Assembly (NCBI GenBank): GCA_024704765.1 | Contig: JAKMXF010000364.1 | Coordinates: 62,001-126,000, forward strand | Direction of reading: 5' to 3' | Source of the DNA: Oopsacas minuta | Lineage: Eukaryota; Animalia; Porifera | Length of the DNA stretch: 64,000 bases | Shown: piece by piece, positions 1-64,000 of the stretch | How positions within the stretch are numbered: the stretch's first letter is position 1 | How the letters are laid out: each line of letters opens with the position of its first letter | Notes under the pieces: generated by a model | What the model saw: the letters and a program-made list of their open reading frames with translations, nothing else | The model's database searches: none | What the model was told of the DNA's origin: nothing | Translations under genes and position numbers: made by a program

Positions 1-1164
1 AACCCCATACTGTTAGATACCCACTTATCTGAAGTTTGTTGGCAGAAGAAATATGGAAAAGCTAGTTTCTCCAACCTTATCATGGAAATAAGGAAACAAT
101 ATCCAGTTGTCTAACTGTACCATACTTCTGCTTTGATGTATCTTTTGTAGCAGTACTTGTTATATTGTAGATTTGTAGTTAAAGTAGTGTATAAAAAGCT
201 CAATACTAATTAGTTACTCCAAATATAACTACTACCCATAGTATCATATCCAGCCATGGGGTGTTATATATATAATATTCTGTCCACTATCATAAGTAGA
301 AATCCATGAAAACTTTGTTCCAACGTTACTAACGCACCTGGAGAGAAGCTGGATCAATAACTGTGCGATTAAATAGTACATGAATTGTTTCTAACATTGA
401 TACGAACACGAACGAACGATTAAAATTGGTTTCCAGAGGCCGGAGTAATACAAATTAAACTACCATTTTAGGAAACAGAATATACGCAAATATATGCGTC
501 ATATCGGGAATTCTATTAACTAGGTCGAATTATCGAGGTGCCACAGTATAAAATATTAAATGCAAAGTTGCACTGTATAATATTTAGTGTTGCAGAAAGC
601 ATTATCTTCTGACCAGCTTTCCTTTAAAGTAACAAGCGTGTATAACTGCAATATCAACCGTATGAGCATTCCTATGGTAATTGCAATGTATAAATCAATA
701 CAATTTGACTATAGTGAGTAATACAATTTTCCCCATAGGATTTGGCTTAGGGAGTAAATTTCTCGTAACTTTGTCAATTTTAATCCGATTTTGGAGTTCT
801 TTAGCTCTATCAACTCTTCTCAACGAGTTCTTGAACGGTGTATATAGGGATTTTTGACCACATTAAAATAGTTGGGGGGCGTAAGATTCTGCAATTGTAC
901 CGAATAATATATATTTTACTAAATATATGCTTACTAGAGACATATTTGGACACATTCCTAAAGCTTTAGCATATCTTTGTCCAAAATTTGATGTCCCACA
1001 CTTATGTAATACATTTGTTCAGCCAATAATGCTTTTTTTCGGGAATAAGGAAACCATGTCTATAAATGCTTGCAGCTAAAGCAGCATCCATGGTGCCAAA
1101 ATGTCGAATTACTCTTAGGCCTAATGTTTAGTAGGCTATGTATGAATAGACTTGGTACAGCTCC

Positions 1165-2152
1165 CAGTCATCGTGAATATGTGCAGACAGTTGAAATTGA
1201 AGTGATACACTTGCTGATATTTATCAAGATTTTTCATTAATTTCAACACCGTGAATAAGTTTGAACTTCTCCACGATGATACCCATACTTTGCAGGGTTG
1301 TTCATTCTATTTCAACTGTATGCACAGACTCACGGAGAGACTGACCTGTAACATGTATTTCCATTCAATTTCAATTGTCTAAATATATTCCCATTCATAT
1401 TGATATGTAACAAGTCTTTTCGTTCAATTTCAATTTAATGCAATTATTCATAGTGATACCGACCTGAATATTATTTTCATTAAATTTCAAATTTCTGAAC
1501 ATATGCACTTTGATTCAAATATACGATAAGTGATTTATATTTAAATTCAAATTTAATTTTTATTGAAATTCAACAGTCTGGACTAGTTCACCAAGATACT
1601 GAACTGTAATCAGTTTGTTAATTGAAATATCTACTGCCGGCACGTACAGTGATACTGAACAGTACAAAATATTTTCCTTAGATCTCAACTTTCGCCACTT
1701 ATTCACGGTGATATTGACCTTAATACGTTTTTCTACTATTTTCAACTGTCTGCACATATTTAATGTAATAGTAATATATCAAGGTTACTCATTCTATTTT
1801 AACTCTCTACCTATATTCATTGTGATACTGACCTGTAACCTAGTTATTTCATTGAATTTCAACTATTTGCACGTAGCCCCGGTTATACAGACCTGGAATA
1901 TGTGGTTTCTTTGAATTTCCACTGGCCGCTCTTTTCCACTTAAATACTGGGCAGAAATATGCTTTGCAGTTCAATTTCAAGTGTCGGAAGGTATTCACAG
2001 TGACACTGACCTGTAATGGGTAATATATCCAATTTGGCACTGTTTATATAGTTCAGCTTTTCACCTTGTATAGTTTACTTACCAATGAATATTTGGGAAA
2101 GTTTGAAATTGAATGCAAAATGTTTGTATAGTTCAGCTTTTCAACTTTGTAT
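1165..2152. repeat. Degenerate tandem satellite, ~58-bp monomer (left block)
   Basis: Motif gtgatactgacctgtaa...ttcaatttcaactgt recurs at ~1649, 1708, 1822, 1882, 2000 (steps of ~58 or 2x58). Orientation flips near ~1200 and ~2035. Confidence 0.75.
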
Positions 2153-2592
2153 GGTGTACCATAGCATTATATATACTAAGGCAATGGCACTCTATCGAAA
2201 TTTTGGACCATGGATTGTCATTACCATCGGACTACTTTACATCATAACTTTTGTATTTCTTAATATATCAAAGTGATTTTAACATTTATGTGTATCCAAC
2301 AACTGCTTACTCCTTAGAACATATTTTGGTATAATTTTGCCTGATTTATAAAACTTCAGTTTTGCACATGTTTGAGTATCCAATTCAGTCGTATTGTTCG
2401 CACGAATTAATCGCCTATAGTGCTCTAAGAATATGTATAATTCATTATGAGGATAGAGATCTTATGTAGCAACATGCAAACTATGTATTAGCGTCAATAT
2501 TTGTGATTACTTTTGAAATTTTGTGTCTTAAACGTCTTAATATGAAAAATATTTACCCACCCATAAATTTTGTATTCAATGTTGATAATATA

Positions 2593-3906
2593 CAGGGTGC
2601 GTTTTAAGTTCTGTCCCATCTTTATGTTTTATTGTATTATCTATATTCTAAGCATATCCTTAATACTACTATGTTGATTCTTTTACTATATTGTTTAGCT
2701 AGCACCTATACCTATTATACAATTCACCATTCTCACGTATTAGTATTTTCATTTGATGGAACACGAAAGGTCAGCTATTATTGAGTTAGCTAAAAATGGC
2801 AAGACTCAGAAAGAAATTTTGAAGTTGCTCAATATTCCCGCTAATAGACGTAAGTTTGTCTATCGTACGATTCGGAGGTACAACGAGACTGGGGAAGTTT
2901 GTGACAAAGCAAGAAGTGGTCGTCCCCCTTCAGTAACGACTCCAGCACTCCAAAAGTTGGTGCGGGAACGTATCCGTAGAAACCCACGGCGTTCTATGAG
3001 GAAAATGGCTCAGGAACTCAAAGTATCAGAGTCTTCAGTACGGAAAATTGTGAAAGTGAACTTAGGCATGCGTTCATTCAGAAGAAAGAGAGTTCACTTC
3101 CTAAGTGAGCAAGTAAAGGTCAAGAGGCTTCAAAGATGTAAAGGACAATTACGTAGGCACGTAAATCATGATATTAAAAAAATTGTATTCTCCGGCGAAA
3201 AGATTTTCACCATTGAGGAAGCTTTGAACCCTCAAAACGACAGGATTATATCACACAAGTCATCTACTATTGATCCAGATCTGAAGTACGTTCCTCGAGT
3301 CCAAAAACCACTTTCAGTAATGGTTTGGGCTGGAATATCGGCTGTTGGTCGGACGCCACTAATTTTTGTGCCAGCAGGCGTAAAAATAAACTCGACAACT
3401 TATCGTGACTTAATTTTAGAGCCCATAGTGAAGAACCTTAGCCAAACCATGTTTAATGGTGGGTCATTTGTATTTCAACAAGACGGAGCACCAGCTCACA
3501 CATCAGATGTTACCCAAACCTGGCTTCAGAGCAATATTCCATGTTTTATTGAGAAAGAGCAATGGCCTCCATATAGCCCAGACCTGAACCCAATGGACTA
3601 TTCGGTATGGTCCATTCTCGAAAGCAGAGTCTGTGCTAAATCTCACAAGAGTATAGACTCTTTGAAGCGAAAATTGCGAGAAGAGTGGGAGAAAATACCC
3701 CAAGATGTACTCCGTGCTGCAGTTGAGGCCCTACCTGGCAGGATATCAAGTGTCATTCATGACAAGGGAGGTTATATTGAGTAATCAGTGCGATTATGTA
3801 ATTGTATTGATCATAGTAAACTGGTATAAAAGTTTAAATAGTAAAAGATCTATTGTAGTAAAGTTATGAGGATTTGACTATGGGACAGAACTTAAAACGC
3901 ACCCTG
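2593..3906 (+). mobile_element. Tc1/mariner DD37D (maT-type) element nested in the P element
   Basis: 27-bp TIR CAGGGTGCGTTTTAAGTTCTGTCCCAT at both ends. TA TSDs at 2591-2592 and 3907-3908. Confidence 0.95.
2756..3784 (+). CDS. DD37D transposase, open frame but first catalytic Asp replaced by Gly
   Basis: HTH N-terminus, RSGRP linker, FSGEK (normally FSDEK), QDGAPAH, and SPDLNPMDY with 37 residues between the second and third acidic residues. Confidence 0.92.
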   Translation: MEHERSAIIELAKNGKTQKEILKLLNIPANRRKFVYRTIRRYNETGEVCDKARSGRPPSVTTPALQKLVRERIRRNPRRSMRKMAQELKVSESSVRKIVKVNLGMRSFRRKRVHFLSEQVKVKRLQRCKGQLRRHVNHDIKKIVFSGEKIFTIEEALNPQNDRIISHKSSTIDPDLKYVPRVQKPLSVMVWAGISAVGRTPLIFVPAGVKINSTTYRDLILEPIVKNLSQTMFNGGSFVFQQDGAPAHTSDVTQTWLQSNIPCFIEKEQWPPYSPDLNPMDYSVWSILESRVCAKSHKSIDSLKRKLREEWEKIPQDVLRAAVEALPGRISSVIHDKGGYIE

Positions 3907-3979
3907 TATAATAATTATTGTAAATATTTTCGTTTCTTCCAATTACTGCAATATTTGTACGCATCATCACATATTCAAC

Positions 3980-6900
3980 ATGACATGCCTAGTACCTGGT
4001 TGTAAGTCGAATTATCACAGTCAAGGTGATTCATATGTGCCTACTTTTTCCTTTCCTACTGATGTTGAAACTCGTGAAAAGTGGTTTCGAGCGATCCCTC
4101 CACCGAAAGGAGACTATGAGGAGAATAAACGATTTTTGGTAAGTTGCTATAGAAATTTGTCTGTGATATAGTATAATTATTTCTATCTTTATAGGTCTGT
4201 ATACATCATTTCCGTGAAGAAGATATCGAGAGGAATATTGAATATTATAACGGAGTTGAGATGATCAAGATGCCCAGGAAAAAAGTTGTTCTTAAGAAAT
4301 TTGCAGTTCCTAGTATCTTTCCAAATTGTCCAACTTATTTCACAGATGCAGTTGCTAAAACCCAAAGGCTATCTCTAGACGATAAAGAGGAGAAGAGGAT
4401 GCAGGATGTATACAAGAAAAGTCGAACAGAATTTCAAGAGACAGGAGCTAAGTTCAGGATTTCGAGTCTTAGTTGTATTATATCTGAGTTGCACATGATC
4501 GAACTCCCAAACGGTTGGCTTTTCCATCGCCCTGATTCTTCTAACATACTATTTCTTAAGATTCAATTTTGTGATAAAGTTTCCACTATTGAACGATGTA
4601 TAATTGTCGATGAAAGTTTATTTTGTAAGTCTTTTTATAAAGAAAAGAACAAAATTCAGCTCTCGTCTTCCTCAATAAATGATATCAGGTTATTAGAAAA
4701 CATTATACATGAAGTTGATTTATTGAAATATCTCCAAGTACTAATACAAATACCTCTGCGACATCTCTGATACAACATGTGGAGAACTCTATTCATAGTC
4801 TTGGTCAAGCTATTGATACATTAGAGCACACTGATTCCAAATTATATTTCGAAATCGCTGAGGCTTCTTTACGAATGCGTCTTACTTTTTTACTCGATCA
4901 GTTGAAATATCTAATCATTGATAAACATGCTCGACGTTATAACATCATCACTCTGGTCTTTTGTTTAAAAATTCACGGCATTTCCCCAGCTTGTTACCGT
5001 CTCATTCAGGGCTCTAATTGCTTAACTTTTCCTCATGAGCGTAATTTGTTGAAAGTAAAAAATAGTATTGGCTTAGAGAGTGATTATACAAAAATTCTCA
5101 GGGAAGTTGCCACTACATTCAATAATTTAGAACGCCATGTTATTCTTCAAATGGATGAGGTACATATCCGTGGTGATGCATCATATAAGGGAGGGAGAGT
5201 AATTGGGTCGATTGACAATCCTAATGATCCATATACCACAGTTTTCTCCATGATGGTTTCTAGCCTATCGGCCAAGTTTTCTACCATTGTTCGGTTGATT
5301 CCTTTGGGTTCTTCTTCTGCTGAATCATTGTATCCTATTGTCAGGTCTACTATCTGTGATATCGAAGCTTGCGGTCTATTTGTAGAAGCTGTTTGTACTG
5401 ACAACTATCCACTGAACGTTCGTTTATACAAATTGTTTTCAACTAGTTCGAAACTGGAGCCAAAAGTACAACACCCCTGCAACCCACATAGAAATTTAAT
5501 TTTGCTTTTTGATAGTGTTCATATCATTAGGTGCATCCGAAATAATTGGTTGAATCTCAAAAATATTGACAACACTTTCATTTTTCCGAAGTTCGACGAA
5601 TGTCTAGTAAGTATTCAAAACATCATTGACACTAACAAAAATTTTTACCTCTCCATCCCTAGAGCCAGCATTTCTACTGCCAATTTGATCTCTAAATCTG
5701 TATATCCAGATATTTGTTACGCTCGATTTCAAGATATACGAGATTTGTTTAGATCGGATAGATGTAATTTATTGAAACGAGCACCAAAATTAACAGCGAA
5801 AGCTTGTTGGCGCTCAAGCTTAGAACGGAAAAATGTTAGTTTTGCATTGAAAATTTTTCATGAGACAACATCTGCTGGCCTATTAGCGTGGAAAATCGAA
5901 AATGACACCAAACACATCAATCAAACAGTAGATTTTCTTGATCTTATTAACCGGATATGGAAAATATTCAATGTGAACTGGGTTGGGAAAAATATACGTT
6001 TTAATGATGAATTTTCAGTGCCAATATACCCAGACGATTTTCGGTTGCTCTTTTTGAACAACGTGGTCTCCTGGTTGGATAGTTAGGTCAATCTACCTTT
6101 TTTGTCCGGAAAATTAACGCCACAAACCTTTACCAGCTTTAGACATACATGTGAGGCATTACCACTACTAGTCAAACAACTAACTGAAAATTGTGGGTAC
6201 CAATATCTTCTTACTGCGAGAATACAAAATGATGCTTTAGAACACCATTTTGGATTATACAGACAAATGTCAGGGTCTCACTATCAAATATCTTTTAACC
6301 AAGTTTTAGAAAGCGAACGAAGACTCCAACTTTCCAACCTTTTAAAAGTTTTTGATATAAAATATGGTTTGGCAGATAACGTTTCACTAAAAGAATCCCT
6401 TAGGCAATTCGCAGACGATTGTGAGTTTATAAGTGATGAAAAGCAACTCGATATAGAACCTTATATGACTATATTGAATGATATCTCGCTCATTGAATTA
6501 GAAGTTTCTCAGATTGAATGCCTCATCTAAATAGCAGGATATGCAGTCTTCTCTTACATAAAAAGTCAAATACTTGTCAATCTTGTTACGATCTTTTAAC
6601 AACAGATAGACTCCTAGAAGTTAATAATGACGTTGGTTCTCAATATACTTTGATTAATTTAGTAGATCGCGGTTCTCTTAAATATCCTTCTTCTTGTGTA
6701 GTAAAGTCTGTTACTATCTTGTATAGAGCCTTTCTGATGATAGATAACTGTAATTCCCTCAGCAAGAAATTCTATTCTGCACAGTCCCGTAGTTTGTTGG
6801 TACTCATTTCTATGACAATCATTTCAGAGAAATATACTGATGTTTGGAATGATTGTTGCTCCTGTGGCGTTTGGAATCGGGACATATTGAAGAAATGGTG

Positions 6901-6997
6901 TGTTACATGGTCAAATATCATCTTGTCGAAGAGAGTCCGCAATTACAATTTTATGGTTTTAAATAGGGATAATACTAAGCTTAAAAAATACAAATAA
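3980..6997 (+). pseudogene. THAP-domain P-element transposase (THAP9-like), spliced, with frameshifts and stops
   Basis: THAP CLVPGC...KW...|VCIHHF...AVPSIF. Catalytic motifs ILQMDEVH, VCTDNYPLN, FDSVHIIRCIRNNW, QNDALEHHFG; IAGYAV. Breaks near 4740, 6084 (TAG) and 6528. Confidence 0.92.
4139..4194 (+). other. 56-bp spliceosomal intron inside the THAP domain
   Basis: ttg|GTAAGTTG...TTTCTATCTTTATAG|gtc. Removing it joins KRFL to VCIHHF in frame and completes the C2CH zinc finger. Confidence 0.88.
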
Positions 6998-7415
6998 TTT
7001 TTCTTTGTTCATTTTTAGATCATTTTACTGTTAGAATTTTGTGTAGAAGACTGAAGCTATTGTATTGTTATTCGATTTGTTATGTTCAGCTGGACGTTTA
7101 TGATAGTATAATATATTACTGTTACTACTACCAAGAGAATGTATTATGTTATTTATTGTATACTACATATACGTATTGTACTGTTAAATATATGGTTTGA
7201 CTTATTAAAATCTATTATGTTGATTTTGAATCTTCTAATATTGAATTAATCAGGCCGGGTGTGGTAAATCATTTAATCTGATGATTAATAATTAACTAGA
7301 AGCAGTAGAATCACAACTATAGATAATACATTATACTTTGAAAGTCGATGGTAATGACAATCCATGTTCCAAAATTTCAATAGAGTGCCATTGCCTTAGT
7401 ATATAGAATGCTATG

Positions 7416-8835
7416 GGTGTACTTACCAATAAATATGTGGGAATGTTTGAAATATAGTGTGAAATGTTGTATATTAAGCTTATCAAGTACAATCGGTTTC
7501 AATTGGCAATTGAGTGAAATGCTGTGTATAGAACAATAGTCCAGTGAATATAATCGTGCATTTGTAATTGAGTGACAAGCCTTGTATAGTATACTTTCAC
7601 AATTCTGTGTATTGAAATAGGAGTTGACTGTGAAATGTTTGTCTTTGCAGCTGGTCACTTCAAATTTGTTTCTTTTGATAATTCAGTGAAATTCTCCGTA
7701 TAGAACAATAACTCAGTGAGTGTCTTCTAGAATTTATAATTGTGTGACGAAACTATGTATAGTATACTTTCACAATTCTGTGTCTGAAATTAGTAATTGA
7801 CTATGACATGTTTGTCTAGTGCAGCTGGTCACATCAAACTTGTTTCCTATGATAATTCAGTGATATCCTCGGAATTGAACATTAGCTCAGTGAGTGCCTT
7901 CAAGCATTTATAATTGAGTGACACAACTATGTATAGTCTACATTCACAATTTTGGGTATTGAAATTTGTAATTGACTATGAATTGTTTGTCTAGTGCTGC
8001 TGGTAACTTCAAAATTGTTTCTTTTGAAAATTCAGTGAAATCCTGAAATTATAATAAGAGCTCAGTCAGTACCCTCGGACATATATAATTGAGTGACAAA
8101 ACTTTGTATAGTATACTTTCACAATTCTGTATCTGAAATTGGTAATTGCCCGTGAAATTAATATATAATTAAGGTGATCTCAAAAACTTTGTTTGTATTG
8201 TAATGTAGTGAAATCCTATCTTTTGAACTATATGCTAGGGATTATGTTGAGAGATTTGAAAATGAGTGACAATCCTTTGTATAGTGCACTCTCAAATTTC
8301 TGTGCGTGGAAATTTGAAATTGACATTGAAATGAATATATAGTTCAGTTAATCACAAATACCTTGTTTGTTTTGGAAATATGTGCAAAGCTGTGTTATGG
8401 ACATTACACTTGGGAATATGTTGTGAGAAATGATAGTAGTCGTTAATACTTTGTATAGTTTACTCTCAAATATCTGTGTTTGGAAATTTTGAAATTGACC
8501 TTGAAATGAGTATATAGTTCAGTTGATCACAATGCTTTGTTTGTACCGTAATGTTGTGAAATCCTTTGTTTTGAACTATATGCTAAAGATTATGTTGTGA
8601 GATTGGAAATTGAGTAACAATACTTTGTATAGTATACTTTCACAATTTTGTGTGTTCAATTTGCAATTGACTGTGAATGTTTGTTTAGTGCAGCTGTTCA
8701 CTTCATATTTGTTTTTTGGAAATTCCTTAAATCCTTTGATCAGAATAGTAACTCAGAGATTATGTTCCAACATTTGAAATTTAGTGAGATAATCTTGTAT
8801 AATATACTTTCACAATTTTGTGTTGGAATTAGAAT
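7416..8835. repeat. Satellite, ~174-bp higher-order unit made of three ~58-bp monomers (right block)
   Basis: tgtatagtatactttcacaatt at 7583, 7756, 7930, 8105, 8278, 8452, 8626, 8796. Internal sub-repeats at ~57-59-bp steps. Continuous with the sequence left of the P insertion. Confidence 0.88.
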
Positions 8836-8945
8836 GTAAGTAAATAAGGCTAAATACTAATCCACCTGCGTATTACCGCAAATCATGCAAAACCTTAGTT
8901 ATCCAACATTCTGATCATTATTGAGGGTATTATATATGGTGGAAT

Positions 8946-8975
8946 CACGGGTAACTGAAAAAACATTATGGGAAA
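8946..8975 (+). repeat. Candidate left TIR of the Chapaev element
   Basis: CACGGGTAACTGAAAAAACATTATGGG, a CAC-start terminus ~430 bp upstream of the Chapaev ORF. No partner end found. Confidence 0.35.
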
Positions 8976-9376
8976 AAAAATGAGGTCGTTGAGATTTTTT
9001 CACTTTCTTAAACAGAATTTTATGAGGAATCCGAATATACACACCAAAATCTTTCCTAACATTAAAATCTTTTTTCAGATTATACAAAAATTTATGAAAT
9101 CAAAAAAATTCTGGCTATAATAATTTTAACATATCCCCATTTTTAATATATTATCGTGATTCTTCGCTGATATACTTCTTTCTAGAATACAATTTAATTA
9201 CTAGTTACCTAATAGAATTGATGTTTTAACATAATCCTATCCAAAATGTCATTATCATGGCAACAAAATGAAACGTAGGAATTTACGCAATAGTTTTCAA
9301 TCTAGCTAAGTAGTACTTGTATGATATTACATTTAGGATATATACGTGTAATTATTGATTAATTCAGTTAAAGCAA

Positions 9377-11376
9377 ATGGGTGTAGAAACGAAACATGAA
9401 CATGCAAAAACTAGAATTTGTCGCTGGTGTTGTTCAAAAGTTGGCAAAATTATTTTGAGGAATAATCACCTAAAGGACCCTAAGTTAGGTGAATCATATA
9501 ACCAATATTTGGAACCACTCAATATTATAGAAGATAATCACCCTTATATCGTGTGTAATACTTGTAAACTCTACTTGTTTACTCTGTCCTTTGGGGATAC
9601 GACGAGGAAAACACCCGCACGATATGATTGGCCCATTATTCGTAACACGCGCTTAAACACCTGCCGCATTGGGAACTTATGTTCAATGTGTACCGAGAGT
9701 TCAAGATTCCGTCGCAAGAATCAAGCTTCATCTTCGATAATCCATATAAAGCCAGGAAGACCAACAATCAATTCACCTTATAAGACGATCAAGTTATGCG
9801 ACAAATGTGCGAGTCGTGTTAGTCCTGGAGTTAGTCATATCTGTTTGAAAAAGACATTGATTACCAACGCACATAATATGTTGGAACACCATAACGCTAT
9901 TGATACATTCGTTGGTGATAATGTATACCAAAGATTACATGAATGTAGCCATAAAAAATCTTCAATTCAGTTGCCTAAAACTTCAGGTGGGAATCCGTTT
10001 CATCTTTCTGTCCCCTCTTCCAGTACTGACGAACGTCCAGCTAAATTACCAAAAATGGATTTCTCTCACATCACGAATTTGAAGTGTTCAGGAATGTCAT
10101 TGTCCATTAAGCAGTTAAAGGTAGTAAATCGAATTATTAGAGATGTTGAAGTACCATGTCCATCAATGGATAGCTACTATAGAGAACGACATTTGTTGTG
10201 CGACGAAATATTCGAATGCATCCAGATTGAGCTGGACTATAGTAAAGAGAAATACAAGTCAGAATATAGGAACTCCTGGATAGTGAGATGTTGCGATATC
10301 GATGCCCTGATAGAAAAGATCTTTAATATCAGCAGAGAAATATCGGTACATGATCTTCATTTCAAGCTTGGATTAGACTTTGGTCGTGGTTTCACTAAAC
10401 TACTTATGTGTCTACAGAATGATAATTCTGTCGACCTGGTTTATCTATGGTTACGAGTGTCCCTGAGTGTAATTATAACTTCTCCGTTATGCTTCAAGAT
10501 GACCAGATAAAACGGCTGATGGAAGAATACAACGTTTCATTTACGGAAAATTTGAAAGCTGCTGGTTATTGCTTGGGAATAATGAACGGACGTCACCCTT
10601 GTATATGGTGTACTTGGGACAATAGAAGGGGTTTAGACAGTGTTCAGTGGGAAGAACGATCATCTGCTCACCATCTAGAGATGTTTCAAAATCTTCAAGA
10701 TATGTATCAGGGAGATTCTAAGAATCATGCAATTGACTGCGATGGTATTGAGGATCGCCAAGCACTAAATGTATGGCTGGTAGATTTCATGCAAATGTTT
10801 AATCTTCCTGAGTTACATCTGTTACTTGGGATAGGACAGAAGTTATACGATGCCATCCTTATCACAATGTCTGAGGACGAAAAAGAACACCATGAAGCAA
10901 TACTAAAAAAACTGAATATTCATAGAAGTGCTTACCATGGAGGAGCATTTGAAGGTAATGCAATGAGGAAAATCACAAAGGAGGTATTGGAACTCGGGTT
11001 TCCAAAAAGTAATTCCTCTTATATCACGCTTGTAAAATTCAGGTGTGTTGTTGATTCTTGCTTCGGGAAACACATAAAGGGAGATTTCAAAATGGCAATA
11101 TATCATTTTGAACAAACATTTAAACAATCAGGACTTTCTTGCTCTACAAAAGTTCATGTCCTATGTAGGCACCTAATTCCGTTTAGCACGAAACATCTTC
11201 CAGATGGAATGGGTTTAGGATCAGTTTCAGAACAAGCATTTGAATCTGCCCTTTCTAGATTTGGCAGAGTTTGGGAGACAAGATATAAATGTCAAGAGGA
11301 AAATGAAAAATTTCCAGAGTGCTTATTAAACACAGTATCAGATGTTAACTTCGTCAATTTCATTAATAAATCATAG
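9377..11376 (+). pseudogene. Chapaev (CMC superfamily) transposase, one frameshift (~10445)
   Basis: N-terminal H..CRWC...CNTC zinc finger. KLGLDFGRG (D), TENLK (D->N), PCIWC, PELHLLLG, YHGGAFEGN, KVHVLCRH, GLGSVSEQAFES (E). Confidence 0.8.
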
Positions 11377-11388
11377 TATGGTAAGCTA

Positions 11389-12778
11389 CGGTCTGTCAAC
11401 TTGAAATTGGGAAAATCTTTTTCGATGTTAGAATGTTCCTAATTGCATTTTCAAATTGGTTATCGTAATAATATTGATAATTTGTGTTTTTCAACTATTT
11501 CTAGTTATTTCTTAGCCAACTGAACTTCTCTAGCTGACTGTGGTTACAAAATATTTCAATTTATACTTAGTTACTAATCAAATATTCTATGTAAATATTT
11601 ATCACTTGAATTTCTCGCAACACTTATATATCTTCGCTAATAATTTTTTACTTTCATCAATTCAAAACCTTAAAATGAAAGAGCAAGAACAGCGTAACAA
11701 TATCAAGATACTTTTTGACACAGAAATCACGAATTGTATGGAATTATCTCGAAGAACTGGAGTTCCAAAAAGTACAGTTTATCGCACTGTTTACAAATTG
11801 AGGAATGCTGAATCCATTGATAGAAAGATTGGTTCCAGGAAACAGCGTCAGATCAAAGCAAATAACGCTAGATCACTTGTTAGTTTGGCAATCAACAATC
11901 CTAGGTTATCTGTGAGGAAGTTTACTTGCAAATTTAACAAAAGGCGGGGTCTATCGTTCTCACACGAGGCTGTAAGGATTGAGATGAAGCTGCGTGGCTT
12001 CACTCGCAAGGTTGCTAGAAAGATTCCGATGCTTACACAAACCCATAAGGCTTATCGTGTCGATTGGGCTAAGTCTAACAGATGTAGAGATTGGGAGAAA
12101 GTGATATTTAGCGATAGCGATGAGATGTCCATTTGGTTAGCTGGTAGCAGAGTATGTGTCTGATGTAAAGGTGATTCGAAACCAGTAAAACCCAGTACGA
12201 AACACTCTCCTAAATTGCATGTTTGGGGAGCGTTTTCAGCACGTGGAACGTTTCCTATCAAGGTTTTCAGAGAAAATCTCACCGGCGACTTTACTGCGAC
12301 ATTCTGCACGAATGTTTAGTAGGACAAGCAAGTGTCTTATACCCTGATGGATAGGTTTTCCAGGAAGACAATGATCCCAAACACACGTGCAACCTTGCTA
12401 AAGGATACATGGAGGAGAAAGGGATACATAGGATGGATTGGCCTGCTTGTAGTCCGGATTTGAATCCGATCGAGAACCTCTGGCCGTGGATCAAGAGAGA
12501 AATCGATTTGAAGTCACCACGAAATTTAAATGAGCTGGAAAGGGAGCTAAATGAAGTATGGAATTCTTTGGAACATGAATTTTTACGTCCATTTTGGTCA
12601 TCGATGCCAAAAAGAGTCAAATTAGTACGGAAAAGTAACGGAAATAAGATAAATTATTAGGCCTACTCTATTATTGATTGTTTAAGGATTCTAATAACAT
12701 ATTTAGAATAGAAATACACTAAATGTACTTGTAGCTAGGGAAAAACAAAGATCTTCCCAATTTCAAGTTGACAGACTG
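11389..12778 (+). mobile_element. Tc1 DD34E element, transposase pseudogene (~11675-12660)
   Basis: TIR C(G/A)GTCTGTCAACTTGAAATTGGGAA(A/G)ATCTTT with TA TSDs. VIFSD(SD)EMSIW, QEDNDPKH, SPDLNPIENLW (34 spacing). Stops and frameshifts present. Confidence 0.92.
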
Positions 12779-12780
12779 TA

Positions 12781-13400
12781 GTAAGGATAAGAAGCGATCA
12801 TGGGTGAGGGGCGACGAACAACCGGTGAAAATTCCTAGGCCCGACTTCAGAAAACCTAAGATTATGTACACCATCTTCTTCAGTAGTCATGGAATTGTCT
12901 TGCAATTACCTTGTGAGAGTGGCAAGGCTGTTACTGCTACTTTCTTTACAGAGCAAGTGCTTCCAAATTTGATAAAAAATATAGAAAAGTACCGCCCGAA
13001 AGCCGGAACTCGAGGAATGAAGATTTTAATTGATAACGCCAGTTCCCATACAGCTAAGCTTACCAAAAATTTCTTGGATATAGAGGGGTTAGAATTACTT
13101 CCCCATCCATCATACTCACCAGACCTAGCTCTGTGTGATTTTTGGCTCTTCCCCAAGCTTAAATCTGCCTTCAAGGCAAAGATTTTAACACATTACAAGC
13201 ACTCGGAACGGGCCTGTACCAGTACTTCGAATCCGTCCCCGAAGAACAGTACAGAAATGTGTTTACAAGCGGGTGGAAAGGTTGAAACTTTGTGTACCTG
13301 CAGGAGGGGATTACTTTGAATAAATAATACAGTGAATTAGTGTTTATAGTATTTGTGTCATATTCTATGATATCACCTGCAAGACTTATTGACGCCCTAG
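12781..13400 (+). mobile_element. 5'-truncated mariner DD34D fragment with 3' TIR
   Basis: LIDNASSH...YSPDLALCDFWLF. Ends GCAAGACTTATTGACGCCCTAG|TA. Same family as 60658-61992. Confidence 0.9.
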
Positions 13401-13494
13401 TAATAAATGAAAGGCATAATTCTTATGCTTTGTTAACCAAAGTCTAGCTCGGATAATGCTTGAATTTAGTGAAATTTCATTCAATTCAAATTTA

Positions 13495-14850
13495 CAGAGT
13501 GGGCCATGGAAGATTGATCAAAAGTAAATTGCTCTAGCACGTGCAATTTTTGTCAGACTTCAGTGGTTCACCATTCATTTTAAAGCTGAGATAAATAGTT
13601 TTTAAATAATACTAACCAAACTACCCATAGGTATATGTAATGTCGCTCCAGCAGGATATCAAAGTCAAGTTACTTTACTGGTATATTGAAAATGGGAGAA
13701 GTTTTTTTTCGGCCCAACGAGCTTTCAAAGTGTACTACAAGACATTAAGGCACCTGCTAGGAACACAATCATGAATAATGTCAAGTGGATGGAGGAGGTG
13801 GTACGGTAGGCAATATAAAACTAAAGGGACCCAAGAAGACTGTTAAAACCCCCTGAAAACATTCAAAAATCAAGAAGAAACTGGCAAATTCACCCCATCG
13901 CGCAACAAGAAGGCTATCTGCAGAGACTGCAATCAGTAGGAACTCAGTGAGGAGGATCCTTAATGATGACATTGGAGCCTTTCCTTACAAAATACAGATG
14001 CAGCAAAAGCAAGTAAATCAAATCAGAAGAAGAGAATCCAACTTGCCACGTACATTTCCAATAAGATTGAGGAAGAACTTTTGAAGATCATTGAAGTTTA
14101 TTGGTCTGACGAGGTAAACTTTCATCTTTCAGGACATCTAAACAAGTAGAACATGAGGTTCTGGGCATTGGAGAAGCCAGAACCTATTGCCCAGAGACCC
14201 TGGAGCACTGAAAAGTTGGTTGTCTAGTGTGCAGTTGCCCATGACCGGATCATAGGCCAGTACTTTTTTGAAGATGAGGATGGCAAAACCTGTACGGTGA
14301 ACCGGTGGAGATGCTTGGCAATGCTGAAAGGATTCTACCTTCCCAACATCAGGAGACATGGTGAACTGAATACTATTACTTTCCATCAGGATGGAGCACC
14401 CCCACACTATGCCAATTTTGTTCGGGACTGGCTACAAGAGAAGTTTGGTGACAGGGTGATTGGTCGTGGATTTGCCAACTTCTGGCCCCCATATTCCCCT
14501 GGACTTAATCCTTCGATTTTTTCCTGTGGGGCTACCTGAAGTCAGTTGTGTATAGAGATCCTGTTCCTAAGACACTAGAGGACCTCAAGAAGAACATCAG
14601 AAGAGAAATCAGGAAGATTGATGGAGAAACTCTGGCTAAAGTGTGCGATAATGTGCTTGTCAGACTACAAAGAGTACTCGGTAGGAAAGGGGCATGAATC
14701 GAGTACCTGATTAATGGCTGAAGATGAAAGGATGATGTATTCACAAACAATTTATCTATATTTTTAAAATTTTTGCAGAATTAATATTATTGTTTCGTTT
14801 TCAAAATTGAGAGCAATTTATTTTTGATAGGACTCCCGTGGCCCACCCTG
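13495..14850 (+). mobile_element. Tc1/mariner DD41D (rosa/Visitor-type) element, decayed
   Basis: TIR CAG(A/G)GTGGGCCA(T/C)GG...ATCAAAA(G/A)TAAATTGCTCT with TA TSDs. WSDEVNFHL, HQDGAPPH, WPPYSP(G)LNP-D with ~41 spacing. Confidence 0.85.
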
Positions 14851-14859
14851 TACATATAT

Positions 14860-16429
14860 TTAACGGTAAGTGACTTTCTATGCGTATAGTTTGACACTTT
14901 CCAAAGAATTTCGGAATTGGTCTTCTATCTGCTTATGCTGTCATATCACATATACTATTAAGCTTCCTTCCAATATGCTTGTCTCGCAATATCGTAGGGA
15001 AATAAGCCTAATAAATGAAATAGAAATAGTCAGAGACTCCGAAGCATTGTCAATTGGGACTTGCGTCTCTTATCATTTTATCCTTAGTCTGACCATTCAA
15101 CGCTTGCTTTCAACATTAGACCCAGTTCCTGATTCACACTACCCACTAAAATTAAGATATCTGATTGATTGGATGGCTCCGGTTGTCGTCAAACCTATGA
15201 CCAACAAAGCAACAATTCTGTATTAAGCACAAAAAACTTTCATTTTGTTCGGATTCAAAGTAATATCAATTACAGACACACTTGGAAATGGCGTGTTCTA
15301 TAACAGCTCACTCAACCTTTCCATTCTGCTTTAGGCCAGTAGCACTGATAGCTTTGAAAGAAGAATATTCTAGGGTAAAGCTTATCATAGATACAATAGT
15401 CAATCTTCAAACATACCATATCATACAGGATGGGTTATCTCTTATTGGAAGCCATGCACAGGTCGAGATGGTCCGTTCCCTTTTTGATACCAAGATGGCA
15501 GGATTGCTGGATGGAGCTGGTGTTGCTTTTTGTTATCTGTGTATTGCAATGGATAGCCAAATTAAAAGTTTAGAATGGCCCCGTTCTGGTTTCCTTATTA
15601 ACAGATTAACTAGTGATGCTCGGCAACTTTTTGAAGAGGTTGGAGAAGATTAATTGAAACTCCCATCAAATCAACGTGTTGGTATTACGCATCAACCAAC
15701 TTCTAACATCAATATTATAGCTGCATCTCCTTTGCATGCTTCCCTTTGTGTATTCAGGTGGTTCATGCTATTGATATACCATCTTGATGCAGGACACAAG
15801 GTGCGGGCACCATTAAACTTGAAAGTAAATTCTTCTATGAAACGGGTCCAAGCTAAATTCCAGGAAAAGATGTAACTTCAGTGTCGATATTCTTCCAAGC
15901 CAGGGCGGCACTTCAACTACTGGTAACATTGCGCAAGACTGCTTTCTAAATAAGAGAGACCTGTTGATCTGGGTCACCTATTCCATTAATCCTTCAGATA
16001 AAGTATCATTAGAGAAGATCAGACGAATTTATCTGTTTTGTTAAGACTCCTCAACAGTGTTGACTGGATTAACTGTGACCAAATGCAAGAATTGTGCAAA
16101 GAAACGTGCGAATTTATTCTAGTTAAGTACCCATAGGCAAGCATCACTCCCTCCTTGCGCAAGTTACTTGCCCATATTCGTTTCAGTTAATAGGTGCTTA
16201 CAATAATGGTAAGGGATTACAGAATCTCTCTGAGGAACGTTTAGAACCCTGCAATAAATTTGTAAGGCGGCATCGGGAGAATCTTGCAAGAAAAAATTCT
16301 TTCACAGATAATATTAGAAATATTTTGGTCAGGTTGTTATATTGTAGTGACCCCATCTTAGTACAGAATCGTTTGAAGCAGGCAAAGAAGAAAAGAGACG
16401 TTGCAAATAGCCTCCAAGAAGTATTATAA
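14860..16429 (+). pseudogene. RAG1-core-like/Transib transposase relic (copy C, no zinc tail)
   Basis: D*LDGSG (~15165), SLFDTKM, CYLC, ASPLHASL, GGTSTTGNIAQ, ITPSLRKLLAH, LSEERLEPCNKFVRRHRENLARK, SDPIL. Collinear with the 32331 ORF. Confidence 0.88.
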
Positions 16430-16723
16430 AATAGTATACTATCAGATGATTTATGATAATAAGTATATCCAATAGTCATACATAATTAAGGGTCTTTAAA
16501 TTGTACGTTATCAAATAGCAGAATAGAGACCATGACATGCATGTATTATCAACTTTCATAACATCCTTACTATTGAACCACAATTGTTAAAAATTAAAAA
16601 ATGTCGGTAATTACGTCGTAACTAGGTTTATAGTTGTACTACTAAAGAATTATTTGTATTTTTGAAATCTAGAATGTCGATTTAGTATATGCAAGTATAA
16701 TTGTGGTGATATTACAGATTCAT

Positions 16724-16762
16724 TTACCTATTTCCCCATTATGGCCATTTTGCCACACGGTG
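16724..16762 (-). repeat. 3' TIR of RAG1-like copy C (heptamer-23-9mer)
   Basis: Minus strand reads CACCGTG TGGCAAAATGGCCATAATGGGGA AATAGGTAA. Confidence 0.8.
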
Positions 16763-17592
16763 CTCAAAAAACTCTGTATTAACCATGGGCACGACACCGG
16801 AGGGACACATGGCACTATGACACTGGTAAACTCGTATTCACTACCTCTAAACAACATCAAATGAAATCTAAGTAATATACATTGTCTAACAAGGTTTCTG
16901 TTCCTTGGACACAATACATCTGATTGTATGTTATCGAACATGGTGATTCCGAATATGAATCTCATTATTATTCAGAACCTCACAATTTCCTAAAAATTAG
17001 GTCAAAAGATTGAAAATTACTAATACACCCAAATTTTCCTGTGGAAATTGCTAGTAGTAATTAAAGAACAGTGAAGATTTGCACTCTAATATGTATTTGG
17101 ATCCTACTACACCGTCAACAGCTCTATTTCGGTAAATTGATCAAGATACAAATGAAATCATGAATTAAACTATAAAAGTAGAGAAAAATTCTTAAAATGT
17201 AGTGTCCATAGAAATTTACAATACACCGTCAGATTTCTATTATGTATTTAATTGAAATAGATTGAATTACGTGAAAGATTTTCTTGGGATTTCAACACAA
17301 TTGCACTTTGTGAGCTGGATAATGTATAATTGTGACGTGTTAGAGAAAATACTTCGAAGATTTTGAATCGGTATATTGGATGATTATACAGGATGCGATA
17401 TATTTATGCAGTAAGGGAAACAGAAATTTTTTCAATATTTGTTGTACAGTGTATTCTGGTCAATTTCCAACAGAAGACAGAGTATTTTCAATGGAAATTC
17501 CCATCCTTAGTGATTAGATATTTGTGATATTCACTAATACAGTCGAATCTTGCTTAATGGCAACCCCAGAAGCGATCACAATTTATCTGGAG

Positions 17593-17782
17593 CAGGGTTT
17601 CATCAAGGTTCTCAGGGGCATACGTCTAGAAATGGGCTCTAACTTATTTCATACGTCTTGACTATACATTTTGTACTACGATCTAAGAGTTTCTACCCTA
17701 GATATATATATTCGTACGTAGAGATATATTTGCCCAAATTAAGCGCCTGTAGTCCCACAGTATACGCCTGAATGCCACCCTG
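17593..17782. mobile_element. hAT (Charlie/Buster-type) MITE
   Basis: Ends CAGGGTTTCAT / AATGCCACCCTG. 8-bp TSD ATCTGGAG / ATCTAGAG (7/8 match). Confidence 0.7.
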
Positions 17783-17961
17783 ATCTAGAGGGTCTGGACT
17801 CCTCAGGTTTGCATGCATAGTTTGTATTTATATAAAATTTACACAAATGTTGCAACACTCTGGCTTTGTTGGCTCCCAGCTTTGATCTTGTCCCCTAAAA
17901 TATGAAGCCTATGTCTGACATGAAGTTTAGTGATAGGAAAGGTTACGACAAGTATCATATA

Positions 17962-18873
17962 CAGTCAAGGGACAAAAGTATTCGACCACACAAATATATT
18001 GTCATAAATTGTATACTCTTTCCCTCTCCTATATATTGTGTAGTCTATATTCGTAGCTGCAATCTAGTAATTTGCATAGAATAACATATGTTTTTCAAGA
18101 ATTTCAAAAAAATATTTTCGATTTACACTTTTTGAAGGTGTTCATTATTAATAATTATTAGATAATTATTGATAATCAAATATGTGGTAATTCAAAGCCT
18201 ATTAAGAATCTATAATTTCTGACTTGATATTTGAATTCTACGTAGGCGAGTTACCCCAGATTGAAATTTCCAATCGAATTGAACAACTTTTACTAAAGTT
18301 ATAGAAGAATTCCAATTTGTGCCATTTGTGCCACCTTTTGCCCAAGGTGGCACAAGTGGCCGCTACCAAGAAGTTATTTTGTAATTCAAGGGTTAGCATA
18401 GTTATATCATTCGAAAATAGTACTTTGACTTATTCCTCCTAACCCTAGTTGATTTCCTTGTAGTGGCGCTTTTTCCTGCCACCTGTGCCACTTTTTCAAA
18501 AAGTGGCACAAGTGGGACAAATTGAAATTCTTCTATAACTTTAGTAAAAGTTGTTCAATTCGATTGGAAATTTCAATCTGGGGTAACTCGCCTACGTAGA
18601 ATTCAAATATCAAGTCAGAAATTATAGATTCTTAATAGGCTTTGAATTACCACATATTTGATTATCAATAATTATCTAATAATTATTAATAATTAACACC
18701 TTCAGAAAGTGTAAATCGAAAATATTTTTTTGAAATTCTTGAAAAACATATGTTATTCTATGCAAATTACTAGATTGCAGCTACGAATATAGACTACACA
18801 ATATATAGGAGAGGGAAAGAGTATACAATTTATGACAATATATTTGTGGTCGAATACTTTTGTCCCTTGACTG
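17962..18873. mobile_element. 912-bp foldback (Tc1-type non-autonomous) element with ~370-400-bp near-perfect arms
   Basis: TA|CAGTCAAGGGACAAAAGTATTCGACCAC ... GTGGTCGAATACTTTTGTCCCTTGACTG|TA. The arms are reverse complements with only a few mismatches. Confidence 0.93.
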
Positions 18874-19675
18874 TATATTGAACATAAAGCATTTTCTGTC
18901 AATTTGTCCAAGTTGATTGAAGAATTGGTTAAGAGCTACAAACTTGAAATTAGCTATATAGGTTCAATATGGTCCATCTTAGAACATTTTAGATTTCTAA
19001 GTGAAACTTGAAGCATCTCTGAGATAACCTAACGAAATTTTCTATCCCATGATAAATGGAATAGGTACACTAGATTGAGGTATTGGTTAGAGCTACAATT
19101 TTGTGATTTCTTGAAATGTGAATAGTCGTACATGATTTTAATATGTAAGCGATACCTCATAAATTCTCCAAGATAAGTGTAGAAATATATTAACTCATGA
19201 GATTTGATCGTTTATTAACTGAGATTATCTTGCTATTTCAACTGTGTGGCTTTAACACAGGTTTATTAGAATGCAAAAATATTCTATAAGTACAATTTCG
19301 CAAATTCTCAAAGTACCAGTTGAATAAACGTTGATCTGTCTTGTGGATTATAATTTTATGTAGTAGGTATATGTAGCCTTTGTAACCACTTTATTGAGTC
19401 GTTTTATCGGTTTAATTACTTATGGATAATCATATGCGGGGTTCTTTAATTTTAATTAATTATTTTTATTAATAACAATCATGATTTGAATAATATTATA
19501 TGATTAATTAATTATCGTATTCACCGTCAACAATCTCATCAATGACGTTCAATATACAAAAATTAAATTATTCAATTGAGGTCCACACTTAGCACTTTAA
19601 CCAGAAATCATAGAATTGGATTCCAAACTTGGATAAGTACAATGCAAATATGAAGGGAGGCACATCGTAAATGTA

Positions 19676-21016
19676 CAGGGTGTCTCAAAAGTTTTTTCAC
19701 CATTAGTATTTCAATATATTTGAACCGAAATCAGTCTACCTCATTTACTACCTACCCATTTCTTTTAGCATTGTCAATTTATAGTTGATTAATGTTCTCA
19801 ACCATGAGTAGTATCAAACATTTAATTTTGTGATTCATTTTGCGATACTTTGTATAATTATCAAATTTCAATATTATCGATGTCAAAATGACGAGATTAT
19901 CCATCCGCGAGAGAGCGATAGGTATGCTACTAGCTGGTTCCACTCAAAGAACAGATGCTGACACACTTGGAGTCACAATTCGAACCGTAAAGAATTGGAA
20001 CAAAAAGCAAATAGCTGGAGAAATGCTCAATGACAAGCCTCGTTCTGGACGTCGGCCTAAACATTCCTGGGTCCCAAAATAATAATTCGAGAATCCATAG
20101 GCAAACGATGGCATTCAACTCGGAAATTGGCGAATATATTTCAAGTAAATGTGTTGCGATTAGCAAAGATACTGTCCACTGTTATTTACACAATTCTATT
20201 GAGGCTAAAGCGTATAAACGCCCATCAAACCCTAAATTCACGGAAGTACAGAAGTCTAAAAGGGTCAAGTTCTGTCTTGAGCAAAAATCTTGGACTTCAC
20301 TTGATTGGGAGCGAGTTTTCTTCAGTGATGAAAGCCCCTTTGAGCTTTTTTACCCTACAAATTCACAGAATGATCGGGTTTGAGACGTCAGTTCGCGTAA
20401 TATCACTCCAGTCGAAAAGGTCAAAAATCCTCCAAAATTAATGGTCTGGGGAATGATGAGTCATCGTGGACTATCAGAACTCCATCTAATCTCTCCAAGA
20501 AAATCTGTGAATGCGGACTATTATATCAATGAAATACTGGATAAGTGCTGTCTCCCTACCTATAAACGTAAGAAGATGGAGGGCCCCTGACTCAGAGGAA
20601 ATTGTATCGAAAGATATCCGACACTATTTTTATGCAGGATGGAGCCCCTGCTCATACTGCGATAAAGACACAGAAGTGGCTTTCTGATCATTTACCAGGA
20701 TTCTGGGCGAAAGATATCTGGCCTAGTAACTCGCCAGATTTGAATCCTATAGAAAATCTGTGAGCCATTATGCAGGCAGAGCTGGACAAGAGGAAGCTCG
20801 CTACTAATCTAAAACAACTCGCGAAAATCTTGGAAAATATCTGGAGTGGTATTAACCCATCGATTCTCCAGAATTTAATCGATGGAATACCAAACCGCAT
20901 TAATTCTTGTATTGAACTTAACGGTGAATACATTGACAAATAGCCTAATGATTCTTTACATTAAATACAATTTACTGGCTTGATGAATAAGGTGGAAAAA
21001 CTTTTGAGACACCCTG
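19676..21016 (+). mobile_element. Tc1-like DD37E element, transposase pseudogene (~19888-20943)
   Basis: TIR CAGGGTGTCTCAAAAGTTTTT(T)C(A)ACC with TA TSDs. FFSDESPF, MQDGAPAH...SPDLNPIENL with 37 spacing. Confidence 0.92.
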
Positions 21017-21594
21017 TAAATAACAACAACAGTACAGTACAACCTCTAAAAGTGATGACATTAAACAACAAGCAAACACCTCTAAAATATGAACACTTTT
21101 CTCGATCCCAAGTTACTCCAATTGTTTACAAAGTGGTCACCCCTTGTGAATGTGAACACCTCTGAAATGTAAAATGTGAACACTTAGTTTGGTCCCCAAT
21201 GTCTAATTGCATAGAATTTGACCTCGTAAAAATAAAAGGGGTTTTTCAGGCATATCTTTAACTAGCTGTCAGCTTTGTTATCACGCTAGCTGTGAAAGCT
21301 GGGATGTTTGTTGATGTAGCTTCAATATACTAGAGGCTTCGTCATACAATGGGCAGAAGAGACAACATATTTGCCTGGACAATGCTTCCACACATTTGTG
21401 TAAACATGGCGGTCCTATAAACCACATTTTCAGAAATCTGTATTCATTGTCAGTTGAATTGTTCCGGTCATGAAAAGTTAACACTTCTCAATAGCGAACA
21501 TTTTTGCCGTTCCACAAGGTGTTCACCTTTAGGAGGTTTACGGTACTAAGAATTGTTAATTTGTATTATTTTCGATCCATGGTAGGAAAGGGAC

Positions 21595-21939
21595 AAGAAC
21601 TTATTTCGACATTTTCAACATTTGGATATATACATTTCAATATAAGGAATAGACTTGGAATCGAGAAGGCGACAAAACAAATATTTTTCTACTGAATGCT
21701 CAATTTACAAGTATCTAAATACAACCCCAATGATATTTTAACATTATTTTACTTTCATATTCATACAAAGTTTAGATTTAGCCAAAATAACTACCTAACC
21801 ATGTGATTCTCAGTATATTTGATCTATCAGGCAAAATATCTGATAAATAATAGAAAAATCAAATAAAAACAAATCTGATTTAAATAAAATACACCCGATT
21901 CATGTTTTATTGTAAAAGTCACGATTTTTATCAACCCTG
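21595..21939 (+). mobile_element. hAT 3' fragment (dimerization-domain tail plus 3' TIR)
   Basis: FSTFGYIHFNIRNRLGIEKATKQIFFY followed by end TTTTTATCAACCCTG. Same TIR as 26163-26568. Confidence 0.6.
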
Positions 21940-22919
21940 AGATTCATATGTATTGTCTAAATTAAATGCACATGTTGAAATTATCCATATTCTTATATGA
22001 AGCTGCAAAATGTTTAGATTGGAAAAGATGCATAGCCTAAAAACAAATTTCGATCTTATAACTAATTTCTTATCAGTCATATATGAGGGGAAATAGAAAA
22101 GTTCGTTTACTTTAGTTCAGAAAAATTAGTATATGTAAGAAGCAAATCTTCAAAATGACTTTTCAACGTAATTTCCTCTCACTGGCATACACTTCTTCCA
22201 GTGTTAAACCCAACTCAAGGATGAACTTTCATTCCATTGTTCGGGGTAGCGCGTACACACTGATAGATAGCTCTTGCAATGGCTTAACTAGATAAATAAT
22301 GCCTCCCTTTCAATGAATTGTAGGGAATAATAAAGTCTCTAGGCGCTAGATCTGGAAATAGGGCGAATGGAGAGAGACTGGTTAATGGTGTGCTTCCATT
22401 GAGTAGTCTGCTGTATTGTCTCAAGATCATAGCTAAATATACAGGTTTCAACATGGTAACTGTCGTGTCGAGAAATTTCCTTTGGCCAGTTTTATATCGA
22501 AAAATGATTTCTTGGGAAATTCTACTCCTACTCGTTTCTGATGAATATTCAGCATTTTTGGCAGAAGCCTTGCTATATCCTAGATATTCGTGTAGAATCC
22601 CGGTAATCTATGTGTTGATGTACGGAGGTATCCTCTAAAAGCTCCAACGTAATTCATCTGATGGGACTAATCCATTTTACACGATCAATTTTCTGCTGAA
22701 TTACAGGAGTGATGTGCGACACTGCATTCGTTATCTTGAAGACTTGTACTCCTGATATACCAGAAGTGTCAATTATTGTATCAAAATTTTGAAGGAGTAT
22801 TAAACATATCATTTCATATTATCGTTATATTTTATCATGAATGAATTTTCTATGGTTGGATTGATTATATCCATGTACTGTGTAGTTAACACTATGGTCG
22901 ATCTTAACTTACTCATATA

Positions 22920-23066
22920 CAATGGAACACCGCTTCGCAACCACACCTGAGTACGGACCACCCCTATATTATAGCCATATTTTATCATTTCGTTTAACTA
23001 CTCCACCCCGAGATTACGACCACATTTTTTGATCCCATGGGTTGTCAAAATCCTGTGGTTCAACTG
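22920..23066. mobile_element. pogo/Tigger-type MITE
   Basis: TA|CAATGGAACACC ... GTGGTTCAACTG|TA, 147 bp. Confidence 0.5.
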
Positions 23067-23509
23067 TAGGTGCCATGTTTTTGTCTAACCAGAATTACTA
23101 GCATTTGTCAGTATGTATTTGACAGACAGTTTTATTGCGTTGTTAAACATTGGTAGGTATTTGTCAGTGGACCAGTCAAACTTATGCTAGTGCTTTAGGT
23201 TGTCTCATACCAATTTTTTGACTCAACTCTTACTAATGACAACTCGCATCAATTGTTCAGTCAACCCGTATCAACTCAAACAATGTTTAGCCGGATAGGG
23301 CACAATGAGGTTACATGTGGAAGACAGGTTATTAAAATGTGGCGTAATTACGTTGATGAGTTGGGGGACGTGCCACACCTGGACCCAACCTCGCGCCACC
23401 TCTGTGTCTAACCGATTCCATCTCTGGTGATTGGTAAGATAATTTTGGCGAAAATTCGCCCATTATGAATCCATGGACGTCGGAAGTAGGGAGTCTGAGT
23501 CGGCTAATC

Positions 23510-24990
23510 CACAGTGATTTAAAACGGGATTTGGTAAGGAATAGGCAATTATACGAGTCCTATCGTTGTATAATGTATTATTTCCTATATATTATCGATA
23601 CCTACGAGTCGATTGCGAGTAGTTATTTTCTTTGAAGATGTCTACATTTTCTTGATATGAAGTCATTGGAGTGTTAAAATTCACTTAAAATATGAGTTAG
23701 TAATAATTGATTCAGCAATAGACTCAAATCATTTCTACACATGACTATAAATCTACTTATCTAGACAAGTATACCAACTATGTGGGCCAGGTTAAGGAAC
23801 GAATAGAGCATCTATATTAGATGGGTGTTGGATACTATCTTGTTTGCAACAATTCGATAACGATGAATGACCAGATTGACTACATATTTCACACGTTCAA
23901 TTTAGCCGAGAGCTTCCATAAATAGGATCGCTCAGGCAGGCTAATCATAAGAAAACATTCATAAGATTAGTCCCGAAACTATTTCCTTGCCACATTTTCC
24001 CGATATTTTGAACAATTTGTCCGAAGATTCTGTCCCTTCTTTAGAGAAATCCTTCAATCCGAATCCAACATTGGACTCTCAAATTAACTCCCCAGAGTGG
24101 GTTAGTATTTTGTTTCATGTTGGTGTGATACTTGCCCAGAGAAATGAATCAAAATCAAAAGATGAGTATTTTTGCACAGATTCCCCAATTCTGGGGTGTT
24201 GACTTTCCTGCTTGAAGTATATTATTTGAGGATTGTAGAAAGTTGTATATGGATTTTTGTTAAAGCTGGTTAATGGCAATTACAATGGTAGATAATACAC
24301 ATTTTAGATAATCAGTTTGGTCAGAAAAGGCCCTTCGAGCAAAATTCTCGCTAGAAGTCGTTCCGCCGCTGGGGTCAGGTAGGTCAACTTTCAAACCAGC
24401 TTTCCTGATTATGAGATTCCATACACTTCATGGATTCTTTAATAGTTAGAGAGTTTTAGGCCTACTCAGTTTATTGATATGAAGATGATATACCAAAAGA
24501 TTATACTACCTAAATTGTTCAAAATCCTAAATAGTAAATTTTCTATATTTTCATAAAATATTTTCACCGAAGATGCATGTATACGAATAAAGTAGAGATG
24601 CTGAAGTTATGTTGATAGTACAGATGGGTGTATGGTTAAGTTAAAACGATCGTTTGATGGAAGTGCAAATAATGAATCAATATCATCAATATCTAAGAAT
24701 AACTGAGCAGCATCTGTAATTTTTCTTTTGATAGGGAATCCATCAGTTACCAATTCTCTGTCGTTCAAATCTTTATGTGTGGCTGTACACATTAGGCAAC
24801 TTGCGCCTCCAGCAGTAGAAAGAATAGCTGATATCTTCCCGTCAAACCATAGATCATACGATATCAACAATAATTAAACTACCTTCTATATATATGCTTT
24901 CTCCAAACTTAGATGTTTCTGGATTGATAACATCGTCCGTGAATGTACGAATATTTGCTTCGTATTACTTCTCAGTATACAGAAAGATGT
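23510..24990 (-). pseudogene. RAG1-like element copy B: C-terminal half of transposase plus 3' TIR
   Basis: Minus strand DGKISAILSTAGGASCLMC, GGTTSSENFARRAF, ITPT*NKILTH, SKEGTES, and tail CEICSQSGHSSLSNCC (23846-23893). TIR CACAGTG ATTTAAAACGGGATTTGGTAAGG AATAGGCAA at 23510-23548. Confidence 0.88.
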
Positions 24991-25723
24991 AGGGGTTCAT
25001 TTGGGGGTGGCCCCAGAATGAAAATTTTTATCTTAAATTTTAGAGGGCTCTTCTCTATTTGGGGTGCTTCCCCACCAAATTTTATATAGTGATCTATAAT
25101 CCTGAGGTCTCTCAAGTTTCGGGGTTCCCTCCTCCAAATTTTATAACTTATCACATATTTTAGATCGCCCTCTATATTTGGGGGTGTCCTCTCCCCAAAT
25201 TCAATATTGTTATTTATTGTTCAGTTTGGGGTTTTACCATTCTTTTCAATATCGGAGTTTTCCCTCTAAACTATGTAGGTCAACCCACTTTCTTGTTATC
25301 AAAATTTCAACTACCAGATGTTTTCCATAAATATATAGTGAGAAATATGTAGTGTATTTATGAAACTCTAAATCTCATAGTGATTGAAAATGTTGTAAAT
25401 GTGTTCAACAAAAGTTTGAATTGTATTTAACAAAGAAAGGTCTTAGGTGTTACTGAAGCAATTGGTTCATAATGGTAGCAGTCATTATGGAGGTAGATAT
25501 TGAGAGAGCTTGAAACGTTCTTTCCTCTCTTAGGACTGAAACCTTGGTGAGAAATTTTCTGCCATTCTTTATCCTTGAAGACAAAAATACCTGTTTCTAA
25601 CCATATTGCAGAAGAAATAATTCAACGTCACTAGCCCAAACTGTTGTTGCTGACATGTTCGTCTTAGAAAAATATCCACTCATCTTTTGGTCATGTTTTA
25701 TCTCAACATAATTATCACATAGG

Positions 25724-26823
25724 CAGGGGCGTAGATCCGTGATTTTTCTGGGGGGATGGAGAATTTAAAACTAGCACTTTTCTGCATATGATAAATATGA
25801 GTATGCCATAATCGTAGTCATTAAACTTCCTAACTCGACAAAAAGATAGACAATAATAAAAACAGCTAAGAACATAGATCATAGTATATATAATATACTT
25901 TATACTTGTTAGTATGAAAAGAACCTAATGATTTAATATATCTAGATTCCAGTAAAAATTATTCGAAATTGCCAAATATTTTTCGACTTATTTCATTTCT
26001 TGTCGAAAACTATTTTGCTAGTGTCGCGATATTCTAAATTAAAATGGCCAATACCAAATTAAAGAAAAACTAGTGACAATTATTCGAAAAGACTCTACGA
26101 GTGCGAATTATTAATAAGCACGATAGAGATTTTTACAAGTATACATTTAACAGGATTGTAACCAGGGTTGTTTGATTTAATCAAGTGATTTAAATCATTG
26201 ATTTAAATCAAAATCCGAGTTTTATCAAAATATCTTATTAAAATTCAATATTTTGATGTTTTGATTATTTTCTCAAGCTGATTATGTCCATTCTGATATT
26301 ATTATGGATACCTATCGAAAAACTATTCATTTGTACAGTCAGAATCGCTTATCGTGAACCCCTTCATAATGACTTGGCTTAATACAAATCTTATGTAAAC
26401 CGAAGAATTGGGACCTGAGAGGGTTGTTCATAATGAACAAATGTTCATATTAAGCCGGATGGTTCAGTCAGCTGTCATACAAAATCCGATTAAAATAAAA
26501 TAATCCGATTAAATTCAAAAATCTAATTTTTTGATATTTTTAATAAATCATGATTTTTATCAACCCTGATTCTATAATATATATTTCAATGAGTAGATAC
26601 GGAACGACATCTCAGATTAATATCTTTGAAAACATACTCGAGAACAGTGAAATTTGAATATAACAAAAGGATAATCTGCTGAAACCCAAAAGATTTGAGA
26701 GCAAAAATAATGTAGATGTATCTCAAAAGTTAAAATGTAGGGGGGATGATTACATAGAGCATCCCCCAAGCTCATAAGTGGGGGGGGATATATCCCCCCA
26801 TCCCCCCGGGATCTACGCCCCTG
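25724..26823. mobile_element. Non-autonomous hAT element
   Basis: 15-bp TIR CAGGGGCGTAGATCC. Perfect 8-bp TSD CACATAGG at 25716-25723 and 26824-26831. Confidence 0.92.
26163..26568. mobile_element. hAT MITE nested in 25724-26823
   Basis: Ends CAGGGTTG / CAACCCTG with subterminal gatttaaatc repeats. TSD degenerate (5/8 match). Confidence 0.6.
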
Positions 26824-28484
26824 CACATAGGGAAGATGTACTCATAAAGGCTAATAATTTCTTGCGAATTATCTCATGCATATCTTTATTTGCTGATTAC
26901 TACCAAGCAAGTGCCCTGAATAGGTAGTTTCCATCTGCAATTATTGATATTTTTTCTTCAGGAATGCAATAATCTAATATGAATTTTTGATGAATTATCC
27001 TAACAGAAGAAAAATGTGTCAGCTTTTGAAAATCTAAGACTATCTTACAATTCAAAGTTCTCCATTGATTATCTACTGGTAAAAATAGTAATTACTGGAG
27101 TTCGAAGATCTCGTCCTATTGGCTATATATTGTACACTTTGGTATTTTTGACGTTCTTCTGATTTGTTGCATAGAAGTTTTCCTGTTTCCTTGGTAATTT
27201 TTTTTTGACTTTTGGCTAATGGTATTATAAATCTACATCCGTAGTATTGGTCATGGAAGGAATTTCAGATTCGTTCAGAATACTATCTGATCTTGAGGAA
27301 TGTGTCAGTTTTAAAGGAATTGGAACAAACAAATTTTCTAATTTTGAAAAGTGAGTAAATTTGTCAACATTTATATCATCACATCCTGAATCTGACGAGA
27401 ACTCATTATCGGGATCTGAAAATATGCACTTGCGTTTCCTAAAGGCTTATTGGCTTTGAATTGAAAAGGAGTATCATTACCACCATCGATAACTGGAGTA
27501 CTCTTTCTTATTTCAGTTTGTTGATTATATGAAATTTCAACTGAAAACAGCAGTCATGAGCATAATTGCCCGGAAAAATGCGTTCTTCACATAGACGAGC
27601 TGTTAAAGGATCCAAAGTTTGTAATAGTTTGCGAAAATATATCCCTCATGTTCATTTTGGCCAGTCGTGGCCGGGTAATATCAAGTTTTTGGGTGATTTG
27701 GCATGATATTATCAATAATTTTGAACTCAATCCAACCTCCCACAAATGAACACCAAGCATTTTTAATCGAGCGACTCGTTAATTTTTCAGAATTTCAGCA
27801 TTTAGGCAATTCATATTATACCACTTGTATTTACTAAATTTCGAGCAAAGATTTTCAATTTTATATGAATAACTAGGAAGCATTTGATTCTCTTCTTTCT
27901 CAACCATCAATCAGAATGGCAGTCGATTCCTCTATCCAGATATCTGATCTTTCAGATGGCAAATTCTCCTCAATTTGGAGAAGATTCAGAGAATTGAAGT
28001 CTGAACTTGATGCTTTCAGCAAGTGTAACGATCTCTCAACATGACACCCACTCCTGTTTTATTCTACTCAACCCCCCGATCCCACAGAGGAACGTACTAT
28101 TGGAGAAGAGCGAATCGCTTTTGCAGTTGATCCTGCAGAGGAATCTCAAAACCTTTGCATAAATGATACTGAACAGTGGCGTAATGATGTCTAGTGCCGC
28201 TGGGGGCACATGCTCTAAACGCCGCCCCCTAAAACGTAACTTTATGAGTAGTTATCTTAAACAACTCCTGGAAAGGGTGTTGTTTGAAAATTCCCTTGCC
28301 CCTGCCCTGGTTCATTAGATACCATCTTTGGTTATTGTTTACATGATATGTGATTACACATATATGTTTTAACCTTTATCCGAAAATACAATAATACAAC
28401 CGCTTCTGGTCGTTAGTAGCTCTTCTTCACAGCCTGATCTTTCGTGCTTTGAGTCTCGCAAATTTATCGATCACATGGGTGAAG

Positions 28485-29793
28485 CAGGGGCCGTAGCCAG
28501 AGCGTAGAGTTAGGAGGGGCTAAGTAAACTTTAGGGGGGCTTGGATGCTTAAGATTTGTATATCTATTTTGGGGGTAGGCCCATACCCAACTCCCAAGCT
28601 ACTTTGGAGGAAGGTAAAATTACTTAGTTCATAAATATTCAGACAACTCTGGGGCCTTATTAACTAAAATTCTAAGAATAACTCTAAGAATTAATGAAAT
28701 ATTTTTAGTTTAGTTATGAATTCTTAACTTGGCAATACTTAGAGGATTCTAAGAATAATTCTTAGAATTAAGCAATTTTAAAATTATTCTTAGAATTAGG
28801 TAATTCTACTTGATTGATTCTTAGCTTTTGATTAATAAAATTTATGACAATTCATTCGACTTCAATCGCTTTTTGAGAAGATATGCACGTAGTAGAAAAT
28901 AAAATCCTTAACTTGTATACTTGAATTATCATGAATGAGATCCACGAGTGACATTATCTCCTCCTTGAATGAGATTCTTTGAATGAGTTTTCGATTTTTC
29001 AGTGGTCATAATGCGAGCGATTGGTAAGATATTATCATAATTAATTAACAATTTATAACTAAAGATGACAATATACTTAAATGGATAAAATTGCATAGAT
29101 TGCGTAAATTTTTGCAGGGTGTCACTCAAATGACATTGAATTTATTTACCTTAGTTTAGATACAACACTATTATGTTTCAAAATATTTGAGATATAATGA
29201 TATAAGTACATTTTTTGATGTCATAATACAATTCAGAGTGACATCAAGAAATTGTATCTAAATATAGTTGGTATGTAGTTCGGCTAGTTCTATACTGTGG
29301 GAATTACAACATGTGGATATGATAATCAAAACATATTGTCTTAAGCGATTAACAATCTTCTTTGTAAATAAATGCATATTTATTATAATTTCATAGAAGA
29401 GTTGAATAAATTATAAGTTAAGTGTCCTCTTACCTCACTAAATATTTTTCCTAGAATTTGGCTTAAGAATTTAGTTAATAAGGCCCCAGGTATTCTATAG
29501 TTTCGCTTAGTAATCGTAAAATGTATCAAACTGGAAGGAATATATGTTGTGGTCATATAACAACAAAAATATAATTACAATGGTCGCTGTAAAAGGATCC
29601 ATATAATTAAGTATATTTACTAGCAAGAGGAATTAGATAACTACAATGTATAGTCAATTTGACATGTTCACAAAAATTTCCTCGATTTAACTAATATTTA
29701 AGATCTAAGATAGTAAAGATCAATATAGCTTAGCAAAAGTTACGAGGTGGTTGAATTTGGTAGGGGGGCTGAGCCCCCCTAGCTACGGCCCTG
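28485..29793. mobile_element. Non-autonomous hAT element (middle shell)
   Basis: TIR CAGGG(G)CCGTAGC. Perfect 8-bp TSD GGGTGAAG at 28477-28484 and 29794-29801. Confidence 0.9.
28649..29489. mobile_element. MITE with GGGGCC-start TIRs (PIF/Harbinger-like, tentative; inner shell)
   Basis: 20-bp IR CTGGGGCCTTATTAACTAAA / TTTAGTTAATAAGGCCCCAG and internal ttcttagaatt repeats. TSD ambiguous. Confidence 0.6.
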
Positions 29794-30563
29794 GGGTGAA
29801 GTAACTTAAGATACAACACTGGTTAGAAAGGATATAAATTATCATGGGATTACATGAGATTTATCATAGTTGTGTGGACCAATATGTCAAAATGCCGCCC
29901 CCAAGAAAGTGCCGCTGGGGGCACGTGCCACTATTGCCCCCCCCGTCGTTACGCTACTGCCTACAATTCGACTTAAGATATTCCGAATATTAATTATCAT
30001 ACTAATGCTTGCAAATTTTTTGTTATTTGATAGAATATATTGCAATATATAGATTGACATGTTAAATTATATTATTTATTATGAGTTATTAAATACAATT
30101 ATCAAATGCCTACCACCTTCTGTACAAGTAATATTATTATAAAATATTTATATACACTGTCTATTTTTGGCATTTTGAATAATTATACATATTGTAAATT
30201 TGTAATACGCAGTGGGGACATAGTTTACATGTTACCAAACAAATTCACTACTTTCTAGAATCCAACTCTAAATTGCTTTCTTTATTTAGTTACGCACAGT
30301 CTGTTACATAATTATTCAGAATGGAGATGTTTTGTTACAAAACTTCAGTACTTTGTCCTACTTCACTCATGCTACTTGCGTTTCGCTGTCCATAATGGCT
30401 TAATGATATATTTTGCTAAAATTCCCTGAACCAAGTCATTATCTTATTGTTTCCTGAAATTTTGCTCTTTATTATTAATTATGACCTCATGTAAATGTTT
30501 ATTTTGACCTCCATTACTATTACTTACCTTAATTATTTCCCTACTTGACAATTGGCGCTGAGA

Positions 30564-31308
30564 ATGACTCAATACGAGAAGAGGGAAATTGTGAAGACAC
30601 TTCTACAATCCGGAAGCATTTGCCAAAGGAAATTTTTGTTAATTGTGGAATTTCCTTAGCTACAGTTTACAATGTTAAACGCCGATTAGATGAAGGTGTA
30701 CCGCTATTTCACCAAAGTGCGCAGGGAGACCCAATAATTTGCGATCTTCCATCCAATTGTCTATTCTTCACCAGGTACGATGTAAACCATACTTCTCTTC
30801 GCGAACATTAGCAAGTCGTACAGGTAATCAGTCTTCCTATCAGACTGTCCGGAGAGTGTTGAAGGACCAATCTTACACCAAACCTTACCATGCTCAGATC
30901 CCTATGTTGAGTGAAAAAATCGCATGTACAGGGTAGAATGGGCATAAAAGTACAAATACTTGAAGAAACAATGGGTTCAAACAATATTTCTTGACGAGAT
31001 GTCAATCTGGCTCTCAAGGGGAAGATTAAGGATGCAGACAAATTCCAACAAAAAAACGATCGCCCCAACAACGAAGAATGTCCCAAAGATACACGTGTGG
31101 GCTGCATTCTCATCTATGGGTACATTGCAATTGTGCGTTTTCACTAACAATATGAACAGTGTAATGTTTTTAGATATATTGGAAAGATATTTGATAACTC
31201 AAGCACAGGTATATCATGAAAGTCAGTGGCGATTGGTGTGGGACAATGATTTAAAACACATATCGCAAAAGGTCCGTGCCTGGTTGGCACAAAATGTACC
31301 AAATTTTC
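30564..31308 (+). pseudogene. Tc1 (DD34E-type) transposase fragment, 3'-truncated
   Basis: IFLDEMSIWL, PKIHVWAAFS, WDNDLKH. Related to the 11389 element. Confidence 0.8.
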
Positions 31309-31770
31309 AGGGTTCTATCTACTGGGGGGTGGGGGGAAGCTTCCTCCCCAAACTCTTCAGCTTCCCCCCCAAAATCTCATAAATTGTACTAGTAATCGCA
31401 ATATATTATTCAATAGATAAATTATTAGAATATCAATTCATTGTGAAAATACTATTTGAAATGTAAATAAATAACATGTGGGAAACTTGAATCACATTTC
31501 ATACTATTTGCAACTGGGAAATAATAACATATGTTGGAAAGTACACACAGTAGTTTGAATGCAAAGAATAGACAAAAAATAGATTTCATTATTAATGGTT
31601 TGAACTCGTTCTTGTTTGTTTGAATAATGTTAATTTCAAATTTCAATTCGATCGAATACATATAGCTCTCACAATATGAATTTAAAGAATCAATCAAAAA
31701 TAGTTCTATTTGCGGTTTCAGTGATGCTAATATTAGCACCAATTTAAGTTTACTTGAGAGCGTCACAGAA
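31309..31770 (-). mobile_element. Possible hAT 3' fragment
   Basis: FKLLCVL...PVANSMKCDSSF resembles a hAT dimerization domain. CAGGG-start GC-rich terminus at ~31309. Confidence 0.35.
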
Positions 31771-32330
31771 TTCTCCGAATCAAATTTATTTTATTTCGTC
31801 AACACAATTCAGTTATGCTAAATCTGATTTCTCATTTTCGTCAGTGTATCTTTATTACATTTGGATTCAAAGTTGATTTGATTAATGGTACTTTAGAGGT
31901 ACAATATTTTTAAAAAAGAACTTCCAAATGGCCGCAAAAAAAAAAAACATCACAAAACACAACTTAGAAATTAATTCCAAAATGGCATTATAATATCTAG
32001 AAAGACATATTAAAATGATACGCCCCGAAACAGTGCGCAACATGAAAATTTCTAGCGAATTCCATTGTCACCTTTTTGTTGCTATGCAATTTATATGCTA
32101 AATTTATCTACTCGATTGCAGCATTCCAATTACCAATAAATGTAATATATAAATACATGATTAATATGACATTAACAAATTGAATTTGCTGATAATCAAC
32201 CGTTTTCTACGCTTTTATCAATGACTCAAGAACTAACTTTCCCTAACTCTCATCTTGAATTTGCGAAGATTTTGAAGACAACAACAACTGTATCTCGACG
32301 ACACTCAGTTTCTTTGAGCAGAACTTTCAA

Positions 32331-34415
32331 ATGGACTTCGAAGAAAGGAAACAATTGGAAGCAACGCTCCTCCGAGTAAGAAGCAGGATCAGGAAGGCAA
32401 AGAAATCGCTAGATTGCTTAGAGGGAGACTGGTGGCATTGTGGTATATCCATGGAACCAGAGTTGAAGAGGAACCGTTTTTATGATACCGTTGAGCTGTC
32501 TTCAGATGATGAAGAAGTCATATCCACACTCTCTGCAAACCATAGGAAGAGTATTGACAATCTCACGATGCAACAACAACGCTCACGACTCTCAAATGTC
32601 TTGGAATCTATCAAAGCACTCTCAATCGTTGAGAATACTTCAGAAATCAAGATAGCTGCACTTGCCTTGCAACTACTATCGAACCAAACAAAACAGCGAG
32701 AAATAGCTAAAGTTTCAAAATCTGTAGTCTATGACAAGTTTTCGGGTCAATTCGGTAAATTGTTGAAGAAAGAGCTCGATGTTACCAAGACAGTGTTCCT
32801 TGTAGATCTCCTAGAAATTGGCAGGAGGAAATACACACAACTCCGACATCACTTGCTATCTAGCGATATTCGTTTCCCGGCATACTATAGGGTAGTAGAA
32901 GAAAGAAACAGTATAATTTTACGGTCGGATATTCAGATGTACCCCAATCCTGAAACTCCACTTGGTGTATATATACCATATGCCCATCACGTCCGCCATA
33001 CTTTTTGCAGGATTATGTCCACGCTACCGCCACCTCCAGCTCAAGATTATCCCCTACAATTCCAGATAGCAGACGGACTAGATGGCTCTGGAAGTCACAC
33101 TGTATATAATCAATCAAACACGAATACAGATACTAAGTCGTTTATCTTATTCTGTTTCAGAGCTGTAAAGGTAATAAGCAATAGCGGTCGCGAACTCTGG
33201 AAAAATAACGCTCCCAATTCTCCTTTTGCTCAACGTCCGATTTTCCTCCTCGCTGCGAAAGAAAACGAAGCTAATATCAAGCGATTTATGGACGATCTAA
33301 TCAATACTGATACTGATCTTATGAGAAGTGAAGGATTTACTCTTGGCCCTGATCAGCAAGTACGAGTCGACATTGTTCGATCAATACTTGATGGGAAAAT
33401 GGCAGGAATTCTATCTGGAGCAGGTGGGGCAAGTTGTCAATTATGCACAGCAACTCATAAGGAACTCAGTGATCGTGAGTTGATAATACAGGGATTTCCT
33501 ATCAACAGGCACATTACTGATGCAATTCAACTTTTCTGTGAAATAGAAGACAGCCATTCGTTCTTCTCACTCCCTTCAAACCAACGTTGTAACATAACGC
33601 ACGAACCAACCTCAACAATAAACATCCTTCCAGCATCTCCGTTACACTCGTACACTGGCATTTTCAGGTGGTTCAATCTACTAATTTATCATATGAATTG
33701 TGGAAAACCCACATGGTCACCGACATCTTTGACGATAAAAAATTCAATGATATTTGTCAGAAATCTGATTGGAGGGAAGACAGGAATGAGGATAGATCAG
33801 CTGAATGCAAGTGGAGGTACTAGCTCTACTAGTAGTGTAGCTCGTCGAGCATTTTCCTGTGATTCGAAATACATTGAGTGTGTATTGTCAGTTGTTGAAA
33901 CAGAACACAAAGAAACACTTTCAAAACTACATACACACTTGTCAGCTATTCTTCGAATAATCAATTCAGACAGGATCATTAACACCGAGGTCTTTGGTGA
34001 TCTATGCACCGATACATATCTCTTGATCGTTGATTCATTACCTTGGGTGAGCATTACTTCAACATTACACAGGGTATTAGCTCACTCAGAGGAAATTTTG
34101 AAAGGGTCCAACCTTGGGCGAGGTCTGAAATGTTTCTCTGAAGAGGGATCCGAGGCATGCAACAAGTTACTAAGAAAGTATAGGGAGAATCTTGCAAGGA
34201 AGTCTTCATTTGAAGATAATCCAATGGACATTATCGTGAGACTGGCCTCTGAAAGTGACCCTGTATTGAATCAATTTCGTTCAAGTTTAGTTTGTGAAAG
34301 GTGTGGGGAACACGGCCACACAAAAAGAGCAAAGTGTTGTAGGGATAATACCGAAAATAGATTACTAGATTCTTCCATAGACGAAATTGTTGATTCACTT
34401 ATAATTAATTCATAG
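32331..34415 (+). CDS. RAG1-core-like (Transib/RAG1L) DDE transposase, 694 aa
   Basis: NBD-like aa ~72-128 and DDBD-like aa ~148-196. DGLD251GSG, NSPFAQRPIFL, ILD354GKM, C369QLC372, SPLH439, VARRAF, TLH580RVLAH585, SEEGSE608ACNKLLRKYRENLARK, SDPVL, and tail C655ERCGEHGHTKRAKCC670. Confidence 0.93.
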   Translation: MDFEERKQLEATLLRVRSRIRKAKKSLDCLEGDWWHCGISMEPELKRNRFYDTVELSSDDEEVISTLSANHRKSIDNLTMQQQRSRLSNVLESIKALSIVENTSEIKIAALALQLLSNQTKQREIAKVSKSVVYDKFSGQFGKLLKKELDVTKTVFLVDLLEIGRRKYTQLRHHLLSSDIRFPAYYRVVEERNSIILRSDIQMYPNPETPLGVYIPYAHHVRHTFCRIMSTLPPPPAQDYPLQFQIADGLDGSGSHTVYNQSNTNTDTKSFILFCFRAVKVISNSGRELWKNNAPNSPFAQRPIFLLAAKENEANIKRFMDDLINTDTDLMRSEGFTLGPDQQVRVDIVRSILDGKMAGILSGAGGASCQLCTATHKELSDRELIIQGFPINRHITDAIQLFCEIEDSHSFFSLPSNQRCNITHEPTSTINILPASPLHSYTGIFRWFNLLIYHMNCGKPTWSPTSLTIKNSMIFVRNLIGGKTGMRIDQLNASGGTSSTSSVARRAFSCDSKYIECVLSVVETEHKETLSKLHTHLSAILRIINSDRIINTEVFGDLCTDTYLLIVDSLPWVSITSTLHRVLAHSEEILKGSNLGRGLKCFSEEGSEACNKLLRKYRENLARKSSFEDNPMDIIVRLASESDPVLNQFRSSLVCERCGEHGHTKRAKCCRDNTENRLLDSSIDEIVDSLIINS

Positions 34416-34683
34416 ATTCATTAAAATGTTGAATCTATACATTCTGATCCAAATACTATACAGGGTAATAGTATACATACAGAGTAAGAGATTTTTCTTA
34501 TGAAGTGGAAATTTCTATGAGTTTTATTGAATAATTTTTTAAATGTGACGTCATCATAATATGTGATGACGTCATATCCAGAAATCTAGAAGCCATAGAA
34601 GAAATTTGATTACCCCATTCGATTCCTCAGATACGATAACCTATTCGCAAATAATACATTGCATATGGCTATCTGGTACTAGA

Positions 34684-34722
34684 ATACCTATTCTTTACTA
34701 ACTCCCATTTTAAACCACTGTG
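34684..34722 (-). repeat. 3' TIR of RAG1-like copy A (perfect RSS heptamer)
   Basis: Minus strand reads CACAGTG GTTTAAAATGGGAGTTAGTAAAG AATAGGTAT, ending ~300 bp after the stop codon. Confidence 0.88.
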
Positions 34723-34919
34723 CTTACTAATGAACCACAATTGTTAAAAATTAGAAAATGTCAGTAATTACGTCATAGCTAGGTTTATAGTCGTGCTACT
34801 AAAAAATCATTGGTATTTTTGAAACCTACAGTGTCGATTTAGTATATGTAAGTATAATTGTGGTGATATTACAAATTCATTTACCTATTTCCCCATTATG
34901 GCCATTTTGCCACACTGCA
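34723..34919 (+). repeat. Second copy of the copy-C 3' terminal ~197 bp, including its TIR
   Basis: Aligns by eye with 16566-16762 (cttacta.tgaaccacaattg...ccccattatggccattttgccacac). The heptamer reads TGCAGTG on the minus strand. Confidence 0.85.
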
Positions 34920-35034
34920 TTATATTTGGTAAATACCCAAGTCAAATTCTCATCTATTAACACATACTTCCATAATATGGATGGCACTCCCGACCTGACC
35001 CCCTGTGTAGATGTTGCAATGCACATGACCCTAA

Positions 35035-36300
35035 CACGGTGGGAAACATGGCTGATTAGGGTAAAAATTTCATATTCAAAGCTCCAAGAAAGTCGTATTT
35101 CTGAATTCATCATAGTTGGAAACACATAATTATGTATTTTGATGCAGAATTTTCGCTTGCTCATGACTGTGCTATGAGCAGATAGTGAAGTGAAAATTCT
35201 CTTGATATCAGGAATGTTATTAATTCTAATAATAGCTACTTTCAAAGTAATTTTCCATGGTTAGTTGGAATGGGACATAACCGTTTTGTATATAATGTAA
35301 TCAATATAGCTTTTCTATAATCATAGAAAATGTTTGCGTACATTCTGTTACAAAATGCTTTATAAAGACCATTATTACCGAACTACTAAATATAGAATAT
35401 GTTAGATTGAACGAATTAGAAACTGGGCCAAACTATTTTCGAGGGCACTCGAGGCCGAATGGTTTTATGGCTGAAACAGTTAGAGAAGATGTTTGCCTTC
35501 AAGATTTTACTAGTTATAGGATAGCAAAACGTAGCAATCGTGACCATAACACCAACGAAAGAATGCGAAACCTTCTGGAGGAATTTTAAAGTTAATTTTT
35601 TATGTGATAATTAGCTAATTTGAAGATTGAAATGCACTAATGTAATCGAAATAACAAATAATATTATCTAGAATTAACTTTTATCCTGAAATCAGAGCAT
35701 TTCAAGGGTGCATGTTGAAATATTTATGGACAAAGGCCAAATATCCTTGCATTCCTTTTTCAATGTCTGATGAAATTTTATCACCCATCAATTTATCTCC
35801 CATGCCCTCTTCATAGTTATTTGTGTGTCTTACGCTGTCTCATACTATTGATATATCATTTGGATGGCGGAATGAAGAAAGGCTGCTTTCACATCATCAA
35901 GTTAAAACTATGTACCGATTGAGTAATCTCACGCTTGAGAAGACTGCGTTTCAAATAGATTATCCATTCGGTGAATACGGTACCTCTACCACTGGTAATA
36001 TAGCAAGAAAATGTTTTCTCAATGAAAAATATTTTATTGCTTCTGCTACATCCACGATGATTGAAGAAGACCGACTTACTCTTAACACTATTCAAACAAA
36101 TCTCTCAGTAATATTGCGGGTTTATAATTCTCATAAAAGGATAGACATTGATAAACTCTACTCCAATTGCAAAGATACTTATGAGGAAAACCTTGTAAAT
36201 TTCCTTGGGAAAGCATTACACCGTCTCTTCGTAAAATATTTACGCATTCTTCAGAATTAATCAGTGGATTAAATGACGGTTTCGGATTGAAGTTTCAGTT
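35035..36300 (+). pseudogene. RAG1-like copy D: candidate 5' TIR plus internally deleted transposase fragment (~35770-36300)
   Basis: CACGGTG GGAAACATGG... at 35035. CPLHSYLCVLR..LIYHLDGG, YGTSTTGNIARKCF, ITPSLRKIFTH. Confidence 0.75.
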
Positions 36301-36315
36301 TTCAAAGCTTGCTTA

Positions 36316-36552
36316 TACCAAATTCTTGTGACTATCCCTCAGACGTCTTGCAAGGTTGAGCGAATGTTCTCATCTGTTAAGAGAATAAAAACTCATTTGC
36401 GCTCACAAATGAGCACTGTACGTCTCAACCATCTTGCCCTGTTATCTATTGAAAAAGATATTGCAGAAACACTTTGCTATAATCATGTGATTGAACATTT
36501 TAAGTAGATGAAGCACCGCCGCTTTCTTTTGTAATGTCAAATACTACCCCTG
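36316..36552 (+). pseudogene. hAT C-terminal dimerization-domain fragment
   Basis: ILVTIPQTSCKVERMFSSVKRIKTHLRSQMSTVRLNHLALLSIE. Confidence 0.75.
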
Positions 36553-36965
36553 AAATGAGTTTAGTATCTTAATAAATGCTCTTACTATATGGCAGTCTAG
36601 TGCTCTCTAGCTTAGTAATCTGGTACTTGATGAATTAAAAAGGTATACATGTAAGAAAAGGAGACTGGGTCGTACTTGTTATACACAAGTAATTAACTTT
36701 TCAAAAATATTTATCCCTACAATTGCCCTCCCGAAATACCTCTTGGGCCCCTCAATTTCTTGCTCTAGTACGTGCCTGTTTCTGGGTGTTACTAGGATCC
36801 TGAGTGAGATATTGCAAGATGTACTAACAGACGTTAGATCAGCAGTAGATGTAGTAGAGAGCATTAAAGCAGAGTTTGAAGAGTGGGATGCAGATGCAGA
36901 GCCTTGGATTTGGACCAAGTTAGGAGATTTGTTAACACAAATCTAGGAATACTATTACAATAATA

Positions 36966-38275
36966 CAGGGTGGCTGTCAGGTTCTGATACAAAGGATTTT
37001 CTCCATTATAGTTTCACTACTTGGAATATAATGTTAATATTGCATATACGACTATTTACTACTGTTATGATTCAATTACTAAAATAGTTAATCTATATAT
37101 CCTCCTTTTATGGAAATTACAGCTTTGAGTCTGGTATGGAACTTTCCACTACGATACGCAGGGTTTCCTGGAGGTATTTCTCCCATTCGTGACACAAATA
37201 CTTTTTCAGGGACTTTATAGTGCTGTGTGAAACCGAACAAGCCCTATTCTTCAAGATGGACCAAAGAGAATAGTCCATTGGATTTAAATCGGGACTATAT
37301 GGAGGCCATTCTTCCTTTCGGATAAAATCGGGGGGTTTGCCCTCTAACCAGTCCTGTGTGGTAATCGCCGTATGAGCAGGAGCATCATCTCGTTGGAAAA
37401 CAAATGGCTGTCCGGAAAACATTGTCTGGCTCAGATCTTTTATAACACCTCTAGGATCAAGTCCTTGTAAGTTTTCGCGTTGATTTTCACTCCAGCAGGT
37501 ACGAAAATCAATGGCGTGCGGCCAACAGCAGAGACACCAGCCCAAATCATCACTGAGAGAGGTTTCATTTTCCGACTGATGTACCTAAACTTATCAGGGA
37601 TGTCTGAGCTAGCTGTAGAGATCACACGATCATTTTGAACATTCGTAGCCTCAGCTATAGTGAAAATCTTTTCATCTGCAAAGATGATATTTTCGAGTCC
37701 GCCGGTAGCGTGTCTTGCAAGTACGCCTTGCTTCTCAATAATCGTTTTGTCTTGACTAACTCTGAGAAGAACTGTACTTTCTTTCTTTGAAAACAACGCA
37801 TTTTCAAGTCACGGTGTACCACTTTTTGGACAGTTTGACGTACAACTTTCAACTCCTAGGCCATTTTTCTCATGGATAACCGTGGATTTCGCCGATTCCG
37901 TTCTCTCACCCTCTCCTTGAGGGCTGCGGTTCTCACAGAACAAGGACGACCAGATCTTGGTTTGTCGTTTGTGTCCCCAGTTTCATTGTAACGTTTCATT
38001 GTCCAGTAGATGAATGCTCTCCGTCCTTTAGCAATATTTAACATTTTTAAAATCTCAGGAGGGCTTTTTTCCGCCGGGTATAATTCAACAATTACTAATC
38101 TCTCATGACTCATGGTCAATAGTATAAATTTTTGTGAAAATTGTAGGCTAAATCGAATATGAATACATTAAGAAGGTTATATGAAAAGTCTTAGATAGTC
38201 AAAATACTGTAAATACATTACGATCAAGGTTATATTGTAATTGAATTTTTGTATCAGAACTTAGCAGCCACCCTG
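36966..38275 (-). mobile_element. Tc1/mariner DD37D (maT-type) element, frameshifted transposase
   Basis: TIR CAGGGTGGCTG(TC/CT)A(G/A)GTTCTGATACAAA, flanked by TA and CA. IIFADEKIF, QRDDAPAH, SPDLNPMDY. Sister family of 2593-3906. Confidence 0.9.
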
Positions 38276-39009
38276 CATAGCTAGACCGCTATTATTTATG
38301 AAATAATTTAGCCTCAAACAAAGTTCTGAACAACTATTCGATTTCTGTTCAATACCTATATTCGGAAATATTCAGTTTGTCGATCACTAGTAAGTAGATT
38401 TAAATGTTAATGTTCTTACCTTTCAAGAGCATGTATCACAGTAAAAAGAAGCTTTCCATACGGTCTGAATGTCTACGTCAGCACAATAGCAATGAACCTA
38501 TTCTGAGCAGTTGTCACATTGTACCCAATCTGATTGATTCTTTCCAAGTTTCCTCTAGTTCACAGATTCTGGTTCTTTCTTGTTGCATATACTGCACAGA
38601 GTATCGGACTAATCAGAGATGTTGGTTGTGCTAGAAGAGCGTGTAGAAACAGGAGAAACGCCAAGAAATCCCTCCACGCTTGAATAAGAACTGTTGATTT
38701 ACACCACCTAACGTAATTACTTTAGTCTCAACTAAAATTCAGGTACAAATAATCTACTAAGTTCCTATACGTCTGTACAGAGCAACAGATATAGACGAAA
38801 TCTGGTACGGTTAGCCATTGGGAGTAAGTATGTATATACCAGGCTTGCCCACTGTTCCAATTGTTTTTGAATTCCATAGCAATTAATATAGCGAGATACC
38901 ATTGACTTCTAAAACTTAATTGACACAATATACCAGTAACTTCTAAGTCTAAGACTCAATATTGGTTTATATAGAACAAGGGTCCGGATGAAATTTAACC
39001 CGGACCTGA

Positions 39010-39410
39010 TAGTTCTATAAAATGACTGAGGCGAATAGTATATTTGAAAACAATAGTTGAGATGAATTAAATGTGAACACATTCATGTGTTGTTAATGGT
39101 ACGTCTTTTGGAGCAATAACGAAGAAACTATGAATGTTATGGCTCTCAACTTTATGCCAAAAGTTCCGTAATAGTCAACTTCCTATTCTCTAATATTATG
39201 TTTCATTTGATTTCAGTTAATACATGAGATAGTTTGACATTTTTTCATATATTTTATGACTATCATCAATATAACAATTGTCAAAATATCTCAAAAAGTA
39301 TGAACAAAAAGCAAATGAACTGTATAATTAGTGAATAGGAAGTTAATTATTACAGAACTACTGGGAAACATTCAAATATACTATTCGCCTTTGTCATTAT
39401 ATAAAACTGT
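39010..39410. mobile_element. Foldback MITE-like element, unclassified
   Basis: IR agttctataaaatgactgaggcgaatagtatatttgaa / ttcaaatatactattcgcctttgtcattatataaaact, plus an inner IR (cttcctattc / gaataggaag). Confidence 0.5.
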
Positions 39411-40595
39411 CAATCACTAAAACCACTGAGAACATGGTTTGAACAGTTTGAAAAGCAGCATTTTTTGTTCAAAAATAGCTCTTGCGAAACCACATGATGA
39501 GAAATCATATTTCACAATAGAAATATATACTTCGCAATTATATCCTTAATTAATTAATACATACCTCTGTTCCAAAACATATATTCCTGGAGATATGTGA
39601 CAAAAATGCATTTCCCCTTGGCCTTCTAGTTTTCAAGCCTTCTCGGTGACAGATACAATGTTATATTATAAGTAGGCCGTAGGCCATGCTACGCCATTTA
39701 GTATGTTAGTTAGGTCACGGGTCCCCGAACACGAACATTTGGCTGCATGACAGCGAATAGAGGCATTATGAAGGAAAAAATTATGTACACCCATAACCTT
39801 AGAAAATCCAATTATTCATTATTTAGACTACGGATATGGATATAGAAAATGGAACTGAGCTAATGCTCCGAAGCTAAGTTTAAGAATTAACTACTGTAGA
39901 ATATATTTTGACTTTTCCTGAAATGGCCATGCAATATGTAGACTAGTATCCAATTATTCAATTACAGATGATACCCTAAGCAAGAAGCTACTTAAAAAGG
40001 ACTACTAAAGGAGAAACGAAGTATCAGTCTTATATTTAACAAAATTCTTGATATTTTGGCCGCTTTGGAGGTCGTGTCTTATTACCTCTCTTAGAATGAA
40101 AATTTGTAATGTCAAGTTAAAACGAGTAGTATTTACTATTTGTTCATTCATTAGCTTAGAGTTAGACCAAAGGATTCTTCATGCATGCTAATATTGTTGC
40201 CAGGCAAAGTCTTCAAAAATATTTCTATTCTTATTATAGGCACTTGAGTTTATATATATATACATTATGATTTGTTATTTGATGACTATTAAAAGTTGCA
40301 TGTATTATTCTTATATTCGAGATTCGTAGAAATTAGACATCAAAGCATAAATATGTGATTTTTAATTGCCAATGGTTATGCATTATTATGACTTTCTTAA
40401 CCGCTACTAAAGGATTGTCAATAAGTCACTTTATTATAATCCTTAAGGGTAAAAGAGATGCTATACGCATATAATTCTGTATCATATGTGCATTACTTAG
40501 ACAGGAATAATATTACAAAAGGGCTATTATTAGCTACAGCCCTATGACGTCATAACATGACTTAGTGCAGCCCTATAGATAATCTAATGAATTGC

Positions 40596-42394
40596 GGACA
40601 ATTTGTCGCATGGACAATTCGTCGCGGACAACTCGTCTCGTGGACAATTCGTCGGGCGGAAAAAGGAAAAAAATTAAGATAGTAAGCAGTAAATGGAAAT
40701 GATACTTATGATACTTAGTATATGATGTAAATATTAAAAATCAAAATTATATGCTATCTCTCAAAGATATTCGATGGTTTCGCAATTATCATATTTGATA
40801 ACTATGTTCTATATCCTTTCTTCATGTTCCACACTCGATTTTGATCGCTGCCCTTCAGATTTCCTCCTTCCCACTTTGCATAAATTGCCTCTTGAAGTGA
40901 TTGCTCTTTTTGCAAAATTCTTAAGAGTTTTATGAAATCTGGGTGTGGATGACCCTTGCCATGACTAAAAGCATTGTGCCAACCTTCAACGCTATTATTT
41001 TTTCGAGGGATTCGATCCATCATTCTTTGATGCATGTTCCATACTCTGATAGGAAAAGGTGGCGTCCTACGAGACTATTTGGTAGCTATTTTCCAATATA
41101 GTTGTCTTCAATTATTTTGCAACTGTCTTCCCAGATTGAGGATATTCATGCATCAAGATGTTAAAACAATCAATAACATCGCTCTCAGGCACGAAAGCCA
41201 GGCAGGGTAACATCTTCAGCTTCAAAGCTAAATCCCTATCTTGTTGATGCGCCGTAGCTAATCCATTAGCTTGAATTCTCCGATAAATGCTCTGTTTTAA
41301 GTGGAAGAAACATCCATAGACACATGCAAGGAAAGTATTTTCCAATGCATTTATCGCGGCCTTATCGAAATCCACCATTATGGGTGTAGGATTTAATTCG
41401 GACTCTAGTTGGAGCAGTTTGGAGAGCATTCTTTCATAGGTCTCTTCAGTCTTAGCCTGAAATAAAGCATAAACACAAGGGAATATATATCCATCTCTTT
41501 GTGCATGGATAGTGTAAAGTTGAAAGAAATGTTCTGGAGCAACTTTATATGTACCATCACAGTGCCAGTTGATACTTTCTTTAAGTTTAGATAAAAACTT
41601 TGAAGTTCCAAAGAGAATCATTCTGTGATCATCGCCTTCTCCTGAATCAAATAATAGGAAGCTTTCATCATTGAGTGTAAATTTAAATCTATCTGGAATT
41701 ATTATTTCAGCGCAAGAACTTGGGTTTCCATAAAATTCTTCTTCTCTTCTCTTACACCTCCTAATAGTTCTCTTGACAGAGTCAAGCGTTGGTAATTTGT
41801 TAATGGATTCTGCTGTCATTCCTTCTACTGAAGTTGCAAGGAGATTTCGGGTACTTAATTCAGAATTTCGAGCTATTCCTTTGAGGTTCGTATACCCTCT
41901 TAGCATCTCGACACGAGTTATATCAGAACTATGCGAATGCTCACTTGGTATTATTGAAGGATTTGTAGGTTTGACTAATTGATTATTACTTGTGTGTAGC
42001 CTCGCTTTGCAGATTCCGCGCTTTTCACACACCCAGTATTCGATATCGTGAGATTTTCAATTCAAAGTATAAATAAAACCTTGAATGCTTGCTTTATCTT
42101 TATTTATTTCACTCGGAATCCTCTCAATCGAACACGAAGAGGTTAAGGAAGTAGCCATAGTTTCTTGGTAGTAGTAAGACTTTTTAAATCCCCATTATTG
42201 GCTGATTTTTATACTATTTTGATCATGTTACAATAGACAACATACCAACCAGTTGACAATGCCAAACTTCAAGAGTGGGATATAAACAATTTACCTTTCA
42301 CAACCTCAATCAATACTTCTTATGAAACAAAGGCTAAATAGCGAAGTCATCAACAGCGACAAATTGTCCATGCGACGAATTGTCCCTTTACCCC
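40596..42394 (-). mobile_element. MULE (Mutator-like) FLYWCH-DDE transposon, pseudogenised (CDS ~42158 to ~40720)
   Basis: YWVCEKRGICKARLH...HSH (FLYWCH), WHCDGTYKVAP, IMVDFD, GCFFHLKQS, NNSVEGWHN. Terminal GGACAATT(C/T)GTCGC repeats are inverted at the two ends. Confidence 0.88.
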
Positions 42395-42396
42395 AA

Positions 42397-42435
42397 ATAC
42401 CTATTCCGCCATTTTTGTGCATTCTCCCCACTGTG
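42397..42435 (-). repeat. Orphan RAG1-like-element TIR (end E)
   Basis: Minus strand reads CACAGTG GGGAGAATGCACAAAAATGGCGG AATAGGTAT. The MULE abuts it. Confidence 0.75.
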
Positions 42436-45400
42436 TTATGTGATCTCGAATATTAGAGATAATCAAAAATTGCGTTATGTATATATATTTGTACCCACAT
42501 TTTTTGGATAATTCTTCATGGTAGTTTTCACACCATCCCATGACATTTAAACCCTACTAGTGAAATTATGTATATGAGAAACACGTAATAGTTTACACTC
42601 TATATATTGATATTACCGCACTACCCTGTTGATTTCGATGATTTTTGGTGCATTTTAGTATATTCTACTTTCAGAAGACTAGTATGGCCTCTACAAATTG
42701 TCACCGTCCTGAAAATGTGTTGAGAATATGGTGACACAGCAAAGGGCGAGATATTGCTTACGTCATATCTAACAAAACATACATCTATTTTCGAAATCTG
42801 AATATTTTCCTCAAGTAATATTTTGGCAGCATTTCAGTATGAATTTTGGAGTTTCTCCGAAAAACTCGTGTTTTTGTGAAAATTTCATACACTTTCCACT
42901 GTAAAAACACCGTTAATCTTATGAACTCATTTACCTTTACTTATCTTTTAATTTCAACTTTCTTGATATTTATTCTTCTTCTTTCTTATATCTTTGTCAT
43001 TATTTTGTTATTGCTCACCTTTGATCTTCTAGACTTGCTGTAATATATATAGCTGTATTCCATTCTGAGAATTCGTCCTAATTCTGTTTTCTGATTAATT
43101 TCCGTGTTTGACTATCCCCTCTCAACTGGTAGGCTTTATTGAATATAGCATCTTATTTGATATAGACATTTCATTGATATCTTAACCGACAAATCTGTGC
43201 CCCCAACAATCTCACTATCCATGTTTCTAGTAACAACTACATTTATCTAAATCATTGATGTTATTTTTGCCTCAATTCTTATTTATTCCTTCCTCCATTC
43301 GATCCTTTTCAAGATGTTCTTGGGGATTACCTCCGAAACCTGGATTATCAATGAATATTGTGGGTTCTATCAGGAAACTGAAACGTATCCCAATAAGGGA
43401 TAAATATTCCAGACTTAACTCGAAGCGTGGTAATACTTTTTTGCAAAAGGCAATGGAATTTAATACAATTCCTTTGCCTTCACTTTCAAAATCTTATGCA
43501 ACTATCTGGCTCCCGGATATTTTGAATGATGTACATCCCACTTTTTTAGAACATTTTGAGATAATCCCTTCACATTTTATTCCTCCTCTACGAGAGCGAG
43601 GTTTCTTTTCAAGATTCTTCTTTTTCCTGAATAATATATTCCAGCATACTATTATTCGAATTCGTCTCTGGTTCTCAAAGGAAAAGCTACTCACTTGCGA
43701 GTACGCTAAAGTTCTCTTTAAAAATCTTCTTTCAAATATTAGTAATTCTGATTATTCAAGCTTGGATCAAATTTGTTCACTTTCTTTGATTCCCCACTTG
43801 AAAAACTTGTACTTCTCCAATGGGTATGTTTAATTTCAGTGATTATTATCATTTGCATACACGTTTTTATAAGGAACCTATGCAAATATTTGCTAAAATT
43901 CAGGAATTCTTAGGGTCTTCTCAGCTCTAGATTATTTGATATGTTTAAGTGCACATGAACAACTTTGATTAATTCAACTTCGTCTGTTTCTTCCTCGGGC
44001 CTCATTGAAGTTAATTTATAATTAAGTAAATACTCAAGTAACTGAATACTGTGAATAGTTATCAAAGAATCGAAAGTAGCAAAATTGAATTGAGAAATAA
44101 TTCAGGCTGAAACTCAATGGTAATTAATGTTCACTCATACATGGAAAACAATTTATATTTCAACTCTACCTACAACATAATTGAATTTGTTAAAATGGAA
44201 ATTATTAATATCAGGCAGTAACTGAAATTTGTTCAGATCAAGAGGAGTTTCTCCTTGATTGATTTCCTAAATTTTCGCTCGATTTGGGAAAATTCAAACA
44301 CCACTCAATGAAAACACCATACGATGTTACATAAGACCCATACAGTCGACTCTGATTAATTGGGACGCCGAATAATTGTGATAACCACTAAATTGAGACA
44401 CTTCAGGTACCAAATCATATCCATCAAAATTACCACTAAATTTTGGTTAATCGGAGAAACTCAGGTTAATTTGGCCAAATGTATATTCTCACAAATATCT
44501 TTTCGACCATTCTAAAAAATGGATATGAACGTCTTTGAAAATAGATTGATATTTTGAGAAATTTTGTTTTTATACTAGAAATAGGTGCATCTATCTAGCA
44601 GTTTTTCGCATATTTATATAGTATTCATAAAATCATTAGCATGGACTTCTGCTGTATGGACAATTTTTGTGTTTTATGTATGATGTTAATATAATCAAAG
44701 CTTTTTGAAATTTTTTGACTTGAAAACCGGTTTGAGTCGAGTCTTTATTAGAGTTGTGTACTAAGCACACGAATGTGATGCAACATTCTACTCCATTCTA
44801 ACTATAGTAACGCATGTGGATAACTGGCAGTATCAACTGTTTGATGTAATAGGAAATGATTTGGGAACCTAAATATAGGACATGGTAACAGCTTGAGCTC
44901 TCGTAGCACTAAAATAGAACATAAAATGCTATTTGCGCCGTACTCACCAGAAGCGTGCCATGATAAATATTACTTTTGTTATAGCAATTAATTATTGCAC
45001 ATCTAGCACTCGTTCTGATGAGACGGAAATAATATATAAGGGGACAAAGGAAGTTGCGTTTGAAAATTAATCACAAGTAATGAAACTATTTGATTCCATT
45101 GAAAGTAAGTTTAATTCTAACATGTCAATAGAATCCCAATTCCTTTATTATATATATATAGACAGAATTTAGATATCTTGTTCTAAAAGAGCTGCCCTTC
45201 TTCGAATAATCCCACCCTGATGGGACCTCGAAATGTATAACTATATTTGGCCCTGCGTACTATTCGAGAAATTCGTATTGAAAATTTACAATAAACCATA
45301 GTCAATATGACTTAATTGATGAAAGATGATATGTAACTAATTCAAGAAGTTTACTCTTCAGCAGCAGTCTTTTGTATTTAAATTTAGAAATCTCGTTTGA

Positions 45401-47560
45401 TAGCTTGCCCAAAGTGGCACATAAAACTGACTGTTCATCACACTCCTGCATTTTTATGACATGTCTCCTCTTCTAAATGTTCAACCACACCCTAGTGCAA
45501 CTTTGTGCCAATTTGATGTATTTACCCTATTTGTTTATATAATCTTCCAATGTGATGCTAACATCCCTAACTATATGAAGATGGATATGAGTCCAACTCT
45601 ACACTTAACTATATTGAGGAGTTTAGCCAAACAAACCAGCGATGCTCATTTCTTGGCCCTTAATGTAATAGTAAAACTAATTCAAACCCTTATTATTAAG
45701 TTTTTATGTACGATGCAAAGCGATCGCTTAAGCAAAGTTTGGAATCTACTAGGTGTTTAACGGGGGACCTGTCAAGCTTACATTTTTAGTCTCAAACTCC
45801 TAAGAATCAAACCTTTTGACCGAATTTGTATTTCTGAGTCTGTTGTCCATTACAATCGAAAGTGTTGTTCTTCGGAATTGACAGAGGAATTAGTTAGACT
45901 AATTGATACCTGTTTTCTGATATTACTCCTCTTAGTGAGTGAGAAATCTTCTGTGCACTATATCTCAGTATTGGGCTCTTAAACAGGGAGTATTGAAACT
46001 GAAATATTACACTCAACAATTGAAGATTATTCTCTATCCGAATTTACAGAGTTGTTGTTCCCGAGCTCTTTATGTTATCCACCAATCGATTTATTTGAAT
46101 GGGCCTTTGTCTATTTGTAAATTTCAAATCTCTACTAAACAGACCGTGAACAACGAATGTATTTAAGTACTTTCGTGATGTGCGCAGGTATATTTTGGTA
46201 TCATACCAGAGTCGGTCCCAAATATATATCCTATTTGTAACAAAACTCTCAAGATTGGCTATCAAATAGTATTATTCACCTACATGATCTCACTCTCAAA
46301 TTATTTCAATCCAAGTTTTCTTATCTCTAGTCTTGGTCGAACTAGATTTTCCATCAAAATTGGACTGACACCGGATAAAAAGCATTAAAAACCAGCACAT
46401 TTACGAAATATATTTCAGTACGATTAAATCTTAATGGATTTCATTGAAATCGTGAATATGATTTAATACGGTATATATGACGTAAATGTAGTAAGAGACG
46501 TGTGTTTTTAGACAAAATGGGCAACTAATGCACACTGGTATGACACAGCACAAATTAGATGATTGATATGCCGACCTAGTAGTCATGGTATAAATTGTAT
46601 TGTAATTCATATTTGTAACATCATGGACTCCTTCTAAGATTATAGCATGTCTAGATGTCCCGAATCCTGGCTCTCCCAATATTCAATTATAGTAACAATA
46701 CAATTTCTCTTCACAATATACAATGTATAACATCTCAAATGTATTCTATACTATTCAGAGGCAATTAATCTGTATATTTATATATAAATATATATATATA
46801 TGTGTGTATTTCCAGAATTGAATAAAGAAACTGGAAGATCTTCAGGTCTGATTTTGGGCATACAGGAATATTGTGTAACTTATCCTTTCAGTCATGTTTA
46901 TATCCCACTTGGTACATTGTGTATTTCCATTTTGAAATTTATTTGCCTATTTTGAAATGTTTATGGACGTCCAAACTTTACCTAGGAAATATTTTGAAGA
47001 TTTGTATGCTTTGTAGAGCTATCTATTGATTACTCGAATATTCTTAGTTTAAATTTACTTCCATGACTAAATTATTGAGTTAAATGTATACATTCTCAAT
47101 TGTTAAGACCAGTTAGTCAGTTTGGACCTAGAACTGTATATTTAAGAATTAAGAATGTCAATATTAATCAACAAGCGTCTTTCAACACTGATTAATTTAT
47201 TTCGTTTTCTACGACCTTAATACTTTTGATATCCTTCCACTTTATTGTATTCAACTTAATTTCTTCCACTAATTTTCTTCATTACAACAGTCCTACGTAA
47301 ACTAGCGAAGGGCGAGGTCAATATTAGGAAATTGTCGATTCTCATATTCAATAAGAATAAGCCAAACACTCGTGCTCCTCTCTACTTAAAATAGAAACCA
47401 TATCGCATTCATTTTCAACCTGGTAGGTAACAGACCTAATTCCCGTACTGATACATTACAATTGGGTGTAGAACACTTTAGTACCAGGTTAGATTCAGAT
47501 AGTATTTCCTTAAGAGTTTTGATCCTAGTGATAGTAGTAGTCAATTAGCCACAGATTTAA

Positions 47561-47581
47561 TGTGTGTGTGCGTGTGTGTGT
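47561..47581. repeat. (TG)n microsatellite
   Basis: tgtgtgtgtgcgtgtgtgtgt. Confidence 0.9.
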
Positions 47582-49463
47582 AGTTTGGAGTTGGAAAATC
47601 AAATAGGAAATTCATGGGCTTATTGACATCTGGTTGCGAACAACCTGAACAATATAGTTTAAGGAGTACCCTGTCTTCTCCTCCTCCTCAGACTAGGGTC
47701 ACCGATACTCTCTTTTGGCCATACATTGATTGAGGTAAGCTTCTATGGATAGACACACTGGAATTTTAGGATCAGAATATCCACGCATTAGTGTTGAATT
47801 CATGCTATTTATTGGTTGTCCTATGAGGACTGTAGAAAATTTAACTGCATCTATATATGTCCTGCTCATTTAATGCCTGCTATTGGCCTTCACAGTAATA
47901 AGAAATTTAAGTTAAATATAGAAGTTTTTGTATTCTTGTAGATATCTCCTGCGTTGTACTAATATTCCTCAAATATGTTCTGTGTTTAATTCCTTGTGTT
48001 ATGTGTTTGGGAGTAGATATCTAAATGAACATGTAGTAACCAATATTCAAACGTTAGAGTATTATTTTAGTTCTGATTTAAATGTTATAGATTTAATTTT
48101 AGATAACGAGGATAGTGATATAATGATCCCATGTAGTAAAGTATAACCCTAGCGACAGTTCTCCCTTTGGCAAACATTTTTGAATTTATAGGTAAACATT
48201 GTGAAAATTGTATCAACGCTAAATACCCTTCGTATCCTCGCTATTATCCTAACGTTCTAGAATATATTTTTCACTATCCACTCACCCACTCTCCCATCTT
48301 GGAGTGGTATTACAATAGGTCCCCAGGAGTATTTTCTTTGTATTATAGTAACGCCATTGTAGAGAACTGGATGCGTATGGTTAAATTTGTTCCTATGATT
48401 CGGAATCAAGTTTGAGACCTAGAAATTTCATTAGAGTATTATATTCCTGGATAACTAGTAGAATTCAATATTGCTATTAATTCCTGAGTGAGTTTCAATT
48501 TGTAGAGGTCATAAGCGAATAAGAGGTATTTCAAATGAAAAATGTAGCGAAGAATGGTATAGTAAGAAGAAACAGCATTGTAGCTATTTGAAGTCAAAAC
48601 ATGTATTTTCTGAATGTAATTGAGGTAAAACTAGTAAAATTGAAATAATCTCTATTTAGGGTCAAAACTTGTCTAGGTTAAGTAAGATTTGCAAATCACC
48701 AGAAATTTAGTCCACGTTGATTCTTACTGTTGAAGAATTGATAGAGTGAGTATAATACGATATATTTCACCAAGCATTCGTTCGCCACGCACTGAATGGT
48801 AGATCGCTACCTGCATGAATAGAAACTACCTTATGGTAATAATAGGATTTCTTATCCCATAACAACTAGTACACTATATTATATAGAATTATGTGCAATT
48901 ATCGTTGAAACATGTTTGTTCGATTGAGTGCTAGTTGTAATAACTTTTTGCGTACTAATTATGTTCATACTCAAGGTACTTTTATGAATAGTCAGTAATG
49001 GATAAATAATATGTATTGGATAAGGTTGGGAAATAGGCTACTCACTTAGAGATATATGGAAGTTCGTTGTTGTTGATATAGATATTTGTGTGTTTTGGGC
49101 CCCTACTAGAACTCATTGGGCTGGGTTTTCAGTTAACTGAGTTTTGAGCAATTACACGGATATACAACATTTTTGATGATCTTCCTTCTCTATTATTTTG
49201 CATGGTGTAGATATTTATTGGGAATAATTATGTAATTTTTTCATTCTCAAGGGTACTAAAAGTAACAAATTTCTATTTTAGTTATTTCGGTTTTTTAATT
49301 GACTACATGATCAAATATTTCTAAATTCAATTCTACACATCAACCTTCTCTAATTTATTTGGTTTTAATAGCTTATATGATGTAAATTGCCTCTAATAGT
49401 AGCTATAATATAATCTGTTTTATTGCACTCGAGATTTAGTTTATCTTGTTCATTTTATTGTTT

Positions 49464-49884
49464 ATGGCTTCTCGGGTTTGTAAAAATTCTCCTGAAAAGT
49501 TTTGTTATATTTATGGTAGGTATACTACAACTGACCAACAGCAAAATATCACAAAGGCTGTAGAACACTGTTATTTCGCATATTTTGGGTGCCATCTTGG
49601 GGATCAAGATAAGCCGTGGGCTCCACACAATGCCTGTAAGACATGCGTTGAGAACTTACGCTCGTGGTGTGCTGGGAAAAGAAATAAATTGCCGTTTGCG
49701 GTTCCAACCATATGGAGAGAACTAGTGTGTCATCTTTCAGATTGTTATTTCTGTAAGACGAAAATTGATGGTAGCACAAAAAAGAAAAGTCCAGTATTGC
49801 GTACCCAGACGTACCGTCCGCTATTAGGCCAGTTTCACCTTCGGAGGACCTACCTGTACCAGTTCCATTGGAAATATTGGACAT
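49464..49884 (+). pseudogene. Chapaev3 transposase N-terminal zinc-finger fragment
   Basis: CKNSPEKFCYIYG...FGCHLGDQDKPWAPHNACKTC...LPFAVPTIWRE...CYFC. Confidence 0.85.
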
Positions 49885-49911
49885 TAGCAGTGACAATGAT
49901 AGTAGTGGTGA

Positions 49912-50316
49912 TACTATCATTGTCACTGCTATTGTTTGTCTGTCTGTCTTTCCGTTTATCGGTTGCTAAGGAAGCTGAAATGGAATGTGGAATTTGTATT
50001 TACAAAAATGTTTGTATCTATATATCTATGGTGTTAATCAGGAAAATATACATATTTCATGAACTTGACTAAAGGTTAGCGAATATGTTGAATCGGAATC
50101 ACACTTATGGATTTGTCATATACAAATTTAAGTTGTTTATATGAATAAAGTAAACAACTATCAATATTGTCCTAGAAATGTGGTTTCAACGGTTATTGTG
50201 GGTAATCGGGTACGCTGATTCCGAATATCACACAAACTAATGTCAAAGCGAGGGACGAAGGCGAGTACGGACACGAAGTGTTAGAATCCGCGTTGCGCAA
50301 ACAAGCGTATCGCTAG
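49912..50316 (+). mobile_element. Helentron-associated (HINE/DINE-1-like) non-autonomous repeat, tentative
   Basis: 5' (GTCT)n microsatellite, GC-rich cggacacgaagtg 3' segment, and end CTAGT. A diverged inverted homologue lies at 53050-53700. Confidence 0.4.
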
Positions 50317-52406
50317 TGATAGTTAATATCAGTATGATTTGGTAAGTAATAAACATGAATGTATGTTAAATTTCATATATTTAATCGCATATTGGTGCAT
50401 TCTTCCAACCAGAAAATTACAAATTCTTGACCTGTTGTGAATACATACTTAACTCATTCATAAACAGTCCCTACAAATTCTTCAATTTGAGCTATTTTAT
50501 TTAATCATCAAAACTTTTTACAATTTTGTATGTCAGTGTTATTATTGGAGCCATATTCAAATAGTTTTTATATACAGAATTAAATTAATTATAACCAGCC
50601 CCTACTATTTCTAAATTTTGTCAATAAATGAATTTATTGGATGCAAACTAATCATTGGTCCCAATGTATGGCTACGAATATTACTTGGTGACCAACTAAA
50701 TTAATGGTGAAAACTATAAATCATAATGGAATTATTATTCTTTGTGTGATTAGAATTATGAATTGCGAAACTATAATTTTTATTTTAACTTGTAACCTAA
50801 GTTGTTGATCTCATACCCCCTCATTTAACTCCTAAATTCGACATAACTTTAGCTAATCAATTATTTTGAAATGTAGTAGAATAATACACTCTAGATTATT
50901 CGAACACCTTCGTCATATACATTCAATTTTGGTTTTCGGATGGTTGAGTTTATCACTGGGGGCTCTAATGAACACACCATCCGAAAATCAAGTTATAAAG
51001 TAGTACAGTGCTCCAGGATGAAATGAAATTTGGACAATATTCACAAATTCATTATTCTTCCTGCTGTTCGGATCACAGAGGTGGCGAATAATCGACGATC
51101 TATTTATTTATCATTTAAAATATGGGAGACCAATCTCCTGGAGTTAACTCTTGTTTCTCTTACCATTCTGCTCTCTATATTTCGCAATTGAAGTGTTGAT
51201 CGTCTCTTCTAACGTTATATAGTCAAGACATTTTTTGCCATGCCTTCTAAGCCTGTAAAAATATTTCATAAATAGTACTACCTATTTTAGGTTTAGCCTG
51301 TTTTATATTTGTATTGGAAAATTCGATCTGTTTTCTTATCAGTTCACCATTCACTTCAATACAGAAAGTGATATACAAACTGTGATATTAAGTTTATGCA
51401 TTATTCTTTTTGTAATAATTTTTTATTTGTTTACTCTATTCTATTCACCTAATTGGAATGTTCTCATACTGTCTCGCGTCATGGGAAATGCTATTTTTAA
51501 CCAATGAATTCTATATTTAAGCTTCATTGCAATTTCTATCTATCAAAATATATTTTTGAATTGTTTAAACTATAATGTAAAGCTTTTCTTTGGTAATTGC
51601 CTAGTTGATATTTCCTAAATTGTAACAAATTATATATTATTTGACCTTTGGATGGTATATTATGGCACATATAGCATTATTACCTCAGTGTTCTGGACAA
51701 GAATTAGCTGAACGACGGCACCAATGGAGACCAATATTTTCTACCTTACATCATGTATATAATTTAAAACACTTACACAGTTTACTCATCGTTAGATAGC
51801 TCAAAAGTACTAATCACGCTCACTATATATACGGGAGTGTATAGGAAGTTGTTAGGCCGTCTTTTTGATGCTTATAAATAATCATATTCGGGACCAGGAA
51901 AGAATAGACCTTCCCCAAATCAATATGCTTCCTCTGAATATCATGAACAGCTCATAATACTCGTGACCCTTCCCTAAGGTCATTCCCAAACGACACTCTG
52001 CCTTCACCAAATCTATCAATTCTGTTCTTGATTGTTGATTTTACACTTGCTTCAGTCATAAACTACTCTTCATAGTGCCTAACAGTGATATGTGGATTTT
52101 GAACCAGGGATGGGTACCCGATAACGAATAATTGCATGCATATGCTCTCTTTGAGATCAATATAGTGTCCAAGTGATTTTTAAGCATTCTAAATAAATTT
52201 TTTCGATTTATTCACTGAAAATTTGCTGATTATAGTCCATACCCTTTATTGTACACACATACTATAATACAGGTAGTGATATTCTGATTCGAAAATAGAT
52301 ACAAAGATAAATGTATAAAGCAATGATAATACTGCAGTAGGGGTTCATCTCAATACTTGTAATACATTGTTTCCCAACCTTTTGGGTATCGACCCTTTAT
52401 CTAAAC

Positions 52407-52859
52407 CAGGGGTCGACAACTTTATTTGAGTGCGGGCTATATAAACTCTTTTCATAGATGTGCTGGCCACTAGATGACTATTTGTTGATGTACATGTATG
52501 GTAAATATCCACTAATTCTACAAAAGTCCTTGAAAGAATTGATGTATCTATTCAGAGTCAGTTTTCCTTTCTTGCTACTACTACTACGAATGGACATGAT
52601 GGTAGGATAGTGATGGAGTTTAATCGTTTTGTAATCTAATGAAAAATATTGTATAACAAATAAAATAAGTAGGTAATGAAAAGGGATATTTGTGCAGGAA
52701 TATTTTTGTGTTGGAAATTTATGAAAGTGGTTAGCAGATTTCTAATGCTATCAATGAATATATACGTAGGTAGAATATTATGGTAATATAATAAGGTTGT
52801 AGCCCATTCTTCGGCGGGCCATTAAAATGCTTTTGCGGGCCGCCAATTGCCGACCGCTG
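52407..52859. mobile_element. hAT Charlie-type MITE
   Basis: TIR CAG(G/C)GGTCG(A/G)CAA. 8-bp TSD ATCTAAAC / ATCTCAAC (7/8 match). Confidence 0.8.
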
Positions 52860-53049
52860 ATCTCAACAATATTGAACGCAAAATGCCTAACTCTTCCCAA
52901 ACGGATGAATATATCTTGTATTGTTTTAACTTATAAATACACATACAAAAGAAGCTAGAGACTCAAACTAATAAACATGACAATCTAGAATACATAGATT
53001 CGTTAAATTGTCACCATTGAATTGTAGTTTTGAACTTTACGTGTCCATT

Positions 53050-53700
53050 TCGCTTGTTCCCGTTCGCGATTGCGAACACTTCGTGTCCGCTCTCAGGCCC
53101 ACGGCTTTCGAGTACATAAACTCTTAATCTCAACCTTAGCAAACATGATGGTGCTATATTCTTAATATCTACTTACTTTATGTCCCCGATAGTGAACAAA
53201 TATTCACAAAATGGTGTTTACAATAATTATATTTGGATTCAGCATACTCGATTATTCCAGTATAGTCGTTCAAAATATGATTCTACCACAATTTTGAAAT
53301 TTATTTACTTCTTTTTATCAAAACAACAATAAATTTACACATGGGGAACTTGCAAATGCGACATTCAGATTTAGTGTACTTAGTTACCCCTGGGTAGCCG
53401 TTTTGAGTTAGCCTGTAGGTGTATTTTTAGTGATTTAGATAATTTTTCCTATACATTCATAAATACAATAATATATTTACATATGATTAATCCAAAAGTG
53501 TTAAAATCTGTTCAAAATGTTCGATATATTTAGTGAAGTATTATTGGATTCGATTTACTTCCTTTATCACCACGATAAATACATTGTTATGCGACAATTT
53601 CAGAATTGTATACCCTAAATCCTTTCTTTGACGACGAACAGACAAACAGACCGACAACAATTGATATTTATTGCATTGATATGCTAAAACCAATTCCCAG
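53050..53700 (-). mobile_element. Second HINE/DINE-1-like repeat copy, tentative
   Basis: The reverse complement shows gtctgtttgtctg, taatcgagtatgctgaatccaaatat and cggacacgaagtgtt...aacaagcg, as in 49912-50316. Confidence 0.4.
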
Positions 53701-53779
53701 CTACGAGTAAAAGCTTGAAGATAATTTTGCCTCTTGCACCACAATATGAACATTGTTCTCTTCATAATTGGAATATATA

Positions 53780-55330
53780 TATATTACGATATTCATGGAT
53801 AAATCAACAATGATTCTCCTAGATTGGCCTCAAATAACTTCTCCAATTAATCGCTGTCACTTTCAATCTAAAGGCAAAGAAGAAACAATCGATCCTGGGA
53901 CTTCTTCACACGGATATTTCGAACCTCCACGATTGATAACTCTTTGAGTTTGAACTGATATAGAGTATCGGGTTCATCGACAAGTATATCAATTTCAACA
54001 GTTAATGAGTCTCGCCAAATACGACATATTTGACTGTGTTTTAAGTACTGATGCAGCGAATAGCCAGCAATAACGCTAATACACGAAGCACTTGTAAACT
54101 ACACTTCGTGGCGGATAGATCAGAAATAGTGCTCAGGAAAGGATTTAGTTCGACTTCATTGCTTGATTCTGGATTATCTAATGACGAAAAAGATTAAATG
54201 TACTCTTGTAAGAGGTACTAGAAACAGTCTGATTGGATAATAGGCTTAAAATATCGGATACTTTGAGGCTGCGCTCTGATTCTAATATATGAAGCTAGGA
54301 GAATCCCAACGATATTAGAAGCGTTGGAATTAAGAGCAGGAGGACGTTTCACATTCTGAATCGCTACGACTGAAATTGTGGATTCATGAACAACCTTCAG
54401 GAATAATTAACATTTTGACGTTTAAGCCTGGAAGGATTACATGATTTTGAAGTAAGACGTATATCAACTGTTACTAAGCACTATCTCTCAGAATTATGTA
54501 GCATACGGATGTCAAGGAAAGGAGCCTGACATAGTATTTTAGAGGATACATGCATTAGCCGATAGAAATATAATTCAAATCATTATAGGAAAAGAGTCCA
54601 CCATCACATTGTTGATTTAATCAGTGATTGCGAATAGATTTCAGATTGTGTACAAGTCAAATGTGAAGAAAAGACTTCTGTATTTATCACTCGGATGTAG
54701 TACACCGGTATCCAGTTTGTGAATGGAGAAAACAATTTGAAATGTTTCACACTAAGCGGATACTTTTCGGTGGAGATAATTTCAATAAGCCACAATCTTC
54801 TAAATCACGAATGCAAGATATTATAGTGTTTAATAACTTCTCAACAGTTACAGAAGCACATGGAAGTAGACGGCGGACGATACATGACCACTTCTTATAT
54901 AAGTTGGATACAATAATAGCGAAGACACTCTTGATAGGATCATCTGTAGCTAGATTAGAAGCAAACAATCTTCCTCCTTTATGAGCAACATCTGATTTCA
55001 CATGAATTTCATCCATTTGTATAATTACATGCCTTTGTTCTGTAGATGACGCTCGTGTAGATTGCTTAAGATACGTGAAGGACTCGTTTTCGAGTCCAAA
55101 TGTTGAACATAACTTCTGTAATGATTGAAATATGGAAGATATGCCAGACATGCTTTGAGGATGATAGGCTGCTGGGAGATGGGATGTGTTTTGAGAGATA
55201 AAATCTCTGTCAGTACGTTATCTCTTCGTCTATTTTTGGTATATGACTTTCTGGAGTTGTCAAGAACAAACTGGAAGCTAAAAACCTCAGAGCAAGGAAG
55301 TATGTCATCGCCAGATTCAGAATCGTATAT
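53780..55330 (-). pseudogene. Second, more decayed P/THAP9-like transposase
   Basis: VIIQMDEIHVKSDVAHKGG, FTFD.(V)H.LKSIRN, LTSKSCNPS.L.RQNV, VIAGYS, and NRGGSKYP, in shifting frames. Confidence 0.82.
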
Positions 55331-56139
55331 CTAATCAATAGGACGACCTGAAAAATGTAAAGATCTCATTTCTATGCTGGAACTATAATATTATTGTTTT
55401 GATTATATTAGTTAATAACTCTGCAGATTTTGAGCTTATTTGAAATACCCCTTCCTTAGCTGCTTATTCATTTTGTACCTGTCTTAATAGTGCTTACTCA
55501 TGTTCATAAGGAAATTGATTCAAATTTGATACAGGAATCCATTATACTAATTTTGTTAATTTGAATTCACCACGAAATCAAAATAAGGTAAATTACAAAA
55601 TATGTATAGTTTGGAAAGGATTGCATTAATCACATATACTGTTTAAAGCAAATAACGTAAGCAAGAACTTACAAATGAGCTGAAATTTTCCTAGAACGTT
55701 TGCACATATCAGAACAATCATATATTATAATCCCAAAATGAAATTCACTTCATTTAGAAAAGTTATATAATGTTAAATTATGGGTGGGGATGTATTTTTG
55801 CTTATTGTCCGACTCCAAGCAAATACAACTGGTAAGCAAGAACTATTACAAATGAGCTGAAATTTTCAAAGAATGTTTGGATCCTTCCGATTCGGGACGT
55901 AAAATAGGTTTCAACTACACTAATTTTCATGCAATTAAGTCATCATCACAAAGCGGAGATGCGGAAGATGAAATTTTGGGTGCCCAATTTCCTCGCTTAG
56001 AAAGGTTCTACTGTAGTTAGAAATTATTCAAATCATTCGTTGTATATTTCTTTAAAAAATACAACTTCAAATACAATCAAACTATATTTAAGAATTGGCT
56101 TTCGGACTTAGAGAAATGAAAACATAAATCTTGTTTCGA

Positions 56140-58250
56140 ATCAGTTAGGGCATAAGTCTTCTTGATTTTAGTCTCTCACGGATGAATCCATCACGGTTTT
56201 CTTCACCACAAACACTCTTAGGTGCCTCGGTCACAACTATTACTGCTCGTTCAACCGGTTGGTTGTGACACAAATAATTAGGCATGGGAAGAAGGGTAGC
56301 GTAAATGTCTTTTAATTCGTTTTCGTCATATAGCGTATTAAAGGTGGCTCGCTGATGACATTAATATCCCAAGGTAAACAATTTGGTAATAGTTGTGCTT
56401 TAAAGTTTAATTTTTGGACTTGAAAGGTCTAATATATTTTGGCATTACTGTTTCATTAGTGCTAATAAGTTTTCCACAAATATCAACCCTTGACAAATCA
56501 TCCTTACCACCAACTGCCAAACTAAGTTGATTATCTCGCAAATCTAATAAACGTTTCACAGCTTCAATTCGTACCCTAGGTTCATCATTACATAAGATAG
56601 ATAGCAAAACTTTTTCTGGATGTGAAAGGAAAGCATTTTTTTGAAAGACTTTCTTCGCTATCTCTAGTTCAGTGGGACTCAAGTATGTAAGGTGCTTAAG
56701 CATCCACAATAAATTGTTTGGTCCGTCTGTAAATTTATAATGATTTTTACTATAAAACCAGGATTGTACATATAAGTTATTCACAATAATCATAAGTCGT
56801 TTCAACTCGTAAATGGCTTTATTGTTAACATATACACGCGGACAATTCTACATACCAGGGTAAGCCATCTGGAATGACAAATTGGACCCGGTTCGAGTAG
56901 CTCTAGATCCTCTGGACAATTACCTCACAAACATGCTTGGCTAATCCTATAGAGATAACTCTGATCAGTGCTAAGATCGTCTATCAGCTCTTTTGTCATC
57001 TCAGGGAACTCATTATGAATTATTGGCTCAAACTTTACTACAGGAATCTTAGAGAGGTTTTTTTCAGTGATTTGCCGATTGGGCAACTAAATGAATTCGG
57101 CCCGCTAGTTTTCCCGTCAAAATATTCAAACAAGTGTCTCAGGGGCAGTTCATTATTATGGAGCAGACAAACCGACCATTGTAATTCTCTACTAAGTATT
57201 CTTTCCAAGTTAACAATAGACCCATTCTTCCAACCTGCATTTACATTCGTACCATCACAACCTACTAATAAAATTCTCTTTCTCAATCCATTTTTTTGGA
57301 GATGGGAATATATTGATGAAGCGATATTGATTCCGTGACCAGGTTCAAGAGTTGTATGGAAAAGATGCCTACTCTTTTGATCAATCACAATAATATGTTC
57401 CTCAACTGAAGTTTGAGTGCGACATTTACCATTGATGGCTATATTTGAAAGTGCTTTATCGTGCCTTCCATCAAAATAGATACCTGTAACATCAATTACT
57501 TCTACCATTTCTTTGTGTTGTGTTTTATTTCTATGCTTTTGACGTGCTCTTGCCACCTTATTCTTGTCTGTCACAAGATTTTGATCCTCTGGTGTTATAA
57601 GTCCGAAATCTATTAGAGTGGCTGTAGCAATCGCAGCTGTAGCTCGATTAGAAACTCCATATCGATAGGCAGCCATAGCTATATTTGGGATTGTTTGTGT
57701 ATTTCGAAGTGATAATGATTTTGACAAAGGTTTAGAATTCGTATCAACATGTTCAACATCGTTCTGAGTATCCGTTTCTTCTATATCCTCAATTTGGAAA
57801 TAGTTGTACGACTCGGCTTCAACATTCTCTTTCTTTATTTTCAATTCAATTCTTTCTTTGAGGGAAATTTTCTTTGTTCTATTTTCGACAATATCGTTGA
57901 GGTGTGGATATCAATACCGCCTATGTACATCTTTCTGTGGGTTCTCTGGTCAAAGAGAAATGATAACTTTTGTCTAGGCACTTTGTGAGCACAACCACAA
58001 ATGAGATGAATCTCAACACAAAGTAAGTTATAACACTTAACATCATTGCAATTGATACGTTTACATTTGCATGAGCAAATATCAAAAAGGAAATCTAAAC
58101 GGTCAGATATAAATTCTTCATAATTCTTATGAGTTTTCTTCGTTCCTCAGGAATACAACGAATAATGTTAGTTGCTTTAGACTAGAGAGCCTTCATAAAT
58201 TAACGACACCCTTTAGATATAGTGGGTAGAGATGCACGTTTCCAAATGCC
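56140..58250 (-). pseudogene. hATm-type hAT transposase relic
   Basis: LFDICSCKC, DQRTHRKMYIGGID, GIYFDGR, VGCDGTNVN, CLLHNNELPLRHL, HSRWLT, CHNQPVERAV. Confidence 0.8.
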
Positions 58251-58690
58251 AGATCAGGAAACATTGTCTCGTCCTTCCAATCCCATCCAACTAACTGATC
58301 TGTGACCCACTAACTTTCTCTCTGATAAATTGAATTGAAGCAAATCTCCCGTTGGGGATTAATCCATGATCTTCTTGATCTTGTTTACACTTAAAAATAA
58401 ATTTACATATATCTCTCCCTGTTGAAAGCTGATTAACAGGCAATTCCGCTGGAGATCCAAAAATTGGGTGTGCCTATGTTAATCATGTCCTTTTTACTGC
58501 ATATGCCATATAGATTATGAAGATATAGCACTAAATTAGGGCAATAATAAAGCTATAATAAGTATAAAGTAATATCAATCTGATAAGTAAAAATTTTGTA
58601 ATGTAATCACAACAATTATAGTTCATTACAAAGTGTATATCAAGTCCCATAAATATCATAGGGGATTCCTGTATCATATTTGAGTCAATA

Positions 58691-60286
58691 AACAGGCCTA
58701 CAAAAATGTTTTATTGCAGTTGTTTATATTTTGATCACTAATTTAGATTAATTTAGGTGCGCTGATTCTGAATATCTAGTCAGTTTTTTCTTATCACGTC
58801 AGGTTTTTTCACAACCATATAGCTACATTTTCAGAAAAAATTCGATTTTTGCCAAAAATTCACCACGATTACATATTACAACAATAACATTATGTACATG
58901 GTATATATATTCAAATTGTCTTATTTGCTTATCTACTCCATCAAGGAACAAAGGTAACATTATATGTTACAGGGAGCAAGAGTTTCAACAGTATTTCTGC
59001 GAAAAGAATGGTTTGGTGTTTTGTCCAAATGTTGAGGGTCTTCAACCGGCAATGAAAGTTCCGAACTACAATCCAAGTGACTGGAGGCTGTTAATTGACA
59101 GCTCCAAAAGGAGTCTGAAATGTGTACTACTCCATAATGGAAATATATTCGGTTCAATTCCTATAGGATATTCAGTTAAACTCAAAGAGGAGTACTATAA
59201 TGTGAAAGAGATATTAGAGATTATTAACTACTCTGCACATGTTTGGGTCATCTGTGTTGATCTCAAAATGGTCAACTTTCTATTAGGACAACAATCTGGG
59301 TTCATTAAGTACCCCTGTTTTCTTTGTTATTGGGACAGTAGAAATAGGAACCAGCATTGGATAAGGAAAAGTGGCCTCCGAGAGAAAGTTTGAAAGTCGG
59401 GGCAAAAATGTAATCAATAACCCTCTGGTACATACAAATAAAATAATTCTACCTCCTTTCCACATTAAGCTTAGTTTAATGAAGCAATTCATCAAAGTAC
59501 TGGCTAAAGACAGATATTGTTTCAAGTATATCCGAAATTATTTTCCAGAAATCAGTGAAGGGAAGAAAAAGGCAGGCATAATTGAAGGTCCACAGATTCG
59601 CAAGTTACTTAGGGACAACAGCTTCAAAGATTCAATGAATGAGGAAGAGAAGAGAGCGTGGCAGGCTTTCTCTAATGTTGTTTCTAATTTCCTTGGTAAT
59701 AAAAAGGCATTCAACTACAAAGAACTAGTTACAGAGTTAGTCAACAGCTATCATGCTCTTGGCTGTAATATGAGTATTAAAATTCATTATTTGAGAGACC
59801 ATCTTGATAGATTTCCGGATAATCTAGGTGATATGAGTGAAGAACAAGGTGAACGATTCCATCAAGACATAAAAGTGATGGAACAGCGATATCAAGGAAG
59901 ATGGGATACACATATGATGGCAGATTACTGTTGGTGCCTAAAAAGAGATTGTCCTAACGAACAGCATTCAAGAAAGTCAAATAAGAGAAAATTTTTAGAT
60001 TGAATAGTGCTCATATTACATGTTTATAGTATCACTTTCTTCCATTCATATTAGGAACAATTATATCATTATTCTTAGTTAATGAAATATTGATATATTC
60101 AGAAATTTAATTGATCCAATCTGACATATAAGGGTTGAAACCAATTTTGTTCTATAAATGTAGTAATAGGATTGTGAGATAACTTGACGTATTAGGGAGA
60201 AACTGACTAAATATTTGGAATCAGCAACACAGAATTAGTATATATCAGTTGACAAAATCAATACAACTAAAAAGTATAGGCCTGTG
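58691..60286 (+). mobile_element. Chapaev3 element with internal deletion (C-terminal transposase ~58935-60003)
   Basis: WRLLIDSSKRSLKCVLLHNGN, VDLKMV, YPCFLCYWDSR, PFHIKL, SEEQGERFHQDI, MMADYCW. Imperfect ~110-bp TIRs (A/C)ACAGGCCTA... and candidate 3-bp TSD ATA. Confidence 0.85.
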
Positions 60287-60657
60287 ATATCCTTATTAGT
60301 ATGAGTAAGCACTATTAAGACAGGTACAAAATGAATAAACAGCTAAGAGGAGGGTATTTCAAATGAGTTCAAAATTTGCAGAATTATTAACTAACATAAT
60401 CCAAACAATCATATTCTAGTTCCAGTATAGAAATGAGATCTCTACATTTTTCAGTTCGCCCTAGTAATCAATGACTTGTTGGATATGGCTTTCAGCAGAT
60501 GTAACATGAAATAGGTGATCAGAACTATCGGAAATAACCTTCGAGGTGGTGCTTGCGGTTGATAGAACAGAAGTATCACTCAGAACCGTTTCAGTTGCCG
60601 AATATCAAATCGAGCTATATATGGAATTGGGAACGTTCACTATTATGATACGAACTA

Positions 60658-61992
60658 CTATGGCGTTCAATAAGTCTTGCTGGTGATATCATTGAATATG
60701 ATACAAACACTATACACACTAATTCACTATATTATTATTCAAAGTAATCCCCTCCTGCAGATACACAAAGTTTTAACCTTTCCACCCACTTGTAAAACAC
60801 ATTTCTGTACTCTTCTTCGGGGATGGATTTGAAGTACTGGTACAGGCCAGTTCCGAGTGCTTGTAATGTGTTAAAATCTTTGCCTTGAAGGTAGATTTTA
60901 AGCTTGGGAAATAGCCAAAAATAACACGGAGCTAGATCTGGTGGGTATGATGGATGGGGAAGTAATTCTAACCCCTCTATATCCAAGAAATTTTTTGGTA
61001 AGCTTAGCTGTATGGGAACTAGCGTTATCAATTAAAATCTTCATTCCTCGAGTTCCGGTTTTCGGGCGGTACTTTTCTATATTTTTTATCAAATTTGGAA
61101 GCACTTGCTCTGTAAAGAAAGTAGCAGTAACAGCCTTGCCACTCTCACAAGGTAATTGCAAGACAATTCCATGACTACTGAAGAAGATGGTGTACATAAT
61201 CTTAGGTTTTCTGAAGTCTGGCCTAGGAATTTTCTCCGGTTGTTCGTTGCCCCTCACCCATGATCACTTCTTATACTTGCTATATGGTGTTGAATAGTAC
61301 ACCCACGTCTCGTCACCAGTAATAATCTCTGTTAGGAGTCTAGAATCGCAGTTCTCATAAGTTTCCAAGAGTTCCCTGGCAATATTCAGTCATGCTAACC
61401 TTTGATTCTAACTGAGTTTATGCGTACCCATTTCCCACAAATCGATCGGTAGCCAAGCTCAGTCGTCAGAATTGTATGAATAGCTCCCGATGAAATCTCT
61501 ATTCTTTGTTCTAACTGATTGGCAGTAATGCACTTGTCTTCCATGACCATACTTTCAAATCAGTGCGATATTTTCTGAAGTGGTGGCGGATACCGGTCTT
61601 CCAGATCGAGGCAAATCTGTGACATCAGCATCACCAGATCTAAAACGGGCAGCCCGTCGCTCTACAGTAGATCTGGAAGGGCAATCCACGCACAATATCT
61701 CCTGTAACTCGCTGAAGATCTGTACGGGCTGGATCTTGAGTATTGTGCGAAAATCTATGTAAGCTCGCCATTTGAGGTTGAAATTATCATCCTTTGAAGC
61801 CATAAATTCAACAGTGGGTATGAATTGACTACACGTAATTTTCTTAAAAATTCATAATTTGCATTGAATAAGCTTGAAACTTTCAGTATATGGAGTTTAA
61901 ACATGTGGACTTATAATATCTGAACGTTTGATATATTACTTGAATAATTCCTGAGAAATAACATGACCCGTAAGACTTATTGAACGCCCTGA
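60658..61992 (-). mobile_element. mariner DD34D element, frameshifted transposase
   Basis: TIR (CTAT/TCAG)GGCGTTCAATAAGTCTT with TA TSDs. RSGRP, ITGDETWV, IDNASSH, YPPDLAPCYFWLF (third D->Y). Confidence 0.92.
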
Positions 61993-62449
61993 TATATGTC
62001 AAACACAACTAGTTAATGATATTTTCAATGGAATCTCTTACCATCTAGCAACCCATTCGCTCCAAAATCTACATGTTGCTGTTGGACCTTATGTAGAGTA
62101 GCCTATCCTTCAGTAAATTAATTATTGTAAAATTCTTGAGAACAAAAAGTGAAATATCATTGAGTAATAACCTGTTTTGATATAGGCTCAAATATTTCTG
62201 TAGATAATTTAATGAAATTTGGAGGCCATAAACTACCTATGGACATAATGCCAATGACATAATCTGTAAATTCATAGATTTTGCTTAATATAGTTTACCG
62301 AAACTAAATTCTGAACGAGTGTTCAAACATAGCTTGGAATATTGAAATTAACTAAATGGGAAATTTAAGGCCAAATACTGTTTTATAGAACAGCGTTGCG
62401 AACTTTTTGATTGCCCTAAGAAATTTAGCACTAAATTTTTTCTCCCAGG

Positions 62450-63150
62450 AGGCGCAGGGTTAGAGGTACTAGTTCAATGTCATCACGCTATTTGACTTCC
62501 ACCAGGTGTTGACTTATTACTTTCTCTTCATCGGCCCGAAGTGAAACAAGACAGGTCATCTTAGTGGTGTTTACAGTACCCAGTCCTGATCAGCGCCAAG
62601 TGGCTCAACTTTTGACTAATCGAGTACTCTCCAATGAGATTTCAATCGACTGAATTGTTCTATCTCTGTGCCCAAGGAATCAAGAATACATCAGAGCCTG
62701 CAGCTTATACAATTCTAGCATTTGATCTTGGTATGCAAGAACATCAACTGCGAGTAATGAAGCTCTGGACAAATGTGATCTCCTAAATCAACTCCTGTAT
62801 AGTTTGTTGCAGTGCTAAATTACAGGGCCCAAGATTCTTTTCTACTTCTACCATTCATGAATGATCAAAAGATCTTCTGACACATCAGTTCAGGGTCTCG
62901 TCCAGGTTCTCAGGACCCTGCTCCTAAAAATGAATTCTATTTCATTTCATCATCCTAACACCACATTTTCATTACGATATTTCCGCCTGGAGAGAGAGTT
63001 TTTGTGTGCTGTCCAGCGGTGATTTAAGGCAGAGTCCTTAATGACGCAGGATCGTGGCAGTGGTGATCGCGACACAATTTTATACTCCTTTTCTCTTTTT
63101 TTGACAAAGAATCTTCGTCATTATTTTAGAGAAATAGCAATACCTTAGAT
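62450..63150 (+). pseudogene. Highly decayed Gypsy-type integrase fragment, tentative
   Basis: RFQSTELFYLCAQGIKNT..AAY, STIHE and PGERVFVCCPAV..GR...W resemble the integrase core and the region after it. Confidence 0.4.
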
Positions 63151-64000
63151 CCGTCCATTTCAATTTCCCCAGATTGAGGTTACGTGTAAGGAATGTTGAC
63201 TTATCGGACGAAACCAATTTGTTGAAGTGAAGGTTATCAAAATTATCGCCTTCAGAAATTCTTTTGCAATAAGAGCAATGTTATAGCATCATGGTGTAGC
63301 AACTGCAAAGAATATATCATCAAACCAACATACTAAATAATGCTGATACCTTCTGAACCAGCTAATTGAGATAACGCGGCCATAGTACCTCTCTGTCTCG
63401 AGGCATAGACTTTTAGAATCTGATTTTTTCTAATCTTCTAGGGATTTCCGTTCAGGGATATTCGAATAACCACCGACAGAGCAGCTGGGGCTGGAGTTTC
63501 TGTACTTGTTATTTAGTCTTGATGCTTTAGAACTATTTGTTCTAGATTATTTTCGGACTGATCGTGGTGCAGTCGTTCTCTAAGCCGAGTAGACCTCAAA
63601 TGGAGGCTCTTCATTATTCTACTTTCCAAATTGACATCTACTTTAGCATTTCGATTGCCTTGTTTGGTATCCAAAATACTTCATTTACTTCATGAAGTGT
63701 TAATGACATTTGACAGCTTGGTATGACAATGATTATTTTAAATTCTTTGATATTCACTAATTTTGGTTTAAATGTATATTTATTTTTGTAGTTGACATAA
63801 TATAATATCACATCCTTATACCACATATCAAGATCACAATATTATGCTTCATACAAGATTAGGCAACAATACTAATGAGTTGCTTAGTTACAAGTGTTTG
63901 TTATTGAAACAAGATACTATTAAGAATATCTCATTAGTAATGAATTATAAGAAACGAAATAAATTGAATATTTTGGAAATTTAGTATGACATCTTAATTT

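Follow-up and report, generated by a model that had tools for sequence, protein, structure and literature searches.

The analyzed stretch of DNA (the window) covers 64,000 nucleotides of the glass sponge Oopsacas minuta (contig JAKMXF010000364.1, positions 62,001 to 126,000). It contains five sites with a heptamer, a 23-nt spacer and a conserved 9-mer, which are 3' ends of RAG1-related (Transib) transposons. The features assigned to these elements and to a neighboring transposon of another type are the following:

14945..16372, plus strand: degraded RAG1-like transposase frames of copy C1 (tblastn)
16724..16762, minus strand: 3' terminal repeat of Transib copy C1; CACCGTG, 23-nt spacer, AATAGGTAA; RAG1-like frames upstream on the plus strand
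23510..23548, plus strand: 3' terminal repeat of copy B (element on the minus strand); CACAGTG-23-AATAGGCAA
23834..24988, minus strand: degraded RAG1-like transposase frames of copy B (tblastn)
31546..31575, plus strand: 5' terminal repeat of element A; CACAGTA, 14-nt spacer, AATAGACAA
32331..34415, plus strand: ORF A, intact Transib transposase of 694 amino acids; NBD-like region, D251/D354/E608, C-terminal CxxCxxxGH...C tail
34651..34674, minus strand: subterminal 3' blocks of element A; AGATAG (element positions 49-54) and AATGTATTAT (63-72)
34684..34722, minus strand: 3' terminal repeat of element A; CACAGTG-23-AATAGGTAT
34723..34919, minus strand: second C-type 3' end; terminal repeat at 34881-34919 with heptamer TGCAGTG; truncated on its inner side by the insertion of element A
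35035..35063, plus strand: 5' terminal repeat of the fourth Transib copy, which carries an internal deletion; CACGGTG, 13-nt spacer, ATTAGGGTA
35803..36292, plus strand: RAG1-like frames of the fourth copy (tblastn, tblastx)
40589..42392, minus strand: FLYWCH-MULE-type element; GGACAATTYGTCGC arrays at both ends, transposase remnant at 41112-42032
42393..42435, minus strand: solo Transib 3'-type terminus of 43 nt; CACAGTG-23-AATAGGTAT plus 4 nt

The pattern CACNGTG-N23-AATAGG matches the window exactly four times (at 16762, 34722, and 42435 on the minus strand and at 23510 on the plus strand), compared to zero matches in 100 dinucleotide shuffles. The fifth site, at 34919 on the minus strand, was read from the sequence itself and combines a mutated heptamer, TGCAGTG, with the C-type spacer and AATAGGTAA; every other 3' and 5' end opens with a CAC heptamer. 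The initial annotation had counted 23 nt between heptamer and 9-mer at all five ends and had found the vertebrate-type heptamer CACAGTG at three of them. All five spacers are indeed 23 nt long, and CACAGTG stands in the sequence at 34722 (minus), 23510 (plus), and 42435 (minus). The spacer scan against shuffled controls, which had been proposed as a check, was performed for the window: with the spacer left free between 8 and 30 nt, 23 was the sole length found, and the shuffles were empty. The five ends represent about three independent lineages: A is related to B, and two of the ends belong to C.

RAG1-like frames were detected by tblastn upstream of four of the five ends in the correct orientation, and these four sites are therefore assigned as 3' ends. 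Contigs from sequencing runs of the same sample have their starts or points of divergence at 31546, 34722, 34917, and 35044, and the flanks there are heterogeneous. The divergence at 34722, at 34917-34919 and directly upstream of 35044 shows that these positions are termini of multi-copy elements.

Element A is 3177 bp long and contains a single 2.1-kb ORF followed by approximately 300 nt up to the 3' end. Its 5' boundary at 31546 marks the start of homology to a complete element in a related locus (L001), and pieces of the sequencing-run contigs begin at the same position. The 5' end recurs with one base different in another locus of Oopsacas minuta (L009:2330). At the opposite boundary (34722/34723), contigs diverged into unlike flanks, numbering 14-20 in each of two runs and 7 in another. 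A target duplication was sought for the window copy of element A, but the flanks mismatch (GTACA vs. CTTAC). The sites at 23510 and 34722 were also considered as opposite termini of a single 11-kb element. This was rejected, since each is a 3' end and the two copies run in opposite orientations; it is also ruled out by the true 5' end of A at 31546.

The remaining copies are degraded. The frames of C1 share 26-52% identity with ORF A over three pieces, the longest of which shows 36%. No 5' end was found within the window for C1 or for copy B, which carries AATGTATTAT at element positions 63-72, and no 3' end was found there for the fourth copy. Six contigs diverge immediately upstream of the 5' repeat of the fourth copy. 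The second C-type end is a 92% copy of the end at 16566-16758. Twelve contigs continue with TG after 34917, from which the heptamer of the C family is deduced to be CACAGTG. Among 66 retrieved proteins, no close relative of C1 was present (best match 42-44%), and a complete C-family element was therefore not obtained; the most C-like end among the fetched loci was that of L012.

The site at 42435 is a terminal remnant of a Transib adjoining the FLYWCH-MULE, with no Transib body alongside. Single-copy depth begins in the bin that holds this terminus. An origin of the end as part of the MULE-bearing unit was discarded, as other copies of the unit stop at approximately 42392 and 40589. In another locus (L010), the same MULE family is nested within a Transib. 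A target duplication of the MULE was not found at 40589..42392.

Relatives were studied in 12 loci fetched from related sponge assemblies and picked for encoding the transposase. Five contained complete elements with matching 5-bp target duplications (L001, L002, L004, L005, and L008); L011 and L012 showed no matching 5-bp duplication. The 3' spacer was 23 nt in 13 of the 14 ends examined and 24 nt in one. At the 5' ends, the same 9-mer lies 14 nt from the heptamer, or 13 nt in two cases. Element A of the window, L001, L002, L005, and L008 thus combine 5'/3' spacers of 14/23, with 13/23 in L004 and 14/24 in L012. With 14-nt spacing at 5' ends and 23-nt spacing at 3' ends, each element carries an asymmetric 14/23 pair. 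The alignment of 5' and 3' ends shows one clean 9-nt indel (element A, L001, L005, and L008), and even relatives with transposases of just 39-41% identity to those of the window retain this asymmetry. L008, the most divergent relative, has a weak 9-mer (ATTGGATGC). A histogram over 137.5 kb, which includes the transposase-selected loci and is not an unbiased genome scan, displayed spacer-length peaks at 23 (10 sites) and 14 (6 sites), compared to 0.3-0.6 sites per length in shuffles. The bipartite signal with 23-nt spacing that had been suggested initially thus applies to the 3' ends, but not uniformly to the elements, since the 5' ends are spaced at 13-14 nt.

The mean pairwise identity along the 3' end was 0.96 in the heptamer, 0.71 in the 9-mer, and 0.46 in the spacer, with a background of 0.32-0.35. 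The 3' consensus of the 9-mer is A(A/G)TAGG(T/C)A(T/A). The spacer had been described as divergent between subfamilies. It is less conserved than the 9-mer, but it exceeds the background and is not fully free; AAAAYGG at spacer positions 5-11 is common to A, B, and C. A short conserved stretch adjoins the heptamer at the 3' end and reads GYTTA in the A-like lineage; variable sequence then fills the spacer up to 23 nt. Positions 31-39, 49-54, and 63-72 lie above and positions 40-48 and 55-62 at background identity, and most lineages contain the further blocks AGATAG (49-54) and AATGTATTAT (63-72). The extra blocks and the heptamer-adjacent stretch make the 3' end not bipartite but multipartite.

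ORF A matched the Pfam family RAG1 (2e-05), and profile comparisons identified HzTransib (6pqn, 1.2e-42), BbRAG1L (8.5e-17), and RAG1 (5.7e-14). HzTransib (1.7e-16) and RAG1 were also matched by Foldseek. The RAG1 profile match includes the NBD helices; a region that aligns to the nonamer-binding domain of RAG1 is therefore present, as initially proposed. In ORF A, NHRK replaces the GRPR motif found in the NBD of RAG1. In an alignment of 11 proteins, D251, D354, and E608 are invariant and align to D600/D708/E962 of RAG1, and the residues of the CCGHC-type tail (C655, C658, G659, H663, and C670) are nearly invariant. Compared with HzTransib, about 35 additional residues at profile positions 406-455, considered as a possible counterpart of the alpha11-alpha12 region of Subgroup I Transibs, align with BbRAG1L. 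A RAG2-like gene is absent: element A has one ORF, and the complete relatives (2.9-3.5 kb) have one called gene each. Among public proteins, those of Oopsacas minuta are closest, and a search of metagenome contigs with the transposase alignment retrieved no relatives. Judged by homology, the RAG1-core-like DDE transposase encoded between the ends places the elements in the Transib superfamily.

The observed element termini with their sequences and spacings, the 5-bp duplications, and the homology of the transposase are jointly best explained, with high confidence, by Transib 3' termini that belong to asymmetric 14/23 pairs and are served by a RAG1-like transposase. A transposase dimer would seat the heptamers in its DDE active sites and may cut at the heptamer border by nick-and-hairpin chemistry, by analogy to HzTransib and RAG, for which this type of cleavage has been demonstrated. 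The distal 9-mers would be read by the N-terminal NBD-like helices, a pair of one 5' and one 3' end may be required, and integration would generate the 5-bp duplication.

The fixed spacing might simply be inherited from one ancestral end of about 70 nt. In this case, transposition would depend on the heptamer region alone, and the 9-mer and its 23-nt distance would have been retained through common descent, with no second site recognized by the transposase. The excess of spacer identity over the background (0.46 vs. about 0.33), the shared AAAAYGG, and the collapse of the five window ends to about three lineages are in accordance with such inheritance. We consider it very unlikely, however, because the conservation is blocky even across relatives with transposases as dissimilar as 39-44% identity to ORF A, 13 of 14 3' spacers are free of indels, and the 9-nt difference between 5' and 3' ends is held in the complete elements (14/23 in four, 13/23 in L004). 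It is also unlikely that both ends are 23-spaced with different distal motifs, AATAGGYAW at the 3' end and an A-rich AAAAATCAT-like motif at positions 31-39 of the 5' end, so that AATAG at 14 nt would be incidental. Runs of the AAAA(A)T type do start at position 30-31 in 7 of 10 5' ends, AAAAATCAT is identical in L004 and L008, and the published 5' consensus of Transib is heptamer-23-AAAAAAATC (PMC1131882). However, A-rich runs are frequent in a genome with 34% GC, and the alignments of 5' and 3' ends (element A of the window, L001, L005, and L008) match on either side of the 9-nt gap, including the 9-mer.

It is possible, though less likely, that the distal 9-mer is recognized outside the NBD-like helices, by the CCGHC-type zinc tail, a different domain or a DNA-bending protein of the host, with the NBD-like region of minor importance as in amphioxus BbRAG1L. 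The nonamer-contacting GRPR of RAG1 is absent here, the 9-mer is not A/T-rich as the nonamer is, the CxxCxxxGH...C tail is kept in the proteins, and BbRAGL depends on its tail and little on its NBD (PMC10462144). On the other hand, the BbRAGL tail binds the heptamer-adjacent TR2 and not a site 23 nt away (PMC10462144), and in the sponge proteins the NBD-like helices with the basic residues R84 and R86 are invariant in the 11-protein alignment. Returning to the asymmetric 14/23 pairs, we propose only tentatively that they reflect an enforced short/long pairing rule, which a single RAG2-less transposase would impose via an NBD-like dimer. If true, a 12/23-type rule would predate RAG2 and Bilateria and could be dissected in a one-protein system.

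The layout and the asymmetry have been published for Transib in 2005 (PMC1131882) and 2022 (PMC9435367) and are therefore not new. New here are sponge members of Transib with a different 9-mer; a literature search for Transib elements in sponges retrieved no paper. The accepted picture is unchanged, as the architecture was described for Transib in 2005 and generalized in 2022. Apparently intact, recently mobile Transib families of a glass sponge join the RAG1 relatives with RSS-like ends, and the short-5'/long-3' asymmetry with its 9-nt difference is conserved in an early-branching animal. As a simple natural system, the sponge elements could test spacer-length discrimination by a RAG2-less transposase.

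The terminal repeats of Transib comprise a CAC heptamer, a variable spacer of about 23 nt, and a conserved 9-mer, with a 5-bp duplication (Kapitonov and Jurka 2005, PMC1131882), and the insect elements Transib5, Transib2_AG, and TransibN1-3_AG combine a short-spacer 5' end with a 23-spacer 3' end (PMC1131882). The sponge ends share this layout, the RAG1-core-like transposase, and the short-5'/long-3' polarity. They differ in the 9-mer, which is A(A/G)TAGGYAW instead of the A-rich AAAAAAATC, in the short spacer (13-14 nt instead of 12), in the hexactinellid host, and in the extra 3' blocks at 49-54 and 63-72; A-rich runs occur at sponge ends only after the 9-mer, on 5' ends. Subgroup I Transibs and AanRAGL combine a CTT1 (CCGHC) tail and an NBD-equivalent region with terminal repeats that are asymmetric in every member (Tao et al. 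2022, PMC9435367), and AanRAGL has two conserved repeat elements with 4/13 spacers, also a 9-bp difference (PMC9435367). In these individual features (asymmetry, CTT1-type tail, and NBD-like region), the sponge elements resemble them, but they differ in the motif sequences and in the absence of a RAG2-like gene.

PflRAGL-A, which encodes RAG1L and RAG2L and whose NBD keeps GRPR/K (PMC10462144), has ends with a heptamer, a TR2-like proximal stretch, a 10-bp spacer asymmetry, and a distal element that resembles a 9-mer (Martin et al. 2023, PMC10462144). The sponge ends are likewise composed of heptamer, proximal stretch, asymmetric spacer, and distal element, but the sponge element is single-gene, lacks GRPR, and has a distal motif that is not A/T-rich. 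The heptamer CACAGTG is identical in the V(D)J RSS, which likewise combines ends with a 23-nt spacer and ends with a shorter spacer and has a second conserved 9-nt element. The V(D)J nonamer ACAAAAACC is read by a GRPR-containing NBD, and the 12/23 rule is enforced. In contrast, the sponge 9-mer is unrelated to this nonamer, the spacers differ by 9 nt and not 11, and the sites are ends of mobile elements without RAG2 instead of flanks of gene segments.

The pattern CACNGTG-N23-AATAGG matches the window (approximately 34% GC) at four positions, 16762, 34722, and 42435 on the minus strand and 23510 on the plus strand, and was not found in 100 dinucleotide-preserving shuffles. When the spacer was allowed to vary from 8 to 30 nt, 23 nt was the only length detected. 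A fifth site, 34919 on the minus strand, starts with TGCAGTG, followed by a spacer and a 9-mer identical to those of 16762; it is part of a 193-nt segment with 92% identity to 16566-16758. The initial annotation had described these five ends as a CACAGTG-like heptamer, exactly 23 nt, and a conserved AATAGGYAW-like 9-mer, and direct reading confirmed all five sequences and the 23-nt counts. The ORF at 32331-34415 (694 amino acids, ORF A), carried by the Transib copy at 31546-34722 (element A), shows a weak match to Pfam RAG1. Using tblastn with this ORF, three further RAG1-like copies were detected in the window:

14945-16372, plus strand, RAG1-like frames of copy C1
24988-23834, minus strand, RAG1-like frames of copy B
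35803-36292, plus strand, RAG1-like frames of a fourth copy

The sites at 16762, 23510, and 34722 lie downstream, beyond the C-terminus of the respective frames, and are thus 3' ends. The 34919 end is a second copy of the C1 3' end (C-type). This copy breaks off at 34723, directly against the terminus of element A; since C1 runs on with other sequence at the homologous point, element A has inserted into a C-type element.

The termini were examined with Logan contigs of a single sample (four runs), mapped onto 31300-35300. Contig pieces start exactly at 31546, and divergence into unlike flanks at 34722/34723 was found in three runs (15+5, 7, and 14+7 contigs), the consensus agreement of the flanks past this border being only 0.41-0.48. 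Divergence at 34917 was seen in twelve contigs, which go on with TG; this indicates that the heptamer of the C family is the canonical CACAGTG and that the window copy is mutated. Six contigs, bearing CACAGTG, diverge just before 35044, and the depth drops to low-copy values across 34918-35051. These sites are ends of multi-copy mobile elements. In two of the four runs, the summed contig depth of the C-type 3' end fragment (34723-34917) was several-fold above that of element A, which suggests an abundant, probably non-autonomous (MITE-like) family with a C-type end.

Among public proteins, the nearest ones come from the glass sponge Oopsacas minuta (92% identity) and from ENA assemblies of sponge samples. 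Twelve loci encoding relatives with 39-92% identity were fetched (L001-L012). Five of these relatives are complete elements, 2.9-3.5 kb in length, each flanked by a matching 5-bp target duplication:

Target duplications of the complete elements
L001, TAAAG
L002, AACTA
L004, CTTCG
L005, GTCAG
L008, AGGTT

The 3' end of all five contains a 23-nt spacer followed by an A(A/G)TAGG-like sequence, which is weak in L008. Their 5' ends carry the same heptamer and motif with a spacer of 14 nt (13 nt in L004), and pairwise alignment of 5' and 3' ends yields a single clean 9-nt gap with matching sequence on either side. The 5' end of element A was placed by homology to L001 at 31546 (CACAGTA, 14 nt, AATAGACAA); a single base distinguishes it from the 5' end of the Oopsacas locus L009. 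In the fourth window copy, a 5' end with a spacer of 13 nt lies at 35035. The 5'/3' spacing is 14/23 in L011 and 14/24 in L012, and L010 provides another 3' end at 23. Over 137.5 kb (window and fetched loci), the spacer-length distribution has peaks at 23 nt (10 sites) and 14 nt (6 sites), compared to 0.3-0.6 per length in shuffles; the loci were picked for gene presence, so the count is not free of selection bias. In A-type 5' ends (window 31567-31592; L001:3297-3320), a second AATAGA lies 11 nt past the first, corresponding to a heptamer-to-motif spacer of 25, and in most 5' ends positions 30-37 contain an AAAA(A)T run. Although both ends and the ORF of element A are intact, the bases flanking it (GTACA at 31541-31545, CTTAC at 34723-34727) do not form a duplication. 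The right flank is the interior of a C-type element and the left flank is unrelated; the sequence suggests rearrangement or recombination between copies after insertion.

Conservation was determined along eight largely independent 3' ends.

Mean pairwise identity by element position
1-7, heptamer, 0.96
8-30, spacer, 0.46 (positions 12-15 up to 0.66)
31-39, 9-mer, 0.71
40-48, 0.32
49-54, AGATAG, 0.61
55-62, 0.34
63-72, AATGTATTAT, 0.57
73-80, 0.33

The 9-mer is a clear conserved island, and the equal conservation of spacer and 9-mer that would have spoken against the initial annotation was not observed. Its RSS-like bipartite layout holds as far as the 9-mer at a fixed offset is concerned, but is too simple for the 3' end, where four or more conserved blocks occupy fixed offsets. 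Within each element, the two ends agree in the first five bases of the spacer (GYTTA in the A-like lineage), and this stretch beside the heptamer is reminiscent of TR2 in RAGL elements (PMC10462144). For the C-type and 42435 ends, the shared sequence is limited to the heptamer, an AAAATGG, and the 9-mer; the AGATAG and AATGTATTAT blocks are absent from both. The 10-nt AATGTATTAT is present in most lineages (window 34651-34660 and 23572-23581; L001, L004, L005, L006, L008, L010, and L011), even where the transposase is only about 40% identical to ORF A. The two blocks could be an extra site for the transposase or a host factor, or a coding-strand signal.

The 42435 end adjoins an ORF on the minus strand (41112-42032) encoding a MULE transposase, whose full-length relatives have FLYWCH and MULE domains. 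Arrays of GGACAATTYGTCGC are located in inverted orientation at 40596-40653 and 42356-42385; contigs from other copies diverge at approximately 40588/9 and at 42369/42392, and the depth turns single-copy in the bin holding 42435. In L010 (1614-5828), a MULE of this family, bearing these arrays, sits within a Transib that has a regular 3' end (CACAGTG-23-AATAGGCAT). We read 42393-42435 as the probable terminal remnant of a Transib interrupted by the MULE. The remainder of that Transib was not recognizable leftward of the end by tblastn with ORF A, and no MULE target duplication was found. That this family lies within or next to the 3' region of a Transib in two separate assemblies (window 40589-42435 and L010) may be coincidental, given how rich the genome is in Transibs, or may reflect preferred targeting.

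The window is dense in eukaryotic transposons (Tc1/mariner-like, P-element-like TNP, MULE). Five elements of about 1.3 kb are delimited by 30-35-nt inverted repeats (2586-3913, 19671-21021, 36963-38278, 11386-12781, and 60662-61988), three of them starting with ACAGGGTG; one contains an ORF (2753-3784) with HTH and DDE_3 domains (Tc1/mariner-type). The ORF at 4779-6086 has TNP-like RNase H and GTP-binding insertion domains (P-element/THAP9-type transposase). A near-perfect palindrome at 17957-18878 (352-nt arms, 98% complementary, 156 nt between) lies between inverted repeats of 41 nt and probably represents a foldback or MITE-type element. The 625-nt inverted repeat pair 12779-13402/60656-61282 (95% identity, 47 kb apart) represents two opposite-orientation copies of another repeat family. 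Two diverged tandem arrays are located at 7467-8828 (period about 174 nt) and 1293-2017 (about 59 nt).

A profile of 11 transposase proteins matched HzTransib (6pqn, 1.2e-42), amphioxus RAG1L (6b40, 8.5e-17), and RAG1 (5.7e-14). Its positions 70-361 align with mouse RAG1 residues 369-692, including the helices of the nonamer-binding domain (NBD), in which the GRPR motif is not kept (NHRK in ORF A). D251, D354, and E608 are invariant and aligned with the RAG1 catalytic residues, and the CxxCxxxGH...C tail is nearly invariant. Foldseek matched the AlphaFold model (mean pLDDT 64.5) to HzTransib and RAG1 structures, with alignments of about 640-665 columns for RAG1 chains about 610-620 residues long (several of them from structures that include the NBD) and about 480-620 columns for shorter chains of about 540-550 residues. 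A RAG2-like gene would not fit within these elements. The data establish the architecture of the ends, the termini, the 5-bp duplications, and a RAG1-family DDE transposase. By analogy to the biochemistry of HzTransib, RAG, and BbRAGL cited in PMC10462144, a transposase dimer would cut at the heptamer border by nick and hairpin formation and integrate with a 5-bp stagger. That the NBD-like helices read the distal 9-mer is an evenly balanced proposal, given the absence of GRPR and a motif that is not rich in A/T. Accommodation of the 9-nt asymmetry might resemble that of 12/23 by the RAG NBD dimer.

A 38-bp Transib end consisting of heptamer, variable 23-bp spacer, and nonamer was described by Kapitonov and Jurka (2005; PMC1131882), who also reported families with 5' and 3' ends resembling RSS12 and RSS23. 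According to Tao et al. (2022; PMC9435367), every Subgroup I Transib has a CTT1 tail, an NBD equivalent, and TIRs that are asymmetric; the asymmetry of AanRAGL is 4/13 (9 bp) in the same study. TIR asymmetry, the CCGHC tail, and the NBD are among the Transib features listed as already known by Martin et al. (2023; PMC10462144). Our literature search retrieved no paper on sponge Transibs. New here are the host, the sequence of the 9-mer, the short spacer of 14 nt rather than 12 nt, and the extra 3' blocks.

Follow-up and report, generated by a model that had tools for sequence, protein, structure and literature searches.

A single-gene Transib transposon in a glass sponge, with an NBD-like domain, asymmetric ends and no RAG2-like gene

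The window analyzed here, a 64,000-nucleotide stretch of Oopsacas minuta DNA, holds a copy of a Transib-superfamily DNA transposon, autonomous and of the cut-and-paste kind. Its lineage has diversified in this glass sponge and in related assemblies, and we assign this overall reading a probability of about 85%. The predicted domain order of its transposase starts with a short helical segment, an NBD-like domain, DDBD, pre-RNase H and RNase H, and would continue through ZnC2 (with an alpha11-12-like segment), ZnH2, CTD and a CCGHC zinc tail to a terminal helix. The positions of all features are given in Table 1.

Table 1. Features of the Transib-type element in window coordinates.
Feature	Position	Strand	Details	Basis
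Whole Transib-type element, single gene	31546..34722	+	3,177 bp	Terminal pattern and homology limits
5' TIR core	31546..31571	+	Heptamer 31546-31552, spacer 31553-31562, 9-mer 31563-31571
Remains of the 37 ancestral N-terminal codons	32221..32330	+		Three-frame translation, alignment with L002 and L001
694-aa ORF	32331..34415	+	RAG1-like (Transib) transposase minus the first 37 ancestral residues
NBD-like three-helix domain	32544..32735	+	Residues 72-135	Profiles, model helices
Catalytic span	33081..34154	+		Invariant columns, pairing with RAG1 residues
C372-H439 segment	33447..33644	+	66 residues; equivalent to the RAG1 alpha11-alpha12 (RAG2-contacting) region
C-terminal zinc knuckle CERCGEHGHTKRAKCC	34293..34340	+	CCGHC / CTT1 type
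3' TIR core	34688..34722	-	Heptamer 34722-34716, spacer 34715-34697, 9-mer 34696-34688

The element was delimited by its terminal pattern, CACAGTRGTTTRAA, which occurs at 31546 (+) and 34722 (-). Both positions are also the exact limits of homology to the related copies L002 and L001, and in read contigs many different flanks start directly after 34722. The heptamer is CACAGTA at the 5' end and CACAGTG (reverse complement) at the 3' end, and both ends fit the CACxxTG type characteristic of Transibs. A distal 9-mer, AAAGAATAG, follows after a 10-bp spacer at the 5' end and after a 19-bp spacer at the 3' end, and a conserved GGTTTA adjoins the heptamer. The 7/10/9 layout of the 5' TIR recurs in L001, L003, L004, L005 and L006, and the 7/19/9 layout of the 3' TIR in the same five elements and at window position 23510. 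Across six element families this asymmetric pair is kept, with the distal motif offset by exactly 9 bp between the two ends, while the proteins of the lineage have diverged to ~40% identity. The distal motif has the consensus RRGRARTWG and is not A/T-rich.

Perfect 5-bp duplications of the target site (TSDs) flank five related elements, namely, L001 (TAAAG), L002 (CTATG), L003 (AACTA), L005 (GTCAG) and L006 (CTTCG). The window copy has no TSD, its flanks reading GTACA and CTTAC, and comparison of the two flanks found nothing else in common. The left-flank continuation taken from contigs, GCTTCCCACTA..., was not found anywhere in the window. Nesting of the element in a short derivative of another Transib family was considered and rejected, as the right flank fits this arrangement and the left flank does not. 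Elements with mapped ends measure 3.2-3.5 kb, and L002 is larger solely from a nested insertion. In a tree that shows only this grouping, the 15 close relatives form one clade with an SH-aLRT of 100.

The initial annotation described an uninterrupted RAG1-core-like frame of 694 aa in a window where almost every other transposase is broken. The ORF listing bore out the frame at 32331-34415 (+), and the Transib-like copies elsewhere in the window are fragmented. The frame is uninterrupted from the NBD to the tail, but the ancestral first 37 codons have been frameshifted off. Relatives start 37 codons upstream of the apparent start; the equivalent codons in the window begin at ATG 32221, but a 1-bp deletion has put them out of frame. 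Aligned against L002 and L001, the window sequence lacks one A after 32274, and the extra A is present in contigs of all four runs. The main frame has a TGA at 32256-32258, and the apparent start ATG 32331 is ATT in L002 and TTA in L001. Since this deletion cuts off 37 codons, no TSD is present and a nest of dead transposons surrounds the element, the window copy is unlikely to be a source copy. The element was not shown to be present in any RNA run. A long open frame among broken neighbors would also suit a host gene domesticated from a Transib and kept for a cellular function, yet this origin is scarcely credible when both TIRs are intact, the N-terminus is frameshifted and the element is multicopy with many different flanks. 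L002, moreover, is a 97%-identical O. minuta paralogue at another locus with its own TSD, and dN/dS between it and the window copy is 0.59; between families, dN/dS is 0.13.

The catalytic residues and zinc ligands named in the initial annotation were all confirmed. The DDE triad consists of D251 at 33081, D354 at 33390 and E608 at 34152, and the zinc ligands are C369/C372 (33435-33446) and H580/H585 (34068-34085); H439 lies at 33645. All eight residues are invariant in a 36-sequence alignment that reaches down to 22-31% identity. HMMER pairs the triad and the zinc ligands with RAG1 D600, D708, E962, C727, C730, H937 and H942. The protein is a RAG1-like DDE transposase of the Transib kind, with an RNase H fold and a ZnC2/ZnH2 zinc site. 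An AlphaFold model of the 694-aa protein reached a mean pLDDT of 84.9 and a pTM of 0.75, and it superposes on residues 391-1004 of RAG1.

Upstream of this core, an alignment with the RAG1 NBD made by eye (residues ~72-128) was reproduced by HMMER, which pairs RKSIDNLT with RQHLLSLT. Profiles built from the N-terminus only match only the RAG1 NBD in the PDB. The 15-sequence profile found 3gna at E 0.003, and the 34-sequence profile found 3jbw (1.6e-4) and 3gna (2e-4), the first unrelated match following at 0.083. Taken at full length, the family profile follows RAG1 colinearly, starting at the NBD. In the model, helices 80-100, 105-120 and 123-133 reach block-mean pLDDT values of 78-90, and NBD-containing RAG1 chains align from model residue 68-74, corresponding to RAG1 391-395, with ~60 extra aligned residues. 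Taken together, the profile searches and the full-length model support the N-terminal domain being a true homologue of the RAG1 NBD (RAG1 389-464). The GRPR/K hook is absent from it; the sequence there is ANHRKSI, the family pattern at the GRPR position is S-x3-[RK][RK]-x-[LI], and GRP is present in the distant relatives P0190, P0130 and P0213.

The proposed zinc C-tail also stood, as profile searches and the AlphaFold model support a CCGHC-type Cx2Cx3GH..C knuckle. The tail reads CERCGEHGHTKRAKC in the window, which is Cx2Cx3GHx5C where relatives have x4, and a conserved terminal helix (residues 682-690) follows the knuckle. Structure alignments end at model residue 678 for BbeRAG1L and at 694 for HzTransib.

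HMM and structure comparison placed the core nearer to HzTransib (22-23% identity) than to RAG1 or BbeRAG1L (15-16%). HzTransib is the closest solved match, with E 1.8e-20 by phmmer and 9.3e-44 by the family profile, and it scores 153 bits against 65 and 58 bits for RAG1 and BbeRAG1L. Foldseek gave E 1.3e-24 and a TMt of 0.84 for HzTransib, and VIA structure comparison gave Z 32.8 at 23% identity, compared with Z 27.8-31.4 at only 15-16% identity for RAG1 and BbeRAG1L. No RING or zinc-finger Pfam match was found, and the protein has no non-core N-terminal region as in RAG1 and RAG1L. Its closeness to BbeRAG1L does not exceed that of other Transib-like proteins. With the core nearer HzTransib in both sequence and structure, the description of a RAG1L-only element was abandoned. 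A RAGL origin, in which a RAG1L gene lost its RAG2L partner by secondary reduction and the element is not a Transib, is very unlikely on the same identities and bit scores, on the missing RING/ZDD or other non-core N-terminal region, and on the single-gene structure of all related families examined. The protein does have an NBD, the alpha11-12 segment whose RAG1 counterpart contacts RAG2, and a CCGHC tail as is typical of invertebrate RAG1L, and Martin et al. 2020 mention Transib-from-RAGL as a possible scenario (PMC7204232), but the same features occur in bacterial and Subgroup I Transibs according to Tao et al. (PMC9435367), and the architecture recurs in 49 distant relatives.

The Transib reading also agrees with the gene content of the element. 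As the initial annotation held, it contains no RAG2 partner, with no other ORF between its ends. The ORF is flanked within the element by 785 bp upstream and 307 bp downstream, both without another gene, the latter distance running from the stop codon to 34722 and matching the ~300 bp first estimated. The related elements likewise have one ORF each, at no locus was a kelch/RAG2-like gene called next to the transposase, and a search for kelch genes among the tested ORFs of the window and next to seven related elements found none. At the window element and the related loci, no RAG2L (kelch with or without PHD) lies within the TIRs, as it would in a RAGL transposon. Two ORFs were considered as RAG2L and rejected. 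One, of 489 aa inside L002, is part of a CACTG...CAGTG element nested there and gave no Pfam match; the other, a convergent ORF of 400 aa next to L003, falls outside the TSD and is similar to USP54.

The family profile aligns 49 positions between C372 and H439, where HzTransib has 14, and runs colinearly with BbeRAG1L there. In the structure alignments, RAG1 matched 488 of 507 model residues and HzTransib 468 of 549; equivalence to the alpha11-12 region was judged from alignment lengths, not from residue-level superposition. The equivalent segment measures 64-84 aa in nearly all of 49 long relatives drawn from the best 150 database representatives. Retention of a segment equivalent to the RAG2-binding region might suggest that the transposase depends on a RAG2-like protein, provided in trans from a gene at another place in the genome. 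We regard this as most improbable, as HzTransib works without RAG2 (PMC10462144), RAG2-less bacterial and Subgroup I Transibs have an alpha11-12-type segment (Tao et al.), and the search for kelch genes described above was negative.

By its features, which are the basis of the assignment, the element is a candidate Subgroup I Transib in the sense of Tao et al. 2022, having asymmetric TIRs, the alpha11-12 region, a CTT1 tail and an NBD-equivalent. All four are known in Transibs (PMC9435367; also PMC1131882, PMC10462144), with published accounts in Kapitonov & Jurka 2005 and in Tao et al. 2022, where the "Subgroup I" members are called intermediates. Of the initial interpretation, the RAG2-less state, the NBD homologue, the CCGHC tail and the ZnC2-H439 segment survive. 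The suggestion of a new intermediate between Transib and RAG1-RAG2 transposons does not, since such intermediates were already published and the architecture of the window protein is common to 49/49 long relatives examined among the best 150 database representatives. The picture of RAG origins is unchanged because each feature has been published for other Transibs. No paper on sponge Transibs was found in the literature searched, and sponges go unmentioned in Tao et al. 2022 and in those of its supplements that were examined. With these results, glass sponges join the hosts of Transibs in which the RAG1-type accessory domains, namely, the NBD, the alpha11-12 segment and the CCGHC tail, have been retained.

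A mechanism can be proposed from homology with HzTransib, BbeRAGL and RAG. In it, a dimer of the transposase would bring together a 5' end (heptamer, 10 bp, 9-mer) and a 3' end (heptamer, 19 bp, 9-mer), one of each. The CACAGTG heptamer would be read by the catalytic core, the adjacent GGTTTA probably by the zinc tail and the distal RRGRARTWG motif probably by a hinged NBD dimer. As the domain is missing the GRPR/K hook and the distal motif shows no A/T-richness, we infer this last contact rather than assert it. An NBD dimer reading the distal motif would impose a rule of 10/19 pairing, comparable to the 12/23 rule. Cleavage would proceed by nick and hairpin, and integration would generate the 5-bp duplication. 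The element encodes no RAG2-like partner. We offer more tentatively, and as less likely than not, the fuller proposal that the glass-sponge lineage follows a strict 10/19 rule read by a GRPR-less NBD dimer and the CCGHC tail, has no RAG2-like partner and includes a family that is still mobile. If this proposal is true, a 12/23-type rule would belong to the RAG1-like subunit by itself and be older than RAG2L capture. The family, which in related assemblies has perfect TSDs and many full-length copies that are nearly identical, would then provide an experimental pre-RAG2 model. The conserved 10/19 lineage offers naturally occurring enzymes and substrates with which to study how spacer rules arise without RAG2.

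Among named systems, HzTransib (Helicoverpa zea; PDB 6PQN/6PQX) shares with the sponge element the DDE/zinc core, CACxxTG heptamer ends, a single gene without RAG2 and the 5-bp TSD seen in the relatives of the sponge element. However, it begins at the DDBD (model residue 146 = Hz residue 21) and so has no NBD, it lacks ~35-50 residues that the sponge protein has between ZnC2 and the conserved His, and it is a Subgroup II member with a CTT2 tail (Tao et al.) in place of the CCGHC knuckle. Subgroup I Transibs (Tao et al. 2022: ctenophores, Hydra Transib-9, bacterial Transib) share the four hallmarks and are RAG2-less, but they come from other host phyla, and their NBD GRP positions are not conserved in the sponge protein.

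BbeRAG1L of ProtoRAG (RAGL-B; PDB 6B40) has the same fold (Z 27.8) at only 16% identity, and its NBD is also without GRPR/K. Its tail is of the Cx2Cx3GHx4C type, to which the sponge tail belongs, and in BbeRAGL binds sequence beside the heptamer; both elements have a conserved stretch immediately after the heptamer. ProtoRAG differs from the sponge element by its convergent RAG2L gene, by a long RING/zinc region at the N-terminus and by TIRs that are nearly symmetric. The vertebrate RAG1 core is colinear with the sponge protein from NBD to CTD (model 68-654 = RAG1 391-1008), with the same DDE residues and zinc ligands, and in both systems the ends are bipartite, with a spacer difference of about one helical turn. 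RAG1 differs in needing RAG2, in its GGRPR hook, A-rich nonamer and 12/23 instead of 10/19 spacers, and in having an acidic tail where the sponge protein has a zinc knuckle; identity is 15%. PflRAGL-A (Ptychodera flava; Martin et al. 2023) resembles the sponge element in its NBD, CCGHC tail, conserved region beside the heptamer and asymmetric TIRs, with a 10-bp difference, whereas its RAG2L, its NBD with GRPR/K, its A/T-rich nonamer and its place in the RAG1L clan set it apart.

The 694-aa open reading frame at 32331-34415 (+) was found as the initial annotation had claimed. The eight residues named for it (D251, D354, E608, C369, C372, H439, H580, and H585) are all in place and are invariant in a 36-sequence alignment that reaches 22-31% identity. 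HMMER paired the catalytic and zinc residues with RAG1 D600, D708, E962, C727, C730, H937, and H942. In Pfam, RAG1 was the only match to the protein and was sub-threshold; the precomputed database annotation of its relatives is PF26100 RAG1_RNase_H. The best PDB sequence match was HzTransib (E 1.8e-20), followed by BbeRAG1L (2.8e-7) and RAG1 (~5e-4). A family profile returned HzTransib at 9.3e-44, BbeRAG1L at 3.7e-17, and RAG1 at 7e-15, with a RAG1 alignment colinear from the nonamer-binding domain (NBD) through the RNase H domain. An AlphaFold2 model from 36 sequences (mean pLDDT 84.9, pTM 0.75) was matched by Foldseek to HzTransib first (E 1.3e-24, TMt 0.84, 22% identity), then to ~45 RAG1 chains and BbRAG1L. 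VIA-align gave Z 32.8 for HzTransib, covering model residues 146-694, and Z 29-31 for RAG1 and 27.8 for BbRAG1L at 15-16% identity. The phmmer bit scores against HzTransib and BbeRAG1L were 76 and 32.5 for the window protein, 57 and 38 for the database relative P0086, and 70 and 21 for the relative P0190. By these scores, the window protein shows no unusual closeness to RAG1L.

An NBD-like N-terminus had been proposed from an alignment by eye. That alignment proved correct, because N-terminal profiles and structural alignment both lead to the RAG1 NBD. A profile of only the N-terminus from 15 close relatives matched RAG1 chains exclusively in the PDB, with the isolated NBD crystal structure 3GNA on top (E 0.003). 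A wider profile (34 sequences, 76 positions) matched 3JBW at 1.6e-4 and 3GNA at 2e-4; all of its top 16 matches were RAG1, the first unrelated match came at 0.083, and the BbeRAG1L NBD* was at E 1. In the model, block-mean pLDDT is 78-90 for helices 80-100, 105-120, and 123-133. With NBD-containing RAG1 chains, alignment starts at model residue 68-74, paired with RAG1 391-395, and ~60 aligned residues are gained, whereas chains without the NBD begin at model 146-148, equivalent to RAG1 459-461. Conservation does not extend to the GGRPR hook; the family has S-x3-[RK][RK]-x-[LI], and a GGRPR-type hook is present in some distant relatives (e.g., MGRPRKSL in P0190). The ~105 residues upstream of the NBD (32331-32540 plus 32221-32330) are conserved among the sponge families, include a near-invariant Trp (W35), and matched no Pfam family.

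Two further RAG1-type parts were identified. The C372-H439 interval of the window protein spans 66 residues and, by alignment length, corresponds to the alpha11-12 segment, which is lost only in Subgroup II Transibs according to Tao et al. (PMC9435367). In this region HzTransib has 14 positions versus 49 in the profile, and BbeRAG1L is colinear; over the whole model, 488/507 residues aligned for RAG1 versus 468/549 for HzTransib. The tail, CERCGEHGHTKRAKCC, is a CCGHC (CTT1/CTT*) knuckle plus one extra residue, followed by a conserved terminal helix. Database searching gave 2,211 representative relatives, 979 with E up to 1e-10, and architecture was surveyed in the best 150, including 49 long ones. 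Within these 150, a C372-H439 segment of 64-84 residues occurs in nearly all 49 long relatives, a recognizable knuckle in about half of the 49, and an NBD region in most full-length relatives. This architecture is common among relatives and not particular to the window element. A tree places the 15 close relatives in a single clade (SH-aLRT 100) amid many Transib-like lineages.

The terminal pattern CACAGTRGTTTRAA lies at 31546 (+) and 34722 (-), with 0.1 matches expected by chance. Homology with L002, a 97%-identical copy in Oopsacas minuta (GCA_024704765.1), and with L001, the locus of a 74%-identical protein in an ENA assembly, stops exactly at these positions, and contigs from four public runs split into several different sequences directly after 34722. 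Because these limits coincide, the element is 3,177 bp long: 785 bp, the ORF, and 307 bp. This leaves no space for a second gene, confirming the proposed lack of a RAG2 partner within the element.

The same end code was found in six element families (window/L002, L001, L003, L004, L005, and L006), and proteins of the other families are 40-74% identical to the window protein. The heptamer CACAGTG is followed by a conserved GGTTTA and a distal RRGRARTWG motif. Since the distal motif occupies positions 18-26 at 5' ends and 27-35 at 3' ends, the spacers are 10 and 19 bp in every end pair. Five elements have perfect target-site duplications (TSDs) of 5 bp. An A-rich second 9-mer (AAAAAATAG) follows the distal motif in the 5' terminal inverted repeats (TIRs) of the window element (31574-31582) and L001 (5304-5312), at positions 29-37, near where 3' TIRs carry the distal motif; an A-run lies at the matching place in L003, L004, and L006. 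By homology with RAG, BbeRAGL, and HzTransib, the NBD would read the distal motif, the zinc tail would read the GGTTTA stretch, ends would pair by a 10/19 rule, and the element may be currently active.

Elements with mapped ends measure 3.2-3.5 kb, and L002 is larger solely through a nested insertion. No kelch or RAG2-like gene was called next to the transposase at any locus examined. Two nearby ORFs were considered as RAG2L candidates and rejected, one being a nested CACTG...CAGTG element and the other a USP54-like host gene beyond the TSD. The L002 insertion (7741-10461, 2.7 kb, ends CACTGCTCAACAA...TTGTTGAGCAGTG) carries, in opposite orientation, an ORF of 489 aa without a Pfam match; the insertion's ends and protein motifs look Chapaev/CMC-like.

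The RAG1-core-like part of the window ORF is unbroken, but the description "uninterrupted" does not extend to the upstream N-terminal codons. The related proteins P0001, P0005, P0006, and P0010 are longer at the N-terminus by ~37 residues, and the corresponding window codons begin at ATG 32221 in another frame. Where L002 and L001 have an AAA run, the window copy is one A short after 32274. The apparent ATG start at 32331 corresponds to ATT in L002 and to TTA in L001. Contigs of all four runs contain the extra A; therefore, other copies are intact at this site. The deletion is probably genuine rather than an assembly error, because most of the depth in run X4 lacks the extra A. No TSD surrounds the window copy (left GTACA, right CTTAC). 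The flank to its right (34723-34915) matches 16566-16758 at 92% identity; the latter lies in the 3' terminal portion of a different Transib family (16566-16762, ending in CACACGGTG; end ...GGCCATTTTGCCACACGGTG at 16762). This 193-bp homology begins at the first base past the TIR, and the heptamer is degenerate at 34919. A rearrangement or aberrant event is likely here. The window copy is unlikely to be a source copy. Between the window and L001, dN/dS was 0.13; for the two copies with 97% identity it was 0.59. Such values fit a transposase that is under selection while it spreads and decays once inserted. Across 31400-34900, runs X1 and X4 showed a summed contig depth over the ORF 10-1000x that of the ends and flanks, perhaps owing to transcripts or to numerous copies with related internal parts; X2 and X3 were flat.

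The AT-rich window (GC ~35%) is a transposon graveyard, filled with dead Tc1/mariner, P-like TNP, and MULE elements. Types among its further transposase ORFs are Tc1/mariner (HTH + DDE_3), TNP-like RNase H (P-element-like), Tc3-type HTH, and MULE. Another Transib family has a 5' end (CACGGTGGGAAACATGGC...) at 35035-35075, ~770 bp upstream of the Transib-like coding remnant at 35803-36292; the terminal sequence of this end is similar to the 16762 end in reverse complement.

Other transposon features of the window
Feature	Position	Strand
Fragmentary Transib-like copy	14945-16372	
Fragmentary Transib-like copy	23834-24988	(-)
Fragmentary Transib-like copy (coding remnant)	35803-36292	
Transposase ORF	2753-3784	
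Transposase ORF	4779-6086	
Transposase ORF	11540-12163	
Transposase ORF	41112-42032	

Sponges are unmentioned in the 2005 paper of Kapitonov and Jurka, in Tao et al. 2022, and in Martin et al. 2020 and 2023 or the supplements searched. The O. minuta genome paper gives DNA transposons as 15.4% and mentions neither RAG1 nor Transib. We found no published description of such Transibs in sponges. Kapitonov and Jurka reported that Transib transposases conserve the terminal motifs found in RAG1's nonamer-binding region, and that 12/23-like ends occur in some Transib families (PMC1131882). In the scheme of Tao et al., three features define Subgroup I: asymmetric TIRs, the alpha11-12 region, and CTT1. 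These Transibs are termed "intermediates" there, and NBD-equivalents were found in both subgroups (PMC9435367). According to Martin et al. 2023, three features have all been identified in Transibs: TIR asymmetry, a CCGHC tail, and an NBD bearing GRPR/K (PMC10462144). By the criteria of Martin et al. 2020 separating Transib from RAG1L (<22% identity, no N-terminal non-core region; PMC7204232), the window protein is a Transib. The initial annotation was sound in its observation and in the NBD, but the candidate RAG1L-only intermediate it proposed is instead a Transib with retained accessory domains of RAG1 type, a kind already on record.
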